Of a DNA stretch of 64,000 nucleotides, positions 1-64,000 are shown one piece after another. Source of the stretch: an uncultured Chthonomonadaceae bacterium (GTDB taxonomy: Bacteria; Armatimonadota; Chthonomonadetes; Chthonomonadales; CAJBBX01); contig CAYNFH010000003.1 in the NCBI GenBank assembly GCA_964396385.1, positions 12,178-76,177 on the forward strand, given 5' to 3'. Under the pieces are notes generated by a model. It saw only the letters and a list, made by a program, of their open reading frames with translations. It searched no databases and had not been told where the DNA came from. How positions within the stretch are numbered: position 1 is the first letter of the stretch; every line of letters starts with the position of its first letter. The translations under genes and the position numbers were made by a program.

Positions 1-1486
1 CCGTCCCCGTGCTGGAGACGTAGAGGTCGACCGGGATGGGCCCTGCGATGGAGAGGTCCGAATCCAGCGGGCCGGTCTGGTAGACCAGCACGTCCGGCCG
101 GTGGGCGGCAAAGCGCTGGTCCTCGATGAGGTACTGGTTGACGTGGCGGCTGCGCTCCGGCTGCGTCGCCAGGGCCGTATACGGCACCGGTTTGTCGGGG
201 TCGCTCAGGTACTCATCGAAGGCGGGACCGGCGCCCGCGGGCGGTCCGGTGTTCAACTGGCCGGCAATGCCCAGGTACAGGGAGCGGGAGGTTACATTCC
301 TCGGCGGCCAGGAGTCGAGCCGCAGCCAGCGGTTGGAGCCGGTCTGGAACGCCAGGACCCTGGGCTGTGGAGCGGCGCCCCCATCCTTCAGGTAGTAGTT
401 GAAGAACGGTCGCTCCACATTATCCCGGAAGTACGGGCCCGTGGGGTCGCCGAACGTGATGTCGCCCAGCCGGTCCCCCGCCCCGCCGGCCCATCCGCCG
501 TGGACCCACGGCCCCATCACCAGCATGTTGGGGGTGCCGGGATCCTGCTTCTGAATCGCCTCGTGCACGTGCAGCGCGCCGTACATGTCCTCCGCGTCGT
601 ACCAGCCGCCCACGGTCATTACGGCGCAGTGGATGTCCCGGAGGTTCGGCTCCAGCCGGCGCGCCTTCCAGTAGGCGTCGTACGTTCCGTGCTGCATCAG
701 CTCGTCCCAGAAGCCAACCTCGTGATGTAGGTACTTCTCGTCCACCGTCTTCAGCGGGCCCAGGGACAGGTACCAGTCGTACATGTCCATGGTGGGGATG
801 TTCAGCCCCGGCGACCACTCTGTGGTAGGCTTGGGACGCGGCTTGCCGAAGAAGGCGAAGAAGGGCAGCGCGTCGATAAGGAAGAAGGCGCCGTTGTGGT
901 GGAAGTCGTCGCCGATGAACCAGTCTGAGACCGGCGCCTGAGGGGACACGGCCTTCAGCGCCGGATGGGAGTCGATGGCGCCACACGCCGCGTAGAAGCC
1001 GGGATAGGAGATGCCCCACATGCCCACGCGGCCGTTATTGTTGGGGACGTTCTTGATGAGCCAGTCGATGGTATCGTAGGTATCGGTGCTTTCGTCGATC
1101 TGGCCCGTGGCGTGGGGACCGGCGTGCTCCGGGCGGACGTTGACGTACTCCCCCTCCGACATGAACCTGCCCCGCACGTCCTGGCGGACGAAGATGTAGC
1201 CGTCCTCCGCGTAGTGCGACGAATCCATGAACTGACGGGGGAACTTGTCCTCCCCGTAGGGGCCCACGCTGTACGGCGTGCGCTCCATGACGATGGGGTA
1301 CGGGTGGGAACCGTCCTTGGGCGTGTAGATGGCGGTAAAGAGCTTCACGCCGTCCCGCATGGGAATCCGCACCTCCCGCTTATCGTAGTGCTCCCGGATA
1401 TAATCTGCCCCCTGCGCGCCGGTAAGCGCAGGTGCCAGGAGGAACAGGCAGGCGAGCATGGATGCGAGCGGTCGTGCGGAAGGCAT
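1..1486 (-). CDS. CocE/NonD-family (peptidase S15, X-Pro dipeptidyl-peptidase-like) alpha/beta hydrolase, secreted; C-terminal end runs off the window
   Basis: Absent from the ORF track because it is open to the window edge. My minus-strand translation from ATG at 1486 gives MPSARPLASMLACLFLLAPALTGAQG (signal peptide), then PIVMERTPYSVGPYG, YIFVRQDVRGRFMSEGEY, GRVGMWGISYPGFY (GxSYxG nucleophile elbow) and MGPWVHGGW. Confidence 0.8.
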   Translation of the reverse strand, partial: MPSARPLASMLACLFLLAPALTGAQGADYIREHYDKREVRIPMRDGVKLFTAIYTPKDGSHPYPIVMERTPYSVGPYGEDKFPRQFMDSSHYAEDGYIFVRQDVRGRFMSEGEYVNVRPEHAGPHATGQIDESTDTYDTIDWLIKNVPNNNGRVGMWGISYPGFYAACGAIDSHPALKAVSPQAPVSDWFIGDDFHHNGAFFLIDALPFFAFFGKPRPKPTTEWSPGLNIPTMDMYDWYLSLGPLKTVDEKYLHHEVGFWDELMQHGTYDAYWKARRLEPNLRDIHCAVMTVGGWYDAEDMYGALHVHEAIQKQDPGTPNMLVMGPWVHGGWAGGAGDRLGDITFGDPTGPYFRDNVERPFFNYYLKDGGAAPQPRVLAFQTGSNRWLRLDSWPPRNVTSRSLYLGIAGQLNTGPPAGAGPAFDEYLSDPDKPVPYTALATQPERSRHVNQYLIEDQRFAAHRPDVLVYQTGPLDSDLSIAGPIPVDLYVSSTGT

Positions 1487-1571
1487 GCGGTGACTCCTAT
1501 CGTGGGGTTGCTGCGTCCTCCTTCCCCGGGAACCGGACGCAATCCTGCGGAGGCAAGTTAGGCCCCGAGAC

Positions 1572-2891
1572 TCAGGACGGTTTCGCGGCAGCGAAGGCAG
1601 GTTTGGTGTCCAGGAGTATCCCTTTGATGGCCAGCCGGTCCTGCGCGGAGAGGCGGGTGAAGTCCGGGGACTGGTCCTTGCCTGAGAGCACTTCCCACAG
1701 TCGGTGGTAGACGTACTGCCTGGCTTCCGCGGGCAAACTGTCGAACGCTTCCGAGTAGATGAGGTAGCTGCAGGGGTAGCGGAACAGCCGCTTCGTCAGG
1801 TCCAGCTCCCGAAGGGAGCGGCCGCGGTGGTCCTTGGGTCCTCTGCGCTGGAACTCGCCTCCAAAGCCGCTGGTGCCGATGACCGGCTCCGTAAGCGGCG
1901 CCTCATTCGCAAACAGCAGGCCCTTCACCAGAGGCTCGCACGCCGCTTTGATTCGAGATGTCGTGCTCTCCGAGCGGTAGTCGGCCGGCCGCTTCAGCTC
2001 CTTGTTCAGCGCCTCCTCGTACTCCAGCGCGACCCGCGTCTGGTACACCGCCTGCTCGATCAGGTTCTGCAGGTGCGTCTGGTGCTCCATCACCATGAGC
2101 GCCACGATGTCGCTGTACTTGCTCAGGTACGGCGAGGTGTCCAGGTAGCTGCTCAGGTCCGTGACGTTGGAGCCCTTCTGCGGGTCGAACGGCGCACTCT
2201 GGCGGAATACCTGGTTGCCCATGTGATACTGCCCGCCGCTCTTGCCGGTCACGTACCACCCTCCCCACCGCTCCTTCATCGGGCTCTCATCCGTCGTGAG
2301 GTAGGTGCCCTCCGTGAGGACCGGCTGGCCGTCCGGCCCGGGATAGACGCTCCGCATGATGTGGCCGGGGATGTCCCGCGTGAGCGTGGACTCGTGGCAC
2401 TGGAGGCACTCGTCCGTCTGGCGGATGAATTTTGGCGCGGTGCCCTTCTCCTGCGGGAGGACGTAGAACACGGCCCCAAACCTAGGATCCACCGCCGCCG
2501 CCTCCAGCACTCGCCCGCCCTGGACAAACCCGATGTAGACGCCGTCGTTGAATTAGAGAGCGCGGGGTGAGTCCGGGGAGATGATGTCGCGCTGGAAGCT
2601 GGTCTTGGAGAAGACGAGGGTCTGGGAGGAGACGGGTACGCCCAGCGCGTCCAGCACGGACCGCAGATAGCCCCGGCCGGCCTCGAACTGGAGCTTGACC
2701 TCGCCCTTGTCGATGCGCTGTTGGAGACGGGTTATCGCGTCGTCCGGTTTGGACTCCGAGTAGCGGATGGCGGGGTCTTCGCACAGGCGCGTCTGCTGCA
2801 CGCGCGCGGCGGCCAGGAGCGGCGCCGCTCCCGCAAGCAACCCCCCGATTATGATTCCCGCTCGTTTCCAGTTTCGCATCATGTTGCCCAT
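1572..2891 (-). pseudogene. Secreted mono-haem c-type cytochrome-like protein (CXXCH) interrupted by an in-frame TAA at 2553-2555
   Basis: Track ORFs 2553..3044(-) and 1572..2510(-) share one frame. Read-through gives ...SKTSFQRDIISPDSPRAL*FNDGVYIGFVQGGRVLEAAAVDPRFGAVFYVL..., continuous sequence across the stop. N-terminus MGNMMRNWKRAGIIIGGLLAGAAPLLAAA (ATG 2891) looks like a signal/TM segment. Haem motif is ECLQCH. Confidence 0.6.
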
Positions 2892-3019
2892 CTCTCCCGT
2901 AGCAGTACACCCACAGTATATCGGACAGCAAGGTCCAATTTCCACCGCCGGAGAACTGCTTTCTTGCTCGGCAGACTCAGCGAGCTGAGTACACCACGGA
3001 TAGATGGTAAATGGTATGG

Positions 3020-3025
3020 TACAAT
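3020..3025 (+). promoter_or_regulatory. -10-like box TACAAT 6 nt upstream of the vapB ATG (possible leaderless transcript)
   Basis: Sequence reads ggTACAATgccaccATG, with no Shine-Dalgarno between the box and the ATG at 3032. Confidence 0.35.
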
Positions 3026-3031
3026 GCCACC

Positions 3032-3295
3032 ATGCTGCGAACAACCATCGATAGAGCGGGACGGGTTGTCATCCCTAAAGTGCTCCGGGACGCGCTGAGG
3101 CTCGAGCCGGGTGACGAGCTGGACCTGGAACCGTCTGCTGGAGCGATAACCATTCGGCCGGTCCACGCACCGGCGCCGCTGGTGAAGGAGCAGGGAATCT
3201 GGGTGTATAGAGCCGGAAGGCCGCTTAGCGACCTCTCCATTCTGGACGCAATCAGTGAAGCGCGTGAGGAACGGACTAAGGACCTCCTCGGTTGA
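3032..3295 (+). CDS. vapB: AbrB/MazE/SpoVT-family antitoxin (VapB-like)
   Basis: MLRTTIDRAGRVVIPKVLRDALRLEPGDELDLE is a typical SpoVT/AbrB swapped-hairpin motif. Its stop overlaps the start of the PIN gene (TTGA). Confidence 0.8.
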   Translation: MLRTTIDRAGRVVIPKVLRDALRLEPGDELDLEPSAGAITIRPVHAPAPLVKEQGIWVYRAGRPLSDLSILDAISEAREERTKDLLG

Positions 3296-3717
3296 AGGAG
3301 TTCTTCGACACTTCGGTTCTCGTGGCCGCGCACCTGGGGGACCATCCACACCATCAGCCGAGCGTCGCCGCGCTAGCCAGTGCAGAGAAGGCCAGATCCG
3401 GATGCGCCGCGCACTCGCTGGCGGAGATCTATTCCGTTATCACGCGGTTACCCCTTCGACCTCCCATCGCGCCGGAGCAGGTCATGCTGTTCTTGGAGGA
3501 CATCCGGGAGCGGCTCGCCGTCATTCCTCTGGATGAGTCCGGCTACTTTGCCACTCTTGCAGACGCCTCTGCCCGTCGCATTACGGGGGGCCAGATCCAC
3601 GATGCTTTGATGCTGAGATGCGCGGCCAATGCCGCCGCTGAGACCATCTACACCTGGAACGTTAAGCATTTCCAGCGCATTGCCCCCGATCTCGCGGACC
3701 GCATCCGCACCCCGTAG
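3292..3717 (+). CDS. vapC: PIN-domain ribonuclease toxin (VapC-like)
   Basis: The N-terminal FFDTSVLVAA acidic motif, a 141-aa size, and coupling to the upstream AbrB-type antitoxin all fit VapC. Confidence 0.8.
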   Translation: MKEFFDTSVLVAAHLGDHPHHQPSVAALASAEKARSGCAAHSLAEIYSVITRLPLRPPIAPEQVMLFLEDIRERLAVIPLDESGYFATLADASARRITGGQIHDALMLRCAANAAAETIYTWNVKHFQRIAPDLADRIRTP

Positions 3718-3821
3718 CGAGTGGCCTAACCACTTAACAATAGCGCGCGTGGGCCGCCGCAGCAACTGTCGGAACGCCACTCGCAGGAGGGGAATCGCCC
3801 GAAATCCCCGAACAGCAGGGC

Positions 3822-5882
3822 ATGGCGGCGCAGCGCGTTTTCCACTCCCCCTATTCCCACGGCTTCATCCGCGCGGCGGTAGGCGTCCCTTCACTGCGGG
3901 TCTCTGATCCCGCCTACAACGCCGAGCAAACGCTGGCGCTCGCCCGGCGCGCCAGCGAGCAGCACGCCGCCGTCTGCCTGTTTCCGGAGCTCGGAATCTC
4001 GGCCTACACCAACGAGGATCTCTTCCACCAGGATGCCCTGCTAGATGCGACGCGGGATGCCGTGCGCCGAATCGTTCAGGAGAGCGCGAAGCTGGAGCCC
4101 GTCCTGCTGGTGGGCGCTCCCCTGCGCTTCGAGAGCAAGCTGTTCAACTGCGCGGTAGTCGTCTACCGGGGCCGTATCCTGGGGATCGTGCCCAAGACCT
4201 ACCTTCCCAACTACCGCGAGTTCTATGAGCAGCGGCAGTTCACGTCCGGGCGGGACGCCGTGAGCCAGGAGATCCCCTTCCTCGAAGCGACCGTGCCGTT
4301 CGGCAGCGACATCGTGTTCCAGGCCTCCAACGTGGAGGGTTTTGGGCTGCACGTGGAGATCTGTGAGGATGTCTGGACCCCCATTCCGCCCAGTAGCTTC
4401 GGCGCGCTGGCCGGCGCCACGGTGCTCGCCAACCTCTCCGCCAGCAACATTACAGTCGGTAAAGCGGAGTACCGCAGGGAGCTGTGCGCGCTGCAATCCG
4501 GCCGGTGCATCGCCGCCTACCTCTACTCCGCCGCCGGGCCTGGAGAGTCGACCACGGACCTGGCCTGGGACGGCTACGCCCTGATCTACGAGAACAACGA
4601 GCTGCTGGCGGAATCGGAGCGGTTCCGCAGCGACCAGCTCATCCTGGCCGACATCGACCTGGAGCGCCTGGTGCAGGACCGCATGCGCATGACTAGCTTC
4701 AACGATTCCGTCGGATATCACCTGGAGCGCATCCGGTCTATGCGCCGCGTGGAGTTCGAGCTGCGCGTCCCAACTGGCGAGATCCCGCTGATGCGGCGCG
4801 TGGAGCGGTTCCCCTACGTGCCGAGCGACCCGCGCGTGCGCGACGAGCGGTGCTTCGAAGTGTACAACATCCAGGTCCAGGGGCTGATGAAGCGGCTCCA
4901 GAGCACCGGAATCCGAAAGGTAGTCATCGGCGTTTCAGGCGGGCTGGACTCCACGCACGCCCTTATCGTGGCGGCGAAGACCATGGAGCGGATGGAGCTG
5001 CCGCTCACCAACATCCTGGCCTACACCATGCCGGGCTTCGCCACGAGCGACGTTACGAAGAGCAATGCCTGGAAGCTCATGATGGCCCTGGGGGTCACAG
5101 CGGAGGAGATAGATATCCGGCCCTCCTGCACGCAGATGCTGCGGGACATCGGCCACCCGTTCGTGGGTGGAATGCCGGTGTATGACATCACCTTCGAGAA
5201 CGTGCAGGCCGGCGAGCGGACTTCCCACCTCTTCCGCCTGGCCAACCTGCACGACGGTCTGGTGCTGGGGACGGGCGACCTGAGCGAGCTGGCGCTGGGC
5301 TGGTCTACCTACGGCGTGGGCGATCAGATGTCGCACTACAACGTGAACGCTTCCGTGCCCAAGACGCTCATCCAGCACGTCATCCGGTGGGTGGTGGATT
5401 CCGGGCAGTTCGATAAGGAGACCGGCGAGGTGCTGCAGAGCATTGTAGACACGGAGATCTCGCCGGAGCTCGTGCCGCACGAGGAGGGAGATACAGGCCA
5501 GCCCTCGCAGCGGACGGAGGAGAAGATAGGGCCGTACGAGCTGCAGGACTTTAACACCTACTACATCACCCGGTTCGGTTTCCTCCCCAGCAAGGTGGCC
5601 TACCTGAGTCACAACGCGTGGGGCGACAAGGATGCGGGAGCGTGGTCGGACCTGGTGCCGCCGGAGAAGCGGCACGCGTATGACCTGGCGACCATCAAGA
5701 AGTGGCTGGAGGTGTTCCTGTACCGCTTCTTCCGGATCAGCCAGTTCAAGCGCTCCGCCATCCCCAACGGCCCGAAGGTAGGGAGCGGCGGATCTCTTTC
5801 CCCCCGTGGCGACTGGCGCGCCCCCTCCGATTCGGAGGCCACCGTCTGGCTGGAGGAGCTGCGCCGAAATGTGCCGGATTGA
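3822..5882 (+). CDS. nadE: Glutamine-dependent NAD(+) synthetase (long form, N-terminal CN-hydrolase domain plus synthetase domain)
   Basis: 686 aa. Carries the nitrilase-type FPELGISAY...EICEDVW motifs and the ATP-pyrophosphatase P-loop GVSGGLDST. Confidence 0.93.
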
Positions 5883-5992
5883 ATCGTCCCCTATTGGAAG
5901 GCAGACTGTCACTCTCACACCGAGCGGTCGTATAAAACAGACCAGCGCCCTAAGGCGTCAGCGCCCTTGTCCTTCCAAGAAGGGATACCACC

Positions 5993-6334
5993 ATGAGACG
6001 TCTGCTGTACGGCTGGACCGCATTGGCAGGCATCGGCGGCGTGCTTCTCTCCGGCGCCGCTGCCCCCGCAAAGGCGGATGACTGCGACCGCTACGACCGC
6101 TACCGCTACGAGGACGCCCGATACTACGACCGGGACTGCGACCGGGACCGGTACTATCGCGCAGACTACTACCGGGACCGCGATTGCGACCGCGATCGCT
6201 ACTACCGCACCTATTACCGGGACTGTGACCGCGACCGGTACTACCGGGGCTCCAACGTCCGGGTGGACCTGGACTTCCGCCTCGGACGGGACCGCGCCCA
6301 CATCCGGTACCACGATCGCGGGCACGGCTGGTAA
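5993..6334 (+). CDS. Small secreted Arg/Asp/Tyr-rich repeat protein (3x DCDRDRYYR)
   Basis: Signal peptide MRRLLYGWTALAGIGGVLLSGAAAPAKA/DD, then YYDRDCDRDRYYRADYYRDRDCDRDRYYRTYYRDCDRDRYYRG. I recognise no family for it. Confidence 0.55.
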   Translation: MRRLLYGWTALAGIGGVLLSGAAAPAKADDCDRYDRYRYEDARYYDRDCDRDRYYRADYYRDRDCDRDRYYRTYYRDCDRDRYYRGSNVRVDLDFRLGRDRAHIRYHDRGHGW

Positions 6335-6340
6335 GTGAGT

Positions 6341-6403
6341 GACGGCGGACGGGAGACGGACGGGTTGTAGCTCCGTCGGTCATCCGTCTTCCGTCCTCCG
6401 TCT
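6341..6403. repeat. Imperfect hairpin whose arms are tandem GACGG-type units, between convergent genes
   Basis: gacggcggacgggagacggacgg...ccgtcggtcatccgtcttccgtcctccgtc. The arms are roughly complementary. Confidence 0.6.
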
Positions 6404-6405
6404 CT

Positions 6406-7452
6406 TCAGTACCCGTGCCCGTCCGCTTCCAGCGTGACCTTGCCCCGGAACGAGTGGAAGAGATAGGTGAAGTAGCCGATCGCCAGGACGATGGCGATGA
6501 TCCACCAGGCCAGCCCTACCCGCAGCCCGATGCCTCCCGCCGCCGCGGAGAAGATGGTGAGTGAGTATGCGGGGCTCAGCGTAGACGAGAGCAGCGTAGG
6601 ATACAGCCCGGCGGCCGTCGCGCCGAGCAAGCTGGCGATGAACACGCAGGAGGCCAGGAACGCCGGAAGCTCCGCCCCCCGCCGGTGGAGCACAAGCACC
6701 ATCGCTAGGCTCCCGAGGATGATCGGCACCAGGATCCAGGTCACGGGCCGCCCGCCAATATTGTGGTAGAGGCCCGGCTGCACCGCCGCCGTCCCGATGG
6801 TAGCCAGAACGAACAGCGCCACCGTGGCGCCCCAGAGCCCTGTCACGGCCGCGCGGGCCCGCGCCTGGACCTCGCCGGCCGTCTTGTAGACCAGATACAG
6901 CGCGCCGTGGCCGGCGAGCACGACCAGCGTAAACACTCCCACCAGCACCGTGTACCAGTCCAGCACACCGGGATTGGCACCGGTGCGGAAGTCTGTAAAC
7001 AGCGGCCCGTGGAAGTAGCCCTGTGCGTCCAGCGGTACGCCACGGATGACGCAGCCCAGCGCGGCGCCAAGCACGATAGCCATCAGCAGCGAGGAGAAGA
7101 AGAAGGTCCTGTCCCAGAAGCTCCGCCAGAGCGAGTCTTCTTGCAGCGACCGGAACTCGATGGAGATTCCCCTCAGCACCAGGAGCCAGAGCACCATCAT
7201 CATCGGCATGTAGAAGCCGCTGAACCCGGCCGCGTAGGCGCGAGGGAAGGTGAAAAAGAGCACGCCTCCGCTCACGATGAGCCAGACCTCGTTGCCGTCC
7301 CACACCGGGCCGATGGCCGCTAGCACCGTGCGCCGCTCGTCATCGTTCCTGGCCACGGCCAGGTGCAGGATTCCCGCGCCGAAGTCGAATCCGTCCAGCA
7401 CCACGTAACCGGCCAGCATGAGGCAGAAGATGACAAACCAGAGAGATTCCAT
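6406..7452 (-). CDS. cydB: Cytochrome bd ubiquinol oxidase subunit II
   Basis: MESLWFVIFCLMLAGYVVLDGFDFGAGIL is the canonical CydB N-terminus. The protein is polytopic. Confidence 0.93.
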   Translation of the reverse strand: MESLWFVIFCLMLAGYVVLDGFDFGAGILHLAVARNDDERRTVLAAIGPVWDGNEVWLIVSGGVLFFTFPRAYAAGFSGFYMPMMMVLWLLVLRGISIEFRSLQEDSLWRSFWDRTFFFSSLLMAIVLGAALGCVIRGVPLDAQGYFHGPLFTDFRTGANPGVLDWYTVLVGVFTLVVLAGHGALYLVYKTAGEVQARARAAVTGLWGATVALFVLATIGTAAVQPGLYHNIGGRPVTWILVPIILGSLAMVLVLHRRGAELPAFLASCVFIASLLGATAAGLYPTLLSSTLSPAYSLTIFSAAAGGIGLRVGLAWWIIAIVLAIGYFTYLFHSFRGKVTLEADGHGY

Positions 7453-7463
7453 TTAGAACTCCG

Positions 7464-7520
7464 GTGTGGGAGTATGGGAGTATGGGCGTATGGGCGTCCC
7501 GAATCCGGCCACTCCCACAC
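7464..7520. repeat. Intercistronic hairpin/tandem-unit element between cydA and cydB (GGGAGTATGG units, loop containing GAATCCGG)
   Basis: gtgtgggagtatgggagtatgggcgtatgggcgt-cccgaatccggcc-actcccacac. It belongs to the same unit family as 23193-23265. Confidence 0.65.
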
Positions 7521-7522
7521 AA

Positions 7523-8875
7523 TCACATGGCAACGTGTGCCCCCTCGTCAACTCCCCCCGCCGCCACGGGGCCGCGGGCAATCTGCTGGACCATGAGAAA
7601 CAGGAACAGCACGCCCATCACGAAATAGAGGCCCATGAAGCCCAATGAGGTGAACGCCACGTCACCGCCGCTCACGTAGCTGGAGGTTCCTTCTGCCGTC
7701 CGCTGCAGGCCGTACACCAGCCACGGCTGCCGTCCCATCTCCGCCGCCAGCCAGCCGAACGAGGTGGCGAGGTACGGGAACGGAAAGGCCAGCATCAGGA
7801 TCCAGAGCATGGGGCGGCTTGTAGCCAGCTTCCCGCGCCACAGCAGGAAGGCCGACGCGCCCATGATCAGGATGAAGAGGGTCCCCAGTCCCACCATGAT
7901 GTGGTAGGAGTAGTAGAGCAGCTCGATGTTGTCCGGCCGCTGGTCCGGCGGGATGTCGTCGATTCCGGTCACCGTCTCTCCCAGCGAGCCGTAGGCCAGG
8001 AAGCTCAGGATGCCCGGCACAACGATGGGGTTCTCCAGCCGGCGGTTCTGCACGTCCGGCTGCCCGATGATGGCTAGCTCCGCATGGTCCCCGGTCTGGA
8101 ACTTCCCCTCCATGGCGGCCAGCGCCGATTTCTGATAGCGCGCCATCATCTTGCCGTGGAAGTCTCCCGTCGGGAACACCTGGAGCAGGCAGGCGATGAG
8201 CCCCACCGTCACACCCACCTTCAGGAACACCTGGGCATCCTCCGCGTGCCGGCCCGCCAGGGCGTAGAACGCCCCGATGGCGGCGACCACGAAGGAGGCG
8301 GTGACAACGGCCGCGCACATGTTGTGGGCGTACTGCCACAGGGCCCATGGGTTGAACAGGTATCCCCACATATCCGCAAGCTGGAGCTTCCCGCTAGTGC
8401 CCACGGCGTAGCCCACCGGGTGCTGCATGAAGGCGTCGGTGGCGATGATGAAGTAGCCGGACAGCCAGGAGCCCAGGAAGAGCATGAGGGCGGAGACCAT
8501 GTGGCCGCGCGGGCCCAACCGCTTCTCCCCGAAGAGGAACAGGCCCAGGAACGCGGACTCCGCGAAGAAGGCGAACATCCCCTCCAGCGCCAGCGTGAGG
8601 CCGATGACCCCGCCCGCGTAGTCTGAGAACCGGGCCCAGTTGGTCCCGAACTGAAACTCCATGGGGATGCCAGTGACCACGCCCACGGCGAAGTTGATGC
8701 CGAAGATCCGCGCCCAGAACCGGGCCGCGTTGTGGTACCGCTCGTCGTTCTTGCGCAGGGCGATGGCCTTCATTACCACGATGAGCAGCGCCAACCCCAT
8801 GGTGAGCTGGGGGAAGAGGTAGTGGTACGTAATAGTGAACGCGAACTGGAACCGGTCCCACGCCAGGGCATTCAT
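7523..8875 (-). CDS. cydA: Cytochrome bd ubiquinol oxidase subunit I
   Basis: The true start is the ATG at 8875 (MNALAWDRFQFAFTITYHYLFPQLTMGLA...GIPMEFQFGTNW). The track ORF to 9466 is an upstream Arg/Gly-rich extension. Confidence 0.93.
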   Translation of the reverse strand: MNALAWDRFQFAFTITYHYLFPQLTMGLALLIVVMKAIALRKNDERYHNAARFWARIFGINFAVGVVTGIPMEFQFGTNWARFSDYAGGVIGLTLALEGMFAFFAESAFLGLFLFGEKRLGPRGHMVSALMLFLGSWLSGYFIIATDAFMQHPVGYAVGTSGKLQLADMWGYLFNPWALWQYAHNMCAAVVTASFVVAAIGAFYALAGRHAEDAQVFLKVGVTVGLIACLLQVFPTGDFHGKMMARYQKSALAAMEGKFQTGDHAELAIIGQPDVQNRRLENPIVVPGILSFLAYGSLGETVTGIDDIPPDQRPDNIELLYYSYHIMVGLGTLFILIMGASAFLLWRGKLATSRPMLWILMLAFPFPYLATSFGWLAAEMGRQPWLVYGLQRTAEGTSSYVSGGDVAFTSLGFMGLYFVMGVLFLFLMVQQIARGPVAAGGVDEGAHVAM

Positions 8876-9067
8876 AGGCGGGCATACTCCTGCGGTCACA
8901 CTGCTGACGGACCCAGTATGGCCCCAGTTCCCCTCCCCCGCATCCCCTCTTCGGCGGATTCGAGCCGAACGCGCGCGAAGAATACCCTGAAGTGAGTATA
9001 TCTTGCGGCTGCCCGGACGGTTAGAATCGGCTTGCCTGCCGGACAGACCGGGTTTACGGAGGCACGG

Positions 9068-10750
9068 ATGAGCAGAACATGCAGAGTCCCTTCGGCCAGG
9101 ATGCGGCGAACGAAGGCGCAGGACATCCTGCCCTCTCCACACGACCACCTCTACACCGGCCACCGTCCGGTGGAGGACCGCCTCATCACCACCTTTATGC
9201 TGGCGGGAGAGGAGCTTCTGAAGCATCTCGGCGGCGCTGGGCATAAACCGCAGCAAGCGGCGCACGCTCGGCCTATGGACATGCAGAGCCCCGCCTCGTT
9301 TGAATACAGCGGCTGGCTCCTGGAGGTTGCAGACCTCGTTGCCAGGCGGCTGTCCGAGGACCCGGCGCGCGGGGAGATGCTGGAAGAGATGCTGCGCGAG
9401 CTGGGCGACGGCGCGGAGCTGCGCATGTTGTTCCAACGACGCATCGCCGACATGCCGCAGCCACATGCGCAGGACATGCAGGGCAAGCCGGTCCTCACGC
9501 GCCGCGAGGTAGACGTGCTCCGGTGCGCCGCCGAGGACCTATCGCATGAGGAGATTGGCGCGCGGCTCGGAATCGCGGTCGAAACCGTGCACACGCACTT
9601 CCGGCGGATCTATAAGAAGCTGGGCGTGCAGCGGCCCATGCAGGCCGTTGCGAGGGCGGTTGCCATGCGGTTTCTGCCGATCGAGGCGGTGGACCTCATA
9701 AGACTGGCGGCCCGGTGTTCACTCGGGAACTTTTCTGCGTTCGGTACATGGGTCAACCACGGTCCCGGTCGCTGGAACGACCGGGACCGTGGCCGGCTGA
9801 GGCAGATCGCGGCCGCGGGACTTGCGTTGTTCCTCGTGACGCACGCCGCAGCGCAGGTGACCGAGATCGAACGGGGGATCCGGCAGCGCATGGGGAACTC
9901 GCCAGCCACGCTTTGCTGCCTCTCGGGCGCAGGCGAAATCGTATGGTCGCGGTCATACCCAAAGCTGTACTCGTTCCAATCTGTAGCCATCGCGCCTACT
10001 GACTCCGCGCGGCACGGTTTCAGTTCCGGCCACCTCTATGCCATGGCGCCGACCGAGCGCCCCATTGGGCTCAACGAAGGGATCATCGTCGAGGTCGACC
10101 AGAATGGGCGATATGTACGCCAGTACCATGGCGCCCTAGAGCTCGGCAGGCGACTGACTGCCGACAGCAGCCTCGCCTTTGCCGCGGACGGACGGCTGCT
10201 GGCAACCACCGGGTTCCTGACAGACGGATTGCTCGGCTTCACAGATGGTGGCGCTACCGTCCAGCGGATTGCGGAGGGCTGCTTCAACCAGGTCTGCCAG
10301 GACCCCTCGGGGCGCACCTATGGTGTGCAGAACAGCGGAGTTGGCTCCGTGGTCAAGGTGCTCGACCCCCTCGGACGGCTGGAGCGAACGTTCGCGAGCA
10401 GCACCGCATCGGAGACATGGTACGGTGGCATCGCGGTGGATCCGGTGGGCCGGGTCTTCGTAAGCCGGTGCCAGGGCGAAGCGCACAGCGGCGCACCCTC
10501 TTCCGTGGACGTGTACGACTCGTCCGGAGGGTTGACGGCGACATTAACCGACTCCGCGCTCGAAGGCGGCAGGCTCTGGGCCGGAGAGGATGGACAGATC
10601 TACACGGCCTCGCAGCGACGCGGGCAGATTGTCGTAATGGACGCTTCCGGCCGCATCTGCCGGCGTATGGACGTACCCGGCCTCCTCCGGCCGTACTCCG
10701 GCTGCGTGGGAAGCGACGGGCTGCTTTACGTCTGCGGCGCGCAGACGTAG
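9068..10750 (+). CDS. Membrane-anchored one-component regulator: N-terminal LuxR-type HTH, one TM helix, C-terminal NHL-like beta-propeller
   Basis: HTH is LTRREVDVLRCAAEDLSHEEIGARLGIAVETVHTHFRRIYKKLGV. TM segment is LRQIAAAGLALFLVTHAAA. C-terminal repeats are of the form ...GRLLAT/GRVFVS/GQIYTA/GLLYVC. GGAGG sits 5 nt before the ATG at 9068. Paralog of 25528..27159. Confidence 0.75.
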   Translation: MSRTCRVPSARMRRTKAQDILPSPHDHLYTGHRPVEDRLITTFMLAGEELLKHLGGAGHKPQQAAHARPMDMQSPASFEYSGWLLEVADLVARRLSEDPARGEMLEEMLRELGDGAELRMLFQRRIADMPQPHAQDMQGKPVLTRREVDVLRCAAEDLSHEEIGARLGIAVETVHTHFRRIYKKLGVQRPMQAVARAVAMRFLPIEAVDLIRLAARCSLGNFSAFGTWVNHGPGRWNDRDRGRLRQIAAAGLALFLVTHAAAQVTEIERGIRQRMGNSPATLCCLSGAGEIVWSRSYPKLYSFQSVAIAPTDSARHGFSSGHLYAMAPTERPIGLNEGIIVEVDQNGRYVRQYHGALELGRRLTADSSLAFAADGRLLATTGFLTDGLLGFTDGGATVQRIAEGCFNQVCQDPSGRTYGVQNSGVGSVVKVLDPLGRLERTFASSTASETWYGGIAVDPVGRVFVSRCQGEAHSGAPSSVDVYDSSGGLTATLTDSALEGGRLWAGEDGQIYTASQRRGQIVVMDASGRICRRMDVPGLLRPYSGCVGSDGLLYVCGAQT

Positions 10751-10893
10751 GCTCCGATATCGCCACGCCAATTTCACGCGCAAGGCATCGGGCGACTGCT
10801 TTAGGTGGCAATAGTAGCAACAGAGGCGACGATGACGGCCGAAACGTGCCGGAGCCTGTCCGGTACGGGACTTCCATCGAAAAGGAGAGACAG

Positions 10894-11868
10894 ATGAGGC
10901 GGAACAGAACAACTTGCAGAACCGTGGTAGCCCTATTCGCCACTCTGCTCGCGGCCGGGGCGGTGCCGGCGGCAGGGCAGGGGCATTGGGGCCTAGCACC
11001 CATGCAGACGGCGAGGGAGTTCCTGGGCGCGGCGACGGGAGGTGACGGGCTGATCTATGCGGTGGGCGGCGGGAATACAACATCCGGGACCACCGCAACC
11101 GTCGAGGCCTACGATCCCGTCGCGGACAGTTGGCATTTTGTCGCCCCAATGTCCCGTTCGCGGTACGACCTGGCGGTTGTCGGAGGCCCGGACGGCCGCA
11201 TCTATGCGATTGGCGGCGAGACCTTCGAGGGCGGCCGTCGCGTCCTCAACACCAATGAGGCCTACGATCCGGCCACAGGCAGCTGGACGACCCTCTCTCC
11301 CATGCCGACTGCGCGGCGCGGTCTTGGGGGCGCTGTGGGATCGGATGGCCGGATCTACGCTATCGGCGGGGCCGACGGTGTTCACCCGCCGATGAATACA
11401 GTCGAAGCCTACGATCCCGCCTCGGACACGTGGGCCCAGGTCTCGCCCATGCCGACAGCCAGGGAAGAAATGGGCGTGACTGCCGGCGCGGACGGCCGCA
11501 TCTACGTCATCGGCGGCACGCAGCAAGGGGCTCCCCTAAGTCGCCTGAACGCGGCGGAGGTCTACGATCCGAGCGTGGACTCCTGGACCACTCTGACGCC
11601 CATGCCGACTCGCCGGCGCGGACTGGCGGCGGCCACGGATTCGGCCGGGCGCATCTACGCCATCGGCGGTGAGGTCGCGGACCATATCGAATCGGGTCTC
11701 GTGGAGATCTACGACCCCGTAGCCGGCCAATGGAGCACCGGTCCTTCCATGCCCACCGCGCGGTTGGCTCTGGCGGCTACGACGGCGCTAGACGGCCGCA
11801 TATTCGCCCTGGGGGGCTGGAGCGGCGCCGCCGATCTGACGACTGTGGAGGCATTCACGCCGCAGTAG
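10894..11868 (+). CDS. Secreted Kelch-repeat beta-propeller protein
   Basis: Signal peptide MRRNRTTCRTVVALFATLLAAGAVPAAGQ, then six repeats of the form PMPTAR..LG.A...DGRIYAIGG. Confidence 0.85.
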   Translation: MRRNRTTCRTVVALFATLLAAGAVPAAGQGHWGLAPMQTAREFLGAATGGDGLIYAVGGGNTTSGTTATVEAYDPVADSWHFVAPMSRSRYDLAVVGGPDGRIYAIGGETFEGGRRVLNTNEAYDPATGSWTTLSPMPTARRGLGGAVGSDGRIYAIGGADGVHPPMNTVEAYDPASDTWAQVSPMPTAREEMGVTAGADGRIYVIGGTQQGAPLSRLNAAEVYDPSVDSWTTLTPMPTRRRGLAAATDSAGRIYAIGGEVADHIESGLVEIYDPVAGQWSTGPSMPTARLALAATTALDGRIFALGGWSGAADLTTVEAFTPQ

Positions 11869-11963
11869 AGGGACCTCCCGCCCGGCGCCCCCCGGCCATG
11901 CTGAAGACGGGGCTACCTTCTTGCCGGCTTACAAGGAAGTAGCCACTCTTTAGCGGGCTTGAG

Positions 11964-12566
11964 TCACTCCAGGTCCGGGAGGGACTCGCGGGACAGGAGG
12001 AGGCGGATGGAGCGGGCCCGGCCGCGAGTACGCGCGATGAATCCGTTCTCCTCCAGCGTGACAACCATCTGATGCGCGGAGGGCGCCGAGACGCCGAAGT
12101 AGCGCGCCATCTCCGCTTCGGCGGGCGGCGTACCGTGCAGCTTGGTGTAGTAGTGGATGAAGGCAAGATACTGCCCTTGCTTCCGCGTATAGGCCGGACG
12201 TGGGGCCGGCACGGGATGGCCCATCAAGCTGGCATTTACCTCTGATAGGATTCTCGTCAGCTCCGTATTTTCTGGCGGTGGCGCCGTCCGCTTCCGCGAC
12301 TTGGCTGCGGGCCTGGAGACCTGCTTGGACAAGCCCTTGAGGCGACGGTCGGTCGCTTCCAGGTCGAACCTCTCCGGGTCAAAGGAGCCGCCGATCCACT
12401 CCCGCATGTCCTTGTGGTCCGGGTGATTGGGATTGGACATGGCCTCCAGAAACTCCAGGTATCCCCACGTGCCTCCGCAGTCCTCCGGCGGACAGGCTCT
12501 CTCGCCCGCTAGGCAGCGGGGGTACACGGCTCCCGGCTCGGCTGGGAGGACCTTCTCCAGCAGCAC
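11964..12566 (-). CDS. pRiA4b ORF-3-like (PF07929-type) C-terminal fragment fused to a LexA/MarR-like winged-helix domain; probably a truncated gene
   Basis: ...PPEDCGGTWGYLEFLEAMSNPNHPDHKDMREWIGGSFDPERFD is the family C-terminal motif. Its YEYDFGDSWEHEV core lies upstream of the GTG start (12567-12611), behind an in-frame TAG. The C-terminus QGQYLAFIHYYTKLHGTPPAEAEMARYFGVSAPSAHQMVVTLEENGFIAR looks like a wHTH. Confidence 0.55.
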   Translation of the reverse strand: MLLEKVLPAEPGAVYPRCLAGERACPPEDCGGTWGYLEFLEAMSNPNHPDHKDMREWIGGSFDPERFDLEATDRRLKGLSKQVSRPAAKSRKRTAPPPENTELTRILSEVNASLMGHPVPAPRPAYTRKQGQYLAFIHYYTKLHGTPPAEAEMARYFGVSAPSAHQMVVTLEENGFIARTRGRARSIRLLLSRESLPDLE

Positions 12567-12692
12567 TTCGTGCTCCCAGCTATCGCCAAAGTCGTACTCG
12601 TAGATGCACTTCTACTTCTCCTGATGGGCGGTTTGATTCGCCTCAGCGTGATCTTGAGCTGGTATATCCGCGTATCCATCGGGCTCACTCTC

Positions 12693-13241
12693 TTAAGGCT
12701 GGGCGTCTCCCGGATTCAGCCAGAGCGGCTCATCGCCGGCGGTAGCGGCGTCGATTACAGGAAAGAGATAGGAGTAGGCGACGCGCCAGCGCTGGCCGCT
12801 GCTGGTGAGGACGGTGGCCGTCTTTGGGTTAAGGCTCAGGATGCGGCCGTACACCTCCCGGTTCTGCCGGTCCCGGAATCCTACCTGATCGCCCACCTTC
12901 CAACTGAATGGCCCTGGCGCGGGCCGGGGAGAATCGGGTGGAGGTGCAACGTCGCCGGCATCCAGGCTTACCGCGCTGAAGAGGATGGACCAGCGCTGTT
13001 GGTCGTGCACGTTCTCAACCAGCAGACGCGTCCGCTTCAGCTCAATAACGGTCGCTTCCACCAGACGGTACTCCGCCTCGTCGAAGTACCGGACGCGCAT
13101 TCCGGGCCGGAGCCGGGCGCGGACCTGCTCTATCCGCTCCGGATCGTCCAGCAGGCGCGAGATGGCGGCCCGCAGTGTGTATAGCTCAAACAGCGAGGCG
13201 GGGGCTACCTCCGTGATGACGCGCTGGTAGTCTAGGGCCAC
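12693..13241 (-). CDS. Hypothetical protein
   Basis: 182-aa ORF with non-degenerate composition (MALDYQRVITEVAPASLFELYTLRAAISRLLDDPERIEQVRARL...). No family recognised. It shares a frame with the downstream pRiA4b fragment. Confidence 0.5.
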   Translation of the reverse strand: MALDYQRVITEVAPASLFELYTLRAAISRLLDDPERIEQVRARLRPGMRVRYFDEAEYRLVEATVIELKRTRLLVENVHDQQRWSILFSAVSLDAGDVAPPPDSPRPAPGPFSWKVGDQVGFRDRQNREVYGRILSLNPKTATVLTSSGQRWRVAYSYLFPVIDAATAGDEPLWLNPGDAQP

Positions 13242-13607
13242 ACGTTCTCCTCCCGAAAACCGCCGGTGCGCGGTGTGAATCTCCCCGCAAAAATACTCGA
13301 GCCGGCTTGGAACACTCCGGCCGCTTCGGCAGACAAACAGATGTACTCCTTCGGGGGTTCATCTCCTGCCGGTGTCGTTCAGGCGGAGTGCGGCGCCGGC
13401 AGGGGATTTCGACCCCGACAATCTGATTGCCGATACGGGCAGAAGGACTGGCAGAATCGGTCCTTCGATCGTCCTGGGAGGGCTGCTCACGCAGAGCAGC
13501 CCTCCTTCGCGTGTGGACTCCCGCGAGGATAAGGAGAAGCAGACCCAGAAGGTCGAGGTCACCGGCGACCCGGCCCTCAGCGAACCCTCTCCGGGAGAGG
13601 AAGGGGG

Positions 13608-14537
13608 TTAGTGCATCTCGGCTTCGGTGGTGCCGATAGCGTTGCGATAGAAGCTGAACCGCACGTCCGGGTGGTGCGCCAGGAGCGACATCGGCACCGA
13701 GGAGTCCGCGATTCCCTTCGAGATCATGAGCGTGGTCAGCCGCATGCCGAACGGATTGTCGTGCGTGCCGGGATGCCAGATGGAAACGCGCTCCGCCAGC
13801 CAGGTCTGCTTCGGCCCTACCGTGATGGCGTGGGTCGGCACCAGCGGGATATTACCCCCGCCGGACGTGCGGGCGTTCTGGATAAGCGTCAGCGGGTGGA
13901 GCTCCACAACACGCGTGCCGAGTGCGCGGTACTCCTCCGGCGTGGGCGGTGCGTCCCGGTACGCGCCCTCGCGGCGCACGGGGTCATTGAACGCCCAGTG
14001 CTTCACCTCGCCCTGCCCGCCCTGCATCACCGCGCAGCGCACTCCATTCCAGCTCGCCTCGTAGCGCGAAGGCTCGGCCGCGGGGAAGTGGATGTTCTGC
14101 GCCGGCATCGCCAGCTCCGGCCGGATGCGGCGGAAGCAGAGGTCCAGGTCCGCCTTGGCGAAGGAGAGCGGATGCTCCGCCCCCACCTCGCGGCCGTCCA
14201 GGCACCACTCGTCCATGCCCCAGAAGTGCGCGCTCTTCAGGCAGAGGTCCAGGTCGTTCACCAGCCGCGCGACCAGCGGGAGCTGCTCCGTGGGGCCGAT
14301 GGGCCCGCAGATGCCCACCGGATTGTCCGGCGTCGACTGCTTCCACGCGTTCACGTACTCCAGCGCCTCCGCCAAGTAGAACTCTTCCAGCGTGTCGTAC
14401 AGAACAACGGAGAAGCCGGGGCGGCTCAAGTCCTGCAGGTCCTCCGCCGTCAGCGCGGCGGCGTCCTTCAAGAGCTCCGGCTCCAGCGTCGTATAGTCCC
14501 ACCAGTCGGGCGCGATTTTGCTCTGTGGACGGCTCAT
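13608..14537 (-). CDS. Glucosamine-6-phosphate deaminase / 6-phosphogluconolactonase-superfamily (NagB-like) protein
   Basis: Start [13 protein letters not shown] at 14537. Carries FWGMDEW and [14 protein letters not shown]-type motifs. The track ORF to 14891 is an N-terminal extension. Confidence 0.65.
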
Positions 14538-14727
14538 GTTCGGTTCTTCGATTCTCGGTTTTCGAGATACGTGCGCCTCGAGATTCCAGGGGGTTAGACG
14601 GGGCTCCTGCCTTCTGTTGACACGAACGGGCCGGGTCACTATAATGCCGCTACGAACTTCCGCCTCCGCGATCTGCCGTTCGACCTCATTGCCCGGATTC
14701 CGCGGGAACCGGACTCGGAGAGCACCG

Positions 14728-16428
14728 ATGAAACGTCGATTTCTGCTGCCCCTGGTTACTCTTCTCCTTCTGGACATTGTTGCTGCGATAGCCTGCCAAG
14801 CCCAGGCCATCAGGGTGAAGGTCAAAGCGGAGCCAGCCGCCGCCCAGTTGGGCGCGCAGGTGACTGTCAAGGCGAGGGTGGCCTTGGACACACCAGCCGC
14901 CGAGCCGCTTGCGAAGGCCAGGGTTTACTTCTACACGGACATAAATCCCCGTACCGGCGCTCCAATGGGCACGCCGAAAGCTATGGTCGTCGCCGATTCC
15001 AACGGAGTGGCCACTGCGTCCTTCAGCATGCCCAAGCCGGTTTATGCTCCAACCGCGAATGCGCTGCGCAACATGGCTCCGACCGAGATACCGCTCGTGG
15101 CGGAATACCCCGGAGATGGCCGCTCCATACTTCCCGCCAGGGACCGCACCGACATCAGCGTGCTGAAGCAGGATACGTTCATGGGGCTGCGTTTGACCAA
15201 GATGGACGCGAAGACCGCCTCCTTTGAGGTCACTCTCAACGCACAACATATCGGACCTATCTACAGTTTCAAGTGTAGTGTGTCCGCCGGAGCGAAAACG
15301 TTTAAGGTACAGGGCCAGGATAAGGTTTACAGGGCTGTTTTCGACCTCCCAACCCCACCGGCGACGAGCCCCATCTCACTCACGATCAGCTTTGCTGGGA
15401 GCCCGGACTACAATCCGGTGAGCGTAACGCGGAGTTTCAACGGCAGGGCGAACTGCTTTCTCACGGTCGGCCTTTACGGCCGGCCGGGACGCAAAGCGTA
15501 CGGGGAATTCTGGTTAAACACCGAGATGGGGCAGCCCACCGCTGTGGGGCTGAACGGCAGCGCGAGCCCGCTCAGCGGTAAGCCCGTCACCGTAACCGGC
15601 CTCGGATCCGCGTCCTACACGGGATACACGGATTCGACAGGTTGGGCCCGGATAGGTGCGCCCATGCCACCCGGCGTCAAGGCTGGAGACACGGTACCCT
15701 GCACCGTACACTTCGACGGCGACGCGCAATACAACCCGGTCAGCGCCAATGCCCGAGTCCTAGTAGGAGATTACAAGTACCGCGCAGCCATCGCTTCCAA
15801 TGGCGACATCTTCGCAAAGCCCGGAACGCAGATCCGTCTGCATTTTGCTCTCACGGGCGAGCCCGATTCGAAAGGCCATCTGGAGCCACTGCCTGGAAGA
15901 ACGTTGACCGTAAAGGTCTCGAAGCCCATCAACTTTGAGGATTACGCAGAGATCGCCCACTTCTCGCTCGCCACCGATGCGGCTGGCAGCGCGACTGTCC
16001 CGTTCACCATCCCGATGGACCTCCAACCGGGCGGAAACCTCGCCTACGAGGCGAGCTGGCCCGGTGATAGCGACCTGGACAAGGCGCTCGCGCTCCATGC
16101 CGTCTATCTCCAGAAGTTCGACTCGCAGATCGTAACGGACGGGCTGTTCCTGTCGTTGGCGCGCAAGACCCTGGAGGGCACGATCAAGATACTTCACGAT
16201 GGGCCTCAAAACGCCCCGGACTCCGGAATCATCCTGGTCTCAGGACCCAACTGCGCAGGATTGGAATACGCCAAGGATGTGAAACCCGGTGGGAAGGTTC
16301 AGATACCGCTGACGGAATTCCCGACGGGTCTCAAGGCGGGGGACACCTTCAAGTTCTGCGAGATCGAATACGAAGGTAAAGATACGTACAACCGGGCGCA
16401 GGTTCTGATAAAGGTTCCCGTGAGGTAG
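14728..16428 (+). CDS. Secreted repetitive beta-sandwich (Ig-like) protein, function unknown
   Basis: Signal peptide [27 protein letters not shown] at ATG 14728. Recurrent ...[18 protein letters not shown] segments follow. Confidence 0.65.
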
Positions 16429-16491
16429 CCGACCACAGCCTGGATTCGGCTTTTCGATTCCGGAGAAGACAGATAATATCCCGGTGAAATA

Positions 16492-16517
16492 GGCTGGGTG
16501 GTAACCCCCACCCAGCC
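16492..16517 (+). terminator. Perfect 10-bp stem-loop downstream of 14728..16428
   Basis: GGCTGGGTGG-taaccc-CCACCCAGCC. No U-tract follows. Confidence 0.5.
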
Positions 16518-16538
16518 TCGCGCCTCTCGCCTCCCTCC

Positions 16539-16573
16539 TACTGACTACTGACTACCGACTACTGACTACTGAG
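16539..16573. repeat. Tandem heptamer block, 5 x TACTGAC (one-armed)
   Basis: tactgac tactgac taccgac tactgac tactgag. Confidence 0.8.
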
Positions 16574-16577
16574 TCAC

Positions 16578-16702
16578 GGGCAGCCCACGTAGTTGCCCCG
16601 CTCCCCTACCAGCCCCCAGAAGCTGAGCCGGCCGTTTAAGGGCGAGCGGATGGTTCCATGGCAGCTAGCCCCTTAAACGGTTAAGATTTCCGTGGGCTGC
16701 TT
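16578..16702. other. Nested long-range inverted repeats upstream of the blaI-like gene (candidate structured RNA or DNA element)
   Basis: Outer pair is GCAGCCCACG (16578-16587) with CGTGGGCTGC (16693-16702). Inner pair is CCGTTTAAGGG...CCCTTAAACGG around 16632-16680. Confidence 0.4.
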
Positions 16703-16768
16703 TGTTGTTCCTCTGGTTTGGGTAAGATGGGAGAGAGTAGGACGTACTATTCCGTATGAGGTGTCGGA

Positions 16769-17152
16769 ATGCCTAGACCCCCCCTAGGAGAGCAGCAGCT
16801 AGACCTGCTCCGCTTCGTCAGCGAGCACTCCCCCATCACCGCCCGCGAAGTGGCGGAACAGTATGGTGAGCCCAACGGGCTCGCCCGCACCACCGTCGTG
16901 ACGGTCCTGGAGAAACTGAGGCAGAAAGGGTATCTCACTCGGGCCCAGGTAGACGGCGTCTACCAGTACTCCCCTGCTTCGGGTCCCGCCATGTGGCAGG
17001 ACGTGATCCACCAGTTCGTGGAGCGCACGCTCGGCGGCCGCCTCGGCCCCTTCGTCGCCTACCTCACCAACCAGAATAACCTCACGCCGGAGGAGATTCA
17101 GGAGCTGGAGGAGCTGGTCAAGAAGGCGAAGCAGCAGAACCAGGACAAATAG
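16769..17152 (+). CDS. BlaI/MecI/CopY-family transcriptional repressor
   Basis: Winged helix LDLLRFVSEHSPITAREVAEQYGEPNGLARTTVVTVLEKLRQKGYLTR, 127 aa. Confidence 0.85.
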   Translation: MPRPPLGEQQLDLLRFVSEHSPITAREVAEQYGEPNGLARTTVVTVLEKLRQKGYLTRAQVDGVYQYSPASGPAMWQDVIHQFVERTLGGRLGPFVAYLTNQNNLTPEEIQELEELVKKAKQQNQDK

Positions 17153-17317
17153 CCCTCCACGCCCCACTCACGGACTTCGGCCTGACACCGTCCCTGCGCG
17201 TCATCCCCAGCTTAGCGATGGATCTCTTCTGAAAATGCCTGACCTCCGGTCACACCGGCGGAGGCGCTGCGGCGGCGGCTAGAGATGGCAGGCGTGCGGG
17301 TACACAGTGGCTGCAGT

Positions 17318-17602
17318 CTATGCCGCGAGCTGGAGACTCACCGTCCTGCCGAGCCGCGTCTCCAGAGTGATGAGCGTCTCTAGGCTGAACTTCTCCCACC
17401 GGCCGTGAACCAAGTCTGAGAAGCGCGAGCGAGTGATGCCGAGTCTGTCGACCGCCTCGGCCGAATTCATACCGGTCGACTGGATGAACTCACGAAGGTC
17501 GCTCAGCAGCATGGCCCTCATCTGAAGGATGGATGCTTCTTCCGGGCCAAACCCGAGGTCCGCAAAGACGTTGCCGCTGCTCTCGTGGATGGGTTCGTCC
17601 AC
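17318..17602 (-). CDS. XRE-family HTH antitoxin-like protein
   Basis: NVFADLGF...MNSAEAVDRLGITRSRFSDLVHGRWEKFSLETLITL. It abuts the stop of the toxin remnant. Confidence 0.75.
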   Translation of the reverse strand: MDEPIHESSGNVFADLGFGPEEASILQMRAMLLSDLREFIQSTGMNSAEAVDRLGITRSRFSDLVHGRWEKFSLETLITLETRLGRTVSLQLAA

Positions 17603-17719
17603 CTATCTTTCCCCTATCTGACGGTACCGTTGCCGCGCCAAATCGATGTCTGATTGCCTGGTCCTGCGGGTCTTCTTCTGGAAAGAGTGCAGAACGTACA
17701 CCGTGATATAATGGCCCAT
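17603..17719 (-). pseudogene. C-terminal remnant of a Gp49/RelE-ParE-superfamily toxin (N-terminal two thirds missing)
   Basis: GHYITVYVLHSFQKKTRRTRQSDIDLARQRYRQI matches the conserved ...VLHxFxKKTxKTPxxEIxxAxxR tail. The upstream part of the ORF is overlapped by the opposite-strand higB. Confidence 0.6.
17707..17712 (+). promoter_or_regulatory. TATAAT box 5 nt upstream of the higB ATG (possible leaderless transcript)
   Basis: gTATAATggcccATG, with no SD. Confidence 0.35.
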
Positions 17720-18011
17720 GCACGTGATCGCCAGGCGGACGCTCCGCGAGTTCTGGGAGCGGCATACGGACGCGGAGGACGCGCTCACTGCCTGGTATCA
17801 GGACGCCTCTAGGGCAACCTGGCGGACGCCTGATGACATCCGCGCCTTATATGCAACGGCCAGTTTCGTGCCTAACAACCGGGTCGTCTTCAACATTCGC
17901 GGGAATTCGTACCGTCTGGTCGTACACGTGGTGTATCGCACGGGACGCGTGTATGTCCGGTTCGTGGGCACGCACGCGGAATACGACCGAATCGACGCCG
18001 AGACCGTTTGA
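17718..18011 (+). CDS. higB: HigB-family mRNA interferase toxin
   Basis: MHVIARRTLREFWERH...FNIRGNSYRLVVHVVYRTGRVYVRFVGTHAEYDRI is typical of the HigB_toxin family. Confidence 0.85.
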   Translation: MHVIARRTLREFWERHTDAEDALTAWYQDASRATWRTPDDIRALYATASFVPNNRVVFNIRGNSYRLVVHVVYRTGRVYVRFVGTHAEYDRIDAETV

Positions 18012-18023
18012 CGGATAGGAACT

Positions 18024-18416
18024 ATGGACATTCGGCCCCTAAGGACAGAGGCAGACTACTCTGCGGCGCTGGAGGAGATCGGACGGTTGCTCAGACATGA
18101 ACCGCAGCCTGGAACGCCTGAAGACGACCGCCTGGAGGTTCTCTCCATTCTGGTGGAAGCCTATGAGAATCGAAGCTGCCCCATGCCTCTGCCCTCACCC
18201 ATCGGCGCTATCGCGTACTACATGGAGAGCCGCGGGCTCACGCGGAAGGACCTGGAGCAGTACATCGGCGGCCGAGGACGAGTAACCGAGGTCCTGAACC
18301 GGAAGCGGCCTCTCACCATGCAGATGGTACGCCGGCTGCACCAGGGACTCGGCATCCCCGCTGATGTTCTCATCCAGCCTTACCCGCTGGATACTGAGCC
18401 GGCAAAGGCCGCCTGA
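18024..18416 (+). CDS. higA: HigA-family HTH antitoxin
   Basis: IRPLRTEADYSAALEEI...PIGAIAYYMESRGLTRKDLEQYIGGRGRVTEVLNRKRPLTMQMVRRL. Confidence 0.85.
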   Translation: MDIRPLRTEADYSAALEEIGRLLRHEPQPGTPEDDRLEVLSILVEAYENRSCPMPLPSPIGAIAYYMESRGLTRKDLEQYIGGRGRVTEVLNRKRPLTMQMVRRLHQGLGIPADVLIQPYPLDTEPAKAA

Positions 18417-18727
18417 ACACTGCTCTCGCTGCCGTCAGAGAACCGGTCGGATGACTGAGCTCCGCCGGCAGGCCCCTATTCCCAGCTATGCCGCGCCGAA
18501 GCCGGCTCTAGCGCACTCATGGATCCAGCCGCCGGTCCGCCCTGGAGACCCTTCGGCGAAATCTGCACCCTTTTTGCGCTTATTGCGCTTTCTGCGCAAG
18601 ACCGGAGTCCTGCCCCTCTTGAGCTTGGGACGGGTGGTGCCCCCTTATAGCGCTTTCCGCGCTTTTCGCGCAATCTCCACCCATTACCCCGCAGACGCCT
18701 GCGCCGTGCTGTTGGAGAGGCAGATCC

Positions 18728-18753
18728 GAATTTGGCGCGGCCGCGCCAAATTC
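18728..18753. repeat. Perfect 26-nt palindrome GAATTTGGCGCGG|CCGCGCCAAATTC, followed by GAGACAaTGTCTC (18754-18766)
   Basis: Read directly from the sequence. Member of the AATTTG...CAAATT palindrome family. Confidence 0.85.
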
Positions 18754-18805
18754 GAGACAATGTCTCACTCTGACCGCCCGCCGCCTCCGCACTCGAACAC
18801 ATGCC

Positions 18806-18833
18806 GTCTGTGGTCTGTGGTCTATGGTCTGTA
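18806..18833. repeat. Tandem heptamer block, 4 x GTCTGTG
   Basis: gtctgtg gtctgtg gtctatg gtctgta. Confidence 0.8.
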
Positions 18834-18916
18834 CCGCCACAAGATCTCGTAGGAATCCCGCCTCGCTCGAACGCTCGCCCTCAAAGAGGCACGGGAGTGA
18901 CTCGGCGCGGACGCGG

Positions 18917-18943
18917 CAATTTGACACGCCGCGTGTCAAATTG
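18917..18943. repeat. 27-nt palindrome CAATTTGACACGC-c-GCGTGTCAAATTG
   Basis: Read directly from the sequence. Same terminal motif as the others, with a different covarying core. Confidence 0.85.
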
Positions 18944-18967
18944 GGGCAGAACCCTCCTCCATAGTCG

Positions 18968-19005
18968 CCACCGCCCCGACTCGGCGCGCCGAGTCGGGGC
19001 GGTGG
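18968..19005 (-). terminator. Perfect 38-nt palindrome just 3' of the 19026..20117 gene
   Basis: CCACCGCCCCGACTCGGCG|CGCCGAGTCGGGGCGGTGG, about 20 nt after the stop codon. Confidence 0.55.
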
Positions 19006-19025
19006 ACCGCGCAAGACCGGACGGC

Positions 19026-20117
19026 TTACTGGATCTCGACCCGCTTGGCCGTGAGGGTCATCGTCGAGAGGTCCAGCGTCCCGACCACCTCCACGGTCTC
19101 GCCGGTGGAGATGTCCGCGAAGCTGGCGCTATGATGATGGCCCCGATGGAACACCGTGTGCGCGTCCGTCACCACCGTAATCGTCCCGGAGTTCGGAGCG
19201 AAGTGGTCCGCATCCTGGAGCGTGAGCTGGAAGCTGGAGTGGGTGGTATCCACCGTTCCAACGGTACCTCTGGCGCCGACGAAGTGCATGCCGTTGTCCG
19301 AGTCGGAGTCGTTGTCCACGATGATCCGGTCGGCGGTTACCACGTGTGAAGTGGTATCCACCGTGCCGCGCACCTCCACCTGCTGGCCGTTAGCGAGGGT
19401 CATGGACTGACCGCCGTGCTCGCCGAAGACCACCGTATCCGGCGTGAGCGCTACGTGCACGATGTGGCCGTTGCGCAGCGTCAGGTCGAAGCCGGAGCTG
19501 GTGAGGTTCGTGACCGTGCCGTGGAGCTCGGCGAACTTCTGCTTGGGCCCGAAGTGCGAGTTATCACCCTGGTGGATGCTCGGCTGGAGCTTGCCGCCCA
19601 CGAGCTGGAACGCCGCCAGGTCGAAGTCCACCACCAGGTTGGAGAGCTGGCCGGACGCGACGGGAGTGGTGGCCACCAGCGTGATCTGCCGCTCGCCGTT
19701 GCCGATGTCCGTCCCGCCGGTTACCTGCACGGTTTGCGGGGGCCCGCCGTTGCTGGGCACCAGCGTCACGTCGTCGCCAAGCGTCACGCGGACCTGGGTG
19801 TAGTTGGCCGCCGGCACGGTGACGGTGGAGAGGAGCTGTGCCGCGCTGGACAGCGAGGCGATGTCGATCGGGGTGCCGTTCGGGTCGTCGGAGGCAAAGA
19901 GCGTTACCCAGTTCATTCCATCGGTGCTGGCCTCTATCTTGAAGAGGTCCACCCAGACCTGGCTGAACTGGTCGTTAAAGCTGTCGGTGACGAATACCCC
20001 CATCTCTCCCGATCCGCTTGTGGACCCGCCGCCTCCGCCTCCGCCGCAGCCGCTCAGCGCGAGAGCCATGGAGAGGACTGTCGTTGCTACCATCAACGGG
20101 CGCCACGTAGTTCGCAT
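19026..20117 (-). CDS. Lipoprotein with a DUF4382-like N-terminal domain and DUF5666-like repeats
   Basis: Lipobox LALSGC followed by a GGGGGGS linker. Also VFVTDSFNDQFSQVWVDLFKIE...NYTQVRVTLG, and repeated GTVTNLTSSGFDLTL / GTVGTVDTTHSSFQLTL segments. Confidence 0.75.
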   Translation of the reverse strand: MRTTWRPLMVATTVLSMALALSGCGGGGGGGSTSGSGEMGVFVTDSFNDQFSQVWVDLFKIEASTDGMNWVTLFASDDPNGTPIDIASLSSAAQLLSTVTVPAANYTQVRVTLGDDVTLVPSNGGPPQTVQVTGGTDIGNGERQITLVATTPVASGQLSNLVVDFDLAAFQLVGGKLQPSIHQGDNSHFGPKQKFAELHGTVTNLTSSGFDLTLRNGHIVHVALTPDTVVFGEHGGQSMTLANGQQVEVRGTVDTTSHVVTADRIIVDNDSDSDNGMHFVGARGTVGTVDTTHSSFQLTLQDADHFAPNSGTITVVTDAHTVFHRGHHHSASFADISTGETVEVVGTLDLSTMTLTAKRVEIQ

Positions 20118-20270
20118 AGAAGATCTGCTCCTTCCTTACAGTGGTACATGTGGCACACGAACGCGGACAGCAGGGGCGGAATCGCTGCCTCACCTGACTC
20201 TGACGGCTCGCCGCACATAGTGTTCCATGCCCAGCCTCTTCCGCAGCCCGAAGGGGTTCCCCTCCAATAG

Positions 20271-20290
20271 CACCGGGCTTCAGCCCGGTG
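20271..20290 (-). terminator. 8-bp stem with tetraloop hairpin 15 nt after the stop of 20305..22287
   Basis: CACCGGGC-ttca-GCCCGGTG. Confidence 0.4.
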
Positions 20291-20304
20291 AGGGCCACTG
20301 GCGG

Positions 20305-22287
20305 CTATCCAAACCAAACAGGATACGCCTGCGCCCCTTCCTGCCACCAGGCGCCGATAAGCCCCCACACGGCGCCGGCCACGAAGAAGTGGCCCAGCGC
20401 AAAGCCCAGAAAGGCGGGCACGGCACGGCGGTAGAGCGGCATACCGCCCCAACGGAGGATGGCGGTCTTGGCGATCCAGGTCAGGAAAAACGACCACCAC
20501 ACGGTCCCGCCAAAGGCCGTGGCCACCGCATAGCCGACCGGATGCAGCGGGAAGCTCACAAACGCGCTCCGGAGCAGGAGCAGCGCCGCGGCCAGGAGCG
20601 CTCCGAAGATGGAGGCGCCGGTACGGTATAGGTCCGGAAGCGCGGGGGCGGTCGGGGCATTGACCACGTCCGTGTACTCCGGAATGGAGAGCCACGTGCC
20701 CCAGATGCCGCCGCGCAGGTTCTGCGCCCCGTATCGATAGTATGGGTCCAGGTGGTAGTAGTAGGCGACCACCAGCCCCACCAGGCAGGCCAGCACCATG
20801 ACGGCGCATATCTGCCTCCGCCCGATGCGCGCCTCCTCCGCTATCTTGAGGCTCTCGATCTGGTAGCCGATGGCGCTGGGGAAGTATCCGCGCGCCAGCA
20901 CGGTGAGCATGGCGAAGATCACCAGAGTGGTGGGAATCTTCCCGCCTAGGAACGGCGCGACCCCCAGCGTGTAGAGCAGGATCTTCTTCTGCTGGTAGAA
21001 CGGGAACAGCCAGATAAGCGGTACGCCGGCCGCCGCCCGGATGCGCGCGACTACCAGCGCGGTGAGGAGCACGATCGCCAGGTAGGCTACCGGCACCCAG
21101 GGCTTCATGCCCGCCGCTATGCAGAACCAGCAGAGGAAGACGAAGCTGCCCACGAGCCCCGGCAGCGCCCAGCGTGGGATGCCCTCTACGCGCTCCGCCG
21201 GCCGCCAAAGTGAGCGGAGCGAACGCGCGATGTCGGCCCGCACCTGCCAGAGCGACCAGACGCCGAGCAGCAGGAACGCTCCAATGCTCTGCTGCTGCTC
21301 GAACGGCGCACCTGGAATGTCGAAGGCGTAGGCGGACGCCAGCAGAGCCTCCGCTTTCGAGACCACGAAGAAGAACCACATGGAGAACAGGATCTCGGAG
21401 GGCACCAGGAAGCCGAAGCCTATCAGCTCCGGCCGGTACCAGAGCTCCAGCGGCTGGAGCACCTTGAAGTTCGAGTTCTCCAGCATGGGGCTGAGGTCCA
21501 GCAGCTTCCCGGGCGCGGGCATACCGGGAAACATGCCCTGGAGCATGTTGATCACATTGTAGACCGCCGCCAGGGCGAAGCCGCCCCACATCCAGGGGTC
21601 CCGCAGAAAGGCCGGGGCGGACTGGCGGCCACTGGCGGCGGTGATCTCCAGCGGCAGCTCCACAATGGGGAAGGTAAGGCGCTCCTCGTGGATCCAGCGT
21701 CGACGCACCAGCAGCATCATGCAGAGCATGCAGACCCAGAGCGCCAGAAAGAAGGCGGTCCAGGCGGCCATCGGGACCAGCCAGAGGCGCCACGGCACCG
21801 CGCCGGTGGGGCTGCGCACGTACAGGTCGTGGATCGCCTTCGGATCCTTCACTACGAGCCAGTTGGGGAAGGCCGGCCAGAGGGACGCGAAGTCGTTGGA
21901 GGCGGTGGCAAAGTAGAACGGGGCGGTGATGAGCGAGAGCCAGAAGCGCGCCACCCCCACCCCCAGCATGGTAATGGCGATGGCGATGAAGCAGTAGATG
22001 GTGAGCATCTCCGCCCGCGTCAGCGCGAGTCGGGCGGCCGCGCGGCGAAGCAGCGGATTGAGCAGCACCAGCGCCATGAGCACGGCGATGGCCGGGATCG
22101 GCGGAACGCTCTCCGTGATCTGGGTGGAGAGCACCACGATCTCCGCCTGCCGCACCCAGACCCCGCAGGCGACGGTGAGGACGATGGCTATAAGAACGGA
22201 GCGCGCCGTGACGCGCCCCTCGCCGCGCTCCACCGGCTCGGGGACTGTGCTCTGCTCTTCGCCGGGTGACACGCGCGGCAGCGCCAT
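20305..22287 (-). CDS. Large polytopic membrane protein of unknown function (more than 12 predicted TM segments)
   Basis: 660 aa with long hydrophobic stretches throughout. The overlapping 566-aa ORF in another frame is Arg/Gly/Ala/Pro junk. Confidence 0.8.
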   Translation of the reverse strand: MALPRVSPGEEQSTVPEPVERGEGRVTARSVLIAIVLTVACGVWVRQAEIVVLSTQITESVPPIPAIAVLMALVLLNPLLRRAAARLALTRAEMLTIYCFIAIAITMLGVGVARFWLSLITAPFYFATASNDFASLWPAFPNWLVVKDPKAIHDLYVRSPTGAVPWRLWLVPMAAWTAFFLALWVCMLCMMLLVRRRWIHEERLTFPIVELPLEITAASGRQSAPAFLRDPWMWGGFALAAVYNVINMLQGMFPGMPAPGKLLDLSPMLENSNFKVLQPLELWYRPELIGFGFLVPSEILFSMWFFFVVSKAEALLASAYAFDIPGAPFEQQQSIGAFLLLGVWSLWQVRADIARSLRSLWRPAERVEGIPRWALPGLVGSFVFLCWFCIAAGMKPWVPVAYLAIVLLTALVVARIRAAAGVPLIWLFPFYQQKKILLYTLGVAPFLGGKIPTTLVIFAMLTVLARGYFPSAIGYQIESLKIAEEARIGRRQICAVMVLACLVGLVVAYYYHLDPYYRYGAQNLRGGIWGTWLSIPEYTDVVNAPTAPALPDLYRTGASIFGALLAAALLLLRSAFVSFPLHPVGYAVATAFGGTVWWSFFLTWIAKTAILRWGGMPLYRRAVPAFLGFALGHFFVAGAVWGLIGAWWQEGAQAYPVWFG

Positions 22288-22306
22288 CGGATTGCCTTCT
22301 CTCCGC

Positions 22307-23191
22307 CTACGGGTTCCTCAGCCCGTCCTCCCGGTACACGCCCGCGGCGGGCGGCGGCACCTGGGACAGGTCCAAAGCCGGCGTGAAGCTCTCCGCGAGC
22401 CGCACGTTTCGGTCCACCTCCTCCACGGTTCGCATGCCCACCAGGGCCACGTGCACGCGCGGGTCCGAGAGGACGAAGCGGAGGCAGACTTCGTTCGGGT
22501 CGCGCGCGGCGGGCCACTCCGGCGCCAGGTCTCGCAGGATGCGCTGAAGGATGCCGCTGGTGAGCGGCCGCATCACGGCGATGCCCATTCCAGCCTCGCT
22601 CGCCCTGGGCAGCGCGTGCTGAGACGCCTGGTGGTTGAGCAGGTTGTACCGTAACTGCACCACGTCGAAAGCGCCGGAGGTGATGAGCGGGAGCGCGGTG
22701 AAGGGCTCCTCGCAGGTGAAGCCTATGAACCGGACCTTGCCCTGCTTCTTCAGCCGGACCAGCCCCTCGAGCGGAGCGCCCTCCAGGATGTGGCGCACGT
22801 GCGTCTCTGTGAACATGCCGCCGTGGAGCTGCGCCACGTCCACCGTCTCGCGCCGCAGCCGCCGGAGCGACTGCTCCACGCTGGAGACCACCTGCTCGGC
22901 GCCACCGGACCAGCCGCACTTGGTGGCCAGGGTGTACGGCTCGGTCACACCCTGGAGCGCTTCCCCCAGGACTGCCTCCGAGTTGCCGTTGCCGTAACCA
23001 GCCGCCGTATCGAAGTAGGTGATGCCGGCTTCGAGCGCATGCCGGACGATCCGGACGGCGACCCGCCGCCCCTCCGCGCTGAACGGGTTCCATCCGGCGG
23101 CCTCATCCAGCGCGCCTAATGGGTACCCGCCGAAGCCCAGCCGCGTGACCGTCCGTCCCGTACGCCCGAAGGTAGTGAAGGGAAGAGACAT
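22307..23191 (-). CDS. Aldo/keto reductase
   Basis: Start MSLPFTTFGRTGRTVTRLGFGGYPLG at 23191. Also YFDTAAGYGNG and LATKCG. The 13-aa track extension comes from the hairpin element. Confidence 0.88.
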   Translation of the reverse strand: MSLPFTTFGRTGRTVTRLGFGGYPLGALDEAAGWNPFSAEGRRVAVRIVRHALEAGITYFDTAAGYGNGNSEAVLGEALQGVTEPYTLATKCGWSGGAEQVVSSVEQSLRRLRRETVDVAQLHGGMFTETHVRHILEGAPLEGLVRLKKQGKVRFIGFTCEEPFTALPLITSGAFDVVQLRYNLLNHQASQHALPRASEAGMGIAVMRPLTSGILQRILRDLAPEWPAARDPNEVCLRFVLSDPRVHVALVGMRTVEEVDRNVRLAESFTPALDLSQVPPPAAGVYREDGLRNP

Positions 23192-23192
23192 A

Positions 23193-23265
23193 GGGGTATG
23201 GGAGTATAGGAGTGTAGGAGTGTGGGGCAATCACTCCCATACCCCCACACTCCGACGCTCCCACA
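23193..23265. repeat. Intercistronic hairpin built of GGAGT(A/G)T(A/G)G units between the two AKR genes
   Basis: ggggtatgggagtataggagtgtaggagtgtgggg-caatca-ctcccatacccccacactccgacgctcccacac. Confidence 0.7.
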
Positions 23266-23271
23266 CCGTTC

Positions 23272-24282
23272 TTACCGGCGCGCCACCTGCTGGTCCCGCT
23301 CGCGGGGAAGCCGGTACCAGACGGCGTCGCAGGCTTCGCGCTCTTCATCGTCCAGGGTCATCTCCACGCCGTGGAGGCTGTCCTGGAGCTGCTCCGGCCG
23401 GCTCGCGCCGACGATGGCGCTGGTGATGCCGGGCTGGGCGAGTACCCACGCCACAGCGGCGTGGGTAAGGCTCTTGCCACGCTCCCGGAAGAACTGGCTC
23501 AGCCCCTCCGCTTCCTCCATCACGGCGTCCTTCCAGTAGCGGCGGCGGTAGAGGTCACCCGCATGCTGGAGGGAGAACCGGGTGCCCTGCTCCACCTGCT
23601 GGCCGGGCCGGTAGCGGCCGGTGAGCATGCCGCCCGCCAGCGGGTTGTAAACGATAACGCCCACTCCCTGGGCTCGGCACGCGGGCAGCAGCTCATCCTC
23701 TATCATGCGGAAGAGCAGGTTGTACCTCGGCTGCACGCAGTCGTACCGCGCGAGTCCATGCTTGTCGCTGGTCCAGAGAGCCTCCATGAGCTGCCAGGCG
23801 GGATAGTTGGAGCTGCCTATGTACCGGACCTTGCCTGAGTGGACCAGGTCGTCGAAGGCCCGAAGCGTCTCCTCGATCGGAGTAGTTAGGTCGGGCGAGT
23901 GGGACTGGTAGAGGTCAATGTAGTCCGTCTGGAGGCGGCGCAGGCTCTCCTCGCAGGCTCGCAAGATGTGCTTTCGGCTGAGCCCTTCGTCGTTCGGGCG
24001 AGGTCCCATGGCGCCGCGGCACTTGGTTGCGAGCACGATCCGCTCGCGCGCCCCCCGCTCCTTGAGCCAACGACCGACAATCTCCTCCGTTGCGCCGGCC
24101 CGCTCCTGTCCGCCGCCCAGCGGGTAAACGTCCGCGGTATCGAAGAAGTTGACCCCTGCCTGGTCCGCCACGTCCATGATGCCGAAGGCGGTGCGCTGGT
24201 CCGCCTGGTTGCCGAAGGTCATGGTGCCGAGGCACACCTCGCTCACCTTCAGCCCCGTCCGCCCCATCTGCCTGATCTGCAT
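23272..24282 (-). CDS. Aldo/keto reductase (Kv-beta/Tas-like)
   Basis: Start MQIRQMGRTGLKVSEVCLGTMTFG at 24282. Also FFDTADVYPLGG, VLATKC and YIGSSNYPAWQL. Confidence 0.9.
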   Translation of the reverse strand: MQIRQMGRTGLKVSEVCLGTMTFGNQADQRTAFGIMDVADQAGVNFFDTADVYPLGGGQERAGATEEIVGRWLKERGARERIVLATKCRGAMGPRPNDEGLSRKHILRACEESLRRLQTDYIDLYQSHSPDLTTPIEETLRAFDDLVHSGKVRYIGSSNYPAWQLMEALWTSDKHGLARYDCVQPRYNLLFRMIEDELLPACRAQGVGVIVYNPLAGGMLTGRYRPGQQVEQGTRFSLQHAGDLYRRRYWKDAVMEEAEGLSQFFRERGKSLTHAAVAWVLAQPGITSAIVGASRPEQLQDSLHGVEMTLDDEEREACDAVWYRLPRERDQQVARR

Positions 24283-24379
24283 CTGTCCCCTCCCACAGGT
24301 CGCTAAGCAGGGATTCGGGGCGCACCCCGCCCGCCCCTGCCGGAGTAGGCGTGGTGTTGACGGCATGTATGCCCGCTAG

Positions 24380-24385
24380 TATAAT
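24380..24385 (+). promoter_or_regulatory. TATAAT -10 box upstream of 24405..24680
   Basis: gctagTATAATcccgccGAGGAGagacacgATG. A leader with an SD follows the box. Confidence 0.4.
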
Positions 24386-24404
24386 CCCGCCGAGGAGAGA
24401 CACG

Positions 24405-24680
24405 ATGAGCCACACAATCACCCTGCAGATCCCGGATAGCGTCTATCGGCCGTTGGTGGAGAGAGCAGAGCGCGAGGGACGCACGCCGGAGGAGGTCGCC
24501 ACGGACTTGCTGGCGCTTGCTGCCTGTGAGGAGCAGGAGGATCCGCTTCTTCAGCTCGCCGGCGCGCTCGAAGCGGATGTCCCGGATTTGGGGACCAAGC
24601 ACGACCAGTACCTCCGCGAGGAAGCAGACGGCGGCTTAGGCTGCCAGGACAGACCGAATGCGTATGTGCTGACGAGCTGA
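24405..24680 (+). CDS. Small antitoxin-like protein (orphan; no toxin downstream)
   Basis: MSHTITLQIPDSVYRPLVERAEREGRTPEEVATDLL...DPLLQLAGALEADVPDLGTKHDQYL resembles RHH-type antitoxins with a DPLLxLAG tail. Confidence 0.55.
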   Translation: MSHTITLQIPDSVYRPLVERAEREGRTPEEVATDLLALAACEEQEDPLLQLAGALEADVPDLGTKHDQYLREEADGGLGCQDRPNAYVLTS

Positions 24681-24698
24681 TTCAGGGAGGTTATAGAT

Positions 24699-24905
24699 CT
24701 ACGATGGCTTCACTGCCGACTGCCTGCGGGTTTTGGGCCGGCTCGTCCGCACGTCGGTCGGAACCGAGCCATTATGAAGGCCGTCCCCCAGGTCGAGTTT
24801 TCCCTCGCTCTCGAGTCGAGCCAGCTCGTCCAAGTCCGAGTCGGTCTCTGGAATGAGAGTCACGATCTCCTGTCCGTCGATTGCTATTCGGGTCACTCGT
24901 TTCAT
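24699..24905 (-). CDS. Small acidic protein, possible antitoxin/immunity partner of the upstream gene (Phd/YefM-like strand motif)
   Basis: MKRVTRIAIDGQEIVTLIPETDSDLDELARLESEG. Its ATG overlaps the upstream stop by 4 nt. Confidence 0.45.
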   Translation of the reverse strand: MKRVTRIAIDGQEIVTLIPETDSDLDELARLESEGKLDLGDGLHNGSVPTDVRTSRPKTRRQSAVKPS

Positions 24906-25366
24906 CTGGGTTCCTCGCTGAGGACGACATATTCAAACTGTTGGCCGAACCGGCCGTTCCTCCAGCCCGGTCCCTCGTACCATGCGAAGATGCGTACGGC
25001 TGGCACGTTCTCCTCAATGACTCCGTATGGCCCAAACTTCATGGCCATGTCGAGACTGGCCGTGAAGCTCGACAGGATCGAAGGCGTTTCATAGGGAGCA
25101 GCCAGTCCTCTGTACAACCGCACTTGTAGTATACTGCGACGTCGGAGCGCCTCCTGCGTATCCTCGTAGATGCGGCGCACGGTCGCCCTCCAGGGCTTTA
25201 CGTCTCCCGCTTCGATCTGGTACCGGTTACGGGAATAAGCGATTCCGCCGACCCGAAACTCCGCTTGAGCTGCCAACTTGAGGATTACGGAGAGGCGGCT
25301 ACGGCTGTCGTCCGTCCATGCGCCGATCAACTGGCGCCTTCTGGCCTGGAACTCCCGTTGATCCAC
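24902..25366 (-). CDS. Hypothetical 154-aa protein with an R-S-E ADP-ribosyltransferase-like motif pattern (tentative)
   Basis: VRLYRGL ... LSSFTASLD ... GQQFEYVVL resembles the ART signature Arg / S-T-S / Q-x-E followed by hydrophobics. GTG start without a clear SD. Confidence 0.4.
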   Translation of the reverse strand: MDQREFQARRRQLIGAWTDDSRSRLSVILKLAAQAEFRVGGIAYSRNRYQIEAGDVKPWRATVRRIYEDTQEALRRRSILQVRLYRGLAAPYETPSILSSFTASLDMAMKFGPYGVIEENVPAVRIFAWYEGPGWRNGRFGQQFEYVVLSEEPR

Positions 25367-25527
25367 GCAGCCGAATTGGTCTTAGAGCCGCCAGATTCCT
25401 TCCGGCTTGGACAAGCTAAGGAGGACGGCGGCGAAAGCTCCGCCAGAATTGCGGAGGAGGACGCTAGCATGGTAGGAGCCTCTACGCCGCCAAGCGAACG
25501 CTGAATTGAACACTGAGAGGGCATTAA

Positions 25528-27159
25528 GTGGCGAGGCATTCTATGCACCAGAACGAGGAGATTCCGTGCGCGCGGTCTGAGCCGGCGGACATAGAGGACG
25601 TGGCCATCTCTCGGCTGCTGGAGTACGCGGGAGAGCTCGCCAGGTGGCAGCATCGGGGCGAAAGCGAAACCTGTTCGGAGCTGCCGAGCCGTATAGGGTC
25701 GTTGCTGGACCTCGTGTCGCGGGACGGGGAGTTGGCGGAGTTCCTGGAGACCCTGCCGCAGTCGCTGGGCAGCGGTCTGCTCTTGCCTACCATCTTCCGC
25801 AGCCTGTTTCCCGCGGAGCCACAGCCCATCGCCGTTCCGCGTATGGAGAGTGGACCGCCAAGACTGGCCCCGCGGGAGTTGCAGATTCTCGGGGCAATCG
25901 CGGAGGGGAAGTCCAGGAATCAGATAGCGCGCGAGCTTTCGCTCGAGGTGAGCACAGTGAGGTCCTACTTCGATAGTATCTTCGAAAAGCTGGAGGCGAC
26001 GAGCTCGCTGGATGCTGCTGCGCGAGGCGCGGCACTGGGACTTGTGCCGTTCGACCCCGTTGACCTCGTCCGGCCGGTGGCGGACGGGAGGGCGCTGGAC
26101 TTCAACCATTTCAGCTATCTCCTCGTTGGGAGAGAAACTCTGCTCCAGGGAGGAGAAGACACGGTGAGCCTATGGCGGCAGCGGCTTGCCGCCGTCGGGC
26201 TGTTGCTCTTCTTATTTGCCGCCGCACTCCAATACCCGCCAGTTTCACGCGCCGCCATGGCAGTAACGTCACATCAGCACGGCTACGTGCTCGAATACAC
26301 GCCGGAGGGCAAACTTGTTCACCGCTTCAACGCAGGTGGGCAACTGCGATATCCTCGGGCGCTGGCCGTCTGCCCACCTGCCGGTGAATATCACGGATTC
26401 GCAAAGGGAAACCTCTTCGTCCTCGACAACGGCAGCGGCCCGGATTGGCTCAACCCGAGCAGCGTTACGGAAACCACCACAACCGGAGAGTACGTCCGCT
26501 CATTCACGGGAGGGCGATATCTCAGTAACAGGCTGACTGCGGACTTTGGCCTGGCGTTCACCGCGGACGGCCGCTTATTAGCTGCCAGTGGGGACATGAC
26601 CGACGCGATCCTTGAGTTCACCGAAGGCGGCAGGGCGGTCCGCCGGTTTGCCAACCTGGTTCCGTACGGCGGAGTTGCCACGGACCGGAAGGGGCACGTC
26701 TACGTGGCCGGAGGACGATGGGACCGGAATCCGGTGCACGTATTTAGCGCCGGGGGCCGGCTCTTGAGGACCGTGGGCAACGGCGACGGCAGTGCCATTG
26801 GGGTCGGAGCCTACAAAGGCGTTGCCGTAGACCACCTGGGTAGCCTCTACGTCGCGAATCTGGAGAACCGGGTTATTGAAGTATACGATGGGAGAGGCCG
26901 GCTCACGCGCTGCATTGGCCAAGGTCTGCTCCACTATCCCTCCTACATGGCGCTCAGCAGTGATGGGCGGCTGTACGTCCTGGATGACGCCAGTGTCGAT
27001 GGAGCTGAGTTACACAATACTGGCCGGCGGACCGTTCAGGTCTTCGACAGCTCAGGTGGCGGCTTTCTCTACTCGTTCACTGCTCCTCCCCGCATCCGAT
27101 TCACCAACCTCACCATCGGTCCCACCGGAAACCTCCTCATAGCGGGATACCGGGAGTAG
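25528..27159 (+). CDS. Membrane-anchored LuxR-HTH / TM / NHL-like beta-propeller regulator (paralog of 9068..10750)
   Basis: HTH is LAPRELQILGAIAEGKSRNQIARELSLEVSTVRSYFDSIFEKL. TM segment is LAAVGLLLFLFAAAL. The block LTADFGLAFTADGRLLAASG aligns with LTADSSLAFAADGRLLATTG of the paralog. Confidence 0.75.
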   Translation: MARHSMHQNEEIPCARSEPADIEDVAISRLLEYAGELARWQHRGESETCSELPSRIGSLLDLVSRDGELAEFLETLPQSLGSGLLLPTIFRSLFPAEPQPIAVPRMESGPPRLAPRELQILGAIAEGKSRNQIARELSLEVSTVRSYFDSIFEKLEATSSLDAAARGAALGLVPFDPVDLVRPVADGRALDFNHFSYLLVGRETLLQGGEDTVSLWRQRLAAVGLLLFLFAAALQYPPVSRAAMAVTSHQHGYVLEYTPEGKLVHRFNAGGQLRYPRALAVCPPAGEYHGFAKGNLFVLDNGSGPDWLNPSSVTETTTTGEYVRSFTGGRYLSNRLTADFGLAFTADGRLLAASGDMTDAILEFTEGGRAVRRFANLVPYGGVATDRKGHVYVAGGRWDRNPVHVFSAGGRLLRTVGNGDGSAIGVGAYKGVAVDHLGSLYVANLENRVIEVYDGRGRLTRCIGQGLLHYPSYMALSSDGRLYVLDDASVDGAELHNTGRRTVQVFDSSGGGFLYSFTAPPRIRFTNLTIGPTGNLLIAGYRE

Positions 27160-27275
27160 AGACACTCCACCCTGCCACAGTTGTCTACCAGCCTCAATAC
27201 GGAATAGACGGGCCAGTTGCCTGCCTCTTATGCTGATTCGTCAACTACTGATCTCAGCAAAGGAGGAAGTCTCAC

Positions 27276-28565
27276 ATGCGTACAACCCTTTGGAATCTCG
27301 CTCGCTGCGTCCTGCTGGTTGCGGTTGTGTCCATGGCGCAATCCCCCTGCTGCCTGTCACAAGCGGCTGTTGCCTGGGGAGGCAACGTAAACGGCCAGCT
27401 CGGGGATGGAACCAACACGAACCGAAGCGCTCCGGTCCAGGTGAGGGATCCCGGCGATCCCACCGGCTTCCTGCAGAACGCCGCCGCCATTAGCTGCTAC
27501 GGGTTCCACAGCGTGGCGCTCAGGACGGACGGCACCGTTTGGACGTGGGGGCTCAACAACTACGGCCAGCTCGGAGACGGAACTTCGACGGATCGGAATA
27601 CGCCGGTGCAGGTAATCGACCCGACCGATCCAACGGGCTTCCTGCAAAACGTGGTGAGCGTGGCGACGGGCGGCTACCATACGCTCGTCGTGAAGGCGGA
27701 CGGCACCGTGTGGGCCTGGGGCAACAATAACTTTGGCCAGCTAGGCAACGGCACGACGGTCAACAGCAGGGTCCCTGTGCGGGTACTGGATTCCGCCGAC
27801 CCGTCTGGCTTCCTGCAGAATGTGTCCGGAGTAGCCGGTGGCGACGCGCAGACGGTAGCCGTAAAGACAGATGGGACCGTGTGGACCTGGGGAGCCAATA
27901 GCTATGGTCAGTTGGGAGACGGCACCACCACGGGCCGCTCCACACCGGTGCAGGTGAAGGACCTCAACGATCCATCCGGGTACCTCCAGAACGCGGTGTA
28001 CGTCCAGGGTGGGGCGTATCAGGCACTCGCTCTGCTGGCAGACGGGACGGTCCGCGGATGGGGCAGGAACGATGAGGGCGAGCTGGGAGACGGCACCTTC
28101 ATGAGCCGGACCTCCGCCGTACAGACGATAGACCCGACAGACCCCAGCGGATTCCTGCAAAACGTATCGGTGCTCTCGGGAGGGGCGTCCCACGGCGTTG
28201 TGCTGAAGGGAGACGGCACCGTCTGGGCGTGGGGCCACAATGGACTGGGCCAGCTCGGCGATGGCACTACCACCTTCCGCAACTCCCCCGTGCAGGTTAA
28301 GGATCCAGGCGATCCAAGCGGGTTTATTCAGGGCGTCGCGAACCTAAACGTGGCGGGTGCGGGCTACCACAGCCTTGCCATCAAGGCAGATGGGACGGCC
28401 TGGGCATGGGGAGACAACGACCACGGTCAGCTTGGGGATGGCACCACTGCCAACCGGCCCACTCCTGTTCAGGTCACGAACCCCTCGGACCCGACCGGAT
28501 TCCTTCAGGGTGTGACGGCTCTGGCAGAGGGCGTCTACCACAACCTGGGTACCGTTACACCTTAG
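27276..28565 (+). CDS. Secreted RCC1-repeat beta-propeller protein
   Basis: Signal peptide, then seven repeats of the form WGxNxxGQLGDGTxxxRxxPVQV. Confidence 0.88.
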   Translation: MRTTLWNLARCVLLVAVVSMAQSPCCLSQAAVAWGGNVNGQLGDGTNTNRSAPVQVRDPGDPTGFLQNAAAISCYGFHSVALRTDGTVWTWGLNNYGQLGDGTSTDRNTPVQVIDPTDPTGFLQNVVSVATGGYHTLVVKADGTVWAWGNNNFGQLGNGTTVNSRVPVRVLDSADPSGFLQNVSGVAGGDAQTVAVKTDGTVWTWGANSYGQLGDGTTTGRSTPVQVKDLNDPSGYLQNAVYVQGGAYQALALLADGTVRGWGRNDEGELGDGTFMSRTSAVQTIDPTDPSGFLQNVSVLSGGASHGVVLKGDGTVWAWGHNGLGQLGDGTTTFRNSPVQVKDPGDPSGFIQGVANLNVAGAGYHSLAIKADGTAWAWGDNDHGQLGDGTTANRPTPVQVTNPSDPTGFLQGVTALAEGVYHNLGTVTP

Positions 28566-28639
28566 ATGGATCCACTCAGCCGGCGCCGGGCCATGAGAAT
28601 CTCGCGGCCCCCCCTGTCTTGCGGGGAGGCCCAACTCTG

Positions 28640-28780
28640 TCAGGCCGCTAACACGCTTGCGGGGTCTATGGCGGTTACGGCGGGATAGCGGGTGAAGTCA
28701 GTAGTATTGAAGGTGAGCAGGTAGGTGACGCCGTAAACGAGCAGCACGGCCACCAGACGGGCGTCGTGCGCCTGCCGTGG
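28640..28780 (-). pseudogene. C-terminal remnant of a PIN-domain (VapC) toxin
   Basis: My translation PRQAHDARLVAVLLVYGVTYLLTFNTTDFTRYPAVTAIDPASVLAA* matches the conserved VapC tail (HDAxIVA...LLTFNxxDFxR). It lies in frame immediately after the TAG of the dehydrogenase gene. Confidence 0.55.
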
Positions 28781-29866
28781 CTAGGACTGGATTCCGGCGA
28801 CTTCGGTGCAGGAGCGCTGGGAGGAGGAGGAATCCTCCTCGTGGTGGGTGGCGCCATCGGCGCCCACGCGATGGGTGGGTTTGCCCCGTCGGAACGCGCG
28901 GATATTGCCGATGGTGGTGTCCAGGATGCGCTGGATGGCCTCCACGCTGTCCGAAGCGATGTGTGGGGTGATCAGCACGTCCGGGCGGCGCAGGAGGATC
29001 TGGTTGCGCAGAGCCACCTCCAGACTGTGCCGGCTCGCCTCCGGGTTGCCGAGGAGCTGCTGCTCGTCGCTCAGGTTCTCCTCTCCTTCCAGAACGTCCA
29101 GGCCCGCGCCGGCCAGGGTGCCCCTGTCCAGAGCCTCCACGAGGGCGGCCGAATCCACCAGCGCACCGCGCGCAGTGTTGATGAGGAGAGCGCCTCGCTT
29201 GAACAGCTCAATGTTGTGGAAGCCAATGAGGTGATGGCTCTCCGGCGTGAGCGAGGCATGGAGTGTAACGATGTCCGAGCGGCGAAGCAGGTCCTCCAGT
29301 GCGGTGTAGGTGAACCCCGCGCGCCGGGCCAGGTCCGGCTTCTGAACCGGATCCGACGCAAGCACCCCCATCCCGAACCCCTGCGCCATCTGAACTACGA
29401 ACCGGCCGATGTGCCCCACCCCAACCACGCCCAGGGTCTTGCCACGCAGGTCGAAGCCGCGGAGACCTTCCATGGAGAAGTCACCTGCGCTGGTGCGCGT
29501 ATTGGCCGTACAGATATTGCGGGAAAGCGCCAGGATGAGCGCAAAGGTGTGCTCGGCCACGGTATTCTCGCCGTAGCTCGGCACGTTGCTCACCACGATG
29601 CCTCGCTGGGCGGCGGCCGCCACGTCGATATGCTCGAACCCCGTGGAGCGGGTAGCGATCAGCTTCAGATTGGGTAGCGACTCGATCACGCCGGCCGACA
29701 CTCTGGAGGTGACCGAGGTAGACAGAACGTCGGCGTGCTGCCCCATATCCGGAACCTGAGCCGGCCGCGTTAGGGGCTCCTCGAAGCTGTGGATGACTTC
29801 ATCCTGGAGGTGATTCTCCAGGTAGCGACGCTTCTCGGCGTCTGCCTCAAACGCATAGATACTCAT
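28781..29866 (-). CDS. D-isomer-specific 2-hydroxyacid dehydrogenase (NAD-binding)
   Basis: Start MSIYAFE at 29866. Carries GKTLGVVGVGHIGRFV (the GxGxxG motif), INTARGALVD and ITPHIAS. A non-conserved tail of about 30 aa follows. Confidence 0.88.
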   Translation of the reverse strand: MSIYAFEADAEKRRYLENHLQDEVIHSFEEPLTRPAQVPDMGQHADVLSTSVTSRVSAGVIESLPNLKLIATRSTGFEHIDVAAAAQRGIVVSNVPSYGENTVAEHTFALILALSRNICTANTRTSAGDFSMEGLRGFDLRGKTLGVVGVGHIGRFVVQMAQGFGMGVLASDPVQKPDLARRAGFTYTALEDLLRRSDIVTLHASLTPESHHLIGFHNIELFKRGALLINTARGALVDSAALVEALDRGTLAGAGLDVLEGEENLSDEQQLLGNPEASRHSLEVALRNQILLRRPDVLITPHIASDSVEAIQRILDTTIGNIRAFRRGKPTHRVGADGATHHEEDSSSSQRSCTEVAGIQS

Positions 29867-29897
29867 CTGCGCACATTCTGCCGGGCTGCCGCTGGAG

Positions 29898-30290
29898 CTA
29901 GTCCAGCGCCTGGGTTTGGGAAGGAGAAGTGGTGGGCCGTGGCGGCGTAAAGTCCACCCCGGCGGGCCTCCGCGCCCTGCGGGCCGCCTGCTCCTCGGTC
30001 GGGAGCTCGCCCCTGGCAATGGCGTCCCGAACGGCCTGCGCAATGCGTTCGGCTATCTCATGCAGGCGGGCATGGCGCAGCCACTCCGTATCGAGCGGCG
30101 CATCCCCGGGATAGAAGTACGTGTAGCCGTTGGCGACGTTGCGGAACGCGATGCAGGACGGCGTGCGGGAAGACGAGCTGTGCAGGATACGGGCGTGCTC
30201 GATGATGCGCCGCACGTGATCGTCCCGGCCCCTCAATGTCTCCGCGGCCACGGTCATCACCTGATTCAGCTTGTCCCGAAGCGCCTCCAT
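29898..30290 (-). CDS. Hypothetical protein
   Basis: Start MEALRDKLNQVMTVAAETL at 30290. The 24-aa upstream extension in the track is translated hairpin repeat. Confidence 0.5.
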   Translation of the reverse strand: MEALRDKLNQVMTVAAETLRGRDDHVRRIIEHARILHSSSSRTPSCIAFRNVANGYTYFYPGDAPLDTEWLRHARLHEIAERIAQAVRDAIARGELPTEEQAARRARRPAGVDFTPPRPTTSPSQTQALD

Positions 30291-30313
30291 CGGTACTGCC
30301 CAGCCCCCAATCA

Positions 30314-30378
30314 AAGGATGAAGGATGAGGGATGAGGGATGAATCCGGAATTCATCCTTCATCCTTCATCCCTCATCC
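30314..30378. repeat. Intercistronic hairpin built of GGATGA(A/G)-type units with a GAATCCGGAATTC loop
   Basis: aaggatgaaggatgagggatgagggatgaat-ccgg-attcatccttcatccttcatccctcatcc. Confidence 0.75.
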
Positions 30379-30424
30379 GTTGTCCATGAGTATGGCGTTG
30401 AACGTGGCCTTTCGGTTCCCCGAT

Positions 30425-31516
30425 TCAGCGGCCAACGCCGAGCATTTCCGTCCGGCCGCAGCACGCCGCCATCCACTCGCGGACCGGGAAGGTTACCACC
30501 GCCCGGGCGCCGCCTCCGGATGCATTCTCCCACGCGATCTGGCCCTTCAGGTCCCAGGCTGTGAGGCTCTGGATGAGCTCCATGCCCGTGTGCCCGGCCC
30601 GGCCTGGCTGGAACCCTTCCGGTAGGCCTCGTCCGTGGTCCCGCACCTCCAGCTCGGCGGTTTCTCCGTGCAGCAGGAGGGATAGCTCGATGTCACCCTC
30701 GCCGTGCTTGGCAGCGTTGCTGATGAGCTCGGTGGCAAGCACGATGAGGGAGGTCACCTGGCGAATAGGAAGCAGGAAATCGTCCGCCGTTAACCGGAGC
30801 TCCCGTTCACCAACCACGGAGCGGGTGAGCGGCAGCAGGTCCTGCAGCGCGGTCTTCGCGCTCATCGCTTCGATGTCGCCGTTCTGCTTGGCCTCCCGGG
30901 TGAGCACCTCGTGGAGGGCGGCGAGGGAGCGGATGTGCTGGCTCAGCCGCTTGAGCTCCGCCACGGGTACCGTGTCCCCGTCCTGCATCACCTGCATGTC
31001 CACCAGCGCGGAGATTACCTGGAGGTTGTTCTTCACCCGGTGGTGCGTCTCCGCCATCGCCATTCGGAGCCGCTCCTGGATGCGCTTGCGCTCAGTCACG
31101 TCGAACACCGCGACAAGTCGGGCCTCACGAGAGCCCCAGACGATGGGCTGCGTGGTCAGCTCTACGTCGATGATAGCGCCGTCGCGCGTGCGGTGGATCC
31201 ACTCACCCCCAAAGGGCTGGTTGGCTCGGATGGCGGAGATTGCGTCCAGCAGTCTCCGCGCCTCCTCCGGTGGGCCGATGTCCAGCACCGAAAGCGCAAG
31301 GAACTCGTCCCGCGAGAAGCCGTAGTGGCGCACGGCGGCCTCGTTAACGGCGAGAAAACCGAGAGTCTGGTGGTCCAGCACCCACATGGGCAGCGGGTTG
31401 GCTTCGAAGAGGAGCTGGTACTCGCCATCTGTGGGCCGGGCGGCGCGCTGCTCGTGCAGGAGGGTGGAAAGGACGGCGATGGTGGGGTTGGGAACGGCGA
31501 CAGACGCTTCCGACAT
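30425..31516 (-). CDS. PAS-domain sensor histidine kinase (HisKA_2/HWE-like)
   Basis: PAS region is YQLLFEANPLPMWVLD...FLAVNEAAVRHYGFSRDEF. The H-box is HHRVKNNLQVISALV. The ATPase region includes NAAKHG...DHGRGLP. Confidence 0.85.
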   Translation of the reverse strand: MSEASVAVPNPTIAVLSTLLHEQRAARPTDGEYQLLFEANPLPMWVLDHQTLGFLAVNEAAVRHYGFSRDEFLALSVLDIGPPEEARRLLDAISAIRANQPFGGEWIHRTRDGAIIDVELTTQPIVWGSREARLVAVFDVTERKRIQERLRMAMAETHHRVKNNLQVISALVDMQVMQDGDTVPVAELKRLSQHIRSLAALHEVLTREAKQNGDIEAMSAKTALQDLLPLTRSVVGERELRLTADDFLLPIRQVTSLIVLATELISNAAKHGEGDIELSLLLHGETAELEVRDHGRGLPEGFQPGRAGHTGMELIQSLTAWDLKGQIAWENASGGGARAVVTFPVREWMAACCGRTEMLGVGR

Positions 31517-31795
31517 AGCAGTCTCCCTGAAATCGACGAGATAGAACTGTCCGCTCGTCGGGGAGCGCTCTGACCTATTCACCGCGCGAACGGGGACTCC
31601 TCCGCGACTTACCCCACCGCTTGCCCCTTAGAGAGGGCGAGGCAAAGCAGCGGGCATGGTGAGGTGCCTGACTCCGCGAAACTTGGTTCCGGTTTTCCTG
31701 TCTTAGAGAGAGTATCTATTCGTCGGCCGGGCTTTAGCCGTACGCCGCGCTATCCTGTTAGAAGTACCTGTTATCCGCCTTGGAAGGAGAGGGCC

Positions 31796-32101
31796 ATGAG
31801 GACCACGCGACCGAAAGTCCGGCTGATCATCCGTCGTGGACGCGCGTCTAGGCCGACCGCGGCGATAGCTTACGATACTAAGCGAGTGGAAGCCGTCGAG
31901 CGGCTGATCGCCCTCCTCGAGAGGTCGGCGTTTCCCGCTCGGCCGCACCGCATCGGTGTGCGCCCCGGGCGTGTCGATACGCGGTCGCTTCTGGAGCGGC
32001 TGAGAGCGGCCCGCGCCGTGTACGTGCTCTCCTCCGGCGTGGTGGCGCGCACCGGTCCGGGGGCGTATACGCGGGCTTCGTTGCAGGAGCTGGAAGAGTA
32101 G
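31796..32101 (+). CDS. Small hypothetical protein
   Basis: GGAGAG SD before the ATG at 31796; MRTTRPKVRLIIRRGRASRPTAAIAYDTKRVEAVERLIALLERS... Confidence 0.4.
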   Translation: MRTTRPKVRLIIRRGRASRPTAAIAYDTKRVEAVERLIALLERSAFPARPHRIGVRPGRVDTRSLLERLRAARAVYVLSSGVVARTGPGAYTRASLQELEE

Positions 32102-32305
32102 CCGGTCAGCCACGGCAGCCCGCCGGGACCATTCCCGGCAGGCTGCGAGCGTTTACCAGCGGTGACGGTAGAACCGGTGCGCGTAGAAGCCCCGGCCACG
32201 GTAGTAGCGGCCGCCTCCGATGCCGATGGAAAGGCCGAAGCTGGGCCCATAGTAGACCGGACCGTAGCAGGCCACGTAGCCGCGCGGGCGGCAGGGCGGC
32301 CGGAG

Positions 32306-32320
32306 TGAGACATTGTCTCA
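32306..32320. repeat. Palindrome TGAGACAtTGTCTCA (copy 1; same unit at 32719-32733 and, inverted, at 18754-18766)
   Basis: Read directly from the sequence. Confidence 0.85.
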
Positions 32321-32460
32321 AAATGCAAACCGGCTCGGCAGCAGCGGATCACCGCCCTTCCCCTTCGAGGGGCAGCGTTCGAGCGAGGCGGGACTCCCAC
32401 GAGCACATTTGGCTTTGGCAAGTGGTGAGAGATGGAGCTCGTCGGGGCTCGCGTGGTACC

Positions 32461-32488
32461 CCAATTTGAGGGGATCCCCTCAAATTGG
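32461..32488. repeat. Perfect 28-nt palindrome CCAATTTGAGGGGA|TCCCCTCAAATTGG
   Basis: Read directly from the sequence. Confidence 0.85.
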
Positions 32489-32718
32489 CGCGGAGGGACA
32501 TTGTATTGCGATGATGGCGTTCCACTACAATATGGCACCATGGCCTCAAATTGTAGTGATTTGCTCCCATCGCTGGACGCGCATACCTCACCTGCGACTT
32601 CCGCCTGGACGCCCGTTAGCCCGCATGAGGGTGCCGTGCGGGATGCCCCTATGCCGGGCGCGCTAACTTGCCCAGGCAGACATCCAGTGCCTGGCTCAGA
32701 TCGCCGGGTAGGACCATC

Positions 32719-32733
32719 TGAGACATTGTCTCA
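32719..32733. repeat. Palindrome TGAGACAtTGTCTCA (copy 2), followed by AATTG
   Basis: Read directly from the sequence. Confidence 0.85.
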
Positions 32734-32862
32734 AATTGAAAATAGACGGGATGTTCTGACCGGGAGAAGAGGCGGACGGGTACGGCGCTCTAGCTGTTTT
32801 CAGCAATGGTTGGCATGTGTTGGTCGATGGTTGATGGCCGGATAATTAGGACTGATAGTGCA

Positions 32863-32886
32863 AATTTGAGATCGCGATCTCAAATT
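32863..32886. repeat. Perfect 24-nt palindrome AATTTGAGATCG|CGATCTCAAATT
   Basis: Read directly from the sequence. Confidence 0.85.
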
Positions 32887-33011
32887 GTAAACGCGATGAA
32901 CCTGTTAGACGTTTCCCAGCTTCTGGTGTTGTTCCGGCGGAGGGCAAAGGACAGAAGCGCCCGCCCCGTACAGCGTGCTAGAATAGCGTAGCACTCCTAC
33001 CAGGCAACCCT

Positions 33012-33587
33012 ATGTCCAGACCCGGCCGCTGCATACCTCTCCTATTTGCGCTGGTTTGCGCCTGCACGGCGGCTGCCGCACTGCAGAAAGGGCGAAAGCC
33101 CGCTCCGCCGCCGCTGGCGCGACCGTTTGCGCTGGCGGACGTGGAGGGCAAGCGGCACGCGCTGGCGGACTACCGCGGCAAGCCGGTGGCGCTCCAGTTC
33201 TGGTGCGGGTGCCAGTGGTGCCATGACATGGCCAAGCTGTGGGGACAGGCGCAGCGCTCCGGCGCCCTCCAGGTGGGCGGGCAGATTCCCCCTACGCTGG
33301 TGGTCTTCGCGGGCAGCGCAGATGAGCTGAAGGGCTTTGCGACGGAGACGGGGCTCGATCCCGCCACCACGGTGCTGATGCCGGACCCGGACCTGGCGGT
33401 AGCGCAGCCGTACCACGCCGTTCCCTGCCCGCGCGTGTTTGTGCTGGATTCGGGCGGCCGGATCCGGTATACGAACAACCGCGCGGATGACGCCGCGCGC
33501 AAGGGCCCCGCTGCGCTCATCACTGGCCGCGCAGCGGACGCTCTCCAGGGTTTGAAGCCGCTTGCCGCGAAGGGCAAAAAGGGATGA
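33012..33587 (+). CDS. Secreted thioredoxin-fold (TlpA/redoxin-like) protein with an atypical CGCQWC motif
   Basis: Signal peptide, then FALADVEGKRHALADYRGKPVALQFWCGCQWCHD and PRVFVLDSGGRIRY. Confidence 0.7.
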   Translation: MSRPGRCIPLLFALVCACTAAAALQKGRKPAPPPLARPFALADVEGKRHALADYRGKPVALQFWCGCQWCHDMAKLWGQAQRSGALQVGGQIPPTLVVFAGSADELKGFATETGLDPATTVLMPDPDLAVAQPYHAVPCPRVFVLDSGGRIRYTNNRADDAARKGPAALITGRAADALQGLKPLAAKGKKG

Positions 33588-33655
33588 CCAGCAGAGTACA
33601 CCGCCGGTGCCCGGCGACTAATGTCGCGGGCAACAGGAACAGAAAGTCCACCTTC

Positions 33656-34786
33656 ATGGACTCTGGATTCCGATTCCGCGCAGGCGGACTTCGCGTGTTT
33701 GTTGCCGCCATTTCAATCTCCGCCTTGTCCACGAGTGCCGTCGCCCAGACGTCGCCATCGGGGCTGGTAGTGGAGGGGAAGGACGGCGTGATCGTCTACG
33801 GCCCCACACGGGCCCTGTTCGACTTCGGCACGGTGGACCCGCTCACCACGCCCAGGCTGGAGCACCTGTTCACGCTGAAGAACGGCGGAACGGCGACGCT
33901 CACGGTGGGCAACCTGATGCCTTCCTGCGGGTGCACCACGGCTCTGATCGGATCCGGAGACGAGCAGTCCCGCACGCTGGCGCCGGGCGCGGAGGCGAGC
34001 GTGCGCACGGTCTTAGACGTGGCCCACAGCTTCGGAGGAATGCTGGACAAGTACGTGACGGTCTACCTGCAGGGCCAGAGTGTACCGGCCGCCGTCCTGG
34101 AGCTGCGAGTAAACGTGCGGCCGCTAATCAGCTTCTCCAGACCGCTCATCGGGTTCGGGCAGGTGCCGACGGGGGAAACCAGAAGCATTGACCTTACGGC
34201 TACGGTGGATGCCCGGCTGGCGTCTGGCGGCGTGCTGCCGAAGCTGGCATCGAGCGATCCGGACGTTACGGTAGCCCCCTCCGGCGGGCAGACAGAGACC
34301 CTGCGGGACGGTAAGCCGATGCTCGCGCAGTCCTACACGTGCACGGTCTCCCCGCACGCGCACCTGGGAGTGCTGAACGGAACCGTCTACTTTCTCGTCC
34401 GCCCCTCCACGACGCCCCGCCCGGAGGACGCGCTTGCGAGCTTCTCCGTCCCGTTCAGCGGCGAAGTCACGGGGAAGATCTCTGCTGCTCCCGCCACGGT
34501 CATGTTCGGGGCCGCCGCGGTGGGCCGGGAGGTGACGCGAACGGTGACCATCACAGGCGTCAATCCCGAAGCCGTGCGCGGGCTGCACTTAGGTGACCCC
34601 GGCCCATGGCTTACGGCGAAGATGGAGCCGCCCGCAGCCGACCGGCCGAACCAGGCGGCGCTCCAGGTCACGCTCACCAGCCACGCGCCTACCGGAAGCA
34701 TCCAGTCCCACGTCGACATAACGACTACGGACGGGCAGCGGCTCGTAGTGCCGGTTATCGCCTACGTCGTACCCGTCCCGAAGTGA
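33656..34786 (+). CDS. DUF1573-domain secreted protein
   Basis: Start MDSGFRFRAGGLRVFVAAISISALSTSAVAQ. Hallmark FDFGTVDPLTTPRLEHLFTLKNGGTATLTVGNLMPSCGCTTA. Confidence 0.8.
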   Translation: MDSGFRFRAGGLRVFVAAISISALSTSAVAQTSPSGLVVEGKDGVIVYGPTRALFDFGTVDPLTTPRLEHLFTLKNGGTATLTVGNLMPSCGCTTALIGSGDEQSRTLAPGAEASVRTVLDVAHSFGGMLDKYVTVYLQGQSVPAAVLELRVNVRPLISFSRPLIGFGQVPTGETRSIDLTATVDARLASGGVLPKLASSDPDVTVAPSGGQTETLRDGKPMLAQSYTCTVSPHAHLGVLNGTVYFLVRPSTTPRPEDALASFSVPFSGEVTGKISAAPATVMFGAAAVGREVTRTVTITGVNPEAVRGLHLGDPGPWLTAKMEPPAADRPNQAALQVTLTSHAPTGSIQSHVDITTTDGQRLVVPVIAYVVPVPK

Positions 34787-35367
34787 CCGTAGAACCCGTA
34801 ACCCTCGAAGGGCAGCACGTCCGACTGGAGCCCCTGGCAATGCAGCACCTGGAGGGGCTCTGCGCCGTAGGACTCGACCCGAGCATCTGGACGTGGATGC
34901 CCGCCAACCCGCGCACGCCGGATGAGATGCGGGAGGTGGTTGCCGCGGCCCTGCGGGACCAGTCGGCCGGGGTCGCCCTCCCGTTTGCCACCATTGACCG
35001 AGCGACGGACCGGGTGGTCGGAAGCACGCGCTACCTGGCCATCACCCCCGAGCACCGGCGTGTGGAGATCGGTTGGACCTGGATCGCCCCGGCCTGGCAG
35101 CGCACGGCCATCAACACGGAGGCCAAGTACCTGATGCTCCGGCACGCCTTTGAAAAGCTGGAGTGCGTGCGGGTGGAGCTGAAGACGGACCGGCTGAACG
35201 AGCGGTCCCGGGCGGCTATCCAGCGCATCGGCGCACAGGAGGAAGGCACGCTCCGCAGCCACATGCTGATGCCCGGCGGCCGGCTTCGAGATACCGTATA
35301 CTACAGCATCCTGGCGCCGGAATGGCCCGGCGTGAAGGCGGAGCTGGAGAGAAAGCTGAGGATGTAA
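34783..35367 (+). CDS. GNAT-family N-acetyltransferase (RimJ/RimL-like)
   Basis: GTG overlaps the upstream stop (GTGA). Motifs: LEGQHVRLEPL..., VEIGWTWIAPAWQRTAINTEAKYLMLRHAFEKL and NERSRAAIQRIGAQEEGTLR. Confidence 0.85.
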   Translation: MTVEPVTLEGQHVRLEPLAMQHLEGLCAVGLDPSIWTWMPANPRTPDEMREVVAAALRDQSAGVALPFATIDRATDRVVGSTRYLAITPEHRRVEIGWTWIAPAWQRTAINTEAKYLMLRHAFEKLECVRVELKTDRLNERSRAAIQRIGAQEEGTLRSHMLMPGGRLRDTVYYSILAPEWPGVKAELERKLRM

Positions 35368-35377
35368 ATTGATAAAT

Positions 35378-35425
35378 GGGTAAATGAGTGTACCTGGCGA
35401 GATCCCGGCGTACACTCATTTACCC
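35378..35425. repeat. 16-bp-stem hairpin whose left flank is a TAAATNNN x3 tandem, immediately after the GNAT stop
   Basis: GGGTAAATGAGTGTAC-ctggcgagatcccggc-GTACACTCATTTACCC, preceded by gTAAATtgaTAAATgg. Confidence 0.7.
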
Positions 35426-35471
35426 GTCTACTGCCCCACAGCAGGCGGCAAAAGCGCTGACCCAGACGCCT

Positions 35472-35506
35472 GAAGGGCCGGCTGCAAATCAGGCAGCCGG
35501 CCCTTC
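35472..35506. terminator. 14-bp perfect stem-loop between convergent genes (bidirectional terminator candidate)
   Basis: GAAGGGCCGGCTGC-aaatcag-GCAGCCGGCCCTTC. Confidence 0.6.
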
Positions 35507-35554
35507 AATCTGTTGAGTGTTACCCCACTACGTGGAGCAGTTTCCGCGTACGCC

Positions 35555-35851
35555 TCAGGTGGCCGGCGCAGCGCTGGCTTCGCTCTTAGTCTCCGTTTTG
35601 GACTCCGTCTTGGTCTCGGACTTCGTCTCCGCCTTCGTTTCCGCGGGCTTATCGGCATCCGCCTTCTTGCCGGAGCGCCCGTAGTCGTTCACGTGGAAGC
35701 CCGGCCCCTTGAAGACGATTCCCACCGGGTAGAGCAGCCGGCGCAGCTCGCCGCCACAGCCCTCATGGATGGAGAGCGGATCCTCCGTGATGCGCTGAAA
35801 CACCTCAAACTGCTCGTTGCACTTCGTACACTCGTAACCGTACGTAGGCAA
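35555..35851 (-). CDS. FmdB-family zinc-ribbon protein (CxxC...CxxC)
   Basis: MPTYGYECTKCNEQFEVFQRITEDPLSIHEGCGGELRRL. The C-terminus is a Lys/Glu/Thr-rich repeat tail. Confidence 0.85.
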   Translation of the reverse strand: MPTYGYECTKCNEQFEVFQRITEDPLSIHEGCGGELRRLLYPVGIVFKGPGFHVNDYGRSGKKADADKPAETKAETKSETKTESKTETKSEASAAPAT

Positions 35852-35895
35852 TGCCCCTCACCTCGCTGTACAAGATTTCAACCGTATCTATTATA

Positions 35896-38889
35896 TCACG
35901 GGTGGGTGCGGCCCATACCGAGCGCGGACAATAAGCGCGTGACGTCGGCCACTTCGCGCTTCATACCGAGCTCCTGGAAGACCGAAACCGCCTCAGAATA
36001 TAACTTGTGCGCGGATGTCAAGTCGTCCTGGCCTGCAGCCACCCTTCCCAGGTCGCGCAAGCAGGTCGCTTCACTCTTGCGGCTGCCAATGCGCCGGCTG
36101 ATCTGCAGCGCCGTTTCCAGCGCCTGCCGCGCAGAGGCGTACTCCTTCTGTTCGCCCAAGACCCGGCCCAGCAACTCCAGATTCCATGCGATGCCTGCCT
36201 GATCGCCCAGCTCCACATACAGGTCTCGCGCCTCCTCCAGAGCGGAGCGCGCATTGGCATAGTTGCGCTCCCGAATGGCGACCAATCCCAGGCTGTTTAA
36301 GGACCACGCCTGGCCGGCCAGATTGCTATAGTCGCGGTAAATGGCCAGAGTGCGCAGGAAGGATGAGCGCGCCTTTTCTTCGTCAGCCTCTTCCAGGTAG
36401 GTGTATCCCAAGCAGCCCAGATTCCACGCCTCGTTCATCGCGTCGCCGCGCTTGCGGTGCAGCTTCAGCGCCTCCTCCATCAGTTCCCGTCCCAGGGCCA
36501 CCTGCCCCTGCTCCCGGGCCACATAGCCAAGCCGGCCCAGCGCCTCTGCCTCACCACGGCTATTGCCCAACTTACGGAAGAGCTCCACGGCCTGCTGCAG
36601 GCTCTTGCGCGCCTCTTCGTATCGGCCCTGGTTGGACACAACATCTCCGAGCCACAACAGCGCCTCCGCCTCCCCGTCAGCGCAGCCTGACTCCCGCGCA
36701 AGCGCGAGCGCCATCTGACAGTGGGTCGCGGCATCCTCGAAGTCGCCCTGGCATTGGGCCAGACCACCCAGTCCGCAGAGGGCGGCGATTCGTACGGCCG
36801 GTGGGGCTTGGGTTCCGGAGCGAGAAAGCGCTCGGCCGAGCCGGTCACGCCCCTCCCTTACGTGGCCGCGAAGCCACCAGAACCGATAGAGACTGGAAGC
36901 GAGCCACAGTCCCCACTCGGCCTCTGTTCCGTCCTGTTCGGCCCAGCTCAGGGCGGTCCGAAGGTTGTCATGCTCCTCCTCTAGCCGGTTGAGCCACTCT
37001 TGCTGCTTAGGTCCCATGATCTCGGCGGCGGCACGCTCTCCCACGCTCAAGAAGTAGGCGGCATGATTCCGCGGAATTCCCTCCGCTTCCGTGGGATCGG
37101 CTATGAGTTTGGCCCTGGCGTACTGACGGATGGTGTCCAGCAGCCGGTAGCGTGGCGCTCCGCCGTGAAGGTCGTAGACAACGAGGGACCTGTCGACGAG
37201 CGAGGTGAGTACGTCCTCCGTCTCCGGTACCTCCGTCACTTCACGTACGGCCTGCAGGTCCGCGCCTCCGGAGAACACGCACAGACGCCTTAGAAGCCGC
37301 TGCTCCTCAGCGGTGAGCTGATCGTAGGACCAGTCGATGAGCGCCTCCAGCGATTGGTGGCGCGGCATGGCGGAGCGGCTTCCGCCGCGCAGCAGCCTGA
37401 ACCGGTCACTCAGACCCGCGTGGATGGCTTCGACTGAAAGGGCCCGTATGCGCGCCGCCGCAAGCTCTATGGCGAGCGGGATCCCGTCGAGCTGCCGGCA
37501 GATGTCCGCCACGACCTCCGCGTTAGCGCCGGTCAGCCGCCAATCCGGCTGGACGCGTCGCGCCAGCTCAACAAAGAGGCTCACAGCCGGGTACTCCTGA
37601 ATCACCGCCAGCCAATCCTTGTCTTGCGCTGTTCGAGGTGGCCGGCGTTTTTGTCCGATGGCGACAAACGGACATGGCAGGCCGGGAACGCGCCACGTGA
37701 CCTCGCCGGTGACCCGGAGCGGCTCCCGGCTCGTGGCGAGGATTCGTACCTCCTGGCCGCAGCCCAACAGATCAGACACGACGTTGGCGCAGTCCTGCAG
37801 CAGGTGCTCGCAGTTGTCCAGGACAATCAGCAGTCGCCTGGTTGAAAGAAACTCCTTCAAACTCTCCAGCGGAGACCTGTTGGGCTGCTCCGCTACCCCA
37901 AGAGTCCTCGCGATAACCGGCACAATGAGAGCAGCATCTGCGAGCCCGGAGAGGTCCACGAACCAGGCGCCGTGCGTGTAAGCGGTGGCTGCCGTCTGAG
38001 CGGCGGCAATGGCCAGCCGGGTCTTGCCAATCCCGCCTGTACCGCACAAGGTGACCAGGCGCGCGGAGGAGATGCTGGCGACGATGTCCTTGACGGCCAA
38101 TTCACGGCCGACCAGACCGGTAAGTGGGTGCGGAAGTCGACCAGAGACCGCCGCGGAAAGCCGTGTGAGGGCAGGCACAGATTGGCGGTGCTTGAGACGT
38201 TCGTAAAGCGCGGCCGTCGCCGGGTCCGGAGCGGCATTCAGCTCCCGGTAGAGATAGAGACGAAAGTCCCGGTATACCTGCGCCAGTGCGGCGTGCTCAC
38301 TACGCTCCGCCAGCAGCTCCATCAGGGTGCGGAGCGCCGTCTCCCGGAGCGGGTCCACAGCCATTACACGCCGCAGGTACCCCGTAGCCGCCGAGGTGTC
38401 GCCCTGCGCTGCCTCGTCGGCAGCAAGCCGCTCCAGGGCGGCGACATAGGCCTGGGCGCGCAACTCACGCTCCGGGGTCACCCAGTCCGCGCCGAGGCCG
38501 GCCAGCAGCTCGCCGCGATAGATCTCGACCGCGCGATGAAGTGCCGGAGGATCGCTTCGGCTCACAAGACAGTCGAACTCTGTCACGTCGATCCACGCGC
38601 CGGAGGTTTCCAGGCGGATGCCGCGGATGGTGGGGGAGGATAACCGCGTGGCCTCCTCGCCAAGCGCGTCGCGCAGGTCGGTGAGATTGCGCCGGAGGTT
38701 ATAGCGAGACTGATCTGGGCGGCTGTCCGGCCAGAGCGTCTCGGCTAGCCATTCCCGGTCCAGTACCTGGCCGCCGCGCAGGGCCAGGAGCGCCAGCAAC
38801 TCCTGGCCCGCGCGCGAGCGCAGTGCGCCCATCGGGGCGCCATCAACCTGGACGTCGACCGGACCGAAGAGACGTATCTCAAGGGACAT
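35896..38889 (-). CDS. SARP/AfsR-type regulator: winged-helix BTAD N-terminus, NB-ARC (STAND) ATPase, C-terminal TPR array
   Basis: N-terminus is LEIRLFGPVDVQVDG...ELLALLALRGGQVLDREWLAETLWPD. P-loop is LVTLCGTGGIGKTRLA. Multiple TPR repeats of the form A...LG.V....G.Y..A follow. Start is ATG 38889, with an alternative GTG at 38910. Confidence 0.85.
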   Translation of the reverse strand: MSLEIRLFGPVDVQVDGAPMGALRSRAGQELLALLALRGGQVLDREWLAETLWPDSRPDQSRYNLRRNLTDLRDALGEEATRLSSPTIRGIRLETSGAWIDVTEFDCLVSRSDPPALHRAVEIYRGELLAGLGADWVTPERELRAQAYVAALERLAADEAAQGDTSAATGYLRRVMAVDPLRETALRTLMELLAERSEHAALAQVYRDFRLYLYRELNAAPDPATAALYERLKHRQSVPALTRLSAAVSGRLPHPLTGLVGRELAVKDIVASISSARLVTLCGTGGIGKTRLAIAAAQTAATAYTHGAWFVDLSGLADAALIVPVIARTLGVAEQPNRSPLESLKEFLSTRRLLIVLDNCEHLLQDCANVVSDLLGCGQEVRILATSREPLRVTGEVTWRVPGLPCPFVAIGQKRRPPRTAQDKDWLAVIQEYPAVSLFVELARRVQPDWRLTGANAEVVADICRQLDGIPLAIELAAARIRALSVEAIHAGLSDRFRLLRGGSRSAMPRHQSLEALIDWSYDQLTAEEQRLLRRLCVFSGGADLQAVREVTEVPETEDVLTSLVDRSLVVYDLHGGAPRYRLLDTIRQYARAKLIADPTEAEGIPRNHAAYFLSVGERAAAEIMGPKQQEWLNRLEEEHDNLRTALSWAEQDGTEAEWGLWLASSLYRFWWLRGHVREGRDRLGRALSRSGTQAPPAVRIAALCGLGGLAQCQGDFEDAATHCQMALALARESGCADGEAEALLWLGDVVSNQGRYEEARKSLQQAVELFRKLGNSRGEAEALGRLGYVAREQGQVALGRELMEEALKLHRKRGDAMNEAWNLGCLGYTYLEEADEEKARSSFLRTLAIYRDYSNLAGQAWSLNSLGLVAIRERNYANARSALEEARDLYVELGDQAGIAWNLELLGRVLGEQKEYASARQALETALQISRRIGSRKSEATCLRDLGRVAAGQDDLTSAHKLYSEAVSVFQELGMKREVADVTRLLSALGMGRTHP

Positions 38890-39140
38890 TTCAAGATGAA
38901 CCAGACGCACAATAGATGCGCCCTCGGTCCCGTGAGACGGCAGTGGTGGATGATGGTACCGAAGGGGCGGAACGTCCTCGGCAGCAACGGGCGTGTCACG
39001 ACCGCAGCATTATACGCCGTGTCTGTTCTCTTGATGTCTCCTTAACTCCTCCGTATTAGAACCAGGCGTGTGTACGGGTTGGACGTACGGACCCTGCCTC
39101 CGGCCGAGCTACAATTCCGGTCCAGCTACTCTGGGCTCGG

Positions 39141-39884
39141 TCATGGCTGTACAGTGAGGCCACCAAGGTTGACGCGGACGTCCGCCTTGTGCTCGAAGTC
39201 GCCGTTGGCGACAAGCGTGAAGACAAGGTCCTGGAGGGTCTTGCCCACCGGGATTGCAAAGAGGATTGGGAAGTCAACCTTGGAACCCGGGATTAGAAAC
39301 TTCGTCTGAACGGGCGCGCCAGCAAAGTCGTAACCTACGGGGCGGAATGCCTCGCCGTCGGTATCCGCGATGGCATTATGGACATCCGAGCCGACCCACA
39401 GGCGGGAGTCCATTTTACGGCCGTTTACCACGTGGCAGTCGACCAGAATGAGCCCGTAGCCTCTCTTCGGCGTGACCACCATCGTGTCTCGTTGAACGGA
39501 CACGGCATCCTCGTCGGCCAAGGTCACGTCGGGAGTCCGCATCGTGTAGCTTTCCACCTCCTTGACGCTCAGCACGGAGAACCTCCACCGGCCGTCGAAG
39601 AGCAGGTCGCCAATCTTGCCCCGAAGGCCCTCAACCGGATTGGCGCCGCCGGCGAGCTTCATCTCGAGGCCATCTGAGCGAGTTTCTACAACCATCTGAA
39701 GCGCTCGTGCCACATCGGCAACAGGAACATAGGCCTGGCCTCCGATGGTCCGCAAGCGCGCAGATGCCACCTTTCCATTGATGATAAGCCGTGTCCCCAC
39801 ACCTAAAGCGAAGGCGTAAGAGCCACAGCATGTGACTGCTCCTAAGATCAGCCAGCAGTGCGGCCGTTTGATTTGAATAGTCAA
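39141..39884 (-). CDS. Secreted protein with a copper-amine-oxidase-N-like stalk domain and a DUF4352-like beta-sandwich
   Basis: TTG start 7 nt after AAGGAG. LIINGKVASARLRTIGGQAYVPVADVARAL, then ...GLILVDCHVVNG...FPILFAIPVG. Confidence 0.6.
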   Translation of the reverse strand: MTIQIKRPHCWLILGAVTCCGSYAFALGVGTRLIINGKVASARLRTIGGQAYVPVADVARALQMVVETRSDGLEMKLAGGANPVEGLRGKIGDLLFDGRWRFSVLSVKEVESYTMRTPDVTLADEDAVSVQRDTMVVTPKRGYGLILVDCHVVNGRKMDSRLWVGSDVHNAIADTDGEAFRPVGYDFAGAPVQTKFLIPGSKVDFPILFAIPVGKTLQDLVFTLVANGDFEHKADVRVNLGGLTVQP

Positions 39885-39914
39885 CTTCTATCTCCTTGAA
39901 TGCATGCTCGACGC

Positions 39915-41669
39915 CTATTCCGATACTTCGTATGTGAATGTCCGCGCGCTCCACCGCGCGGTCCCGATTCGGATCGCCTTCAGCAGAGCCTGAAGGTGGG
40001 CTAACTCCGTCTTAGAGTAACGCGGGTCCACGGCGCCGGAGCCGCTGACCCAACCTGCCCCCACGGTAGGCTCCAGGGGCGGGAGCTGGTCCACCGACAC
40101 CAGAATGGCGCGAACCAGTGTGTGACCCAGTGGCGTCGCGCCGTTTACCTCAAACTCCTGGCGGGGCAGTCTGCTCTTTCCCGGGGGGAGCACGTTGCGG
40201 GGTTCGGCCGGCGCAGGCCAGACGAGCTGGACCACACCATCAGCGTCGTCCTGATCCAGCAGGTACAGGTAGCCTCCGGTCGGCGTGTCCACCTGCACGT
40301 GGAACAGCTCCCCACGCCGGTATCGGGGCTGTTCCGGGGCGATGCTCCAATCCACCGGCAGCGTACCGCTTCCGCTCGCCGCCATCCGGAACAGTCGGAG
40401 CACATACGCCTGGCGCCGCAAGTAGTCCGCCAATCCCGCGCTCATGAGCGACGGTACATCCGTGCCGGAGTACTCCGCCTTGCGGAACTCATCCACTTCA
40501 TCACCGGCTACCCGCGCATGCCATACGCGGCCGACGCGGCTGAGGGAGATGATGCGGTCGGGCCGGTCCCCGTACTGCGGCACGAGCGCAGCCTCCGGCA
40601 GCCGCTTCGACAAGAATGTCTGCCAGGCGGGGCCGGCCTGCGCCAGGAGCTTTTTGCGCTCGGCGTCCTCCCTTCCGGGAGGGGCATCGAGCCCTACCCG
40701 CAGCGTCTGCTCCTTGCGCCGGAGGGCGTCCACCATGCCGGCCGCTTGTGCCGCGACCGGTGGGGGCGGCGGAGGCGGTGGACCGGAGAGCATCGGGGAT
40801 CCGGAGCTTAGCAATGGCCTATCGAAGAGCTGCGTGAGCCCGGGGCGGTCCGGATAGGGCCGCAGGCCCGGCATGTAGCCCGGCCGGCTCGCGAACCGCT
40901 TCCGGACCTCCTCCAGCAGGGAGCGGTAGGTGGGCGCCTGCTTCTGCACGAGGGCGGTCATAGCGACGTTGCTCAACTCGTCCGAAAATGCGCCGGCCCA
41001 GGTGTTGGAGCTGAAGTCCACGCGCCACTCGTACGCACTGCCTTCGCTTCCGCAGGCGGCGAGCAGAATGCCCGGTCCGCGGTAGAGCTGCTTGCGGGGA
41101 ACACCGGGACGGGAGACGCAGCGGGGAACGTTCTTGTAGTACCGGTCCTCCCCGCGGAGGGGCGGCCGGACGTAGCAGGTGTCCAGGACGATCACCGGTG
41201 TCGCTTTGCTTCGGACGACCTGTTGCGCCCAGACCTCCACGGCCGACATCCGGACGTCTCGCGCGGCGCTCTTGGGCTGGCCGTCATAGGGAACCAGCGT
41301 GGGCTCCATCTCCTTTGTGGCTCGCGGCGCGGAGGCGGGGGGAGCGATGGAGCCCCGGCCGCTGAAATAGAACAGGATCTCATCGCCCTCTCGGGCCGAG
41401 TCCGCCAGCGCCTGGAGGCCCTTCCGGATGGCCGCGCCGGTCGCCGCGGATCCACGCAGCTCCTGGACGGCGCAGTGGCCGTACTCCAGCACGGCTCGCA
41501 TCTGCTTGAGGTCCGTCGCGGCCCCGTGAAGCTGGTCGTAAGAGTCGTGGATGAAGGGATAGGTGTCCAGGCCCACCAGCAGCGCACGGCTCGCGGCGTG
41601 TGTCTGCCGCGCCGCGAGCAGTATCGCCGCGGCCAGAACGGCGCGCCGGACGGCGAGCAGCCGGCTCAT
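39915..41669 (-). CDS. Secreted caspase-fold (peptidase C14-like) protein with catalytic His replaced by Arg (pseudo-caspase), plus a DUF4384-like C-terminal domain
   Basis: ALLVGLDTYPF...ILFYFSGRGS, where active homologs have GHG. VLDTCY retains the Cys. The C-terminal GELFHVQVDTPTGGYLYLLDQDDADGVVQLVWP is like DUF4384. The ATG overlaps the upstream stop. Confidence 0.7.
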   Translation of the reverse strand: MSRLLAVRRAVLAAAILLAARQTHAASRALLVGLDTYPFIHDSYDQLHGAATDLKQMRAVLEYGHCAVQELRGSAATGAAIRKGLQALADSAREGDEILFYFSGRGSIAPPASAPRATKEMEPTLVPYDGQPKSAARDVRMSAVEVWAQQVVRSKATPVIVLDTCYVRPPLRGEDRYYKNVPRCVSRPGVPRKQLYRGPGILLAACGSEGSAYEWRVDFSSNTWAGAFSDELSNVAMTALVQKQAPTYRSLLEEVRKRFASRPGYMPGLRPYPDRPGLTQLFDRPLLSSGSPMLSGPPPPPPPPVAAQAAGMVDALRRKEQTLRVGLDAPPGREDAERKKLLAQAGPAWQTFLSKRLPEAALVPQYGDRPDRIISLSRVGRVWHARVAGDEVDEFRKAEYSGTDVPSLMSAGLADYLRRQAYVLRLFRMAASGSGTLPVDWSIAPEQPRYRRGELFHVQVDTPTGGYLYLLDQDDADGVVQLVWPAPAEPRNVLPPGKSRLPRQEFEVNGATPLGHTLVRAILVSVDQLPPLEPTVGAGWVSGSGAVDPRYSKTELAHLQALLKAIRIGTARWSARTFTYEVSE

Positions 41670-43765
41670 CGAGCGACCCCCCGTCGATCGACTTCAATGT
41701 TCGCCAGCGCTGTATGGCGGAGGTGATCTCCCCGCACCGCGAAGCGGTAGAGCCGCCACAGGCTGCTGTTCACCAGATCGCTGACGGTCACGCCGCGCGT
41801 ACTGCACGCATGGACCACGGCGTGCTCCATGTTGCCGAAGCGGGGGTCCCGCAGCCGCCCCACGTAGATGCCGGTGTGGTGGTTCCCGTCGTACAGCCGG
41901 TAAGGGTTGTTCTGGAAGATGAGCCGGTCTCCCGGCTGGAGCGCGTCCAGGCTGGGGGGCGGTCCCAGGGAGACGGCGCGGCCGAAGATCTCCGCTGGAC
42001 CGCTCTTCCAGTGGACCACCGCACCGTAGTCCTCCATGTTATGGACCGGCGGCGAGGGCACGGGCAGACGTGCGCGCGCATAAACGGCGGCGACGAAGTG
42101 AGAGCAGTCGATGCCGCGGTTGAGGTCCGTGCCGCCCCAGCTATAGGGCGTGCCGATGTACTTCAGGCCCTCACGCGCCGCCATTATGCCTCCCGTCAGC
42201 GGGGGAGCGGAGGAAGGCGCGGTGGGGAACGTCGCCAGGTCCAGGCCCGACGCCCTGACATAACCCGTTATCTCGCCCGCGGTAACGCGGACCAACCCGG
42301 CTCCTGGCACCTTGCCGACCACCAGCACCAGCGAGTTCTTGGGCAGGGTGGTAAGCACCGGCGCACCCCTGCCGGTATGCTGGCGGATCTCCAGGGCAGT
42401 CCGCGCTTTGCCTACGGCCTCCAGCGGCTGCAGACTGTTGGGGCCGAGCGGCGGAGGCGGCGGAAATCGTACGGTGTTGGATGTCGGGAAGGGGCGCAGG
42501 AGGTTCACCACCTCCCCGGGCTCCAGCTCCGTGCCGGGCGGCAGCGCCGTGTTGGCGGCCAGGAACTGGGTAGCGGTGACGCGGCACCGTTTGGAGAGGG
42601 ATGCGACCGTCTCACCCGGCTGGACCGCGTAGAGGCCGGTCACCTGGTAGCCCGCAGACTTGGGACGCGTGCCGTCCTCCTGAAGGCCGGCGATGACTAC
42701 CACCGGAGCGCCGAGCGGCAGGCGGTCGTCCGGGCGGAGACCGTTCAGCGTCCTGAGCAGGCTAACCGGCATCCGCGCCGAGGCCGCGACCTCCTCCAGT
42801 CGCTGGCCCGGTTTCAACGCGATCGTCTCGAAGCGGATGGGCGAGGGGGTCACATGCTGGCGCAGTCCGACCACGTACCAGTCCCCTTCCTTAATCTCGC
42901 CGCGCCGGATGGCCGCGAGGGCGTCTCCGTCGGAAGGCTGAACTCTCGTGACAACCGCCGCATAGGATCCGTATGTATGGCCCAGCGCACCGTAGAAGCT
43001 CGTCTCCGCTCGCACGGGGGACTGCGGACCGCCGGCCCGCGGCGTGGGCTTGTCCGTGGCGCGCGGGTGGGTGACTGGCGCCCCGAATGCGTTGGTCCCG
43101 AGCAGCGGGACCGGGATCCCTTCACTCAGGGTGTATATCTGCACGAAGGCCGGAACGGGGGGACGCACCCAGAGCAGCAGTGTCTTGGCGGGAGGAGAGA
43201 CACCCATCTCCGGGAGGAGCGAGAAGTCCGGGAGCGCGCTAGCCCCGCCGGCCAGACCCAGCTTCTGCCTCCAGTAGGCCGGTGTGAAGAGGGAGATCTG
43301 GGCGCCTCCCACCTCCATGCCGATCCCCAGTAGCCCTGCCAGGCTCTCCAGGCCCACCATCATCGTCTCGCCGTGTCCAGGCAGCGCCATCCTGCGGGGC
43401 GGGGCGGACAGGTACACCCGGCGTGTTGCTTCCCCCTCACGACCTGGACTCACCTCCGCGTAGCTGCCCGATTGGTCCGCCGCCGGAAGCTGGATGACGA
43501 CCTTGCCGCCGACCAGGACTTTACAGAAGGTGGGGTCCGTCGCGTCCAGATTGGCTTGCCCGTGGGTGAGCACGCTCAGCGCGCGCTCCAGGGGCACGCG
43601 ATAGTCGTTCAGCTCGATGGCGACCGGCCCAATGTCTACCGGCTGCTCATCCATCCGCACGACGATATGGGGCAGCAGCCGGAGATCGGCGCGCGCGGAA
43701 CGGAGCAGCGCGCCGGCCAGCGCCATGCTGCCGAGCAGGAGCGCAGCGCGATAGCCCGGTCTCAC
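41666..43765 (-). CDS. Secreted cell-wall hydrolase: LysM repeats, SH3b-like domain and NlpC/P60 cysteine peptidase
   Basis: LysM-like segments are IALKPGQRLEEVAASARMPVSLLRTLNGL and YAVQPGETVASLSKRCRVTATQFLAANTAL. NlpC/P60 region is GTPYSWGGTDLNRGIDCSHFV...HHTGIYVG. The GTG overlaps the upstream stop. Confidence 0.85.
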   Translation of the reverse strand: MRPGYRAALLLGSMALAGALLRSARADLRLLPHIVVRMDEQPVDIGPVAIELNDYRVPLERALSVLTHGQANLDATDPTFCKVLVGGKVVIQLPAADQSGSYAEVSPGREGEATRRVYLSAPPRRMALPGHGETMMVGLESLAGLLGIGMEVGGAQISLFTPAYWRQKLGLAGGASALPDFSLLPEMGVSPPAKTLLLWVRPPVPAFVQIYTLSEGIPVPLLGTNAFGAPVTHPRATDKPTPRAGGPQSPVRAETSFYGALGHTYGSYAAVVTRVQPSDGDALAAIRRGEIKEGDWYVVGLRQHVTPSPIRFETIALKPGQRLEEVAASARMPVSLLRTLNGLRPDDRLPLGAPVVVIAGLQEDGTRPKSAGYQVTGLYAVQPGETVASLSKRCRVTATQFLAANTALPPGTELEPGEVVNLLRPFPTSNTVRFPPPPPLGPNSLQPLEAVGKARTALEIRQHTGRGAPVLTTLPKNSLVLVVGKVPGAGLVRVTAGEITGYVRASGLDLATFPTAPSSAPPLTGGIMAAREGLKYIGTPYSWGGTDLNRGIDCSHFVAAVYARARLPVPSPPVHNMEDYGAVVHWKSGPAEIFGRAVSLGPPPSLDALQPGDRLIFQNNPYRLYDGNHHTGIYVGRLRDPRFGNMEHAVVHACSTRGVTVSDLVNSSLWRLYRFAVRGDHLRHTALANIEVDRRGVAR

Positions 43766-45114
43766 CGGTTCTCTCCCTTGCCGATGACGCTGAAGGTGAC
43801 CTCGGACGTGTAGAACACGCCGGCGGGGGCGCGGGCCTCCCGGAGCCGCTTCATTCCCTGGAAGCGCACTCCTTCGTCACCTACGTTGGCAGCGTCTATG
43901 ACCGCGGCCGCCTTCTCCCTCGTGGTGAAGAGAAGTGCCTTCACGTGCTCCAGCCCTTTCTCATCCGCCGTGTAGTACTCGCTGGGTGGCGGCGGGAGCC
44001 TCTTGACGTCGCCGACCTCTACCTGGGCTGTGCTCACGTCTCCCTTTGGAAACAGGCGATAGACCTTGCCGTCCACGTTGCGGTCCAGCACCACCAGGAA
44101 GCCGGTGACGCCGATTTTCACGTCCAGGCGGATGGGCTCGCCCAGCTCAAAGGCGGTGTGGTCCGGGATCAGGCTGAGGGAGAGCGCCGCGGGATCCACG
44201 TGGTCGCTGTTAAAGTCTTGCCAGAGGGTCGGGGGATCCTGCTCTGTGCTGGAGACCGTCGCGAGACGGTCCTTGGAGTCGAACAGCGACGCCTGCACAT
44301 AGGCCGGGGAGATAGTCGGGTGCTGGTGGAACCGGTCGCCGAGCGTCTCCGCGACTTTCCCCTTCACCTCCGCGTGGAGGGTTCCCCACGGGAGGCTGCT
44401 GTCCTGCTTCAGCTCTTCCACCAGATCACTGGTGAAGACGCCGTGGTACTCGCCCTTGAATCGGCCCTCCAGCGCCTGCTCGTTGCCCTGCGCCGCGGTC
44501 CAGTAGCATACGTTGCTGTCCTTCACCAGGTCGCTCTGAGTGTCCTGATGGCTCGCCGGCCGGGCCGTGATGCTCTTGGAGCCTGCCGGCGCATAGTAGC
44601 GCGGCCGGAAGTCGCGCCGGTCCTCCGTAGAGATGAATTTACGCATGGCGCCGGAGAAGCAGGAGTCCAGAACCACTGTACGGGCGCGGCCGGGGACAGC
44701 GCGCACGGTCTGGTAGAGCTCTTCCGGCGTAATCCCGTTGCCCTGTGCCGTGGAGTCGGTAGGCATCAGCTCCATGCGCGGCTCATCCCGGCCGTGGCCC
44801 GCGAAGTAGAGGAGAAAGCGCTCACTCGGGCCCACGCGCGCGCCAATAGAGGAGATGTTCGCCAGGATGGCCGCGCGCGTCGCCTGCTCGTTGAGCAGCA
44901 GCGTGACCTTGAAGCCGAGGTCCTTCAAGGCTCCGGCCATCAGGCGGGCGTCTCCCTCGCAGCCTCGCAGCGTGTTAGCACGGGCGAGTTGGTACCGCTG
45001 TACCCCGATCACCAGGGCTTGATCCTCGCTTTGCGCAGGCGCCTGCGCGGCAAGCATCGCAAGCAGCAGGAACGCCGTAACAGCGGCGGATCGCATGGAC
45101 GTTAAGCGTTTCAT
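43762..45114 (-). CDS. Secreted caspase-family (peptidase C14) protease with a DUF4384-like C-terminal domain; catalytic dyad intact
   Basis: Start MKRLTSMRSAAVTAFLLLAMLAAQAPAQ at 45114. Motifs: ALVIGVQRY, LLYFAGHGR, VLDSCFSG and GEPIRLDVKIGVTGFLVVLDRNVDGKVYRLFP. The track ORF to 45741 is an extension. Confidence 0.85.
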   Translation of the reverse strand: MKRLTSMRSAAVTAFLLLAMLAAQAPAQSEDQALVIGVQRYQLARANTLRGCEGDARLMAGALKDLGFKVTLLLNEQATRAAILANISSIGARVGPSERFLLYFAGHGRDEPRMELMPTDSTAQGNGITPEELYQTVRAVPGRARTVVLDSCFSGAMRKFISTEDRRDFRPRYYAPAGSKSITARPASHQDTQSDLVKDSNVCYWTAAQGNEQALEGRFKGEYHGVFTSDLVEELKQDSSLPWGTLHAEVKGKVAETLGDRFHQHPTISPAYVQASLFDSKDRLATVSSTEQDPPTLWQDFNSDHVDPAALSLSLIPDHTAFELGEPIRLDVKIGVTGFLVVLDRNVDGKVYRLFPKGDVSTAQVEVGDVKRLPPPPSEYYTADEKGLEHVKALLFTTREKAAAVIDAANVGDEGVRFQGMKRLREARAPAGVFYTSEVTFSVIGKGENR

Positions 45115-45192
45115 GCGCGGCTCTTCGCGTGGCGTTTGGGCTATTCCTCGCCCCTTCCAGCCCTTTCGGAGGGATCTGCGCAAATGGGCCGG

Positions 45193-45216
45193 TTTCGGCA
45201 ACGCTTTCGGCAACGG
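45193..45216. promoter_or_regulatory. Tandem direct repeat TTTCGGCAACG(C/G) x2 in the divergent caspase-operon / CIS promoter region
   Basis: ggTTTCGGCAACGCTTTCGGCAACGGtgg, about 80 nt upstream of the first CIS gene. Confidence 0.4.
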
Positions 45217-45297
45217 TGGGCCTGTAGACTGGCCGTGGTCAGGACGCAAGAGCCCCTGAACGTCCGACAACGCCCTGGAAGGCAAAACGATCCGCCC

Positions 45298-46518
45298 ATG
45301 ATCCACGACGTGGACGAGACCCTGCGCAAGCTGCTGGTGGAGGAGCTGGCTCGCATTCCCGGCGACCCCGTGCGTCACCCCGATCAGATTGGGTTCGACC
45401 CGCCGTCGGTGGCGGAGGCCATCCAGGATCGGGCGGCTCGCGTAAACCTGTACCTGCACGACGTCCGGGAGAACCGCGACCTGCGGGACGAGGGGTTCGT
45501 GTCGGTCCCCGGTCCACCGGACAGAAGCGCCGTAGGCCGCCGCCAGACGGGGGTGCGGCTGGACCTTTCCTATCTCATCACCGCGTACGCGGGCGATGAC
45601 GCCGCGGTGGAGCACCGGCTGCTGTCCGATATTCTCATCGTCCTGCTGCGCACTCTGTCGGCGCCCACCAAGTACCTCAGCGGAGAGCTGGAGGGGCTGG
45701 GCTCCAACGCCGTCCTGCTGACCGTGGCCCAGCCGGACCACATCGCTAACAGCGATCCCGCGTCCTTATGGCAGGCGCTCGGCGGAACGCTCCGGCCGGC
45801 CGTGAGCCTCGTGGTCACGACGCCGTTCGACCCGTTCGCTACCGTCTGGGCCAGGGCGGTGAAGGAGGCGATCCTGGGGGTAGGTCAGGGTCTTCCCCCC
45901 GACGGCCCCAGGCGTCCGCTGGGGATGACCGGCGTGTGGGTGAGTGCGGCCGGCGTGGCGCTGAACCAGGAGACGGAGAGACCGCTGGAGGGTGTGCGGG
46001 TAACCGTCTCCGGCCGCCGCGAGTCCGTGCACACCGATTCCCACGGGTTCTTCCACCTACTCAACCTGCCGGCCGGCCCGTATACCCTCCAGTTCGAGAA
46101 GAAAGGCTACCAGGCGCAGTCGCTGGCCGTGTACGCGCCACAGCTCGGACGACCGGACCAACTGGAGCCCACCGTCGCCGCGCTGCGTGCACTCAGCCCG
46201 GAGGAGCGCGCTGCGCAGGCTGCGGGTCAGGCGGCCGCCCGGGCCACGTCGGCCGTTATCGAGAGAGACCGTACCTACCGCGTCTCCCTCACCGGCACGC
46301 TCACCTTCGCCGATGGCCGGCCCGCCGCCAACATACCCGTCCGTGTTGGACGCCACACCACGACCACGGACCTTTCCGGAGTCTACTACTTCCTGGACCT
46401 TCCGCCGGGAGATCACACGGTCTATGCGGACGTACCCGGCCAGGGTCCACTCAAGGCGGTGCCCGGAGAGGCCACTCCCATCCTTTCCGGCCCGCCAGCC
46501 GGCCGCTCTCGTTCATAG
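45298..46518 (+). CDS. DUF4255 (Pvc16/Afp16 N-terminal-like, tail cap/terminator) fused to two carboxypeptidase-regulatory-like beta-sandwich domains
   Basis: MIHDVDETLRKLL...VNLYLHDVRENRDLR...LDLSYLITAYAG are DUF4255 hallmarks. Then VRVTVSGRRESVHTDSHGFFHLLNLPAGPYTLQFEKKGY and a second TTTDLSGVYYFLDLPPGDHTVYA. Confidence 0.8.
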   Translation: MIHDVDETLRKLLVEELARIPGDPVRHPDQIGFDPPSVAEAIQDRAARVNLYLHDVRENRDLRDEGFVSVPGPPDRSAVGRRQTGVRLDLSYLITAYAGDDAAVEHRLLSDILIVLLRTLSAPTKYLSGELEGLGSNAVLLTVAQPDHIANSDPASLWQALGGTLRPAVSLVVTTPFDPFATVWARAVKEAILGVGQGLPPDGPRRPLGMTGVWVSAAGVALNQETERPLEGVRVTVSGRRESVHTDSHGFFHLLNLPAGPYTLQFEKKGYQAQSLAVYAPQLGRPDQLEPTVAALRALSPEERAAQAAGQAAARATSAVIERDRTYRVSLTGTLTFADGRPAANIPVRVGRHTTTTDLSGVYYFLDLPPGDHTVYADVPGQGPLKAVPGEATPILSGPPAGRSRS

Positions 46519-46551
46519 CGCGGTTCCCTTTCTCGTTTGCAGGAGGACACG

Positions 46552-48405
46552 ATGCCTGAATACCTAGCACCCGGCGTATTCGTTGAAGAGATTGACAACG
46601 GCAGCAAGCCCATAGAAGGCGTGGGCACAAACACGGTCGCCTTCGTGGGCTTCGCGAAGAGCGGGGACTTCAACACCCCCACCTTTATCTCCAACTGGAC
46701 GCAGTTCTGCCAGAGCTTCGGCGAGGAGGAGAACGCGCTTGTTCGCGCCCTCTCCGACGAGCTGGGAATCACCGGCCCGGAGGTCGTAGCCGCCAAGCGC
46801 GCCTCGCGCAAAGGCTGGATAGAGTACGCGCAGACTGCGGTCCAGAGTGCTATCCGCGAGCGCCCGGCCAATGCCAAGGGTAGCAAGAGCTGGCAGGACT
46901 TCCTGCGCACCCACCAGATTCCCATGAGCGGCCTGCCATACGCGGAGGGCAGCTACCTGGCGCACACGGTCCGCGGCTACTACGACAACGGCGGAGGGCG
47001 CGCGTACATTGTGCGCATTCCACGCCGCCAGGATGTGGAGTCGCTGCTTTATAAGGTCAATGGCCAGGCCGACAGCAAGAAGCTGGCCCCGCCTCCACCA
47101 CTCACTATCGGTCCCTATACTTTCAAGGCCGCGAAGACCGCCGCAGACCCAGTTCAGATCGAGGTGGAGCACGTTGGGGACGGAGAGGAGTTCCGGATCA
47201 AGCTGTCTCAGGGCGACGCCTCGGAGTCCTATGGGTACGGCAAGGACAAGCCCTTGACTCCGGACGGGCTGGCCCAGGCGCTCACTCGCTCCAAGCTGGT
47301 GGACGTACAGACGGCGGACGCCGCCACCATGACGCGGCCGGAAGCTCGCATCTATACCATTGAGGCCGCGAGCCTCGTCCCGGTTGCTGCTTCCGGCGCA
47401 CCCGAGTCGCTCTCCGTCAGCGCGCTGGCAGCGCTCAAAGCGGAGGATTTCATTGGGGACGAGGCGCAGCGCACCGGCGTTAACGGGCTCGCGCTGCTGG
47501 ACGACGTCAACGCGGTCTGCGTGCCGGACCTCATGGCGGGCCTCTATCAGCGGCAGAGTGTAAACGGTAACGGCGGACCGGCGGTGGAGACGCTCGCACT
47601 GAACGACGCGCGCCGACAGGCGATCCTCGACGCTCAGTGCGCCGTGGTGGCCTATTGCGAGCGCTCCGCGGACCGAATGGCTATCCTGGACCCGCTGCCA
47701 GGATTGACGCCGCAGCAGATGCGCGACACCACGCTCAATACCCCCTATAACTGCGATCACGGCCAGGCGGCCATTTACTATCCCTGGATCAGGATCACGG
47801 ACCCGATGCGCCGGGGCCAGCAGATGATGTGCCCACCCTGCGGCCACGTGGCGGGCGTCTGGGTGCGGGCGGCGGTTGAGCGCGGAGTACACAAGGCACC
47901 GGCCAACGAGGCGCTGCTCGGAGCCGTGGCCCTGGAGGTGGGGATTACGAAGGGCGAGCAGGAGATCCTCAACCCGGAGGGCATCAATGCTATCCGTGCG
48001 TTCCCCGGCACCGGCATCCGCATCTGGGGCGCCCGTACGCTGGCGACCGTGGGCAACCCCTCCTGGAAGTACGTCAACGTCCGACGGTTGTTCAACTACC
48101 TGGAGAAATCCATGGAGCGCGGGCTCCAGTGGGTGGTCTTCGAGCCAAACGACTCGGACCTGTGGGGCCGGGTGCGCCGAAACATCGCCGCCTTCCTGTG
48201 GACCGAGTGGAAGGAAGGAAAGCTGTTCGGAACGACTGCGGCGGAGGCGTTCTACGTCAAGTGCGACTCGGAGACAAATCCCCAGGAGATGATCGATCTC
48301 GGCAGGCTGTACGTGGAGATCGGGGTCAACCCCGTCAAGCCGGCGGAGTTCGTGATTGTGCGCATCGGGCAGTGGTCGGCCAGCAGCAGCATCGCAGAAG
48401 CGTAG
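46552..48405 (+). CDS. Contractile tail sheath protein
   Basis: AGGAGG SD. MPEYLAPGVFVEEID is the canonical sheath N-terminus. Also GINAIRAFPGTGIRIWGARTL...NVRRLFNYLEKS...FVEF-type C-terminal motifs. Confidence 0.92.
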   Translation: MPEYLAPGVFVEEIDNGSKPIEGVGTNTVAFVGFAKSGDFNTPTFISNWTQFCQSFGEEENALVRALSDELGITGPEVVAAKRASRKGWIEYAQTAVQSAIRERPANAKGSKSWQDFLRTHQIPMSGLPYAEGSYLAHTVRGYYDNGGGRAYIVRIPRRQDVESLLYKVNGQADSKKLAPPPPLTIGPYTFKAAKTAADPVQIEVEHVGDGEEFRIKLSQGDASESYGYGKDKPLTPDGLAQALTRSKLVDVQTADAATMTRPEARIYTIEAASLVPVAASGAPESLSVSALAALKAEDFIGDEAQRTGVNGLALLDDVNAVCVPDLMAGLYQRQSVNGNGGPAVETLALNDARRQAILDAQCAVVAYCERSADRMAILDPLPGLTPQQMRDTTLNTPYNCDHGQAAIYYPWIRITDPMRRGQQMMCPPCGHVAGVWVRAAVERGVHKAPANEALLGAVALEVGITKGEQEILNPEGINAIRAFPGTGIRIWGARTLATVGNPSWKYVNVRRLFNYLEKSMERGLQWVVFEPNDSDLWGRVRRNIAAFLWTEWKEGKLFGTTAAEAFYVKCDSETNPQEMIDLGRLYVEIGVNPVKPAEFVIVRIGQWSASSSIAEA

Positions 48406-48430
48406 TCTTCGACGATAGGAGGGATTAGCA

Positions 48431-48865
48431 ATGGCTGAAGTGATTGGGGCATTGAGGTGGTACCTCGAAGTCGACGGCATAACGGAAGGAATCTTTCGGG
48501 AGGTGACGGGGCTCGATTCCGAGACGGAGGTGATCGAGCACCGGGTCACGGGCAAGAACGGCAACCTGATAGTCCACAAGGTGCCGGGTGCGCTCAAGTG
48601 GTCCAACGTCACCCTCCGCCGCGGAATTACGGACGACCGGAAGCTGCACGACTGGCGCAAAAAGATCGAGGACGGGCAGATCGAGGCGAACCGCAAGAAC
48701 GGGACGATCACCTGCTTCGCCCCGAACGGCGATGTAGTCGCAAAGTACTCGTTCAAGAAGGGCTGGCCGTGTAAGTGGCGGGGGCCGGGACTGGACGCCA
48801 CCAAGAACGAGTTGGCCATTGAAGAGCTGGAGCTGGCCCACGAGGGGCTGGAGCGCCAGCAGTAA
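48431..48865 (+). CDS. Tail tube protein (gp19/Afp1-like)
   Basis: FREVTGLDSETEVIEHR...KVPGALKWSNVTLRRGI...WPCKWRGPGLDA...IEELELAHEGL. Confidence 0.88.
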   Translation: MAEVIGALRWYLEVDGITEGIFREVTGLDSETEVIEHRVTGKNGNLIVHKVPGALKWSNVTLRRGITDDRKLHDWRKKIEDGQIEANRKNGTITCFAPNGDVVAKYSFKKGWPCKWRGPGLDATKNELAIEELELAHEGLERQQ

Positions 48866-48876
48866 TGAGGCCCTAG

Positions 48877-49221
48877 ATGAACAAGGCATCCGGCCTACAA
48901 ACCGAGTTCGAGTTCACCCTTCCTAAGGGATATGTGGGACCGGACGGTACGCTGCACCGGAAGGGCAGGATGCGCCTCGCCACGGCCATCGACGAGATCG
49001 CTCCGCTGCGGGATCCGCGCGTCCGCTCCAATGAGGCGTACCTGGTGATCATCCTGCTCGCCAGGGTGATCACCCAGCTAGGGACGCTCGACGGCATCGA
49101 CACCGGCGTGATCGAAGGGCTGTTTTCTGCCGACCTTGCCTACCTCCAGGACTTCTACCGGAAGATCAACGACGTGGATGGAGGTGAGGCCGCGGGGGAG
49201 GACGGCCAGACGGGGGAATAG
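48877..49221 (+). CDS. Tail-assembly-chaperone-like protein (P2 gpE-like)
   Basis: FEFTLPKGYVGPDGTLHRKGRMRLATAIDEIAPLRDPRV..., an acidic tail, and a position directly after the tube gene. Confidence 0.55.
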   Translation: MNKASGLQTEFEFTLPKGYVGPDGTLHRKGRMRLATAIDEIAPLRDPRVRSNEAYLVIILLARVITQLGTLDGIDTGVIEGLFSADLAYLQDFYRKINDVDGGEAAGEDGQTGE

Positions 49222-49379
49222 CGCGCTACCCCTCGGAGGCGCTGTACGAGGAGGTAGCGTACATTGCTTACCACTTCCACTGGCCGCTTGAGGACATCCT
49301 CAACCTGGAGCACGCCGAGCGCCACAAGTGGATCGAGGAGATAGGGAAGATAAACCGGCGCCTGACGGCCGGGGAGTAG
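49188..49379 (+). CDS. Start-less conserved small ORF in the -1 frame relative to 48877..49221 (YHFHW motif; DUF6760-like from memory)
   Basis: My translation is ...GGIARYPSEALYEEVAYIAYHFHWPLEDILNLEHAERHKWIEEIGKINRRLTAGE*. No ATG/GTG/TTG occurs between the upstream in-frame TGA (49185) and the conserved part. Two G5 runs lie in the overlap. Confidence 0.5.
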   Translation, partial: GRGGGRPDGGIARYPSEALYEEVAYIAYHFHWPLEDILNLEHAERHKWIEEIGKINRRLTAGE

Positions 49380-49386
49380 GGCGGAA

Positions 49387-50012
49387 ATGGTGGCTGCAGT
49401 CGCCCATGCAAACGATCTGACGCTCGCCGCGACCACGGCCGTGCTCAAGAGCTTTCTGGAGAACGGCATGGTGGATCGCGGAGTGACAGCCAACGTAGGG
49501 GCCGGGGCGCTCGTCACTGCCCAGCCCCCGGACCGCGTGGAGACGGGTCCGGAGGAGAAGGCCCAGCTCAACCTATTCCTGTACCAGGTCAAGCCAAAAG
49601 GGATGGACTACGGGAGCCGCGCGTCTCCCGGCGAGGACGAGCGCTGGGTCTCCCGGGCCGCTGCGTTTGAGCTGAACTACCTGATCACCGCCTATGGCGG
49701 CGAAGACCTCCAGCCGGAGCTGCTGCTTGGCTTCGTAGTGGAAGCGTTCGCTGAGCGTCCGGTGCTGTGCGGCGACGTCATCGGGCCGGCGCTGGCGTTC
49801 GAGGGGCACGGCAAGCCCATGGCGCCAGGCTTCGCCGCCATGCGCAAGAGCGGCCTCGATAAGCGGCTGCGTGAGATACGAATGAACCTGCAAGCGCTCA
49901 CGCCGGATGAGATGTTCAACATCTGGTCCACCCTCCAGGCGACGTTCCGGCCATCGGTGGTGTACCGAGTCCAGGTCTTTCGGGACGGGGCAGCGCAGGA
50001 AGGATCGGAGCC

Positions 50013-50016
<4 letters not shown>
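49387..50016 (+). CDS. DUF4255 (Pvc16_N) domain protein
   Basis: LNLFLYQVKP... and FELNYLITAYGGEDL are DUF4255 hallmarks. Confidence 0.8.
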
Positions 50017-52031
<2,015 letters not shown>

Positions 52032-52053
52032 GCCCGGGTTGGGAGGTGGGCGG

Positions 52054-52617
52054 ATGGCAGGCAAGATAAAGGCAGGTCTCGTAGCGCCTCAGCGCGCGAC
52101 AACTCACGAAGGAGGGCCCGCACCTGCGCCCGCCGCCCGGGGCGCGCGCACTCCGGCGATCCACACGGCCGGAAAGGCCGAGCCAGGCTTTGGCCACAAC
52201 TTCGCCAACGTACAGGTGGCGGCGGAGCCGGATGTGGACGCGCCACCAAACGTGGTGCATCGGCGGGTGATGGAGGAGATGGAGCAATCCCTGGGCGGGG
52301 GTGGCGGCGGGATGGGTAGCGCTGCCTCCGGAATGCTGGCAGGGCTGGGCGGAGGCGGGCTGGGAAGCGCCGCTTCAGGGATCATGGCAGGTTTGGGCGG
52401 GCTCGGCTTGCCGGACCCGACCTTTGGCATGGCCGGCAAAGCCCTCTCCATGGGCCAGGACGCGGCCAGCACGCTGGGTGGCGCGGCGGCGCCGTACGCG
52501 GCGCCGTTCATGAATCCTCTGGGATCGCTCGCGGGTGCGGCCAGCGGTCTAGCGGGCTCCATCGGAGGTCAGCTTCCGGCACTCCCGAGCCTCGATCCCA
52601 GCTTATTGCTTATGTAG
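52054..52617 (+). CDS. Small Gly-rich protein carrying only the FGHxF..V.V leader motif of DUF4157 (eCIS cargo-type N-terminus)
   Basis: GGGAGG SD. EPGFGHNFANVQV, then repeats of GGLGSAASG(I/M)(M/L)AGLGG. Confidence 0.6.
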   Translation: MAGKIKAGLVAPQRATTHEGGPAPAPAARGARTPAIHTAGKAEPGFGHNFANVQVAAEPDVDAPPNVVHRRVMEEMEQSLGGGGGGMGSAASGMLAGLGGGGLGSAASGIMAGLGGLGLPDPTFGMAGKALSMGQDAASTLGGAAAPYAAPFMNPLGSLAGAASGLAGSIGGQLPALPSLDPSLLLM

Positions 52618-52650
52618 AAGCGGTAGGCGAGTACGGCGCAGGTTGAAGGC

Positions 52651-54912
52651 GTGAGGATGGAAACGAGGATTAGACGTCTCACCAGTCCAGGCGCACAAGC
52701 GGGGCCAGCTCACGGTCCGGCCGTCGCGGCGCGCGCCAGACCTGTCACCCGAGCATCCCGGCACGGCAGTCCCGACACCGTTCGCGCCACGGTAAGTGTC
52801 CCTTTCGGCCATGACTTTGGCCATGTGCACGTCCAGGCGGGAGCGGAGGCGGACGTTCACCGATGGCCGTTTGACGATGACAGCAGCAACAAGAGTCCCG
52901 GCATACTCGACAGCCTGGGGTCGATGGCTTCCGGAGCGTGGGATGCAACCAAGGCGGGCGCATCGGCTGTGGGTGGCGCGGCCTCAGGTGCTTACGATAA
53001 GTACCAGCAGATGACGGACACCAAGCCGGTAGCAGCCGGAGACGCCAAGATCGACTGGACCGGCAAGACCCCGATCTCGTGGACACAGGCCTTGGGCGCC
53101 GGCGTTGATTGGATGGAGAAGAAAGCGGGCGAGGGGCTGGATGCAGGGGCCAAGTCGGCGGAAGGCATTCCGGTTCTGGAGCAGCTTGCCGGCGCAGGGG
53201 CATTTGTGGGCAAGGGAATGACCAATCTTACGGGCGGGGTCATTCGAGGAGCCGGGGATATTGTCGGCGGAATCGAGAATGTCTTTGCCCATCCGATTGA
53301 CTCGGCGGCAGGGATCGAAGGCATTCTGGAGCACAACAGCACCATTCCCTTCATGGGCTCCACCCTCAAGGCCATCCACGGAGCGTACGACATCGCAACG
53401 GACAAGAAGAACGCGGAGTACGGCAACTCCTGGGGCGATCTGGCCAATCACGTCTTCAACCCCATGCAGCAGATGAAGGACGACCAGGCATTCGATTCCA
53501 ACCTGGCGCGGGGCATTGTGGCTCCGGGAACGAAGGACTGGGGCGATGCGTGGAACCACATCAAGCAGAATCCGGCGGATGCGTTTGGCCGCGCGGTGAC
53601 CAACATAGCGCCTATGGTGATGGGTTTGGGTGAAGCGGCAGGAGGGGAAGAAGCCGGGCAGGCTTCGAAAGGTCTGGCTGAACCGACTCCGAAGCCCCCG
53701 TCGGGCCCGCTTCCGGAACGGCTGCCTTTGCCTGAGCCAGCGCCGACGCCGGTAGAGATACCCAAGCCAATCGAGCCGCTGCCATCTCCTGGGGAGCCTC
53801 CTCCCTCATCCGCGCCTAGGTCGTCACCGCCGTCGACTCCGGAGCCGCCGGGTTCCGGTCCGCCGACCAAGCGCTATCCTGTTGGCCCGTCCGGAGAGCC
53901 GGAGCCTCCGGTGCCCGGTTGGAACGATCCGCCCTCATCGCGCCCGCCGTCGTCCGGGGAACCGCCTTCTTCCGGCAGCCCGCGCGCATCCGGGGAGCCG
54001 CCCACTTCCAGTAAGCCATCGACGTCCGGTGAGTCACCGGCCAGCGGAGGACCGGAGGGCGGGTCCAAGGGGACGAAGGGACAGCTCGATCAACGGCTTC
54101 AGAACATGCTGGACAACGACATCGATCCCCAGCAGCATCTGGGATACAGTTCGGAGGAGTGGAACCAGCTCCAGAAGGACGCCGCTTCCAATCCGGACAA
54201 GGCGCTTAAGGATCTGGACGCGCGGATGGACCGTCATGGGGTGCGTGCCGAGACATCCGCCGGCCCGGCCAGCGAACCAGAACCTCAACTGAAGGTTCCC
54301 GAAGTGCCGGACAACCCTCTGGACCTTCCGGAGTATCAGGCGGCGATAGAGGAAGCGCAGCAGAAGAAGATGTTTGAGCCGGCCAACCCAAAGAAGGCTC
54401 ACTACCAGGCAGGCGGCTCACAGACAAGCGGTTGGGCCGGCGCCGAGGACCAGGTCGACCGCGTGCTATCAGAGGCGCGCCAGGCCGGCTTCGATCCAGA
54501 GCCTCACCCGTTCGATCCGAAAGGCGAGCCTGGCAAGTACGGCGCTTCTCACGCCGAGGCGAAGGGCGTTGTCCAGGAGCCCGGCGTACCGGGCCAGGTA
54601 GATAAGCCAATGTGCGAAGAGAACTGTCGGCCGCTGGTGAAGGCCCTCGTCCAAGAAAATGGTGTACCTCAGGTTATCGCGGATCCGGATGCGACCCGCG
54701 TCTTCATGCCTGACGGCAGCGTGCATGAAGCCCCAGGCCCATCCGGCGAGCCGCCTAAGGCCACCTTTCCAACAGAACCGGGCGGGCAACCGCCGGCCGA
54801 CTTCTCGGATCTCACTGACAGCCCTCCGGAAGGGATGAAGGGCGTAAACGGGGATGATTGGGCAAAGGCTGTTGCGCAGTTGCGTGAGCAGCTCAAGAAT
54901 TCGGGCAGGTGA
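52651..54912 (+). CDS. DUF4157-leader cargo/effector with a conserved central module and a deaminase-like C-terminal domain
   Basis: VPFGHDFGHVHVQ leader. Central 220 aa are identical to the next gene. The C-terminus YGASHAEAKGVVQEPGVPGQVDKPMCEENCRPLVKALVQENG shows an HAE ... PxCxxC pattern. Alternative ATG at 52657. Confidence 0.75.
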   Translation: MRMETRIRRLTSPGAQAGPAHGPAVAARARPVTRASRHGSPDTVRATVSVPFGHDFGHVHVQAGAEADVHRWPFDDDSSNKSPGILDSLGSMASGAWDATKAGASAVGGAASGAYDKYQQMTDTKPVAAGDAKIDWTGKTPISWTQALGAGVDWMEKKAGEGLDAGAKSAEGIPVLEQLAGAGAFVGKGMTNLTGGVIRGAGDIVGGIENVFAHPIDSAAGIEGILEHNSTIPFMGSTLKAIHGAYDIATDKKNAEYGNSWGDLANHVFNPMQQMKDDQAFDSNLARGIVAPGTKDWGDAWNHIKQNPADAFGRAVTNIAPMVMGLGEAAGGEEAGQASKGLAEPTPKPPSGPLPERLPLPEPAPTPVEIPKPIEPLPSPGEPPPSSAPRSSPPSTPEPPGSGPPTKRYPVGPSGEPEPPVPGWNDPPSSRPPSSGEPPSSGSPRASGEPPTSSKPSTSGESPASGGPEGGSKGTKGQLDQRLQNMLDNDIDPQQHLGYSSEEWNQLQKDAASNPDKALKDLDARMDRHGVRAETSAGPASEPEPQLKVPEVPDNPLDLPEYQAAIEEAQQKKMFEPANPKKAHYQAGGSQTSGWAGAEDQVDRVLSEARQAGFDPEPHPFDPKGEPGKYGASHAEAKGVVQEPGVPGQVDKPMCEENCRPLVKALVQENGVPQVIADPDATRVFMPDGSVHEAPGPSGEPPKATFPTEPGGQPPADFSDLTDSPPEGMKGVNGDDWAKAVAQLREQLKNSGR
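52921..53546 (+). repeat. 626-bp segment 100% identical to 55544..56169 (copy 1)
   Basis: Compared by eye base-for-base. All six-frame track ORFs in the two segments are identical at offset 2623. Confidence 0.9.
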
Positions 54913-54976
54913 ACCCACGATGCGTCACAGATCGGGCCCCTGGAGGCTCGGGCAGTTGACTGAGAGAGGTTAGCCA

Positions 54977-57919
54977 ATGGGCGGGCGGGCGATGCGATCA
55001 TCCAAGCATGCCGAGGCACCGGGTCATGCGGAAGCGGTTCACACGGGAGTGCGTGACACCGTTCAGCAGGGCACGCGCGCCGGAGGCAGTCCGCTGCCGC
55101 ACGCCGCCCGGGTGAAGATGGAAGAGCGGTTTGGTCACGACTTCGGCCAGGTTCGCGTTCACGACGGACCGGATGCGAACCTCTCGGCGGATGGCCTAGC
55201 TGCCCATGCCTATACCGTTGGATCCGACATAGTGTTCAACCAGGGGAAATTCAATCCAGACAACGCGGACGGCGAGGAGATGCTGACGCACGAGCTGACG
55301 CACGTTATTCAGCAGGGCGGTCAATCCGCGGCCAGCGCGGGCGGCGAGCTGGAAATCAGCGACCCTTCCGATCCGGCGGAGCAAGAGGCGCATGAGCTGG
55401 CAAAGGAGATGCGGGGCGACGAGGATTCCGCAAGTCCTTCGGCCGCCCCGGCGGCTTCGGTCCATCGCTGGCCCTGGGATGACGACGATAAGAAGAGTGG
55501 AGGCGGCGGAGGCAGCAGCCCCGGCATACTGGACAGCCTGGGCTCGATGGCTTCCGGAGCGTGGGATGCAACCAAGGCGGGCGCATCGGCTGTGGGTGGC
55601 GCGGCCTCAGGTGCTTACGATAAGTACCAGCAGATGACGGACACCAAGCCGGTAGCAGCCGGAGACGCCAAGATCGACTGGACCGGCAAGACCCCGATCT
55701 CGTGGACACAGGCCTTGGGCGCCGGCGTTGATTGGATGGAGAAGAAAGCGGGCGAGGGGCTGGATGCAGGGGCCAAGTCGGCGGAAGGCATTCCGGTTCT
55801 GGAGCAGCTTGCCGGCGCAGGGGCATTTGTGGGCAAGGGAATGACCAATCTTACGGGCGGGGTCATTCGAGGAGCCGGGGATATTGTCGGCGGAATCGAG
55901 AATGTCTTTGCCCATCCGATTGACTCGGCGGCAGGGATCGAAGGCATTCTGGAGCACAACAGCACCATTCCCTTCATGGGCTCCACCCTCAAGGCCATCC
56001 ACGGAGCGTACGACATCGCAACGGACAAGAAGAACGCGGAGTACGGCAACTCCTGGGGCGATCTGGCCAATCACGTCTTCAACCCCATGCAGCAGATGAA
56101 GGACGACCAGGCATTCGATTCCAACCTGGCGCGGGGCATTGTGGCTCCGGGAACGAAGGACTGGGGCGACGCGTGGAACCACATCAAGGAAAACCCGATG
56201 GATGCGCTCGGGCGGGCAGGGACGAACGTGCTGCCCATGGTCATGGGGATGGGCGAAGCGGGGGCCGGAGAGGCCGCAGGGGAAGGCAGCGGAGCAGCCA
56301 GGGCCGCGGGTGAGGGAGGCGCGGGCGCTGGAGCCAAGACGTTGCCCGGACTCGGACCGCCCGGTCCGCCCGTGAAGACGCTTCCCGGATTGGGACCTCC
56401 TGGCCCAGAACTGCCAGTCCCGGTGGAGGCTCCTTCTGTACCGAAAGCGCCTTCGGGCGGCGTCCCCGAGCCCGCCGTGGCGCCGGCCGAAGCGCCAGTA
56501 GCGCCCTCCGAGCCCGCCCCAGCGGCGCCACGGCCCAAGGCCAATGTAGAGATCAACGCGAACGTGGCCAAACCCGGTCAGGGCAACGTACAGATTATAA
56601 AGAACATCCTCGAGAAGCCGCCCGGCGAGGCGCCTGGTGTTCCGCCGACGGAGCGCGGTCCGCTGACTTCGCCTGCCGCGGAGAGTGTCCCCCCTCCAAC
56701 CGAGGCCGTGCCTACGGTCCGCGAGCCTCACGTAGTCAACCCGAGCGGCGAGCCCGTGGTGGTAAACCCCAACGCGCCCTTCTTTGCGGACCCGGGCGAC
56801 CCCACGGTTCATCCGCTGGAATCACCCGCGGCCAAGAGCCTGCCCGCGCCTCCCACGGTGCCGGATCCCGCTACAATTCCGGGGCCCCTTGACGTCCCCC
56901 CAGCCACCGTGCCGGATCCACCCACTCTTCCCGGCCTTGGGCCAAAGACGCTTCCGGGACTCGGGGTTCCAGGCCCCGAGCTGCCGTCGGCCATCAGCCA
57001 GCTCGATCCCGCTCTGTTCGAGCCGGCGCCCGTCACACCGAAGGTACCCTCGCGGCCGCCGGGAGTTCCTGCGCCCGAGCCGTTCAATCCGGATATCCCG
57101 GTGATTGAGCCGGAGCCCCCGACAGGTCCACCTCGGCCGGCGCCGGCCCCCGAGCCGCCAGCGCCAAACATCCACGAGGCGCCGAGCCATGTGCCAAGCG
57201 GAGAGCCCAGCAGCAACGCCTTCTCGCATGGCAGGCTCGAACCGTTCAGGCACGTGCCGGAGCCCAGCGTTCCGCCGGGATTTGAAAACGTGCCGCGGCC
57301 GTTCCCTGCCCCGCGAGAGCCGGTCCCCCTGCCGGACCAGACTCCTTCCCTGGGTTCCGTTCCGGATCCGGCGACCATTCCACCGGAACGGCCCCCAAAT
57401 ACGGTGGTGCAAGAGCCCCAGTCAACGCTTCCATCCAGCTCCGGGCCCTCAAGCAGCTCGAGTTTCCCGGAAGTGCCTTCGTTCCCGAGCTCCGAGTTCC
57501 CGGCACCCACCATCCCGGACGGGCCGCCGACTATCAGGGAGCCTGACTTTAGCCCGAAGCCTCCGGGGGCCCCCATCGCCCCGGAGCCGATCCCGAAGCT
57601 GCCAGGCGGCCCCAAAGAGGGACCTCCGATCCCGCGCGAGGAACCGCTGTCGCGCCCGGCAGACACGCCGCGTCAACCGATCGATATACCGGGCTCCATA
57701 CCGCCGCCGCCCGACACAATACCCGACGGACCAATCACGCAGGATGCTCCGTCCTCATCGGGCAGCGAGACGCCGACGCTGCGCGGGCTGGGAGGCGTGC
57801 CGGCCATACCGCGCGGGTTTGATCCGGGCGCCTTGATCCAGCTCATGCTCGACACTCCGGGCGCTGGAAGCGTTGTCGAACTGATGCAGCAGCTCGGCAT
57901 GCCCACGCGACGCGCCTGA
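54977..57919 (+). CDS. Full DUF4157 (zincin HExxH) cargo/effector with the shared central module and a ~580-aa Pro-rich C-terminal region
   Basis: LPHAARVKMEERFGHDFGQVRVHDG...AHAYTVGSDIVFNQGKF...EEMLTHELTHVIQQ. KTLPGLGPPGP repeats. GAGAGG SD. Confidence 0.85.
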   Translation: MGGRAMRSSKHAEAPGHAEAVHTGVRDTVQQGTRAGGSPLPHAARVKMEERFGHDFGQVRVHDGPDANLSADGLAAHAYTVGSDIVFNQGKFNPDNADGEEMLTHELTHVIQQGGQSAASAGGELEISDPSDPAEQEAHELAKEMRGDEDSASPSAAPAASVHRWPWDDDDKKSGGGGGSSPGILDSLGSMASGAWDATKAGASAVGGAASGAYDKYQQMTDTKPVAAGDAKIDWTGKTPISWTQALGAGVDWMEKKAGEGLDAGAKSAEGIPVLEQLAGAGAFVGKGMTNLTGGVIRGAGDIVGGIENVFAHPIDSAAGIEGILEHNSTIPFMGSTLKAIHGAYDIATDKKNAEYGNSWGDLANHVFNPMQQMKDDQAFDSNLARGIVAPGTKDWGDAWNHIKENPMDALGRAGTNVLPMVMGMGEAGAGEAAGEGSGAARAAGEGGAGAGAKTLPGLGPPGPPVKTLPGLGPPGPELPVPVEAPSVPKAPSGGVPEPAVAPAEAPVAPSEPAPAAPRPKANVEINANVAKPGQGNVQIIKNILEKPPGEAPGVPPTERGPLTSPAAESVPPPTEAVPTVREPHVVNPSGEPVVVNPNAPFFADPGDPTVHPLESPAAKSLPAPPTVPDPATIPGPLDVPPATVPDPPTLPGLGPKTLPGLGVPGPELPSAISQLDPALFEPAPVTPKVPSRPPGVPAPEPFNPDIPVIEPEPPTGPPRPAPAPEPPAPNIHEAPSHVPSGEPSSNAFSHGRLEPFRHVPEPSVPPGFENVPRPFPAPREPVPLPDQTPSLGSVPDPATIPPERPPNTVVQEPQSTLPSSSGPSSSSSFPEVPSFPSSEFPAPTIPDGPPTIREPDFSPKPPGAPIAPEPIPKLPGGPKEGPPIPREEPLSRPADTPRQPIDIPGSIPPPPDTIPDGPITQDAPSSSGSETPTLRGLGGVPAIPRGFDPGALIQLMLDTPGAGSVVELMQQLGMPTRRA
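55544..56169 (+). repeat. 626-bp segment 100% identical to 52921..53546 (copy 2)
   Basis: See copy 1. Confidence 0.9.
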
Positions 57920-57977
57920 CGGGGATCACGTTCAGACAACTTGTGAAGACGCGGCGGAGTGAAGGAGCAGATGAGCC

Positions 57978-58268
57978 TTGGCAGCCGGTGAAGCGGAAGA
58001 GGAGGAGGCTGGCGTAAGCCAGCAGCGCGAGCAGCGGGCTCCGACTCCCGCCCTTGTCTTCGCGATTCCAGCGAAGACCGCGGCCTCCGAGGGGCCGGCC
58101 GCCCCATCGCAAACTGCAACCGAGGATCGAGGGGCAGCCGCCAAGCAGGGCTCCGGCGCGGCACCGGGGCAGGCGGATCCGCGCGCGGTGGCGGACCGTG
58201 TGTACGAGCTGATGCGGGAAGAAATGGAGCATTCGGTGCTCCGCGGGATGCGGCGGCGGGGATGGTGA
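57978..58268 (+). CDS. Small acidic/Ala-rich protein whose C-terminal motif is shared with the 1043-aa protein
   Basis: TTG start 10 nt after GGAG. C-terminus AVADRVYELMREEMEHSVLRGMRRRGW compares with LLATEVWSILKRRLEIEGERRGRR. Confidence 0.4.
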   Translation: MAAGEAEEEEAGVSQQREQRAPTPALVFAIPAKTAASEGPAAPSQTATEDRGAAAKQGSGAAPGQADPRAVADRVYELMREEMEHSVLRGMRRRGW

Positions 58269-58281
58269 GACGGAAGAGCTG

Positions 58282-58313
58282 GTGTTCAGGTGTTCAGGTC
58301 TTCAGGTGTTCAG
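58282..58313. repeat. Tandem octamer block, 4 x GTGTTCAG, between CIS genes
   Basis: gtgttcag gtgttcag gtcttcag gtgttcag. Confidence 0.8.
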
Positions 58314-58343
58314 GAACAGAAACGGGGAGGGGCTTAGCAGACG

Positions 58344-58823
58344 ATGTTAGTTGCCACACGTCCTTCGTCCAACGGCAGCCAGGCGCCGGCGGAGCAGCCG
58401 AGATCAAAGGACCCGCATCTGGGGCTGCGGTTCTGGGTGCAGCTCGGCCAGGTGGAGGTGGCGGGCTTTCAGGAGTGCTCCGGCCTGGAGATTGAAACCG
58501 AGGTCTTCGAGTACCGCGAGGGCGGCCTGAACACCTATGTCCACAAGCTGCCTGTGCGCGCCAAGTACAAGAACATCACTCTCAAACGCGGCCTGGACGA
58601 GAACCAGGACCTCTATAGCTGGTACGTCAAGGCCATGAACAACGACATGGGCCGGCAGAACATCTCCATCATCGTCTATGACTCGCTCGGCAAGCAGGTG
58701 GAGAAGTGGGACCTCCAGCGGGCATGGCCGTGCAAATGGACGGGACCCGAGCTAAAGGCTGAACACGGGGCGGTCGCGGTGGAGACGGTCGAGATAGCCC
58801 ACGAGGGACTGCTGCCCCGGTAA
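58344..58823 (+). CDS. Second tail tube-family protein (Afp5/Pvc5-like)
   Basis: FQECSGLEIETEVFEYREGG...KLPVRAKYKNITLKRGL...WPCKWTGPELKA...VETVEIAHEGL, parallel to the first tube protein. Confidence 0.85.
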   Translation: MLVATRPSSNGSQAPAEQPRSKDPHLGLRFWVQLGQVEVAGFQECSGLEIETEVFEYREGGLNTYVHKLPVRAKYKNITLKRGLDENQDLYSWYVKAMNNDMGRQNISIIVYDSLGKQVEKWDLQRAWPCKWTGPELKAEHGAVAVETVEIAHEGLLPR

Positions 58824-58869
58824 GGAAGAGCGCCGCTCCCCTTTTGCGGCGCAACACACGGAACACGAC

Positions 58870-61800
58870 ATGCGTAAGGAAGCCCAGCCGGCGGCAATGC
58901 TGAAGGTTCCGCTGTCCGTCCGCCGGACGGCGGCGTTCGGCCGCATGGTAGCCGGCCGCGTGGGGAGCACGTGGAGTCCCGTGGCGGCACGCGTCAGGAT
59001 GCTCTCCCGGACCTCACGCGCGCGCCTGGCCGGCTGGCGGTTGGACCGGCTGGCGTCCTGGACCAACCCATTCCTCCATGGGTTCATAACGCGCGGCATG
59101 AGCCGTTTTGGCTTGCTGGAGCGGGCGCGCCCCGCCCTCGACCTCTATCTGTCCAGACCGGCCATCCCGATGGTCTCCTGGCTCGGAGTGGCGGCGCCGC
59201 AGCCGGAGCGTTTCGAGCCGGAGCCGTTCGAGCTTTCTCGGAGCTTCGGCTCGCCAGGAGCATATACAGCGGCAGGGGCCGCGGACAGTACAAGAGGCGG
59301 CCCGGTGGGGCTGCCGATCCGGGCGGCGCTCCCGGCCCGGATGAGACCTGCACCTGCTCCGGAAGGACAAGCGGTCTTGCCGAGGGATGTAGGAGTGCGG
59401 CCCTTCGCGCCACATAGCGTCTCGAGCCCCCAGGGCGCCCTGCGCCATGGGCAGGGTGCGCATCTCCGGACGAGCCTCGCCAGCCAGATCGCGCGCTCCC
59501 ACCGCCTGATTACGCGCGCGCCGGTGCGCAGCTCACATGTCGCGGCAGCCCTGAAGTCTGGCACGAATCCGTCGCGACCTGTGGTGCGGGCGCCGTCCTC
59601 ACGGGTCCACCGCTCCGCAGGTATGGCGTCGGTTCGGGGCGGAATCGCGCCTCCGCGGCTGGCCGCACCCAGCATCCTTCGGGGCCGCGGACTTCCGCGT
59701 CCCGTGACGCCCGCCGGGCAGGTCGGGTCCGTTGCGGCGCGAACTCGCCCGAGACAGGACCATGCGGCCGGCAAGCGGATTCTGCCACGCGGCCAAACCG
59801 GGCATCCTTCTACGCTCGCATTCCTGCCCCTCAGCGCGAGTCCTACGGCGGCGCCGGACGCGACTCCGGACGGGAGCCCTTTCCGGCACCGCCCGCAGCC
59901 GGACTCAGCAGATTCCCCGTCGCTTCGCGGCACTGAGCATCTGGCGGAGATGGGCGAGATACGGGGCCAGAGTCTGGAGGGCGCGCCAGGCGCTGCCCTG
60001 CCATTCCCAGAAGGATTGAGCAGGATCCTGGCCTTTGTGAACGGGCAGGTCCCCCGCGCGGCCGGATCGAGCGGGCCTGTGATGGAGAACCGCAGCGGCG
60101 GGGTTAAAGAGTCTGGGCGCGGATCGGAAGGGCTACTACGCCGCCGAGGAGAGCTGCCTGTCCTCGGGATGACAGATCGCGGCTTCGCGCGGTCTGGAGG
60201 TACGGGAGAGTTGCGGGAAGCAAAGCAGGTCCCTCCCAGTGTCCTGCCCTCTGCGCACCGCGCATTCACCCGCCTGGAGATGGCAAGTCGCTACGATAGA
60301 TACTCTGGAGGCACAGCGTTCAAATCGGCAGGCGGCCAGGTCCCTCGATTCCCCGGGATAACAAGTTGGTACGTTCCGGTCCTCTCGCATACGGCGTCGC
60401 ACTTGCCCCATGGGGTTCCTCGGAACAGCCCGCACGGCGCGGCGATCCTGGATCCGCGCGAGGCCGGCGGCATCGCACCGAGGTTGTTGAAGAACGTAAC
60501 GCAGGGTGGAGGCGGCAAGCCGGGCCAATCAGCTCTGGTGTCGCGCGCAGTGGCCGCACCGCGGGTTCCGGGACTCCATATTGTGGCCCGTGCCCCGCGG
60601 CTGACTCCCGGGCCGGCCGCCAGCCGAGTGACCCGATCAATCGGCGCGGCAAGGGCTTCCGGGCTGGATGCGCCGCCGCCGCCGAGGACGCCACAGAAGC
60701 AGACGGTGGCGCACCGGCAGGGAGCAATCGGACCGATGGCGGCCGTGGTCGCCCGGCGATACCCGGCGCTCGCGGATAGAGCTCCGGAGCATGCGGTGGT
60801 ACGGCCGGTGATACGGCCATTCCTGGCGGAGATATGGGCAAAGAGCGACGGAGTGACGCGAGCGATTCGGGGGCCGGGTCCGCGCAGACCCGATCTTCGA
60901 AGTGGAGATGGGGCCACCTTCACGCCAGCTCGTGCGTGGGAGTCGAGGCCGGACCCTGCAGTTGACGGCTTCTTACCACTCTCAATCCCGAGTCACGGCC
61001 TTTGGACCCAGGCAGACGTGCCAGACCCGGTTGACGCGGGCTGGCAAAGCTCGGCGCATGGCCCTGCGAAACCAGTCACCGCGTGGACAATAGGTCCGCA
61101 GCCGGAGGCAGTTCGGCAGCGACCGACCGGACCAGCGCGGTCCGCTCCCGTACGGCCGGTCGGCACGCCGCGGGTAATGCGCTCCGCGCGCGGCGTCGCG
61201 ACCAGACCGACCCAATCTCCTGCGCCCGCTGCATCGAGATCGGCGCGTTCGCGAAGCGCCATTCCCGACCTGAGGAGCCGCCTTTCGCCAGCACTGGCGC
61301 GGCTCGTGACCAGCCGTGCACAGCGCGGTGGACATGCGGACCCGGCGGTAGCCCCGGTTTTCTCCTCCCCTCTGATGGCGGCAGGTGGCGGGAGAACAGT
61401 CGGGCTGCCGGCTCAACTTTCCGCACACATACTCGGGCCGCCCCGGCGCCTGCCGAAAATCGGCGAATCGCCTAAGCCAACCGGCGCTTCGCTCCCGATA
61501 GCCCGTGGCCCGACGCGACCGCAGCCGTTCCCAGACCTGGTCACCGGAGAGTCCGCACCGGCAACCAGGCCGATCGGGCGGCGGGACCGGGCTAATGTTA
61601 TGTTGGTGGACTCCTTGAAGCCGGCACACAGCCTACCGGCTATGGCAGAGCGCCTGCCCATGGCACCGGTCGGAGCAGCGCGTCCGACCGGTGCCAAATC
61701 GGCCGGAACGACCGGTGAGACAGTCGCGCGGACGCCCGGAATATCGGCCCGCGCTGCGGCGCCCGCATTATGGATGCCGACCCTGCCCGCCCTTTCCCGC

Positions 61801-62001
61801 GCTCGGCAGAAGGCAATTCCCGTAGTGCAGCGGGAGGCGTCCGAGTCGCCGGCGCCTACCGGGAGCAAGGCGCATTCGGCCGAGGCGGCCAAGGGCGATA
61901 CGGGCGACGCGGCCAACCAGGTGCAACTTCTGGCTACGGAGGTGTGGTCTATCCTGAAGCGGCGTCTGGAGATAGAGGGCGAGCGCCGGGGTCGGCGGTG
62001 A
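58870..62001 (+). CDS. 1043-aa Arg/Pro/Ala/Ser-rich low-complexity protein; positional candidate for tail-length (tape-measure-like, Afp14-type) protein
   Basis: Uninterrupted 3.1-kb ORF between the tube-2 and LysM genes. Only the C-terminal 25 aa look ordered. Confidence 0.55.
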   Translation: MRKEAQPAAMLKVPLSVRRTAAFGRMVAGRVGSTWSPVAARVRMLSRTSRARLAGWRLDRLASWTNPFLHGFITRGMSRFGLLERARPALDLYLSRPAIPMVSWLGVAAPQPERFEPEPFELSRSFGSPGAYTAAGAADSTRGGPVGLPIRAALPARMRPAPAPEGQAVLPRDVGVRPFAPHSVSSPQGALRHGQGAHLRTSLASQIARSHRLITRAPVRSSHVAAALKSGTNPSRPVVRAPSSRVHRSAGMASVRGGIAPPRLAAPSILRGRGLPRPVTPAGQVGSVAARTRPRQDHAAGKRILPRGQTGHPSTLAFLPLSASPTAAPDATPDGSPFRHRPQPDSADSPSLRGTEHLAEMGEIRGQSLEGAPGAALPFPEGLSRILAFVNGQVPRAAGSSGPVMENRSGGVKESGRGSEGLLRRRGELPVLGMTDRGFARSGGTGELREAKQVPPSVLPSAHRAFTRLEMASRYDRYSGGTAFKSAGGQVPRFPGITSWYVPVLSHTASHLPHGVPRNSPHGAAILDPREAGGIAPRLLKNVTQGGGGKPGQSALVSRAVAAPRVPGLHIVARAPRLTPGPAASRVTRSIGAARASGLDAPPPPRTPQKQTVAHRQGAIGPMAAVVARRYPALADRAPEHAVVRPVIRPFLAEIWAKSDGVTRAIRGPGPRRPDLRSGDGATFTPARAWESRPDPAVDGFLPLSIPSHGLWTQADVPDPVDAGWQSSAHGPAKPVTAWTIGPQPEAVRQRPTGPARSAPVRPVGTPRVMRSARGVATRPTQSPAPAASRSARSRSAIPDLRSRLSPALARLVTSRAQRGGHADPAVAPVFSSPLMAAGGGRTVGLPAQLSAHILGPPRRLPKIGESPKPTGASLPIARGPTRPQPFPDLVTGESAPATRPIGRRDRANVMLVDSLKPAHSLPAMAERLPMAPVGAARPTGAKSAGTTGETVARTPGISARAAAPALWMPTLPALSRARQKAIPVVQREASESPAPTGSKAHSAEAAKGDTGDAANQVQLLATEVWSILKRRLEIEGERRGRR

Positions 62002-62040
62002 TTGCGGCTCTGCGGCGCTTCCTGGCACGGAGAACGAGAC

Positions 62041-62688
62041 ATGGGACTTACGAAAGCTACCATCACAAACCTGGAAACGAACGAGCAGATTTCGTGCAAG
62101 TTCAACCCCACCGAGTACACGATTAACAAGGAGAACTCCTGGAAGAGCAAGCCGGTGGTGGGAAAGAACGTGCCCAAGCTGGAGTTCACGGGCGGTGGCG
62201 CGCAGATACTGACCATGGAGCTCTTCTTCGACGCCCACGAGGATAAGGGCGATGTCCGCGTCGATGTGAAGAAGCTGATGGCGCTCACCCTCATCCACCC
62301 GAAGCCGAAGAACGACAAGACCAAGCGCTCGCGGCCACCCCTATGCATCTTCCAGTGGGGACCCAACTGGGAGTTCAAGGCGGCCGTCACCAAGCTTTCG
62401 GTCAAGTACACGCTCTTCCATCAAGACGGCACGCCTGTCAGGGCGACGGCCAACATTACCTTCCAGGAGGCGGAGGACGAGAAGGAGCAGAAGAAGACCA
62501 ACCCCACCTCCTACTCGGAGCCCGGCCGCAAGCGTAGGGAGGTCCGGCCGCACGATACCCTGGCGCTGATCGCCTTTGAGGAGTTCGGCGACCCCACCTT
62601 GTGGCGGCAGATCGCCGATGAGAACCGGCTGGACGACCCCCTCTCGCTGCATGCCGGCCAGATCATCTCTATCCCGCCGCGCGCGTAA
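62041..62688 (+). CDS. Tube-initiator-like protein with a C-terminal LysM domain (Afp7/Pvc7-like)
   Basis: FNPTEYTINKENSWK...LEFTGGGAQILTMELFFD is tube-fold-like. LysM region is HDTLALIAFEEFGDPTLWRQIADENRLDDPLSLHAGQIISIP. Confidence 0.8.
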   Translation: MGLTKATITNLETNEQISCKFNPTEYTINKENSWKSKPVVGKNVPKLEFTGGGAQILTMELFFDAHEDKGDVRVDVKKLMALTLIHPKPKNDKTKRSRPPLCIFQWGPNWEFKAAVTKLSVKYTLFHQDGTPVRATANITFQEAEDEKEQKKTNPTSYSEPGRKRREVRPHDTLALIAFEEFGDPTLWRQIADENRLDDPLSLHAGQIISIPPRA

Positions 62689-62701
62689 CCGTGGAATACC
62701 C

Positions 62702-64000
62702 ATGGCTCAAGAACCGCACGTACCGCAATTCAACCTGAAGATAAACGGGCAGCAAGCGCCTAAAGAGGTGATGGACCAGATGCTCGACTGTACGGTCGAG
62801 AACAGCCTCCACCTGCCCGACATGTGCACCGTCCGCATCCACGACGCTGGCTTTAAGTGGCTGGACGAGCAGGTCTTCCGCGAGGGTAAGAAGATGGAGG
62901 TGGAGGGAAGTGAAGGCGAGTCCGCGCCGCTAGCCTCCCTATTCAAGGGGGAGATCACGGGGCTGGAGCTGGACCTGGCCGGGCACGGCGTCCCCACGCT
63001 GGTGGTGCGCTGCTTCGACCGCGCACACCGCCTCCACCGAGGGCGGATGAGCCGCTCCTTCGTGCAGGTCACCGACACGGACATCGTGCGGAAGGTGGGC
63101 GAGGAAGCCGGATTCAGCGTCGAGGCAGATGGGGCGACCGAAGTGTACGACTGGGTGATGCAGAACAACCAGACGAACTGGGAGTTTCTCACGGACCGCG
63201 CGCGGCGGATCGGCTACCGCCTCTACGTGAAGGACGCCGACAAGCTGTGCTTCAAGAAGGTGCAGGAGCCTACCGGCGACACTATCCAGCTCGATTGGGG
63301 CAAGAACCTCCGCTCCTTCCGTCCGCGCACGTCCGCATCGCCCCAGGTAGATGAGGTGACGGTCCGCGGATGGGACCCCGGGCGCAAGGAGCCGATCATC
63401 GGCCGGTGCACGAACGCGGCGGGGACGCCGGACGTGGGCGAGGATCGTCGGGGCGGAGAGGTCGGACACAAAGCGTTCGGAGCGGCGCGGATGGTGCTGG
63501 TGGACCAGCCTATCCAGACGCAGAATGAGGCCGATAACCTGGCGCGATCCATCTGCGATTCTATCGGCAACAGCTTCCTGGAGGCGGAGGGGCTCTGCTA
63601 CGCGGTACCCGGGCTGATGCCGGGGAAGGTGGTGGAGATCAAGAACATCGGCCGGAGGTTCAGCGGCAAGTACTACGTGACCGCTACGACCCACACCTAT
63701 ACGCCGGGAGAGGGCTACTCCACGCTCTTCGCCGTGAGCGGCAAGCAGCCGGGCACGCTGCTCTCGCTGCTGGACGGCGAGGACGCCGCGGCGCGGATGA
63801 AGCTGGGGGGCAATATCGTCATCGGCGTGGTAACCAACAACCAGGATCCGGAGGACCGCGGGCGGGTCAAGGTCCGGTACCCTTGGCTCTGCGACCAGGA
63901 CGAGAGCTACTGGGTGCGCGTGGCGGCACCCATGGCCGGTGCGGGTCGCGGCTTCTACTACATTCCCGAGGTGGACGACGAGGTGCTGGTGGCGTTTGAG
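62702..64000 (+). CDS. VgrG/gpD-gp5-like baseplate hub-spike protein (Afp8/Pvc8-like), 3' end off window
   Basis: Not in the track because it is open to the edge. My translation from ATG 62702 gives MAQEPHVPQFNLKINGQQAP...VENSLHLPDMCTVRIHD...QNNQTNWEFLTDRARRIGYRLYV...GKYYVTATTHTY...GVVTNNQDPEDRGRVKVRYPWL...YWVRVAAPMAG...YIPEVDDEVLVAFE. Confidence 0.88.
   Translation, partial: MAQEPHVPQFNLKINGQQAPKEVMDQMLDCTVENSLHLPDMCTVRIHDAGFKWLDEQVFREGKKMEVEGSEGESAPLASLFKGEITGLELDLAGHGVPTLVVRCFDRAHRLHRGRMSRSFVQVTDTDIVRKVGEEAGFSVEADGATEVYDWVMQNNQTNWEFLTDRARRIGYRLYVKDADKLCFKKVQEPTGDTIQLDWGKNLRSFRPRTSASPQVDEVTVRGWDPGRKEPIIGRCTNAAGTPDVGEDRRGGEVGHKAFGAARMVLVDQPIQTQNEADNLARSICDSIGNSFLEAEGLCYAVPGLMPGKVVEIKNIGRRFSGKYYVTATTHTYTPGEGYSTLFAVSGKQPGTLLSLLDGEDAAARMKLGGNIVIGVVTNNQDPEDRGRVKVRYPWLCDQDESYWVRVAAPMAGAGRGFYYIPEVDDEVLVAFE

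Follow-up and report, generated by a model that had tools for sequence, protein, structure and literature searches.

Positions 45298-64000 of the window, as we call the whole 64,000-nucleotide stretch of DNA analysed here, encode on the + strand what the sequence evidence supports as a phage-tail-like contractile injection system (CIS), and the prophage reading is rejected. We consider it likely that the operon belongs to the Streptomyces CIS^Sc-like lineage (type IId-like) and that the window covers two-thirds of it from the 5' end, a judgement that extends to the explanation as a whole, including assembly, loading and firing. An Armatimonadota bacterium is the most likely host. The most notable detail of the locus is a predicted phage-style programmed -1 frameshift, which would fuse the assembly chaperone to DUF6760; we found no description in the literature of a programmed frameshift in the assembly chaperone of such injection systems.

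Structural genes and nearest relatives

Family matches well outside chance expectation bear out the gene list and order of the original prediction. A cap, a sheath, tube 1, a chaperone-like gene with a -1-frame ORF, a second DUF4255 gene, an AAA+ ATPase and three cargo-type genes are followed by the small protein p96, tube 2, a 1043-aa protein, a LysM tube initiator and a VgrG gene cut by the window end, each where it had been placed. By homology, the structural set is shown to be present, comprising the cap, sheath, two tube paralogues, LysM tube initiator and VgrG spike, along with the AAA+ ATPase. Coordinates refer to the + strand unless noted otherwise.

The Cis16-like cap, or tail terminator (45298..46518), joins a Pvc16_N (DUF4255) domain (Pfam, E=2.5e-26) to two CarboxypepD_reg-like beta-sandwich domains (Pfam, 2.5e-22); it matches the CIS^Sc cap chain 9gts_0A (E=3e-19), and its gene lies 5' of the sheath gene in all surveyed loci. 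The sheath (46552..48405; Pfam Phage_sheath_1 and Phage_sheath_1C, E~1e-17 on both domains) has its best PDB matches in 8bky/9gtp of the S. coelicolor CIS (E=3e-133), followed by 9ezm (4e-92), the Anabaena system (2e-43) and Pvc2 (1e-41). Tube protein 1 (48431..48865; Pfam Phage_T4_gp19, E=4e-37), which matches the major tube proteins of AlgoCIS and the Anabaena CIS in the PDB, is the probable major tube. Tube protein 2 (58344..58823; Pfam gp19, E=7e-45) matches Afp5, Pvc5 and All3323, none of which is matched by tube 1, as for an Afp5/Pvc5-like, baseplate-proximal ring. The Cis7/Afp7-like tube initiator (62041..62688; CIS_tube and LysM, Pfam E=4e-31) matches the CIS^Sc chain 9gtp_P at E=1.7e-24, and the VgrG-like spike/hub (62702..64000; Pfam Phage_GPD and Phage_base_V), truncated at the window end, is 64% identical to a 618-aa VgrG from a Chthonomonadaceae MAG.

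Because the sheath, cap and LysM tube initiator all match CIS^Sc chains best, we name CIS^Sc (S. coelicolor, type IId; PDB 8bky, 9gtp, 9gts) as the nearest solved system. In both, moreover, there are two tube paralogues, DUF4255 is paired with an AAA+ protein, and BTAD-type regulators lie close by. In the window, a candidate SARP/AfsR-like regulator with Trans_reg_C, BTAD, NB-ARC and TPR domains (Pfam) lies on the - strand at 35896..38910; BTAD genes are contained in the S. clavuligerus cluster, and such regulators have been reported next to eCIS operons (PMC8213781). Unlike in CIS^Sc, the cap bears the two additional CarboxypepD_reg domains, the long ORF follows rather than precedes tube 2, the cargo proteins are others, the host is not an actinomycete, and no CisA homologue was found. 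The DUF4255-ATPase-cargo module is upstream of the sheath operon in CIS^Sc, while here it stands inside the operon, after DUF6760, and it is the presence of the DUF4255-ATPase pair in the operon along with the cargo that makes the layout unusual. The second DUF4255 (Pvc16_N) protein (49387..50016; Pfam E=4e-27) has no relative in the PDB, and L013, L028 and S. clavuligerus likewise have its gene next to that for the AAA protein. With Afp/PVC (Serratia, Photorhabdus) the locus shares the sheath, tube, Afp5-like tube, LysM Afp7, VgrG Afp8, ATPase Afp15 and cap Afp16, whereas those systems have three sheath paralogues, Afp13 fibres, an Afp14 tape measure, and toxins that lack DUF4157 and are encoded at the 3' end. 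We know of no chaperone/DUF6760 pair in Afp/PVC.

Syntenic relatives (L004, L005 and others) run on into PAAR, gp25, Baseplate_J (gp6) and Tail_P2_I (gp7-like) genes, after which the operon ends. Here the genes for the baseplate wedge and PAAR, and for a fibre or anchor if there is one, lie past the window end. The particle would be nucleated by the baseplate hub, in which the LysM protein and VgrG come together with wedge proteins whose genes follow the window end; tube 2 would form the first ring and tube 1 the tube, the sheath would polymerise around it, and the Cis16-like cap would close the assembly.

Phage tails are the origin of all core genes, and the chaperone and frameshift layout described below resembles that of phages, but it is highly improbable that the locus is a defective-prophage tail module or an R-type tailocin with no cargo delivery. 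The combination of DUF4255 caps, an AAA+ ATPase and DUF4157 cargo is a hallmark of CIS, not of phages or pyocins (PMC8213781). A scan of 50,697 phage genomes gave no match to the chaperone family, and lysis, head and integrase genes are all missing from the vicinity. The earlier claim of an injection device without capsid, terminase or integrase genes is upheld: none of these was found in the 25 kb upstream, the genes flanking the locus within the window are ordinary chromosomal ones, and the sheath, cap and LysM protein have their best relatives in CIS^Sc.

The chaperone-like gene and the -1-frame DUF6760 ORF

The 114-aa protein encoded at 48877..49221 (the 'G' product) resembles tail assembly chaperones: it matches PHROG 508, 'tail assembly chaperone' (E=5.7e-5), and weakly Gp41_Mu (E=0.15). 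It has 7334 homologues, the best of them 72-89% identical, and the family occurs on 48 plasmids. Directly 5' of its stop codon TAG (49219-49221) lies an in-phase slippery heptamer, G GGG GAA (49212..49218), which departs from the canonical X XXY YYZ. All 71 distinct junctions in relatives have an in-phase heptamer at the corresponding site, in eight different sequences that include G GGG GAA, G GGG GGA, G GGG GGG, C CCT TTA and G GGA AAC, against 29 of 1698 other ORFs used as a control. A predicted stimulating hairpin (49223..49260), with the conserved core GCUACCCCUC...GAGGAGGUAGC, starts 4-6 nt past the heptamer and has a free energy of -23.1 kcal/mol (z=-3.25). Across 30 loci 95.7% of cells are paired, with pairs so nearly invariant that there is no real covariation; synonymous sites in the stem arms are frozen, with Val as GTA in 56/61 and Tyr as TAC in 64/67, compared with 36/66 elsewhere.

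The DUF6760 ORF (the 'T' extension; 49188..49379; Pfam E=4e-16, with a weak match to P2 GpE) occupies the -1 frame at every one of 78 related loci. It contains no ATG, GTG or TTG in the window, and such codons are likewise lacking at 37 of the 71 junctions, the window's included. The predicted frameshift product has 166 aa and agrees with natural in-frame fusions of 174-177 aa. The same arrangement of chaperone, slippery site and -1 DUF6760 is found in the archaeon H. borinquense and in the Streptomyces-type plasmid cluster of S. clavuligerus, the latter with the identical G GGG GAA site and a long low-complexity ORF that ends in the same C-terminal motif as the 1043-aa protein. On these sequence features, ribosomes would slip by -1 on the heptamer, helped by the hairpin, and read into DUF6760.

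Alternatively, DUF6760 could be a separate small protein made by termination-reinitiation or from a non-canonical start, with neither frameshift nor fusion. This is unlikely in our estimation: an ATG or GTG overlaps the stop codon in 13 of the 71 junctions, DUF6760 is annotated as a gene of its own in H. borinquense, S. clavuligerus, L005 and L007, and the window heptamer is non-canonical, but reinitiation accounts for neither the heptamers in phase at every junction, the hairpin with its frozen synonymous sites nor the natural fusions, and more than half of the junctions offer no start codon of the three kinds.

The predicted frameshift has its closest parallels in the chaperones of phages (lambda G/GT, P2 E/E+E', Mu gp41/gp42), which likewise show a small gene right after the tube gene, an in-phase heptamer near the gene end, a startless -1 ORF and a downstream hairpin, in addition to the PHROG 508, Gp41_Mu and P2 GpE matches. 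In contrast to these, the chaperone family here is specific to CIS loci, the frameshift product is a prediction, and the long ORF is ~9.5 kb away, with ATPase, cargo and tube-2 genes between. The 114-aa protein and the 166-aa product would form a phage-type chaperone pair that handles the 1043-aa protein.

The 1043-aa protein and p96

The candidate tape measure or lumen protein (58870..62001) is of low complexity, rich in Ala, Pro, Arg, Gly and Ser, with a pI of 11.9, a net charge of +82 and 12% proline, a content that makes the usual helical ruler unlikely. Codon-position GC bias of the ORF is weak; with a random stop-codon rate that we estimate at ~2% per codon at this GC content, a run of 1043 codons free of stops greatly exceeds what chance would give, and the C-terminus is conserved in relatives. 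A search of 1.84 billion representative proteins gave no full-length homologue, the C-terminal 40-90 aa alone being matched, and the protein matches no tape-measure family. The conserved C-terminal helix (about 61915-61998) carries a motif retained in relatives, where it occurs in the long ORF 5' of the LysM gene in 17 of 17 surveyed loci with a readable ORF and also in S. clavuligerus. The long protein is the largest ORF and keeps a fixed position beside the hub genes, and its length in relatives varies about four-fold, from roughly 600 to 2544 aa.

Papers on the lineage describe a tape measure as absent; this protein probably fills that role. The basic protein would dock in the hub through its C-terminal helix and span the tube lumen as a length ruler. 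A tenable though more doubtful reading is that it fills the lumen or binds the hub as an effector or plug, in the manner of Tme of S. davawensis, with particle length set otherwise. This would fit the lack of tape-measure homology, the proline-rich and probably disordered sequence, the wide length range among relatives, the same genomic position of Tme, an ejected effector (PMC11126660), and published CIS^Sc work that reports no tape measure (PMC10066040, PMC12237407). However, the protein has no DUF4157 or recognisable enzymatic domain, its conservation is confined to the hub-proximal C-terminal helix, as is typical of tape measures, and a conserved phage-type chaperone pair, which serves the tape measure in phages, is always encoded alongside; the roles of ruler and effector are, moreover, mutually compatible. 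The S. davawensis CIS has an effector-type gene inside the operon, directly 5' of the tube-initiator and spike genes, which is the largest ORF and encodes a mostly disordered product, and DUF4157 is linked to the cluster (PMC11126660). Tme has an N-terminal DUF4157, transmembrane helices and a C-terminal nuclease, none of which occurs in the 1043-aa protein, and the DUF4157 genes of the window are instead separate and upstream of tube 2.

The small protein p96 (96 aa; 57978..58268) carries at its C-terminus the same helix motif as the long protein (AVADRVYELMREEM...RRRGW), its own match being weak (E=0.003, single-sequence search); to its family belong the small ORFs that L034, L057, L060 and L066 have between DUF6760 and tube 2.

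Cargo genes and the target cell

DUF4157 cargo is found in the tube lumen, and loading involves the leader and the ATPase (PMC8894135, 10.64898/2026.05.27.728243, PMC8213781). The AAA+ ATPase (50013..52031; Pfam WHD variant and AAA, 7e-25) is of the Cis15/Pvc15/Alg15 type and, by analogy with Alg15 and Pvc15, for which a cargo-loading role has been shown (10.64898/2026.05.27.728243; PMC11495950), is the presumed loader, which would thread the three cargo proteins into the lumen by their disordered N-terminal leaders. The first of these, c7 (52039..52617; 192 aa, or 187 aa if translation starts with the ATG at 52054), has FGHNF..V.V and VHR leader motifs and a Gly/Ala-rich C-terminus, and matches no Pfam, PHROG or NCBIfam family. 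In c8 (753 aa; 52651..54912), the leader and degenerate DUF4157 flanks precede a conserved helical domain (MID), a Pro-rich linker and an SsdA-type deaminase. The largest, c9 (980 aa; 54977..57919), consists of leader, DUF4157/eCIS_core, MID, a Pro-rich region of ~500 aa and a conserved C-terminal element of ~45 aa. Its intact DUF4157/eCIS_core with HELTH (55091-55324; Pfam E=1.7e-29) is modelled with pLDDT >90, and among its homologues (P0123-P0137) the MID is common to all and the C-terminal element present in several.

The cargo reading of these genes has held up, with the full DUF4157/eCIS_core in c9 and the deaminase in c8. The original prediction spoke of three DUF4157-leader genes; all three do have a leader, but by alignment only c9 has the intact domain, as c7 and c8 keep the flanking FGH(D/N)F..V.V and VHR without the HExxH core. 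Its placement of the cargo between the ATPase and tube 2 is also correct, but not as a distinctive trait: mid-operon cargo occurs in 10 of 23 related loci surveyed and is normal for the lineage, and in S. davawensis an effector gene is also inside the operon (PMC11126660). The cargo architecture is that of Cgo1/Cgo2 of AlgoCIS from Algoriphagus machipongonensis (PMC8894135; 10.64898/2026.05.27.728243), where a disordered N-terminal leader, common to two or three paralogous genes, precedes DUF4157 and a variable C-terminal domain and an AAA+ ATPase takes part in loading. AlgoCIS belongs to another lineage (clade Ib), matched by the window sheath at 3e-38 only, and has tail fibres, a cage and, in Alg14, a recognised tape measure, while in the window two of three cargo genes have lost the DUF4157 core.

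The toxin domain of c8 (54376..54726) belongs to the SsdA family (BaDTF2; Pfam SsdA_C E=5e-9, scoring 37.2 bits where the cutoff is 27). It matches SsdA, the single-strand DNA deaminase toxin of Pseudomonas syringae type VI secretion (PDB 7jtu), at E=7e-13, and SHAE and KPMC..C line up with its catalytic motifs; homology shows that c8 ends in an SsdA-type cytosine deaminase with these motifs intact. There is precedent for a DUF4157-linked deaminase cargo in the eCIS toxin EAT11 (PMC8213781). Unlike SsdA, the c8 domain would be carried by a tail-like particle, behind degenerate DUF4157 flanks, MID and linker, and it has no adjacent SsdI-like immunity gene. On contraction, the tube, spike and cargo would be expelled, and the deaminase would then damage the DNA of whichever cell receives c8.

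On the sequence, the receiving cell may equally be a neighbour, in an extracellular mode, or the cell that made the particle, in a cytoplasmic mode like that of Streptomyces. The chance that the particle fires within the producer under stress, causing regulated cell death rather than being released to attack others, is not far short of even, and the deaminase would in that case hit the producer's own DNA. It is consistent with this that CIS^Sc supplies every one of the nearest solved chains, that the nearest characterised relative acts inside the cytoplasm (PMC10066040, PMC12237407), that relatives have no Afp13-type fibre past the baseplate, where L004 and L069 carry a DUF4159 protein, and that the deaminase has no neighbouring immunity gene. 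Against it, many eCIS toxins likewise lack immunity genes and fibres (PMC8213781), and no CisA-like membrane adaptor was seen, the DUF4159 protein of L004 having no hydrophobic segment. The likely host phylum is diderm and non-mycelial, which also counts against a Streptomyces-like intracellular mode.

Within the cargo genes, a 660-nt direct repeat has one copy in the MID region of c8 (52897..53556) and the other within c9 (55520-56179). Since the copies differ by 3 mismatches in 660 nt and identity collapses past about 53557, the sequence points to a recent duplication or gene conversion.

Gene content and gene order of the injection system locus

Between 45298 and 64000, the plus strand carries a co-directional, tightly packed gene series in which sheath, gp19-type tube, LysM tube initiator, and VgrG spike genes form one operon, as judged by Pfam and PDB matches. 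The series starts with a cap gene (45298-46518), whose product combines Pvc16_N/DUF4255 (E=2.5e-26) with two CarboxypepD_reg domains, and continues with a sheath gene (46552-48405; Phage_sheath_1 and Phage_sheath_1C, E~1e-17), a first gp19-type tube gene, tube 1 (48431-48865; 4e-37), a gene for a 114-aa protein (48877-49221; PHROG 508 "tail assembly chaperone", 5.7e-5), and an ORF in the -1 frame (49188-49379; DUF6760, 4e-16). A second DUF4255 protein (49387-50016; Pvc16_N, 4e-27) and an AAA+ ATPase (50013-52031; AAA, 7e-25) are followed by three cargo-type genes, c7, c8, and c9 (52039-52617, 52651-54912, and 54977-57919), and by a gene for a 96-aa protein, p96 (57978-58268). The remaining genes encode a second gp19-type tube protein, tube 2 (58344-58823; 7e-45), a 1043-aa protein with no family match (58870-62001), a tube initiator with CIS_tube and LysM domains (62041-62688; 4e-31), and a VgrG with Phage_GPD and Phage_base_V domains that is cut at the window end (62702-64000). 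The frames of these genes are backed by codon-position GC bias, and overlapping ORFs on the opposite strand are disfavoured. The gene families that the original prediction placed on this strand are thus borne out by family matches. A scan for promoters and terminators gave no signal above shuffled expectation, and NCBIfam has no model matching the chaperone, DUF6760, the cargo proteins, or the long 1043-aa protein.

Both markers that distinguish extracellular injection systems from phages and pyocins are present, namely DUF4255 (in two Pvc16_N proteins) and one AAA+ ATPase, and the cap matches Cis16. Compared with solved structures, the sheath is closest to that of CIS^Sc, the type IId cytoplasmic system of Streptomyces coelicolor (3e-133), followed by 9ezm (4e-92), with the Anabaena, PVC, Afp, and AlgoCIS structures at 1e-38 to 1e-43. 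CIS^Sc also gives the top PDB match for the cap (Cis16, 3e-19) and for the LysM tube initiator (2e-24), a closeness that is a similarity ranking among solved structures and not a dbeCIS phylogeny. In PDB searches, Afp5 and Pvc5 were matched by tube 2 and not by tube 1, and tube 2 is therefore the ring adjoining the baseplate. Capsid, portal, terminase, integrase, and T6SS membrane complex genes were found neither in the 25 kb upstream of the operon nor after the baseplate in L004, a locus of a Chthonomonadaceae MAG whose VgrG is 64% identical. Judged from its sequence, the locus most probably encodes a contractile injection system resembling type IId, not a prophage, and the earlier reading of an injection device rather than a prophage is supported by the CIS^Sc relatives and by the lack of head, terminase, and integrase genes in these 25 kb.

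In L004, VgrG is followed by PAAR, gp25, Baseplate_J, Tail_P2_I, and a DUF4159 protein, after which the strand changes; the same VgrG-PAAR-baseplate order is found in Capsulimonas corticalis (L005) and other loci. PAAR and the baseplate wedge genes (gp25, gp6/Baseplate_J, gp7-like) are present in the syntenic relatives L004, L005, L040, L054, and L086. The DUF4159 protein after the baseplate has no hydrophobic segments, and in these regions of the relatives we saw no fibre gene and no CisA-like adaptor. The system may fire extracellularly or in the cytoplasm as in Streptomyces, either mode being compatible with the sequence. The closest named relatives of the 114-aa chaperone are from Armatimonadota (Fimbriimonas, Capsulimonas, and an Armatimonadota MAG), which makes a host of this phylum probable.

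We compared the gene order with that of 80 loci having the chaperone family, annotated using the window's own proteins. The common order is (DUF4255-AAA-DUF4157 genes)-cap-sheath-tube 1-chaperone-DUF6760-(DUF4157 genes)-tube 2-long ORF-LysM-VgrG-PAAR-gp25-gp6-gp7-like. The window locus departs from the usual type IId order, in which the ATPase and effector genes lie upstream of the cap-sheath operon. The original prediction had stressed the cargo genes in the middle of the structural operon; their position holds, but it is not unusual, because 10 of 23 informative loci have DUF4157 genes between DUF6760 and tube 2, and mid-operon cargo is thus ordinary for the lineage. The AAA ATPase gene is 5' of the cap gene in 13 surveyed loci and lies between DUF6760 and tube 2 in the window only. 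The locus thus has a rare gene order, with the DUF4255-ATPase pair joined to the internal cargo site. Its own traits are this internal module, two cargo genes that have lost the DUF4157 core, and an SsdA-type deaminase attached to a carrier domain that was copied recently. The locus adds an Armatimonadota-type member with rearranged modules and deaminase cargo to a well-catalogued family, which alone is of modest value.

The junction between the chaperone and DUF6760 frames

The chaperone-like gene with an ORF in the -1 frame was confirmed as an arrangement of the whole comparison set, DUF6760 having this frame relation in 78 of 78 loci. The window's 114-aa gene has ACG GGG GAA TAG at its end, with the near-canonical heptamer G GGG GAA at 49212-49218, and the DUF6760 frame, open over 49188-49379, contains no ATG, GTG, or TTG. 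An in-phase slippery heptamer was found at each of the 71 distinct junctions; in 69 cases it lies no more than 6 nt from the stop codon. The heptamers are G GGG GAA (24), G GGG GGA (18), G GGG GGG (15), C CCT TTA (7), C CCG GGG (3), G GGA AAC (2), C CCT TTC (1), and T TTG GGG (1), and canonical ones occur at the junction in 47 of 71 relatives. As a control, such a heptamer is present in 29 of 1698 (1.7%) other long ORFs of the same DNA. No start codon of any kind is available at 37 of the 71 junctions.

A hairpin with the core GCUACCCCUC...GAGGAGGUAGC is predicted 4-6 nt downstream of the heptamer (-23.1 kcal/mol, z=-3.25), the reference geometry for a stimulatory RNA structure being 5-9 nt. 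It is 95.7% paired across 30 loci, and its pairs are nearly invariant, so that there is no true covariation. Synonymous sites in the hairpin arms are frozen: Val is GTA in 56 of 61 cases, Tyr is TAC in 64 of 67 as compared to 36 of 66 at another Tyr, and Glu is GAG in 94-97% as compared to 71% elsewhere. In the divergent C CCT TTA loci, this place is taken by other hairpins. An RNAalifold structure of the junction, in which the G-run pairs with CCCC, was weaker and was dropped for the GCUACC/GGUAGC stem, which the single-sequence fold recovered. The 3' arm of the hairpin, GAGGAGGTAGC (DUF6760 codons Glu-Glu-Val-Ala; region 49225-49258), shows no nucleotide difference among 30 of 30 aligned loci and lies at the same place in L005, L007, and L010-L089; it includes the rare Val codon GTA and is also a near-perfect Shine-Dalgarno sequence.

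S. clavuligerus (CTG GGG GAA TCG TGA) has the same arrangement, and so does an archaeon, Halogeometricum borinquense (ACG GGA AAT). The general outcome is a conserved frameshift signal, composed of a -1 frame, a slippery heptamer, and a predicted hairpin, in the injection system loci of distant bacteria and archaea. At the window locus, the predicted frameshift would give the junction peptide INDVDGGEAAGEDGQTGEIAR. When the predicted 166-aa product was used as a query, natural in-frame fusions of 174-177 aa were found at 95-97% coverage, which argues that a fused chaperone-DUF6760 polypeptide is viable. In the in-frame fusion of the MAG contig L092, the G-run is one G shorter than in the slippery configuration, which could be real or a homopolymer sequencing error; the same contig (1-4298) contains two consecutive sheath-tube pairs in the order sheath, tube, fusion, sheath, tube.

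Apart from its PHROG 508 match, the 114-aa protein weakly resembles Gp41_Mu (E=0.15), and DUF6760 weakly matches P2 GpE (E=0.021), both below the Pfam cutoff; the structure model of the chaperone (pLDDT 54) is too low in confidence for use of its fold. Members of the chaperone family were found on 48 plasmids and in 0 of 50,697 phage genomes. Three database proteins (P0147, P0148, and P0155; 211-251 aa) are tandem duplications of the chaperone domain, often with a CxxC...CxxC zinc-ribbon-like tail that is absent from the window protein. A literature search of incomplete coverage returned no paper on DUF6760 and none on slippery sites or frameshifting in contractile injection systems. The S. 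coelicolor protein SCO4251 is presumably a homologue of the chaperone, given its position right after the tube gene. It has been reported as a protein of unknown function in CIS^Sc particle preparations (PMC10020575).

A long low-complexity protein as candidate tape measure

The 1043-aa long protein (58870-62001) is rich in Ala, Pro, Arg, Gly, and Ser (12% Pro, 10% Gly), with a pI of 11.9 and a net charge of +82. No full-length homologue was found among 1.84 billion representative proteins, and only its last 40-90 residues have matches. These residues include a C-terminal helix, ...LLAxEVWSxLKRRLxxExERxGR. In each of the 17 surveyed loci with a readable long ORF 5' of the LysM gene, this ORF carries the helix; a long protein with this conserved helix is always present in the comparison set. 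In S. clavuligerus, the helix is carried by a 1381-aa low-complexity ORF directly after DUF6760, which is missing from the plasmid's gene table. The small proteins encoded between DUF6760 and tube 2, including p96, are a family with the same C-terminal helix.

In phages, the G/GT pair of tail assembly chaperones, which is made by -1 frameshifting, serves the tape measure protein. The long protein is a candidate for this role: it is the largest ORF, it adjoins the hub genes, its conservation is confined to the hub-proximal C-terminus, and it constantly co-occurs with a G/GT-type chaperone pair. However, it is proline-rich and shows neither helical or coiled-coil character nor homology to tape measure families in Pfam, PHROG, or NCBIfam, and the length of the ORF spreads about four-fold among relatives (about 600 to 2544 aa). 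We tentatively propose, at slightly less than an even chance in our judgement, that the whole CIS^Sc-like group, comprising the window locus, the Streptomyces type IId clusters, and the haloarchaeal systems, keeps a tail-length module of phage type. This module would consist of a frameshift-made G/GT-type pair (the 114-aa protein and the 166-aa DUF6760 fusion) and a hypervariable, disordered tape measure known only by its C-terminal helix of ~28 aa, the helix being shared by a small paralogue (p96 here).

For type IId systems as a whole, the predicted frameshift and the candidate tape measure touch on an unsettled matter. In the CIS^Sc papers the tape measure gene is described as absent, even though particle length is a uniform 268 nm (PMC10066040; PMC12237407). 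A tail-length module, if present, would contradict what has been published on the absence of a tape measure from these systems and would explain the uniform particle length in S. coelicolor. Length control could then be tested directly by deleting or resizing one ORF, which is relevant to the engineering of such systems for protein delivery.

Homology identifies the components, the catalytic motifs of the deaminase, and the signals for frameshifting; a route of assembly is proposed from here on. The hub would nucleate the particle, and the long protein might dock onto it via its C-terminal helix, with the 114-aa and 166-aa products acting as chaperones. The tube and sheath would then grow and be capped, the ATPase might load c7-c9 by way of their leaders, and the deaminase would be released on firing.

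The two large cargo proteins are acidic, with net charges of -32 and -52, and thus complementary to the long protein; that they are packed together in the tube lumen is speculation. As a separate observation, [VIL]QR motifs are abundant in the long low-complexity proteins of S. clavuligerus (L091 14543-18688; 20 observed vs 0.6 expected) and L034 (11569-14034; 15 vs 0.9), and were also noted in L022 (5191-12825) and L033 (2734-5442). They often occur as PAVQRTP, the same VQR/VHR motif follows DUF4157 in cargo proteins, and they might serve for protease cleavage or for binding. The window's long protein is not enriched in these repeats (2 observed vs 1.1 expected), and they were dropped as a feature of it.

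Cargo proteins and neighbouring genes

The original prediction described c7, c8, and c9 as three genes with DUF4157 leaders. This holds for c9 (980 aa), which consists of a disordered leader, an intact HExxH DUF4157 domain (1.7e-29; HELTH), a conserved helical domain called MID, a proline-rich stretch of ~500 aa, and a short conserved C-terminal element common to several homologues. With the DUF4157 part modelled at pLDDT above 90, c9 is by its sequence a classical DUF4157 cargo. It does not hold for c7 (192 aa) and c8 (753 aa), which keep the leader and the flanking motifs FGH(D/N)F..V.V and VHR and have lost the DUF4157 core of ~90 residues.

MID is present in both c8 and c9, with 3 mismatches in 660 nt between the corresponding segments (52897-53556 and 55520-56179) and identity collapsing just outside, which points to a recent duplication or gene conversion. 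Such a near-identical block suggests a route for swapping new toxin domains onto a common carrier. In the model of DUF4157 with MID (pLDDT 65 overall), the DUF4157 part is confident and MID only partly so, and all Foldseek hits of this model in the PDB had E values of 1.9 or higher; MID is modelled as a helical domain of no assigned fold. In L009, an "orphan" DUF4157 and MID protein (P0128) and a small downstream gene (10001-12033) lie among metabolic genes of a 1.27-Mb contig, far from any injection system genes.

The C-terminus of c8 matches the SsdA family of deaminases (Pfam 37.2 bits vs a cutoff of 27; PDB 7jtu, E=7e-13). Its SHAE and KPMC..C motifs align with the catalytic residues of SsdA (7jtu), namely the His-Ala-Glu motif and the paired Cys zinc ligands, which identifies it by homology as an SsdA-type (SsdA/BaDTF2) deaminase with the catalytic motifs present. 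We found no immunity gene beside it, the gap to the next gene being 64 nt and the overlapping ORFs being only on the opposite strand, in conflict with the codon-position GC bias. In the public annotation, c8 (P0121; 662 aa, MASGAWD...) starts 91 residues too late and lacks both the leader and the part it has in common with c9 (window 52651-52920). DUF4157-linked deaminase cargo has a precedent in EAT11 (PMC8213781), cargo inside the tube lumen is known from Cgo1 and Cgo2 (PMC8894135), and loading by an AAA+ ATPase via a disordered leader has been published (10.64898/2026.05.27.728243).

Diverging from the operon on the minus strand (39915-45114) are genes for two secreted caspase-like proteins (Peptidase_C14 and DUF4384) and a 699-aa LysM/NlpC-P60 cell-wall hydrolase. 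A conserved link between these genes and the injection system was considered and dropped, as only L007 has a Peptidase_C14 gene 5' of its system and no homologues were found in the other loci. Behind this set is a SARP/AfsR-like regulator (35896-38910, minus strand; Trans_reg_C, BTAD, NB-ARC, TPR), and a GerE/LuxR-family protein is encoded at 25528-27159 on the plus strand; BTAD-type and GerE/LuxR-type domains have been reported in regulators adjacent to such systems (PMC8213781). Beyond the regulator, the upstream sequence encodes ordinary chromosomal functions, and head, terminase, and integrase genes were not found there. A 247-aa protein without a Pfam match (39141-39884, minus strand) has a homologue (E=2e-48) encoded between the cap and sheath genes of L024 (3226-3957), and may be an accessory protein of the injection system.

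Follow-up and report, generated by a model that had tools for sequence, protein, structure and literature searches.

Recombination and concerted evolution, as well as orphan C-terminal cassettes, are features of the Rhs, CdiA, MafB, and T6SS effector arrays. The polymorphic design of PVC/eCIS toxins has been known since 2012 (PMC3482391). Those with an N-terminal PVC-metallopeptidase are also named EATs (PMC3482391; PMC8213781; PMC11297309), and one of them, EAT11, is an already validated DUF4157-deaminase (EAT class: PMC3482391; PMC8213781; PMC11297309). In PVC-metallopeptidase toxins, a constant N-terminus recombines with variable C-termini (PMC3482391, section 13; PMC8213781), and the overwriting of part of one gene by another through recombination is expected in toxin families like these. 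Cgo1 and Cgo2 of AlgoCIS have a common disordered N-terminus, followed by DUF4157 and by different C-terminal domains (PMC8894135; 10.64898/2026.05.27.728243); their loading signal is the N-terminal region, and DUF4157 is dispensable for loading (PMC8894135; PROCIS preprint 10.64898/2026.05.27.728243). Tme, from the CIS of Streptomyces davawensis, is a tape-measure-related DUF4157 effector (PMC11126660).

Here, we describe two tandem genes of an eCIS operon, gene 1 (52651-54912, plus strand) and gene 2 (54977-57919, plus strand), that are identical over an internal tract of 626 bp. We propose that they are diverged eCIS toxin/cargo paralogs in which this tract was very probably homogenized by a very recent non-allelic gene conversion. 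The pair is carried by one assembly only, on a 77,945-bp NCBI contig, and was analyzed within a window, i.e., the whole 64-kb stretch of DNA under study. Judged by sequence, both genes are PVC/eCIS-type polymorphic toxins (DUF4157 EATs). The original prediction had called them analogous to polymorphic toxins; the kinship stands, yet it is not mere analogy, as they are members of the PVC-metallopeptidase class (PMC3482391; PMC8213781).

The operon reads on the plus strand throughout. Upstream of the two genes it encodes a sheath (46537-48405), a tube (48431-48865), a tail-assembly-chaperone-like protein (48877-49221), a Pvc16_N protein (49387-50016), and an AAA+ ATPase (50013-52031), all assigned by Pfam and PHROG 508. 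Downstream follow a second tube protein (58344-58823) and a CIS_tube+LysM protein (62002-62688), both assigned by Pfam, and between them a 1043-aa low-complexity ORF (58870-62001) that is a candidate tape measure. The two genes are thus surrounded by a sheath gene, two tube genes, two Pvc16_N genes, an AAA+WHD ATPase, and CIS_tube+LysM, and are placed mid-operon with the AAA+ ATPase on one side and the second tube gene on the other. The small neighboring ORFs had no match in NCBIfam or PHROGs, and no immunity gene is adjacent to either gene.

Base-by-base comparison yielded a maximal exact run of 626 bp between 52921-53546 (copy 1) and 55544-56169 (copy 2, the likely donor), both on the plus strand, at an offset of 2623 as originally claimed; the same pair was returned by a repeat search of the window. 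Each copy lies in frame 0 of its own ORF and encodes the same 208 aa, which agrees with the proposed central module of ~208 aa and forms the core of that module. If every base matched with a probability of 72%, the identity of the flank, an unbroken run of 626 matches would have a chance of ~1e-89. The near-identical flanks of ~25 bp that had been noted are present as such on the 5' side, where 27 nt (52894-52920 in copy 1, 55517-55543 in copy 2; plus strand) include three mismatches (52896, 52908, 52920), whereas the 3' edge consists of a single mismatch at 53547 and 18 identical bases after it. All four edge mismatches are synonymous and fall on third codon positions. A search of the genome for further copies of the module had also been suggested; the part covered, the 64-kb window, holds none elsewhere.

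Outside these edges, identity falls and homology continues. The diverged 3' flank, which is the end of the module, aligns between 53547-53661 of copy 1 and 56170-56284 of copy 2 (both plus strand) with 71% nucleotide identity (82/115), so that homology runs to ~53661; its 39 codons include 15 without any change, 13 with a synonymous difference, and 11 with a non-synonymous one, and the consensus AWNHIK.NP.DA.GRA.TN..PMVMG.GEA is common to both genes. Upstream of the 27-nt flank, an indel is followed by homologous motifs present in both genes (VHRWP[FW]DDD and FGHDFG.V.V) and by homologous N-terminal leaders (36% identity over 55 aa, E=3e-6). Hence the two genes are not unrelated beyond the flanks, contrary to what the original prediction had stated; it is only the halves 3' of the 3' flank in which we found no significant similarity. 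Between gene 1 and gene 2, third-position identity rises from 50% in the 3' flank to 99.5-100% within the tract. In comparison to orthologs of other genera the same values are 30-51% for the flank and 43-49% for the tract, and over its whole length the tract region matches orthologs at only ~65% of bases, its third positions being saturated. These alignments identify genes 1 and 2 as old, diverged paralogs.

Very recent gene conversion is the reading that we favor because the zero-divergence tract sits in homologous sequence with saturated synonymous sites. The tract is 100% identical between homologous, far less identical sequence on both sides, and the drop in divergence includes synonymous sites, which excludes selection at the protein level. 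The very recent conversion or recombination that had been proposed is thereby substantiated (third positions 50% identical in the flank versus 100% in the tract). Homologous recombination without crossover would have let one old copy overwrite the 626-bp middle of the other, i.e., the core of the module between the leader/zincin on one side and the Pro-rich linker with the variable C-terminus on the other. Gene 2 was probably the donor, a direction we infer from sequence because full-architecture orthologs of gene 2 exist in other genomes. We recovered no closely related locus that carries this tandem pair and from which the form of gene 1 before conversion could be read directly. The event probably followed from tandem orientation and residual homology and would not require an adaptive value. 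As a consequence, the two identical direct repeats might now serve as RecA substrate, by which the 2.6-kb unit with the deaminase cassette could be deleted or amplified.

A profile scan of genomes, based on a 7-sequence alignment, detected six loci and a metagenome scan with the module three; none of these contains a tandem ortholog pair like genes 1 and 2. Three loci (L001, L003, L008) do encode two module genes each, with only 33-36% amino acid identity to the module subtype of the window. No high-identity DNA tract was found between the paired genes in these three loci, which suggests that homogeneous paralogs are not the norm. Moreover, the two modules within L003, and likewise within L001, belong to very different subtypes, which speaks against any selection for module identity.

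Could the identity have been created by assembly or polishing, either as a false tandem duplication or by collapse of differing copies into one consensus? An exact repeat of 626 bp exceeds short-read k-mers and most insert sizes, and its source is one contig of one NCBI assembly, probably also a MAG given that the relatives of genes 1 and 2 all derive from MAGs; perfect interior identity could then partly stem from bubble-popping or cross-copy polishing. The original warning of an assembly-collapse hazard is reasonable. Nevertheless, we consider such an artefact improbable. The unique gene 1-gene 2 junction at 54912-54977, together with four flanks that are unique and distinct, would leave the tandem path as the only one, and a strain mixture would not be expected to yield a junction of the gene 1 C-terminus with the gene 2 N-terminus. 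Copies that truly differ by ~30% have no common k-mers and are hence not collapsible. At both edges, where the sequence is uniquely anchored, it takes only a few bases for identity to jump from ~71% to 100%, so the contrast is real even with a few interior SNPs lost. It is unlikely that the tandem order is an assembly error, while a few interior SNPs between the copies may have been collapsed in the assembly.

Fusions build polymorphic toxins (PMC3482391), and the C-terminal halves of genes 1 and 2 are unrelated, as they would be if a copy of the gene 2 module had newly been inserted into, or fused with, an unrelated gene to give gene 1. Such a fresh insertion would show abrupt non-homologous junctions. 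Instead, the tract has old homologous sequence on both sides, with the module end at 71% nucleotide identity and saturated third positions downstream, and VHRWPFDDD, FGHDFG, and the homologous leader (E=3e-6) upstream in gene 1, which renders fresh shuffling very improbable. Selection on the 626 bp at the DNA level, in the form of an antisense gene, a structured RNA, or a DGR template/variable repeat pair, has a probability close to negligible. Long minus-strand ORFs do cover the tract (52984-53559, 52992-53447), but antisense ORFs like these are commonplace in DNA of 65% GC, a search of 52000-58400 against Rfam returned no match at E<=1, and an identity of only ~65% to orthologs with saturated third positions implies that there is no nucleotide-level constraint. 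A DGR pair was rejected because such repeats differ at adenines, in contrast to 0 differences over 626 bp here. An origin from a mobile element or MITE was dismissed in view of a tract that is coding and in frame and has homologs in equivalent positions elsewhere, and plain duplication in view of an identity confined to the tract, with flank third positions at 50%. Gene conversion between old paralogs thus remains our preferred explanation.

Gene 2 (980 aa by ORF list and Pfam, identical to public P0004) is composed of a leader, a full eCIS_core/DUF4157 zincin, the module, ~500 aa of Pro-rich sequence, and a 55-aa C-terminus. Its eCIS_core domain (PF13699, formerly DUF4157/PVC-metallopeptidase; aa 39-116; 55091-55324, plus strand) matches Pfam at E=1.7e-29 and 102 bits versus a cutoff of 22, with HExxH present as HELTH, and so bears out the full DUF4157 that had been assigned. 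The Pro-rich character predicted for the C-terminal region applies to ~500 aa, whereas the end of the protein is a conserved 55-aa element (…GFDPGALIQLMLDTPGAGSVVELMQQLGMP…; 57749-57916, plus strand) that homolog alignments recovered at 50-82% identity in P0009, P0020, P0050, P0019, and loci L001, L003, and L004. Beyond the module, gene 2 has no match in Pfam, NCBIfam, or PHROGs. Orthologs with the full architecture are P0009, L001, L003, and L004, and gene 2 orthologs were found among MAGs of Gemmatimonadota and Chloroflexota.

Gene 1 comprises 753 aa from GTG 52651 in the ORF list, with an alternative start at ATG 52657 that has an SD-like GAAGG upstream, and is ordered as leader, edges of eCIS_core only, module, Pro-rich linker, and SsdA-like deaminase. 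The public gene call (P0005, 662 aa) begins at ATG 52924, three bases into the repeat, and the homologous leader is therefore missed. Protein and DNA alignments, together with the leader homology (E=3e-6), place an eCIS_core remnant at 52804-52881 (plus strand), with FGHDFGHVHVQ from 52804 and VHRWPFDDD at 52855-52881. Relative to gene 2, ~97 aa are missing in-frame, HExxH among them, such that only FGHDFGHVHV and VHRWPFDDD are kept of the zincin domain. The short leader ascribed to gene 1 is really a zincin-deleted form of the N-terminus of gene 2.

The C-terminus of gene 1 includes SsdA_C (PF24120; aa 593-638; 54427-54564, plus strand) at E=4.6e-9 and 37.2 bits versus a gathering cutoff of 27, in accordance with the deaminase-like domain of the original prediction. 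The motifs GASHAEAKG (SHAE) and PMCEENC (C-E-E-N-C) are present, and from the family match and the zinc-binding signature we predict an SsdA-like (BaDTF2-type) deaminase toxin. A homolog, P0070, has this deaminase cassette in common with gene 1 (~aa 478-699 of gene 1, 52% identity) and carries it after a module whose subtype is very different; the cysteines are spaced as C-x3-C in gene 1 and as C-x2-C in P0070. A metagenome scan with the toxin half of gene 1 detected no locus. The alignments portray gene 1 as a lineage-specific paralog that has lost the zincin core and carries a deaminase cassette. That gene 1 could still be a cargo fits the analogy with AlgoCIS, because DUF4157 is dispensable for loading there, and a zincin loss would thus be compatible with a cargo function.

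The module itself is a ~250-aa conserved domain between DUF4157 and the toxin linker and represents a domain family with 349 cluster representatives at E<=1e-3. It had no match in Pfam, NCBIfam, or PHROGs, and its predicted structure no analogue in PDB or BFVD. Structure prediction, one of the checks originally proposed, resulted in an all-alpha fold with AF2 (pLDDT 78, 127-sequence alignment), while a 4-sequence alignment gave a useless model (pLDDT 36). The sequence is acidic and Ala/Gly-rich, with a net charge of -12. eCIS_core precedes the module in 47 of 81 scanned relatives, and the domains behind it in these 81 include EndoU (3), SsdA_C (2), Tox-MPTase5 (1), and Ntox30 (1), with most C-termini unannotated; the tail of P0003 is HNH-like. 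Toxin classes downstream of the module in relatives thus include EndoU, deaminase, metallopeptidase, and HNH. The modular arrangement of leader, module, and swappable C-terminus that had been postulated from two genes holds at family level, as seen from the eCIS_core-fronted 47/81, the varied C-termini, and the P0070 cassette on another subtype.

We place the module in the half of these proteins that is constant and would relate to delivery; it may have a role in loading or delivery, perhaps as the adaptor for tube-lumen loading that had been suggested originally. Invariant D/E/H/K/R residues (HP.D, EH, K..HG.YD, DD, GR) hint at a putative binding or catalytic site. Three leads were treated as compositional only, namely Pfam Senescence (5/25 members, best E=2e-5), Dicistro_VP4 (2/25 members, E=5e-4), and PDB VP4 chains around GIPVLEQLA (E=0.27); each was absent in 10 further full-length members. 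Membrane insertion found no support, with a maximum 19-residue hydropathy of 0.91 and a net charge of -12. It is intriguing, albeit doubtful, to propose that the module is the functionally decisive delivery domain of a large DUF4157 eCIS toxin subclass and that the direct repeats act as a built-in recombination switch. If so, the deaminase cassette would be gained or lost through RecA-mediated deletion or amplification of the 2.6-kb unit, and leaders would be paired anew with C-termini.

Recombination has long been inferred to shape PVC/eCIS polymorphic toxins, and this locus offers a clean and datable record of it, with a tract that is bounded to the base, lies between two full-length cargo genes, and covers neither peptidase nor toxin. 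The helical domain it exposes is a more useful result than the conversion itself. How DUF4157 cargo regions work and what governs loading and release are relevant to the engineering of eCIS delivery tools, and the module is a concrete candidate for deletion, swapping, and pull-down experiments. The repeat is also a warning to annotators and assemblers.

Comparison with described systems places the two genes as follows. Like SsdA, a single-strand DNA deaminase toxin on which Pfam defined SsdA_C, gene 1 has a C-terminus above the SsdA_C gathering score with an H-A-E motif and a Cys pair; the match is limited to the C-terminal subdomain, the cysteines are spaced as C-x3-C (C-x2-C in P0070), and gene 1 is located in an eCIS operon. 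Gene 2 resembles Tme in its N-terminal DUF4157, its very long, mostly disordered body, and its location upstream of tube-initiator and baseplate genes (PMC11126660). Tme differs in that it ends in an endonuclease and is predicted to have transmembrane helices (PMC11126660), whereas in gene 2 we found no Pfam domain past eCIS_core and, for the module as the sole part profiled, no TM-like segment; tape-measure homology was not detected (PHROGs; BFVD E>1). For AlgoCIS, in contrast to the window, neither a common middle domain nor DNA-level identity of Cgo1 and Cgo2 has been described (PMC8894135; 10.64898/2026.05.27.728243).

As in the Rhs, CdiA, MafB, and T6SS arrays, a constant sequence common to neighboring toxin genes is the recombination substrate and C-termini differ. 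[quoted passage not shown] The genes depart from EATs in that they are positioned mid-operon and not at the operon 3' end, gene 1 is without the zincin core, and gene 2 has no recognizable toxin but only a 55-aa conserved C-terminus. In addition, they carry the ~250-aa helical domain between zincin and linker, which has no mention in the eCIS papers compared (PMC3482391; PMC8213781; PMC11297309). With EATs they share the location in an eCIS operon, the N-terminal DUF4157 zincin of gene 2, the long linker before the C-terminus, C-terminal toxins that vary across relatives, and the lack of an adjacent immunity gene, a frequent trait of such toxins.

Two tandem cargo genes of an extracellular contractile injection system (eCIS) on the plus strand, gene 1 (52651-54912, an ORF of 753 aa) and gene 2 (54977-57919, 980 aa), share an exact repeat of 626 bp. 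Base-by-base comparison at an offset of 2623 gave a maximal exact run of 52921-53546 and 55544-56169, as originally predicted, and the same pair was returned by a repeat finder. Both copies are in frame 0 of their ORFs and encode the same 208 aa, the predicted central module. The edges of this tract are sharp (final 5' mismatch at 52920, initial 3' mismatch at 53547), and the four mismatches nearest to them (52896, 52908, 52920, and 53547) are all synonymous and at third positions. At 72% identity, a run of 626 matches would arise by chance with a probability of about 1e-89. The genes had been described as unrelated beyond flanks of about 25 bp, but homology continues on both sides of the tract. 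The 3' flank is homologous to about position 53661 with 71% nucleotide identity (82/115), its 39 codons being identical (15) or differing synonymously (13) or non-synonymously (11). On the 5' side, past a small indel, both genes encode VHRWP[FW]DDD and, further up, FGHDFG.V.V; their leaders share 36% identity over 55 aa (E=3e-6). It is only the halves beyond the 3' flank that lack significant similarity to each other.

Third codon positions of gene 1 and gene 2 are 50% identical in the 3' flank versus 99.5-100% in the tract, a contrast that supports the proposed very recent gene conversion or recombination. Third-position identity to orthologs in other genera is 30-51% in the 3' flank and 43-49% within the tract. 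The flanks of the two genes are hence no closer to each other than to other genera, so that at synonymous sites the paralogs are about as old as these genus-level splits. Selection at the protein level could not have removed differences at synonymous sites, a duplication of recent date would lack saturated homologous flanks, and fresh insertion of a domain is expected to leave non-homologous junctions, whereas the flanks here are homologous. It is unlikely that the tract reflects partial assembly collapse, with a repeat interior of, for example, 99% rather than 100% identity. Both copies are known from a single assembly, and SNPs deep inside the repeat could be collapsed by an assembler or polisher; the tandem order, however, is fixed by four distinct unique flanks together with a unique junction between gene 1 and gene 2, which a strain mixture is unable to create. 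Because the sequence at both edges is uniquely anchored and identity there rises from 71% to 100% over just a few bases, the contrast is real even if a few interior SNPs were collapsed. The best explanation, which we regard as probable, is that two ancient tandem paralogs of the DUF4157 eCIS polymorphic-toxin class recently underwent ectopic gene conversion.

Gene 2 is the likelier donor as judged from sequence comparison, since orthologs with its full architecture exist and the deaminase cassette of gene 1 (~aa 478-699) is also found in the homologous protein P0070 behind a very different module subtype. Homogeneity of paralogs is not the norm. Three related loci have two convergent module genes each, the second being an eCIS_core and module gene on the minus strand (L001 12317-13984, L003 5329-7611, and L008 ~11065-11727). 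One module copy of these loci shares 64% and the other 33-36% protein identity with the module of the window, and no high-identity DNA tract was found between the two genes in any of the three. Evidently, two cargos can share one machine without identical modules. In the window, the two direct repeats of 626 bp, 2,623 bp apart, would be an efficient substrate for RecA-dependent deletion. Such a deletion would remove the deaminase cassette and the gene 2 zincin and leave the gene 1 leader, the module, and the C-terminal half of gene 2; amplification could occur equally well.

Gene 2 encodes a full eCIS_core domain (PF13699, formerly DUF4157 or PVC-metallopeptidase; Pfam E=1.7e-29) with a HELTH motif, as expected for one of the two genes, followed by the module, about 500 aa rich in proline, and a C-terminus of 55 aa. 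The anticipated Pro-rich C-terminal region is therefore present, but the protein ends in a short conserved element (57749-57916, GFDPGALIQLMLDTPGAGSVVELMQQLGMP). This element is 50-82% identical in the homologs P0009, P0020, P0050, and P0019 and in loci L001 (11853-11966), L003 (5025-5192), and L004 (2836-3000). Homologs that share it derive from Gemmatimonadota and Chloroflexota MAGs, and their preceding Pro-rich regions differ greatly in length. The element had no match in the libraries searched and, instead of being a toxin, could serve as a tail for anchoring or for binding a partner.

In gene 1, the zincin is reduced to its two edges by an in-frame deletion of about 97 aa including HExxH; next come the module, a linker rich in proline, and an SsdA_C deaminase domain (Pfam E=4.6e-9, 37.2 bits versus a cutoff of 27; SHAE and Cys pair present), in line with the predicted deaminase-like C-terminus. 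Its leader, predicted to be short, indeed lacks a full zincin, but is homologous to that of gene 2 and keeps the zincin edges. Many other members of the module family also lack the zincin and proceed from a leader via a (V/I)QR(D/W)..DD junction to the module; the architecture of gene 1 is thus a normal variant and not a sign of decay. Public proteins from a single NCBI contig of 77,945 bp match gene 2 (P0004, identical) and gene 1 (P0005, shorter). P0005 starts at an internal ATG at 52924, three bases inside the repeat, and leaves out an in-frame leader of 91 aa that is homologous to the gene 2 leader. Candidate starts of gene 1 are 52651 and 52657, and an SD-like GAAGG upstream of ATG 52657 resembles the GAGAGG preceding gene 2. 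This resemblance and the homology of the leader speak for the long form of gene 1 rather than the call at 52924. Both genes have their closest relatives in Gemmatimonadaceae, Gemmatimonadales, and a single Chloroflexota MAG, on which grounds the window would probably come from Gemmatimonadota.

The module has no matching model in Pfam, NCBIfam, or PHROGs. Word-indexed searches retrieved few relatives; an exhaustive profile search returned 349 cluster representatives at E<=1e-3, of which 244 reached E<=1e-10, although about six of the top 150 profile matches hit only an HNH tail contributed to the profile by one seed sequence. Among the best 81 matches, 47 encode eCIS_core upstream of the module, and downstream domains are EndoU (3), SsdA_C (2), Tox-MPTase5 (1), and Ntox30 (1), most C-termini being unannotated. 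By its position, the module would belong to the constant, delivery-related half of the protein. Its alignment contains eight invariant residues, given as four Gly, two Pro, one His, and one Lys, plus Asp, and the recurring motifs GIPVL, TGG..KG, HP.D, EH, LK..HG.YD, NP, DD, and GR. An AlphaFold2 model based on a 127-sequence alignment is all-helical with 11 helices (mean pLDDT 78, pTM 0.65; mostly >80 in core residues 60-245), and Foldseek searches of PDB and BFVD with this model found no convincing analogue (best E 0.6, TM-scores <=0.26). The module is acidic (net charge -12), contains 32% Ala+Gly, and has no TM-like segment. Around GIPVLEQLA (~53180-53210), weak similarity was observed to dicistrovirus VP4 (Pfam Dicistro_VP4, E=5e-4, 2/25 module members; PDB 7bc3_D, E=0.27) and to the Senescence domain (5/25 members, best E=2e-5). 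These matches are not significant overall, are possibly compositional, and serve as leads only.

Further features were observed at the related loci. The gene 2 ortholog of L001 (10001-12133; ENA ERZ25039556 contig_31022) is broken across three reading frames, with shifts near 11170, right at the module end, and 11470, and is either a pseudogene or affected by indel errors of long-read assembly. In L003, genes for PAAR and Pvc16_N are directly upstream of the gene 2 ortholog, and the second gene has a long Gly/Ala/Ser-rich insertion ahead of the module core. L002 of a Gemmatimonadaceae MAG encodes a full eCIS_core, module, and Pro-rich gene (9452-11647) whose neighbours resemble housekeeping genes or hydrolases and whose surroundings lack eCIS genes for 10 kb in both directions, which suggests orphan cargo genes sited away from the machine. 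L005 of a Gemmatimonadales MAG has direct repeats, in tandem or close together, shortly after the module gene (11085-11382 and 17017-18074; 91% identity over 190 bp at an offset of 108 bp, and 84% over 452 bp), which may represent repeats of the linker or a further pair of paralogs.

The window is chromosomal DNA with 65% GC that also encodes NAD synthase, cytochrome bd oxidase, and aldo/keto reductases. The eCIS operon starts with Pvc16_N+CarboxypepD_reg, sheath, tube, a tail-assembly-chaperone-like protein, a second Pvc16_N, and an AAA+ ATPase, and continues with a small Gly-rich ORF, gene 1, gene 2, a small ORF, a second tube, a low-complexity ORF of 1043 aa, and CIS_tube+LysM. Both Pvc16_N (DUF4255) genes are on the plus strand (45136-46518 and 49387-50016), the former fused to CarboxypepD_reg/prealbumin-like domains. 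Directly 3' of the ATPase gene, a plus-strand ORF of 192 aa (52039-52617) without Pfam, NCBIfam, or PHROG match encodes GFGHNFANVQV ... VVHRR, resembling the zincin-less 'mini eCIS_core' edges of gene 1 (blastp E=0.002 to the gene 1 leader), and then a stretch rich in glycine that contains a tandem repeat of 48 bp (52299-52400); these similarities may make it a third member of the leader family, smaller than the other two. The plus-strand ORFs of 96 aa (57978-58268, …VADRVYELMREEMEHSVLRGMRRRGW) and 1043 aa (58870-62001, …VQLLATEVWSILKRRLEIEGERRGRR) have similar C-termini. The latter is weakly coding-like (codon-position GC 0.72/0.64/0.72) and located just upstream of the CIS_tube+LysM gene, the place expected for a tape-measure-like protein. 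Upstream of the operon, minus-strand genes (35896-45741) for a BTAD+NB-ARC/STAND+TPR regulator, two Peptidase_C14 (caspase-like)+DUF4384 proteins, and a LysM+SH3+NlpC/P60 hydrolase may serve the eCIS as a module for regulation and for lysis or release.

The proposed design of leader, constant module, and swappable C-terminus is supported, but was already established in the earlier PVC-metallopeptidase/DUF4157 literature, and the two genes are members of this toxin class rather than mere analogues. The definition of PVC-metallopeptidase toxins as polymorphic goes back to Zhang et al. [quoted passage not shown] Geller et al. 2021 (PMC8213781) made DUF4157 a core marker of eCIS, noted very long linkers, and validated the DUF4157-deaminase EAT11. 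New are the recent conversion event resolved to the base, its coverage of the middle domain and neither the peptidase nor the toxin junction, and the uncatalogued middle domain itself; the interest of the finding rests mainly on this conserved helical domain without earlier description. In AlgoCIS, the loading signal is a disordered N-terminal region and DUF4157 is dispensable (PROCIS preprint 10.64898/2026.05.27.728243), which would be compatible with loading of the zincin-less gene 1 product. Gene 2 is loosely similar to the DUF4157 effector of Nagakubo et al. 2024 (PMC11126660), which has a long disordered body and binds the spike and the tube initiator.

Follow-up and report, generated by a model that had tools for sequence, protein, structure and literature searches.

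A predicted SsdA-like cytosine deaminase on an eCIS cargo protein encoded without a neighbouring Imm5 gene

SsdA of Pseudomonas syringae (BaDTF2; 7JTU, 9C63) is an ssDNA deaminase that is toxic to E. coli (PMC7901873, PMC12494967) and has only residual activity on RNA (PMC7901873). Its residue E348 is essential, and SsdA-family proteins are context-independent ssDNA cytosine deaminases that are used in footprinting and base editing (PMC12494967). The SGW motif separates BaDTF2 from the DYW proteins (PMC7901873). DddA of Burkholderia cenocepacia (BaDTF1, SCP1.201-like) is another bacterial cytosine deaminase toxin from this superfamily and has the zinc motifs HxE and PCxxC, but it acts on dsDNA and is structurally nearer AID/APOBEC than SsdA (PMC7901873). 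Deaminases have also been described for eCIS: EAT11 of Amycolatopsis nigrescens kills E. coli and yeast; it is associated with an eCIS and combines an N-terminus of the DUF4157 type with a predicted deaminase at its C-terminus (Geller et al., 2021, PMC8213781). The same study reported that most eCIS toxins have no immunity genes, and described this as puzzling. Adjacency to a DUF4157 gene is an accepted marker of eCIS toxins (PMC11297309). The cargos Cgo1 and Cgo2 of the Algoriphagus eCIS (AlgoCIS/PROCIS) share their N-termini and consist of a disordered N-terminal loading sequence, DUF4157 and a variable C-terminal effector; their loading needs the N-terminal disordered sequence and an AAA+ ATPase but not DUF4157 (bioRxiv 10.64898/2026.05.27.728243).

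Here we describe an eCIS operon with two adjacent cargo genes in a stretch of 64 kb (the window). The initial annotation had proposed a deaminase-type domain on a CIS cargo protein, and this is borne out by the Pfam profile SsdA_C, by the SsdA structure 7jtu_A, by AF2/Foldseek and by the eCIS genes of the operon. It is highly probable that the 753-aa product of cargo gene 1 is an eCIS cargo with a C-terminal zinc-dependent SsdA/BaDTF2 cytosine deaminase that is tolerated without a dedicated antidote. Its function as a DNA-mutating cytosine deaminase toxin is predicted from sequence, profile and modelled fold. The genes of the operon are:

45136-46518, plus strand: gene with Pvc16_N and CarboxypepD_reg, eCIS structural, upstream
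46537-48405, plus strand: sheath gene, eCIS structural, upstream
48431-48865, plus strand: tube gene, eCIS structural, upstream
48877-49221, plus strand: conserved 114-aa ORF among the upstream eCIS genes
49387-50016, plus strand: second Pvc16_N gene, upstream of the ATPase gene
50013..52031, plus strand: AAA+ ATPase, Pvc15/Alg15-like, with WHD and AAA (Pfam AAA E=7e-25, WHD E=2.5e-16)
52039..52617, plus strand: Gly-rich 192-aa ORF between ATPase and cargo 1, with the DUF4157-start-like motif GFGHNFANVQV
52651..54912, plus strand: cargo gene 1, 753 aa from a GTG start, predicted deaminase effector of the eCIS
54913..54976: 64-bp spacer with the ribosome-binding site of cargo gene 2, GAGAGAGG
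54977..57919, plus strand: cargo gene 2, 980 aa, with an intact DUF4157/eCIS_core including HELTH (Pfam PF13699, E=1.7e-29)
57978-58268: small unannotated 96-aa ORF, downstream of cargo 2
58344-58823, plus strand: second gp19-like tube gene, downstream eCIS
58870-62001, plus strand: Arg/Pro/Ala-rich 1043-aa ORF, downstream eCIS
62002-62688, plus strand: CIS_tube and LysM (hub) gene, downstream eCIS

All eCIS genes around cargo 1 (the sheath, two tube, two Pvc16_N, AAA+ ATPase and CIS_tube/LysM genes) are on the same strand, and the window does not include the tail-fibre genes. Cargo 1 is encoded within the eCIS operon beside the AAA+ ATPase, which presumably is the cargo unfoldase and loader, and it adjoins a DUF4157 gene, cargo 2. 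Searches against NCBIfam and PADLOC gave no matches for cargo 1 or the small ORFs. A motif common to the C-termini of the 96-aa and 1043-aa ORFs was considered and is not significant. The exact tube protein was met only on short Logan contigs, and runs SRR12266077 and SRR12266072 contain it. Exact-sequence searches with the 753-aa and 662-aa forms of cargo 1 and with the NAD synthase of the window matched no contig; homologues of this NAD synthase reach 81% identity, and those with a name are scattered across several phyla.

The 753-aa ORF contains both sequence strings quoted in the initial annotation: GKYGASHAEAKGVV begins at aa 628 (nt 54532) and KPMCEENCRPLVKALVQENGVPQVIADP covers aa 652-679, ending at nt 54687. 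The distance between them is 10 aa (QEPGVPGQVD) and not 16 as given there. In a public gene call (P0001, 662 aa) the protein begins only at M92 of cargo 1, which would cut off the presumed loading sequence. Support for a start codon before aa 69 comes from VHRWP(F/W)DDD, which differs between the two cargos mostly at synonymous third positions. Cargo 1 is divided as follows, with the predicted active-site motifs listed after the domain that contains them:

52651..52854, plus strand: N-terminal region, aa 1-68, basic and disordered-looking by composition, presumed loading sequence
52855..53628, plus strand: middle domain common to both cargos, aa 69-326 of cargo 1 (BLASTP, 93% identity over 264 aa)
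53638..54075, plus strand: Pro/Ser/Gly-rich low-complexity linker, aa ~330-475, from the translation
54076..54375, plus strand: helical pre-toxin module, aa 476-575, with the C-terminal end NPLDLPEYQAAIEEAQ, from AlphaFold and homologues
54376..54735, plus strand: BaDTF2/SsdA-like predicted cytosine deaminase domain, aa 576-695, from Pfam PF24120, 7jtu_A and AF2/Foldseek
54427..54435, plus strand: SGW motif (S593-G594-W595), the BaDTF2 hallmark adjoining the active site, located in the insertion that precedes the HAE helix
54550..54558, plus strand: H634-A635-E636, predicted zinc ligand and catalytic glutamate, E636 being the equivalent of SsdA E348
54607..54627, plus strand: P653-M-C655-E-E-N-C659, predicted pair of cysteine zinc ligands with CxxxC spacing
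54736..54909, plus strand: C-terminal tail, aa 696-753, at first Pro-rich and disordered, then forming an amphipathic helix (aa 734-751)

The build is modular, with N-terminal and middle parts common to the neighbouring cargo and a variable C-terminal part. FGHDFGxVxV is common to both cargos, and their N-termini are 33% identical (E=1e-4; the start codon of cargo 1 is uncertain). In cargo 1 the motif stands as FGHDFGHVHV (aa 52-61, nt 52804-52833), a remnant of the start of DUF4157. Pfam eCIS_core gave no match in cargo 1, where only the FGHDFGHVHV and VHRWP flanks of DUF4157 are kept; relative to cargo 2 (aa 70-161) approximately 92 aa including the HExxH are missing. In keeping only these flanks, cargo 1 differs from the class of EAT11, which it resembles by description. 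The N-terminal segment may serve as a loading sequence, by analogy to the AlgoCIS work (bioRxiv 10.64898/2026.05.27.728243). As with Cgo1 and Cgo2, the two cargos here share their N-termini and are encoded beside an AAA+ ATPase; the effector domains of Cgo1 and Cgo2 differ from that of cargo 1, and a deaminase is not reported among them.

In the linker GC2 reaches 0.63-0.76. The pre-toxin module has no Pfam family; its AlphaFold pLDDT is 93-97 at aa 476-537, followed by a further helix at aa 560-575, and homologues are found in P0003 (E=4.5e-33) and P0005 (3e-18) as well as in P0008, P0006 and P0010. The protein ends with LKNSGR. Approximately 60 residues follow the deaminase core, compared to a median of 14 in 150 homologues, and the pLDDT of this tail is below 50 at aa 702-715 and 76-84 in the terminal helix. 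No homologue of the tail was detectable, including in P0003. A tail acting as an autoinhibitor conserved with P0003 was considered; the apparent resemblance of the terminal helices has no statistical support.

The Pfam profile SsdA_C (PF24120) matches cargo 1 with E=4.6e-9 and 37.2 bits (gathering score 27). With phmmer the domain matches PDB SsdA 7jtu_A (E=5.8e-13 over aa 576-692) and 9c63_A (E=6.1e-12), and the HAE and PMC..C of SsdA are aligned with the motifs of cargo 1. The AlphaFold (AF2) model of the deaminase region has a pLDDT of 83.5 and a pTM of 0.77, with 91-95 in the core. Foldseek, which had been proposed as a check, found a deaminase fold: the best matches are SsdA (E=4e-9 to 5e-8, TM ~0.7; 9c63_A E=4e-9, TM 0.70) with ~27% identity in the structural alignment, followed by plant DYW deaminases. 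The initial annotation had seen a likeness to SCP1.201/DddA. This is not what we find, since no SCP1.201-type Pfam family scored at E<=1 (only SsdA_C did), and DddA is not among the fold-search matches listed. On profile and model grounds the domain (aa ~576-695) belongs to the SsdA/BaDTF2 family, which is related to DYW and carries SGW, and not to DddA/SCP1.201.

A word-index search with the C-terminal 183 aa of cargo 1 gave no matches; an exhaustive HMMER search of 1.84 billion representatives yielded 247 homologues of the domain at E<=1e-3. Conservation of the proposed H, E and C residues is confirmed by the alignment, in which H634 is kept in 147/150 homologues, E636 in 146/150 and both zinc-ligand cysteines in all 150. 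The SGW column, aligned in 141 homologues, has S in 137, G in 135 and W, Y or F in 125. Cargo 1 also has all of the conserved residues D622, G628, D678-P679, F685, P687 and G689. The H-A-E part of the motif claimed earlier is correct (H634-A-E636), while the P-x-C-x-x-C part is not: the sequence P653-M-C-E-E-N-C reads PxCxxxC, whereas SsdA has CxxC. The column of the inserted residue is empty in 147/150 aligned sequences, and a regex count in 147 homologues gave CxxC in 140 and CxxxC in approximately six including cargo 1 (~4%). Cargo 1 in addition has substitutions at well-conserved positions (A667V, with A in 146/150, F663V, K580P and Q638K). Spacing and substitutions together make it a divergent member of the family, whose activity or substrate could differ; this and the lost HExxH core of DUF4157 limit the reading of cargo 1 given above.

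One consequence might be that the domain deaminates a substrate other than DNA, for example RNA as in its DYW relatives or free nucleotides, so that it harms certain targets only and the producer needs no antidote. The altered residues near the zinc site of this divergent member and the plant DYW RNA-editing domains as nearest structural neighbours after SsdA would fit such a substrate, which we nevertheless regard as very improbable. According to published criteria (PMC7901873) the DYW-specific elements are absent: SGW is found where DYW proteins have the PG box, there is no C-terminal DYW, and the domain has only two cysteines and thus no second zinc site of the CxC type. SsdA itself has only the residual RNA activity mentioned above, and the aromatic F621 of cargo 1 is located at the site of the DNA-stacking Y334 of SsdA.

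The two cargo genes share a tract of near-identical DNA. Approximately 690 nt of the middle domain of cargo 1 are near-identical in DNA to 55518-56180, and the repeat 52894-53193 versus 55517-55816 reaches 99-100%; this tract is the result of a recent recombination or gene conversion. In cargo 2 the shared middle domain follows DUF4157 and precedes a long Pro-rich C-terminal part, in which no toxin domain was recognised; the middle domain is also present in P0003. Such a tract raises the question of whether the deaminase domain is inactive or decaying, a cargo relic of inter-cargo recombination for which no immunity gene was kept. The missing ~92 aa of DUF4157 present in cargo 2, the insertion between the zinc-binding cysteines and the substitutions at A667, F663 and K580 could be read in this way. 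We think that decay is quite improbable, since the frame of 753 codons is intact, the four catalytic or zinc residues and SGW are all retained, and the core of the predicted fold has a pLDDT of 91-95. Furthermore, CxxxC recurs in approximately five other homologues, and the closest relative, P0003, which has the canonical CxxC, likewise has no neighbouring Imm5.

P0003 (MEO7963960.1, a DUF4157 domain-containing protein from a Gemmatimonadaceae MAG) is 51% identical to cargo 1 in the deaminase domain and has DUF4157, middle domain, linker, helical module, deaminase and a long tail in the same order. It differs in its intact DUF4157 with HELAH, in the cysteine spacing and in its tail, which is not detectably homologous, and its 8.8-kb contig carries no eCIS genes. 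Compared to SsdA, cargo 1 has the same C-terminal position of the deaminase in a large delivered protein, and in addition the pre-toxin module of ~100 aa and the tail of ~58 aa.

Imm5 is the Pfam family of SsdAI, the antidote of SsdA. The two are homologous (SsdAI, 7jtu_B, E=1.7e-6), and the Imm5 profile recovers Imm5 genes directly 3' of homologous deaminase genes at three loci (L003, L008 and L009; E 1e-74 to 1e-89, all below 1e-70). The same Imm5/SsdAI profile gave no match among the 908 six-frame ORFs of at least 40 aa in the 64-kb window, which is part of a 77.9-kb contig (best E 0.46-0.76). There is no Imm5/SsdAI gene within the window, in agreement with the initial annotation, which had seen no immunity gene. 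An adjacent Imm5 gene is an accessory trait of the toxin system and does not define the domain family. Between the stop codon of cargo 1 (54910-54912) and the ATG of cargo 2 at 54977, which has GAGAGAGG in front of it, are the 64 bp reported in that annotation; this spacer has no room for an immunity gene. The only ORF overlapping the deaminase region is the following:

54469..54918, antisense: 149-aa ORF

This ORF, which the initial annotation had called GC-artefact-like, was considered as a hidden immunity gene and rejected. It has no Pfam or PADLOC match, the sense frame is proven by homology, and almost all genes of the window, which has 65% GC, are overlain by antisense ORFs of 150-750 aa (e.g., the sheath gene by one of 751 aa).

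Toxins of this type were expected to have an immunity gene directly downstream, which applies to SsdA of the T6SS type but only to a minority of the relatives examined in the eCIS/DUF4157 setting. N-terminal DUF4157 is present in 26 of the 150 best cluster representatives; this architecture recurs in P0003, P0005, P0010 and the L001 protein, and DUF4157-SsdA-like cargo genes are located inside eCIS operons at L005, L006, L008 and L010. Altogether, only two of the ten DUF4157/eCIS-linked loci examined have Imm5 alongside (L008 and L009), and the other eight are without it, as judged within the visible flanks only. Absence of the immunity gene therefore is the rule for this class. Loss of Imm5 specific to one clade was considered: the "LDLPEY" clade looked Imm5-free, but L013 and L015, DUF4157 cargos of other clades, also have no Imm5, and loss therefore does not follow this clade.

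A cognate immunity protein might be encoded elsewhere, as an orphan Imm5 gene or as a member of an unrecognised family such as the 192-aa (52039-52617) or the 96-aa (57978-58268) ORF. This is a possible explanation, though in our view a doubtful one. The Imm5 genes at L003, L008 and L009 and their homology to SsdAI show that the deaminase family uses immunity proteins, even in eCIS operons, approximately 14 kb of the contig lie beyond the 64 kb covered, and the 96-aa ORF is a called gene in an independent assembly (L012). On the other hand, the window itself is negative for Imm5, as are eight of the ten linked loci within their flanks. The 192-aa and 96-aa ORFs look mostly low-complexity by composition and have no homologue at any other deaminase locus and no family match (for the 192-aa ORF, none in Pfam, NCBIfam or PADLOC); the 192-aa ORF could encode either a small cargo or an accessory protein and does not look like an immunity gene. 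When the ORFs located up to 4 kb from the deaminase genes were compared all against all for ten loci, no shared unknown neighbour emerged as a candidate for a new immunity family.

If cargo 1 is a deaminase tolerated without a dedicated antidote, delivery and self-protection might be linked. The AAA+ ATPase would recognise the disordered N-terminal segment, unfold the protein and thread it into the tube lumen. Contraction of the sheath would expel cargo 1 into a target cell, where the deaminase would refold with zinc and turn C to U in ssDNA at replication forks and transcription bubbles. The outcome would be C:G-to-T:A mutations, breaks induced by repair and an arrest of growth. The producer would survive because expression would be coupled to the making of particles, a process that ends in lysis, and because unfolding and loading by the ATPase would keep folded free toxin scarce. 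Kin cells would be spared if the tail fibres are specific for other organisms.

For eCIS-borne SsdA-like deaminases, which mostly have no antidote gene, self-protection could also be built into the cargo or its loading route, which we consider unlikely. Candidates for such caging could be the pre-toxin module (aa 476-575), found in cargo 1, P0003, P0005, P0006, P0008 and P0010, and the helix at aa 734-751 of cargo 1. Either element would keep the deaminase inactive until it is unfolded by the ATPase, injected and refolded. If true, this would represent immunity-free handling of a genotoxic enzyme and a natural "caged" ssDNA deaminase with a CxxxC site.

For this class, the literature already reports both the architecture and the lack of an immunity gene, and neither will surprise a specialist. 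Geller et al. (2021, PMC8213781) described DUF4157-deaminase eCIS toxins and their missing immunity genes, and cargo 1 adds another case to the puzzle of how a producer copes with antibacterial-grade toxins when it has no antidote gene. Being divergent and having a CxxxC zinc site, it widens the sequence space of the SsdA family. The ATPase of the window shares 35% identity with its counterparts at L006 and L008, and 76% over 174 aa with the partial one of L009. Since L008 and L009 keep Imm5, the latter beside this related ATPase, immunity is not generally dispensable in the eCIS setting, and L009 with Imm5 and the window without it form a pair for comparison.

The top match of the C-terminal domain of the deaminase cargo (cargo 1) in a search of all PDB sequences is the ssDNA deaminase toxin SsdA of Pseudomonas syringae (7jtu_A, E=5.8e-13; 9c63_A, E=6.1e-12). 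In this match, which spans aa 576-692, the HAE and PMC..C motifs line up.

Features of the cargo 1 gene
52651..54912, + strand: cargo 1 ORF, 753 aa, GTG start
from 54532, + strand: GKYGASHAEAKGVV, from aa 628
54550-54558, + strand: H634-A-E636
54607-54627, + strand: P653-M-C655-E-E-N-C659
54910-54912, + strand: cargo 1 stop codon
54977, + strand: start ATG of cargo 2, with the ribosome-binding site GAGAGAGG ahead of it

The cysteine motif, initially annotated as PxCxxC, is PxCxxxC, and the two motif strings quoted there are separated by 10 aa and not 16 aa. VIADP ends at aa 679. The stop codon and the cargo 2 ATG leave a spacer of only 64 bp, as reported. The overlapping antisense ORF (54469..54918, 149 aa) gave no family match; the window has 65% GC and carries antisense ORFs of 150-750 aa over nearly all genes, in agreement with the earlier description of this frame as GC-artefact-like. 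Homology establishes the sense frame.

When 1.84 billion representatives were searched exhaustively with HMMER, 247 homologues reached E<=1e-3. The best 150 were aligned; H634 is conserved in 147/150, E636 in 146/150 and both cysteines in 150/150. Among the best homologues, S593 is conserved in 137/141 and G594 in 135/141, and position 595 is W, Y or F in 125/141 (W in cargo 1); SGW is the motif by which BaDTF2 toxins have been told apart from the DYW editing domains of plants (de Moraes et al., PMC7901873). D622, G628, D678-P679, F685, P687 and G689, conserved among homologues, are all kept. A first AlphaFold2 model (aa 566-705, alignment of 19 sequences; pLDDT 83.5, pTM 0.77) has SsdA as its best PDB match (E=4e-9, TM 0.70), followed by DYW-domain deaminases. 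The family search gave no SCP1.201-type match, even at E<=1. Altogether, PDB matches, homologue conservation, SGW and predicted fold assign the domain to the BaDTF2/SsdA family and not to SCP1.201/DddA, the layout suggested by the initial annotation; the deaminase fold and the conservation of the H/E/C residues were borne out. Cargo 1 F621 is aligned to SsdA Y334, an aromatic residue that binds DNA and is indispensable for SsdA activity (PMC12494967). The domain would inflict C-to-U damage on ssDNA; a substrate other than DNA is very improbable.

Several positions depart from the family consensus. Cargo 1 has one additional residue between the zinc-binding cysteines; this CxxxC arrangement is found in about 6 of 147 homologues, cargo 1 included, and therefore recurs in nature. 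Position 667 is V (A in 146/150 homologues), and F663 -> V, K580 -> P and Q638 -> K are also off-consensus. With these changes set beside the retained catalytic residues, a decaying, inactive domain appears decidedly unlikely.

Cargo 1 is modular. Ahead of the deaminase is a helical module of aa 476-575 that ends in NPLDLPEYQAAIEEAQ (predicted pLDDT 93-97); it is without known family and is conserved in P0003, P0005, P0006, P0008 and P0010 (homologues from the representative search). Beyond the deaminase core, cargo 1 continues for about 60 residues, compared with a homologue median of 14. In a second model (aa 476-753, pLDDT 83.6) this tail is predicted as a Pro-rich disordered stretch and then a helix (aa 734-751, pLDDT 76-84); no homologue of the tail was detectable. 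That the deaminase is caged internally, either by this conserved pre-toxin module or by the helix at the C-terminal end, is conceivable but unlikely. Another homologue, P0002 (391 aa), has two tandem SsdA-like deaminase domains with two SsdA_C stretches (E=6.8e-29), an arrangement seen in none of the other matches of the representative search.

The cargo 1 gene lies inside an extracellular contractile injection system (eCIS) operon with all genes on one strand, which supports its assignment as a CIS cargo.

Genes of the eCIS operon
45136-46518, + strand: Pvc16_N + CarboxypepD_reg, tail-terminator-like
from 46537, + strand: sheath
from 48431, + strand: tube
between tube (48431) and Pvc16_N (49387), + strand: conserved 114-aa ORF
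49387-50016, + strand: Pvc16_N, tail-terminator-like
from 50013, + strand: AAA+ ATPase with winged-helix domain
52039-52617, + strand: 192-aa Gly/Ala-rich ORF, directly 3′ of the ATPase
52651..54912, + strand: cargo 1
from 54977, + strand: cargo 2, 980 aa, intact DUF4157/eCIS_core (E=1.7e-29)
57978-58268, + strand: 96-aa ORF between cargo 2 and the second tube gene
from 58344, + strand: second tube gene
58870-62001, + strand: 1043-aa Arg/Pro/Ala-rich ORF, between the second tube gene and CIS_tube + LysM
from 62002, + strand: CIS_tube + LysM

The operon has two Pvc16_N genes, the first fused to a CarboxypepD_reg/prealbumin-like domain, a fusion also present in L006 (one of the compared loci, L001-L015). 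The 192-aa ORF contains GFGHNFANVQV, the motif opening DUF4157, and could represent a third cargo-like protein of minimal size; neither a family match nor a homologue at related loci was found for it. The putative 1043-aa ORF is of low complexity (GC2 0.64) without Pfam match, and its position suggests a tape-measure-like protein. The 96-aa ORF, without family and without homologues at other deaminase loci, is also annotated as a gene in L012, an independent Logan assembly; a C-terminal motif that it seemed to share with the 1043-aa ORF had no statistical significance. The tail-fibre genes, which would point to the eCIS target, are located beyond the 64-kb window.

Both cargos have a common middle domain (93% identity over 264 aa). 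The underlying DNA is nearly identical over about 690 nt (52894-53560 in cargo 1, 55517-56180 in cargo 2) with diverged flanks, which suggests recent gene conversion or recombination between cassettes. Such exchange would let C-terminal toxin modules be swapped after a shared N-terminal/middle part. About 92 aa of DUF4157, among them the HExxH core, are missing from cargo 1 but present in cargo 2; in cargo 1 nothing but the flanks FGHDFGHVHV and VHRWP is left (52804-52880, compared with 55100-55480 in cargo 2). The public gene call begins at M92. Differences between the cargos in the VHRWP(F/W)DDD stretch are mostly synonymous, which supports a translation start ahead of aa 69 instead.

At L003 (Solirubrobacteraceae), the gene after that of the deaminase encodes a 200-aa Imm5 protein (Pfam, E=1e-30) homologous to SsdAI, the crystallised SsdA immunity protein (7jtu_B, E=1.7e-6). 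Judging from this homology, Imm5 is the cognate antidote family. A profile made from seven Imm5 proteins finds the L003, L008 and L009 genes with E values from 1e-74 to 1e-89. Applied to all 908 six-frame ORFs of at least 40 aa in the 64-kb window, it found none (best E=0.46), in line with the earlier remark that no immunity gene is visible. The remaining genes, ordinary chromosomal and eCIS-adjacent ones (caspase-like, NlpC/P60-LysM, STAND/BTAD-TPR regulator), include no immunity-like gene.

We scored the visible flanks of ten independent loci with a DUF4157-linked SsdA-like gene, window included. Two have Imm5 after the toxin gene: L008, where it lies immediately ahead of an AAA ATPase, and L009, where the pair adjoins a partial ATPase 76% identical to that of the window over 174 aa. 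It was not found in the visible flanks of the other eight (window, L001, L004, L005, L006, L010, L013, L015). Thus, the expectation of an immunity gene immediately downstream holds for L008 and L009 but not for 8/10 of these loci. In L005, L006 and L015, as in the window, the toxin gene directly abuts a structural or other cargo gene. A neighbour-joining tree initially suggested one clade of Imm5-free genes; this was ruled out since L013 and L015, of other clades, also lack Imm5, and the pattern therefore does not track that clade. At L001 (Acidobacteria MAG QHYZ01000065.1) the gene of a 1724-aa DUF4157-SsdA-like protein is followed, in place of Imm5, by that of a 354-aa pentapeptide-repeat protein (8484-9548), a candidate alternative antidote that might work through DNA mimicry.

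Geller et al. (2021, PMC8213781) established DUF4157 as a marker of eCIS that occurs in fusions with many toxin domains; in their work EAT11, with N-terminal DUF4157 and a C-terminal predicted deaminase, was lethal to E. coli and yeast. The same study termed it an 'intriguing mystery' that most antibacterial eCIS toxins have no adjacent immunity genes, and offered expression shortly before lysis or a protective role of DUF4157 as explanations. AlgoCIS loading requires a disordered N-terminal sequence and an AAA+ ATPase, probably with unfolding, and DUF4157 is dispensable for it (2026 preprint, bioRxiv 10.64898/2026.05.27.728243). We propose that cargo 1 would be loaded via its N-terminus by the ATPase and refold inside the target, and that the producer would tolerate it through lysis-coupled expression and fast loading. 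An immunity gene elsewhere, or of a novel family, is a possibility of lower probability, and compatible with the main reading. Among the top 150 clusters of homologues, 26 are DUF4157 fusions, and the class is therefore populous. The nearest relative of cargo 1 is a DUF4157 protein of a Gemmatimonadaceae MAG (P0003, MEO7963960.1). Cargo 1 is a correctly identified, divergent member of a described class, and this kind of system is not new.

Divergent from the operon, 35896-45741 (− strand) encodes a 1004-aa STAND NTPase with BTAD and TPR (SARP-like regulator), two caspase-like Peptidase_C14 + DUF4384 proteins and one NlpC/P60 + LysM + SH3 protein, which could provide regulator and particle lysis/release functions. 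A PIN-domain gene (3292-3717, + strand) and a PRiA4_ORF3-like + LexA-type HTH gene (11964-12566, − strand) lie amid ordinary chromosomal genes for cytochrome bd oxidase, NAD synthase, Kelch and RCC1 repeat proteins.
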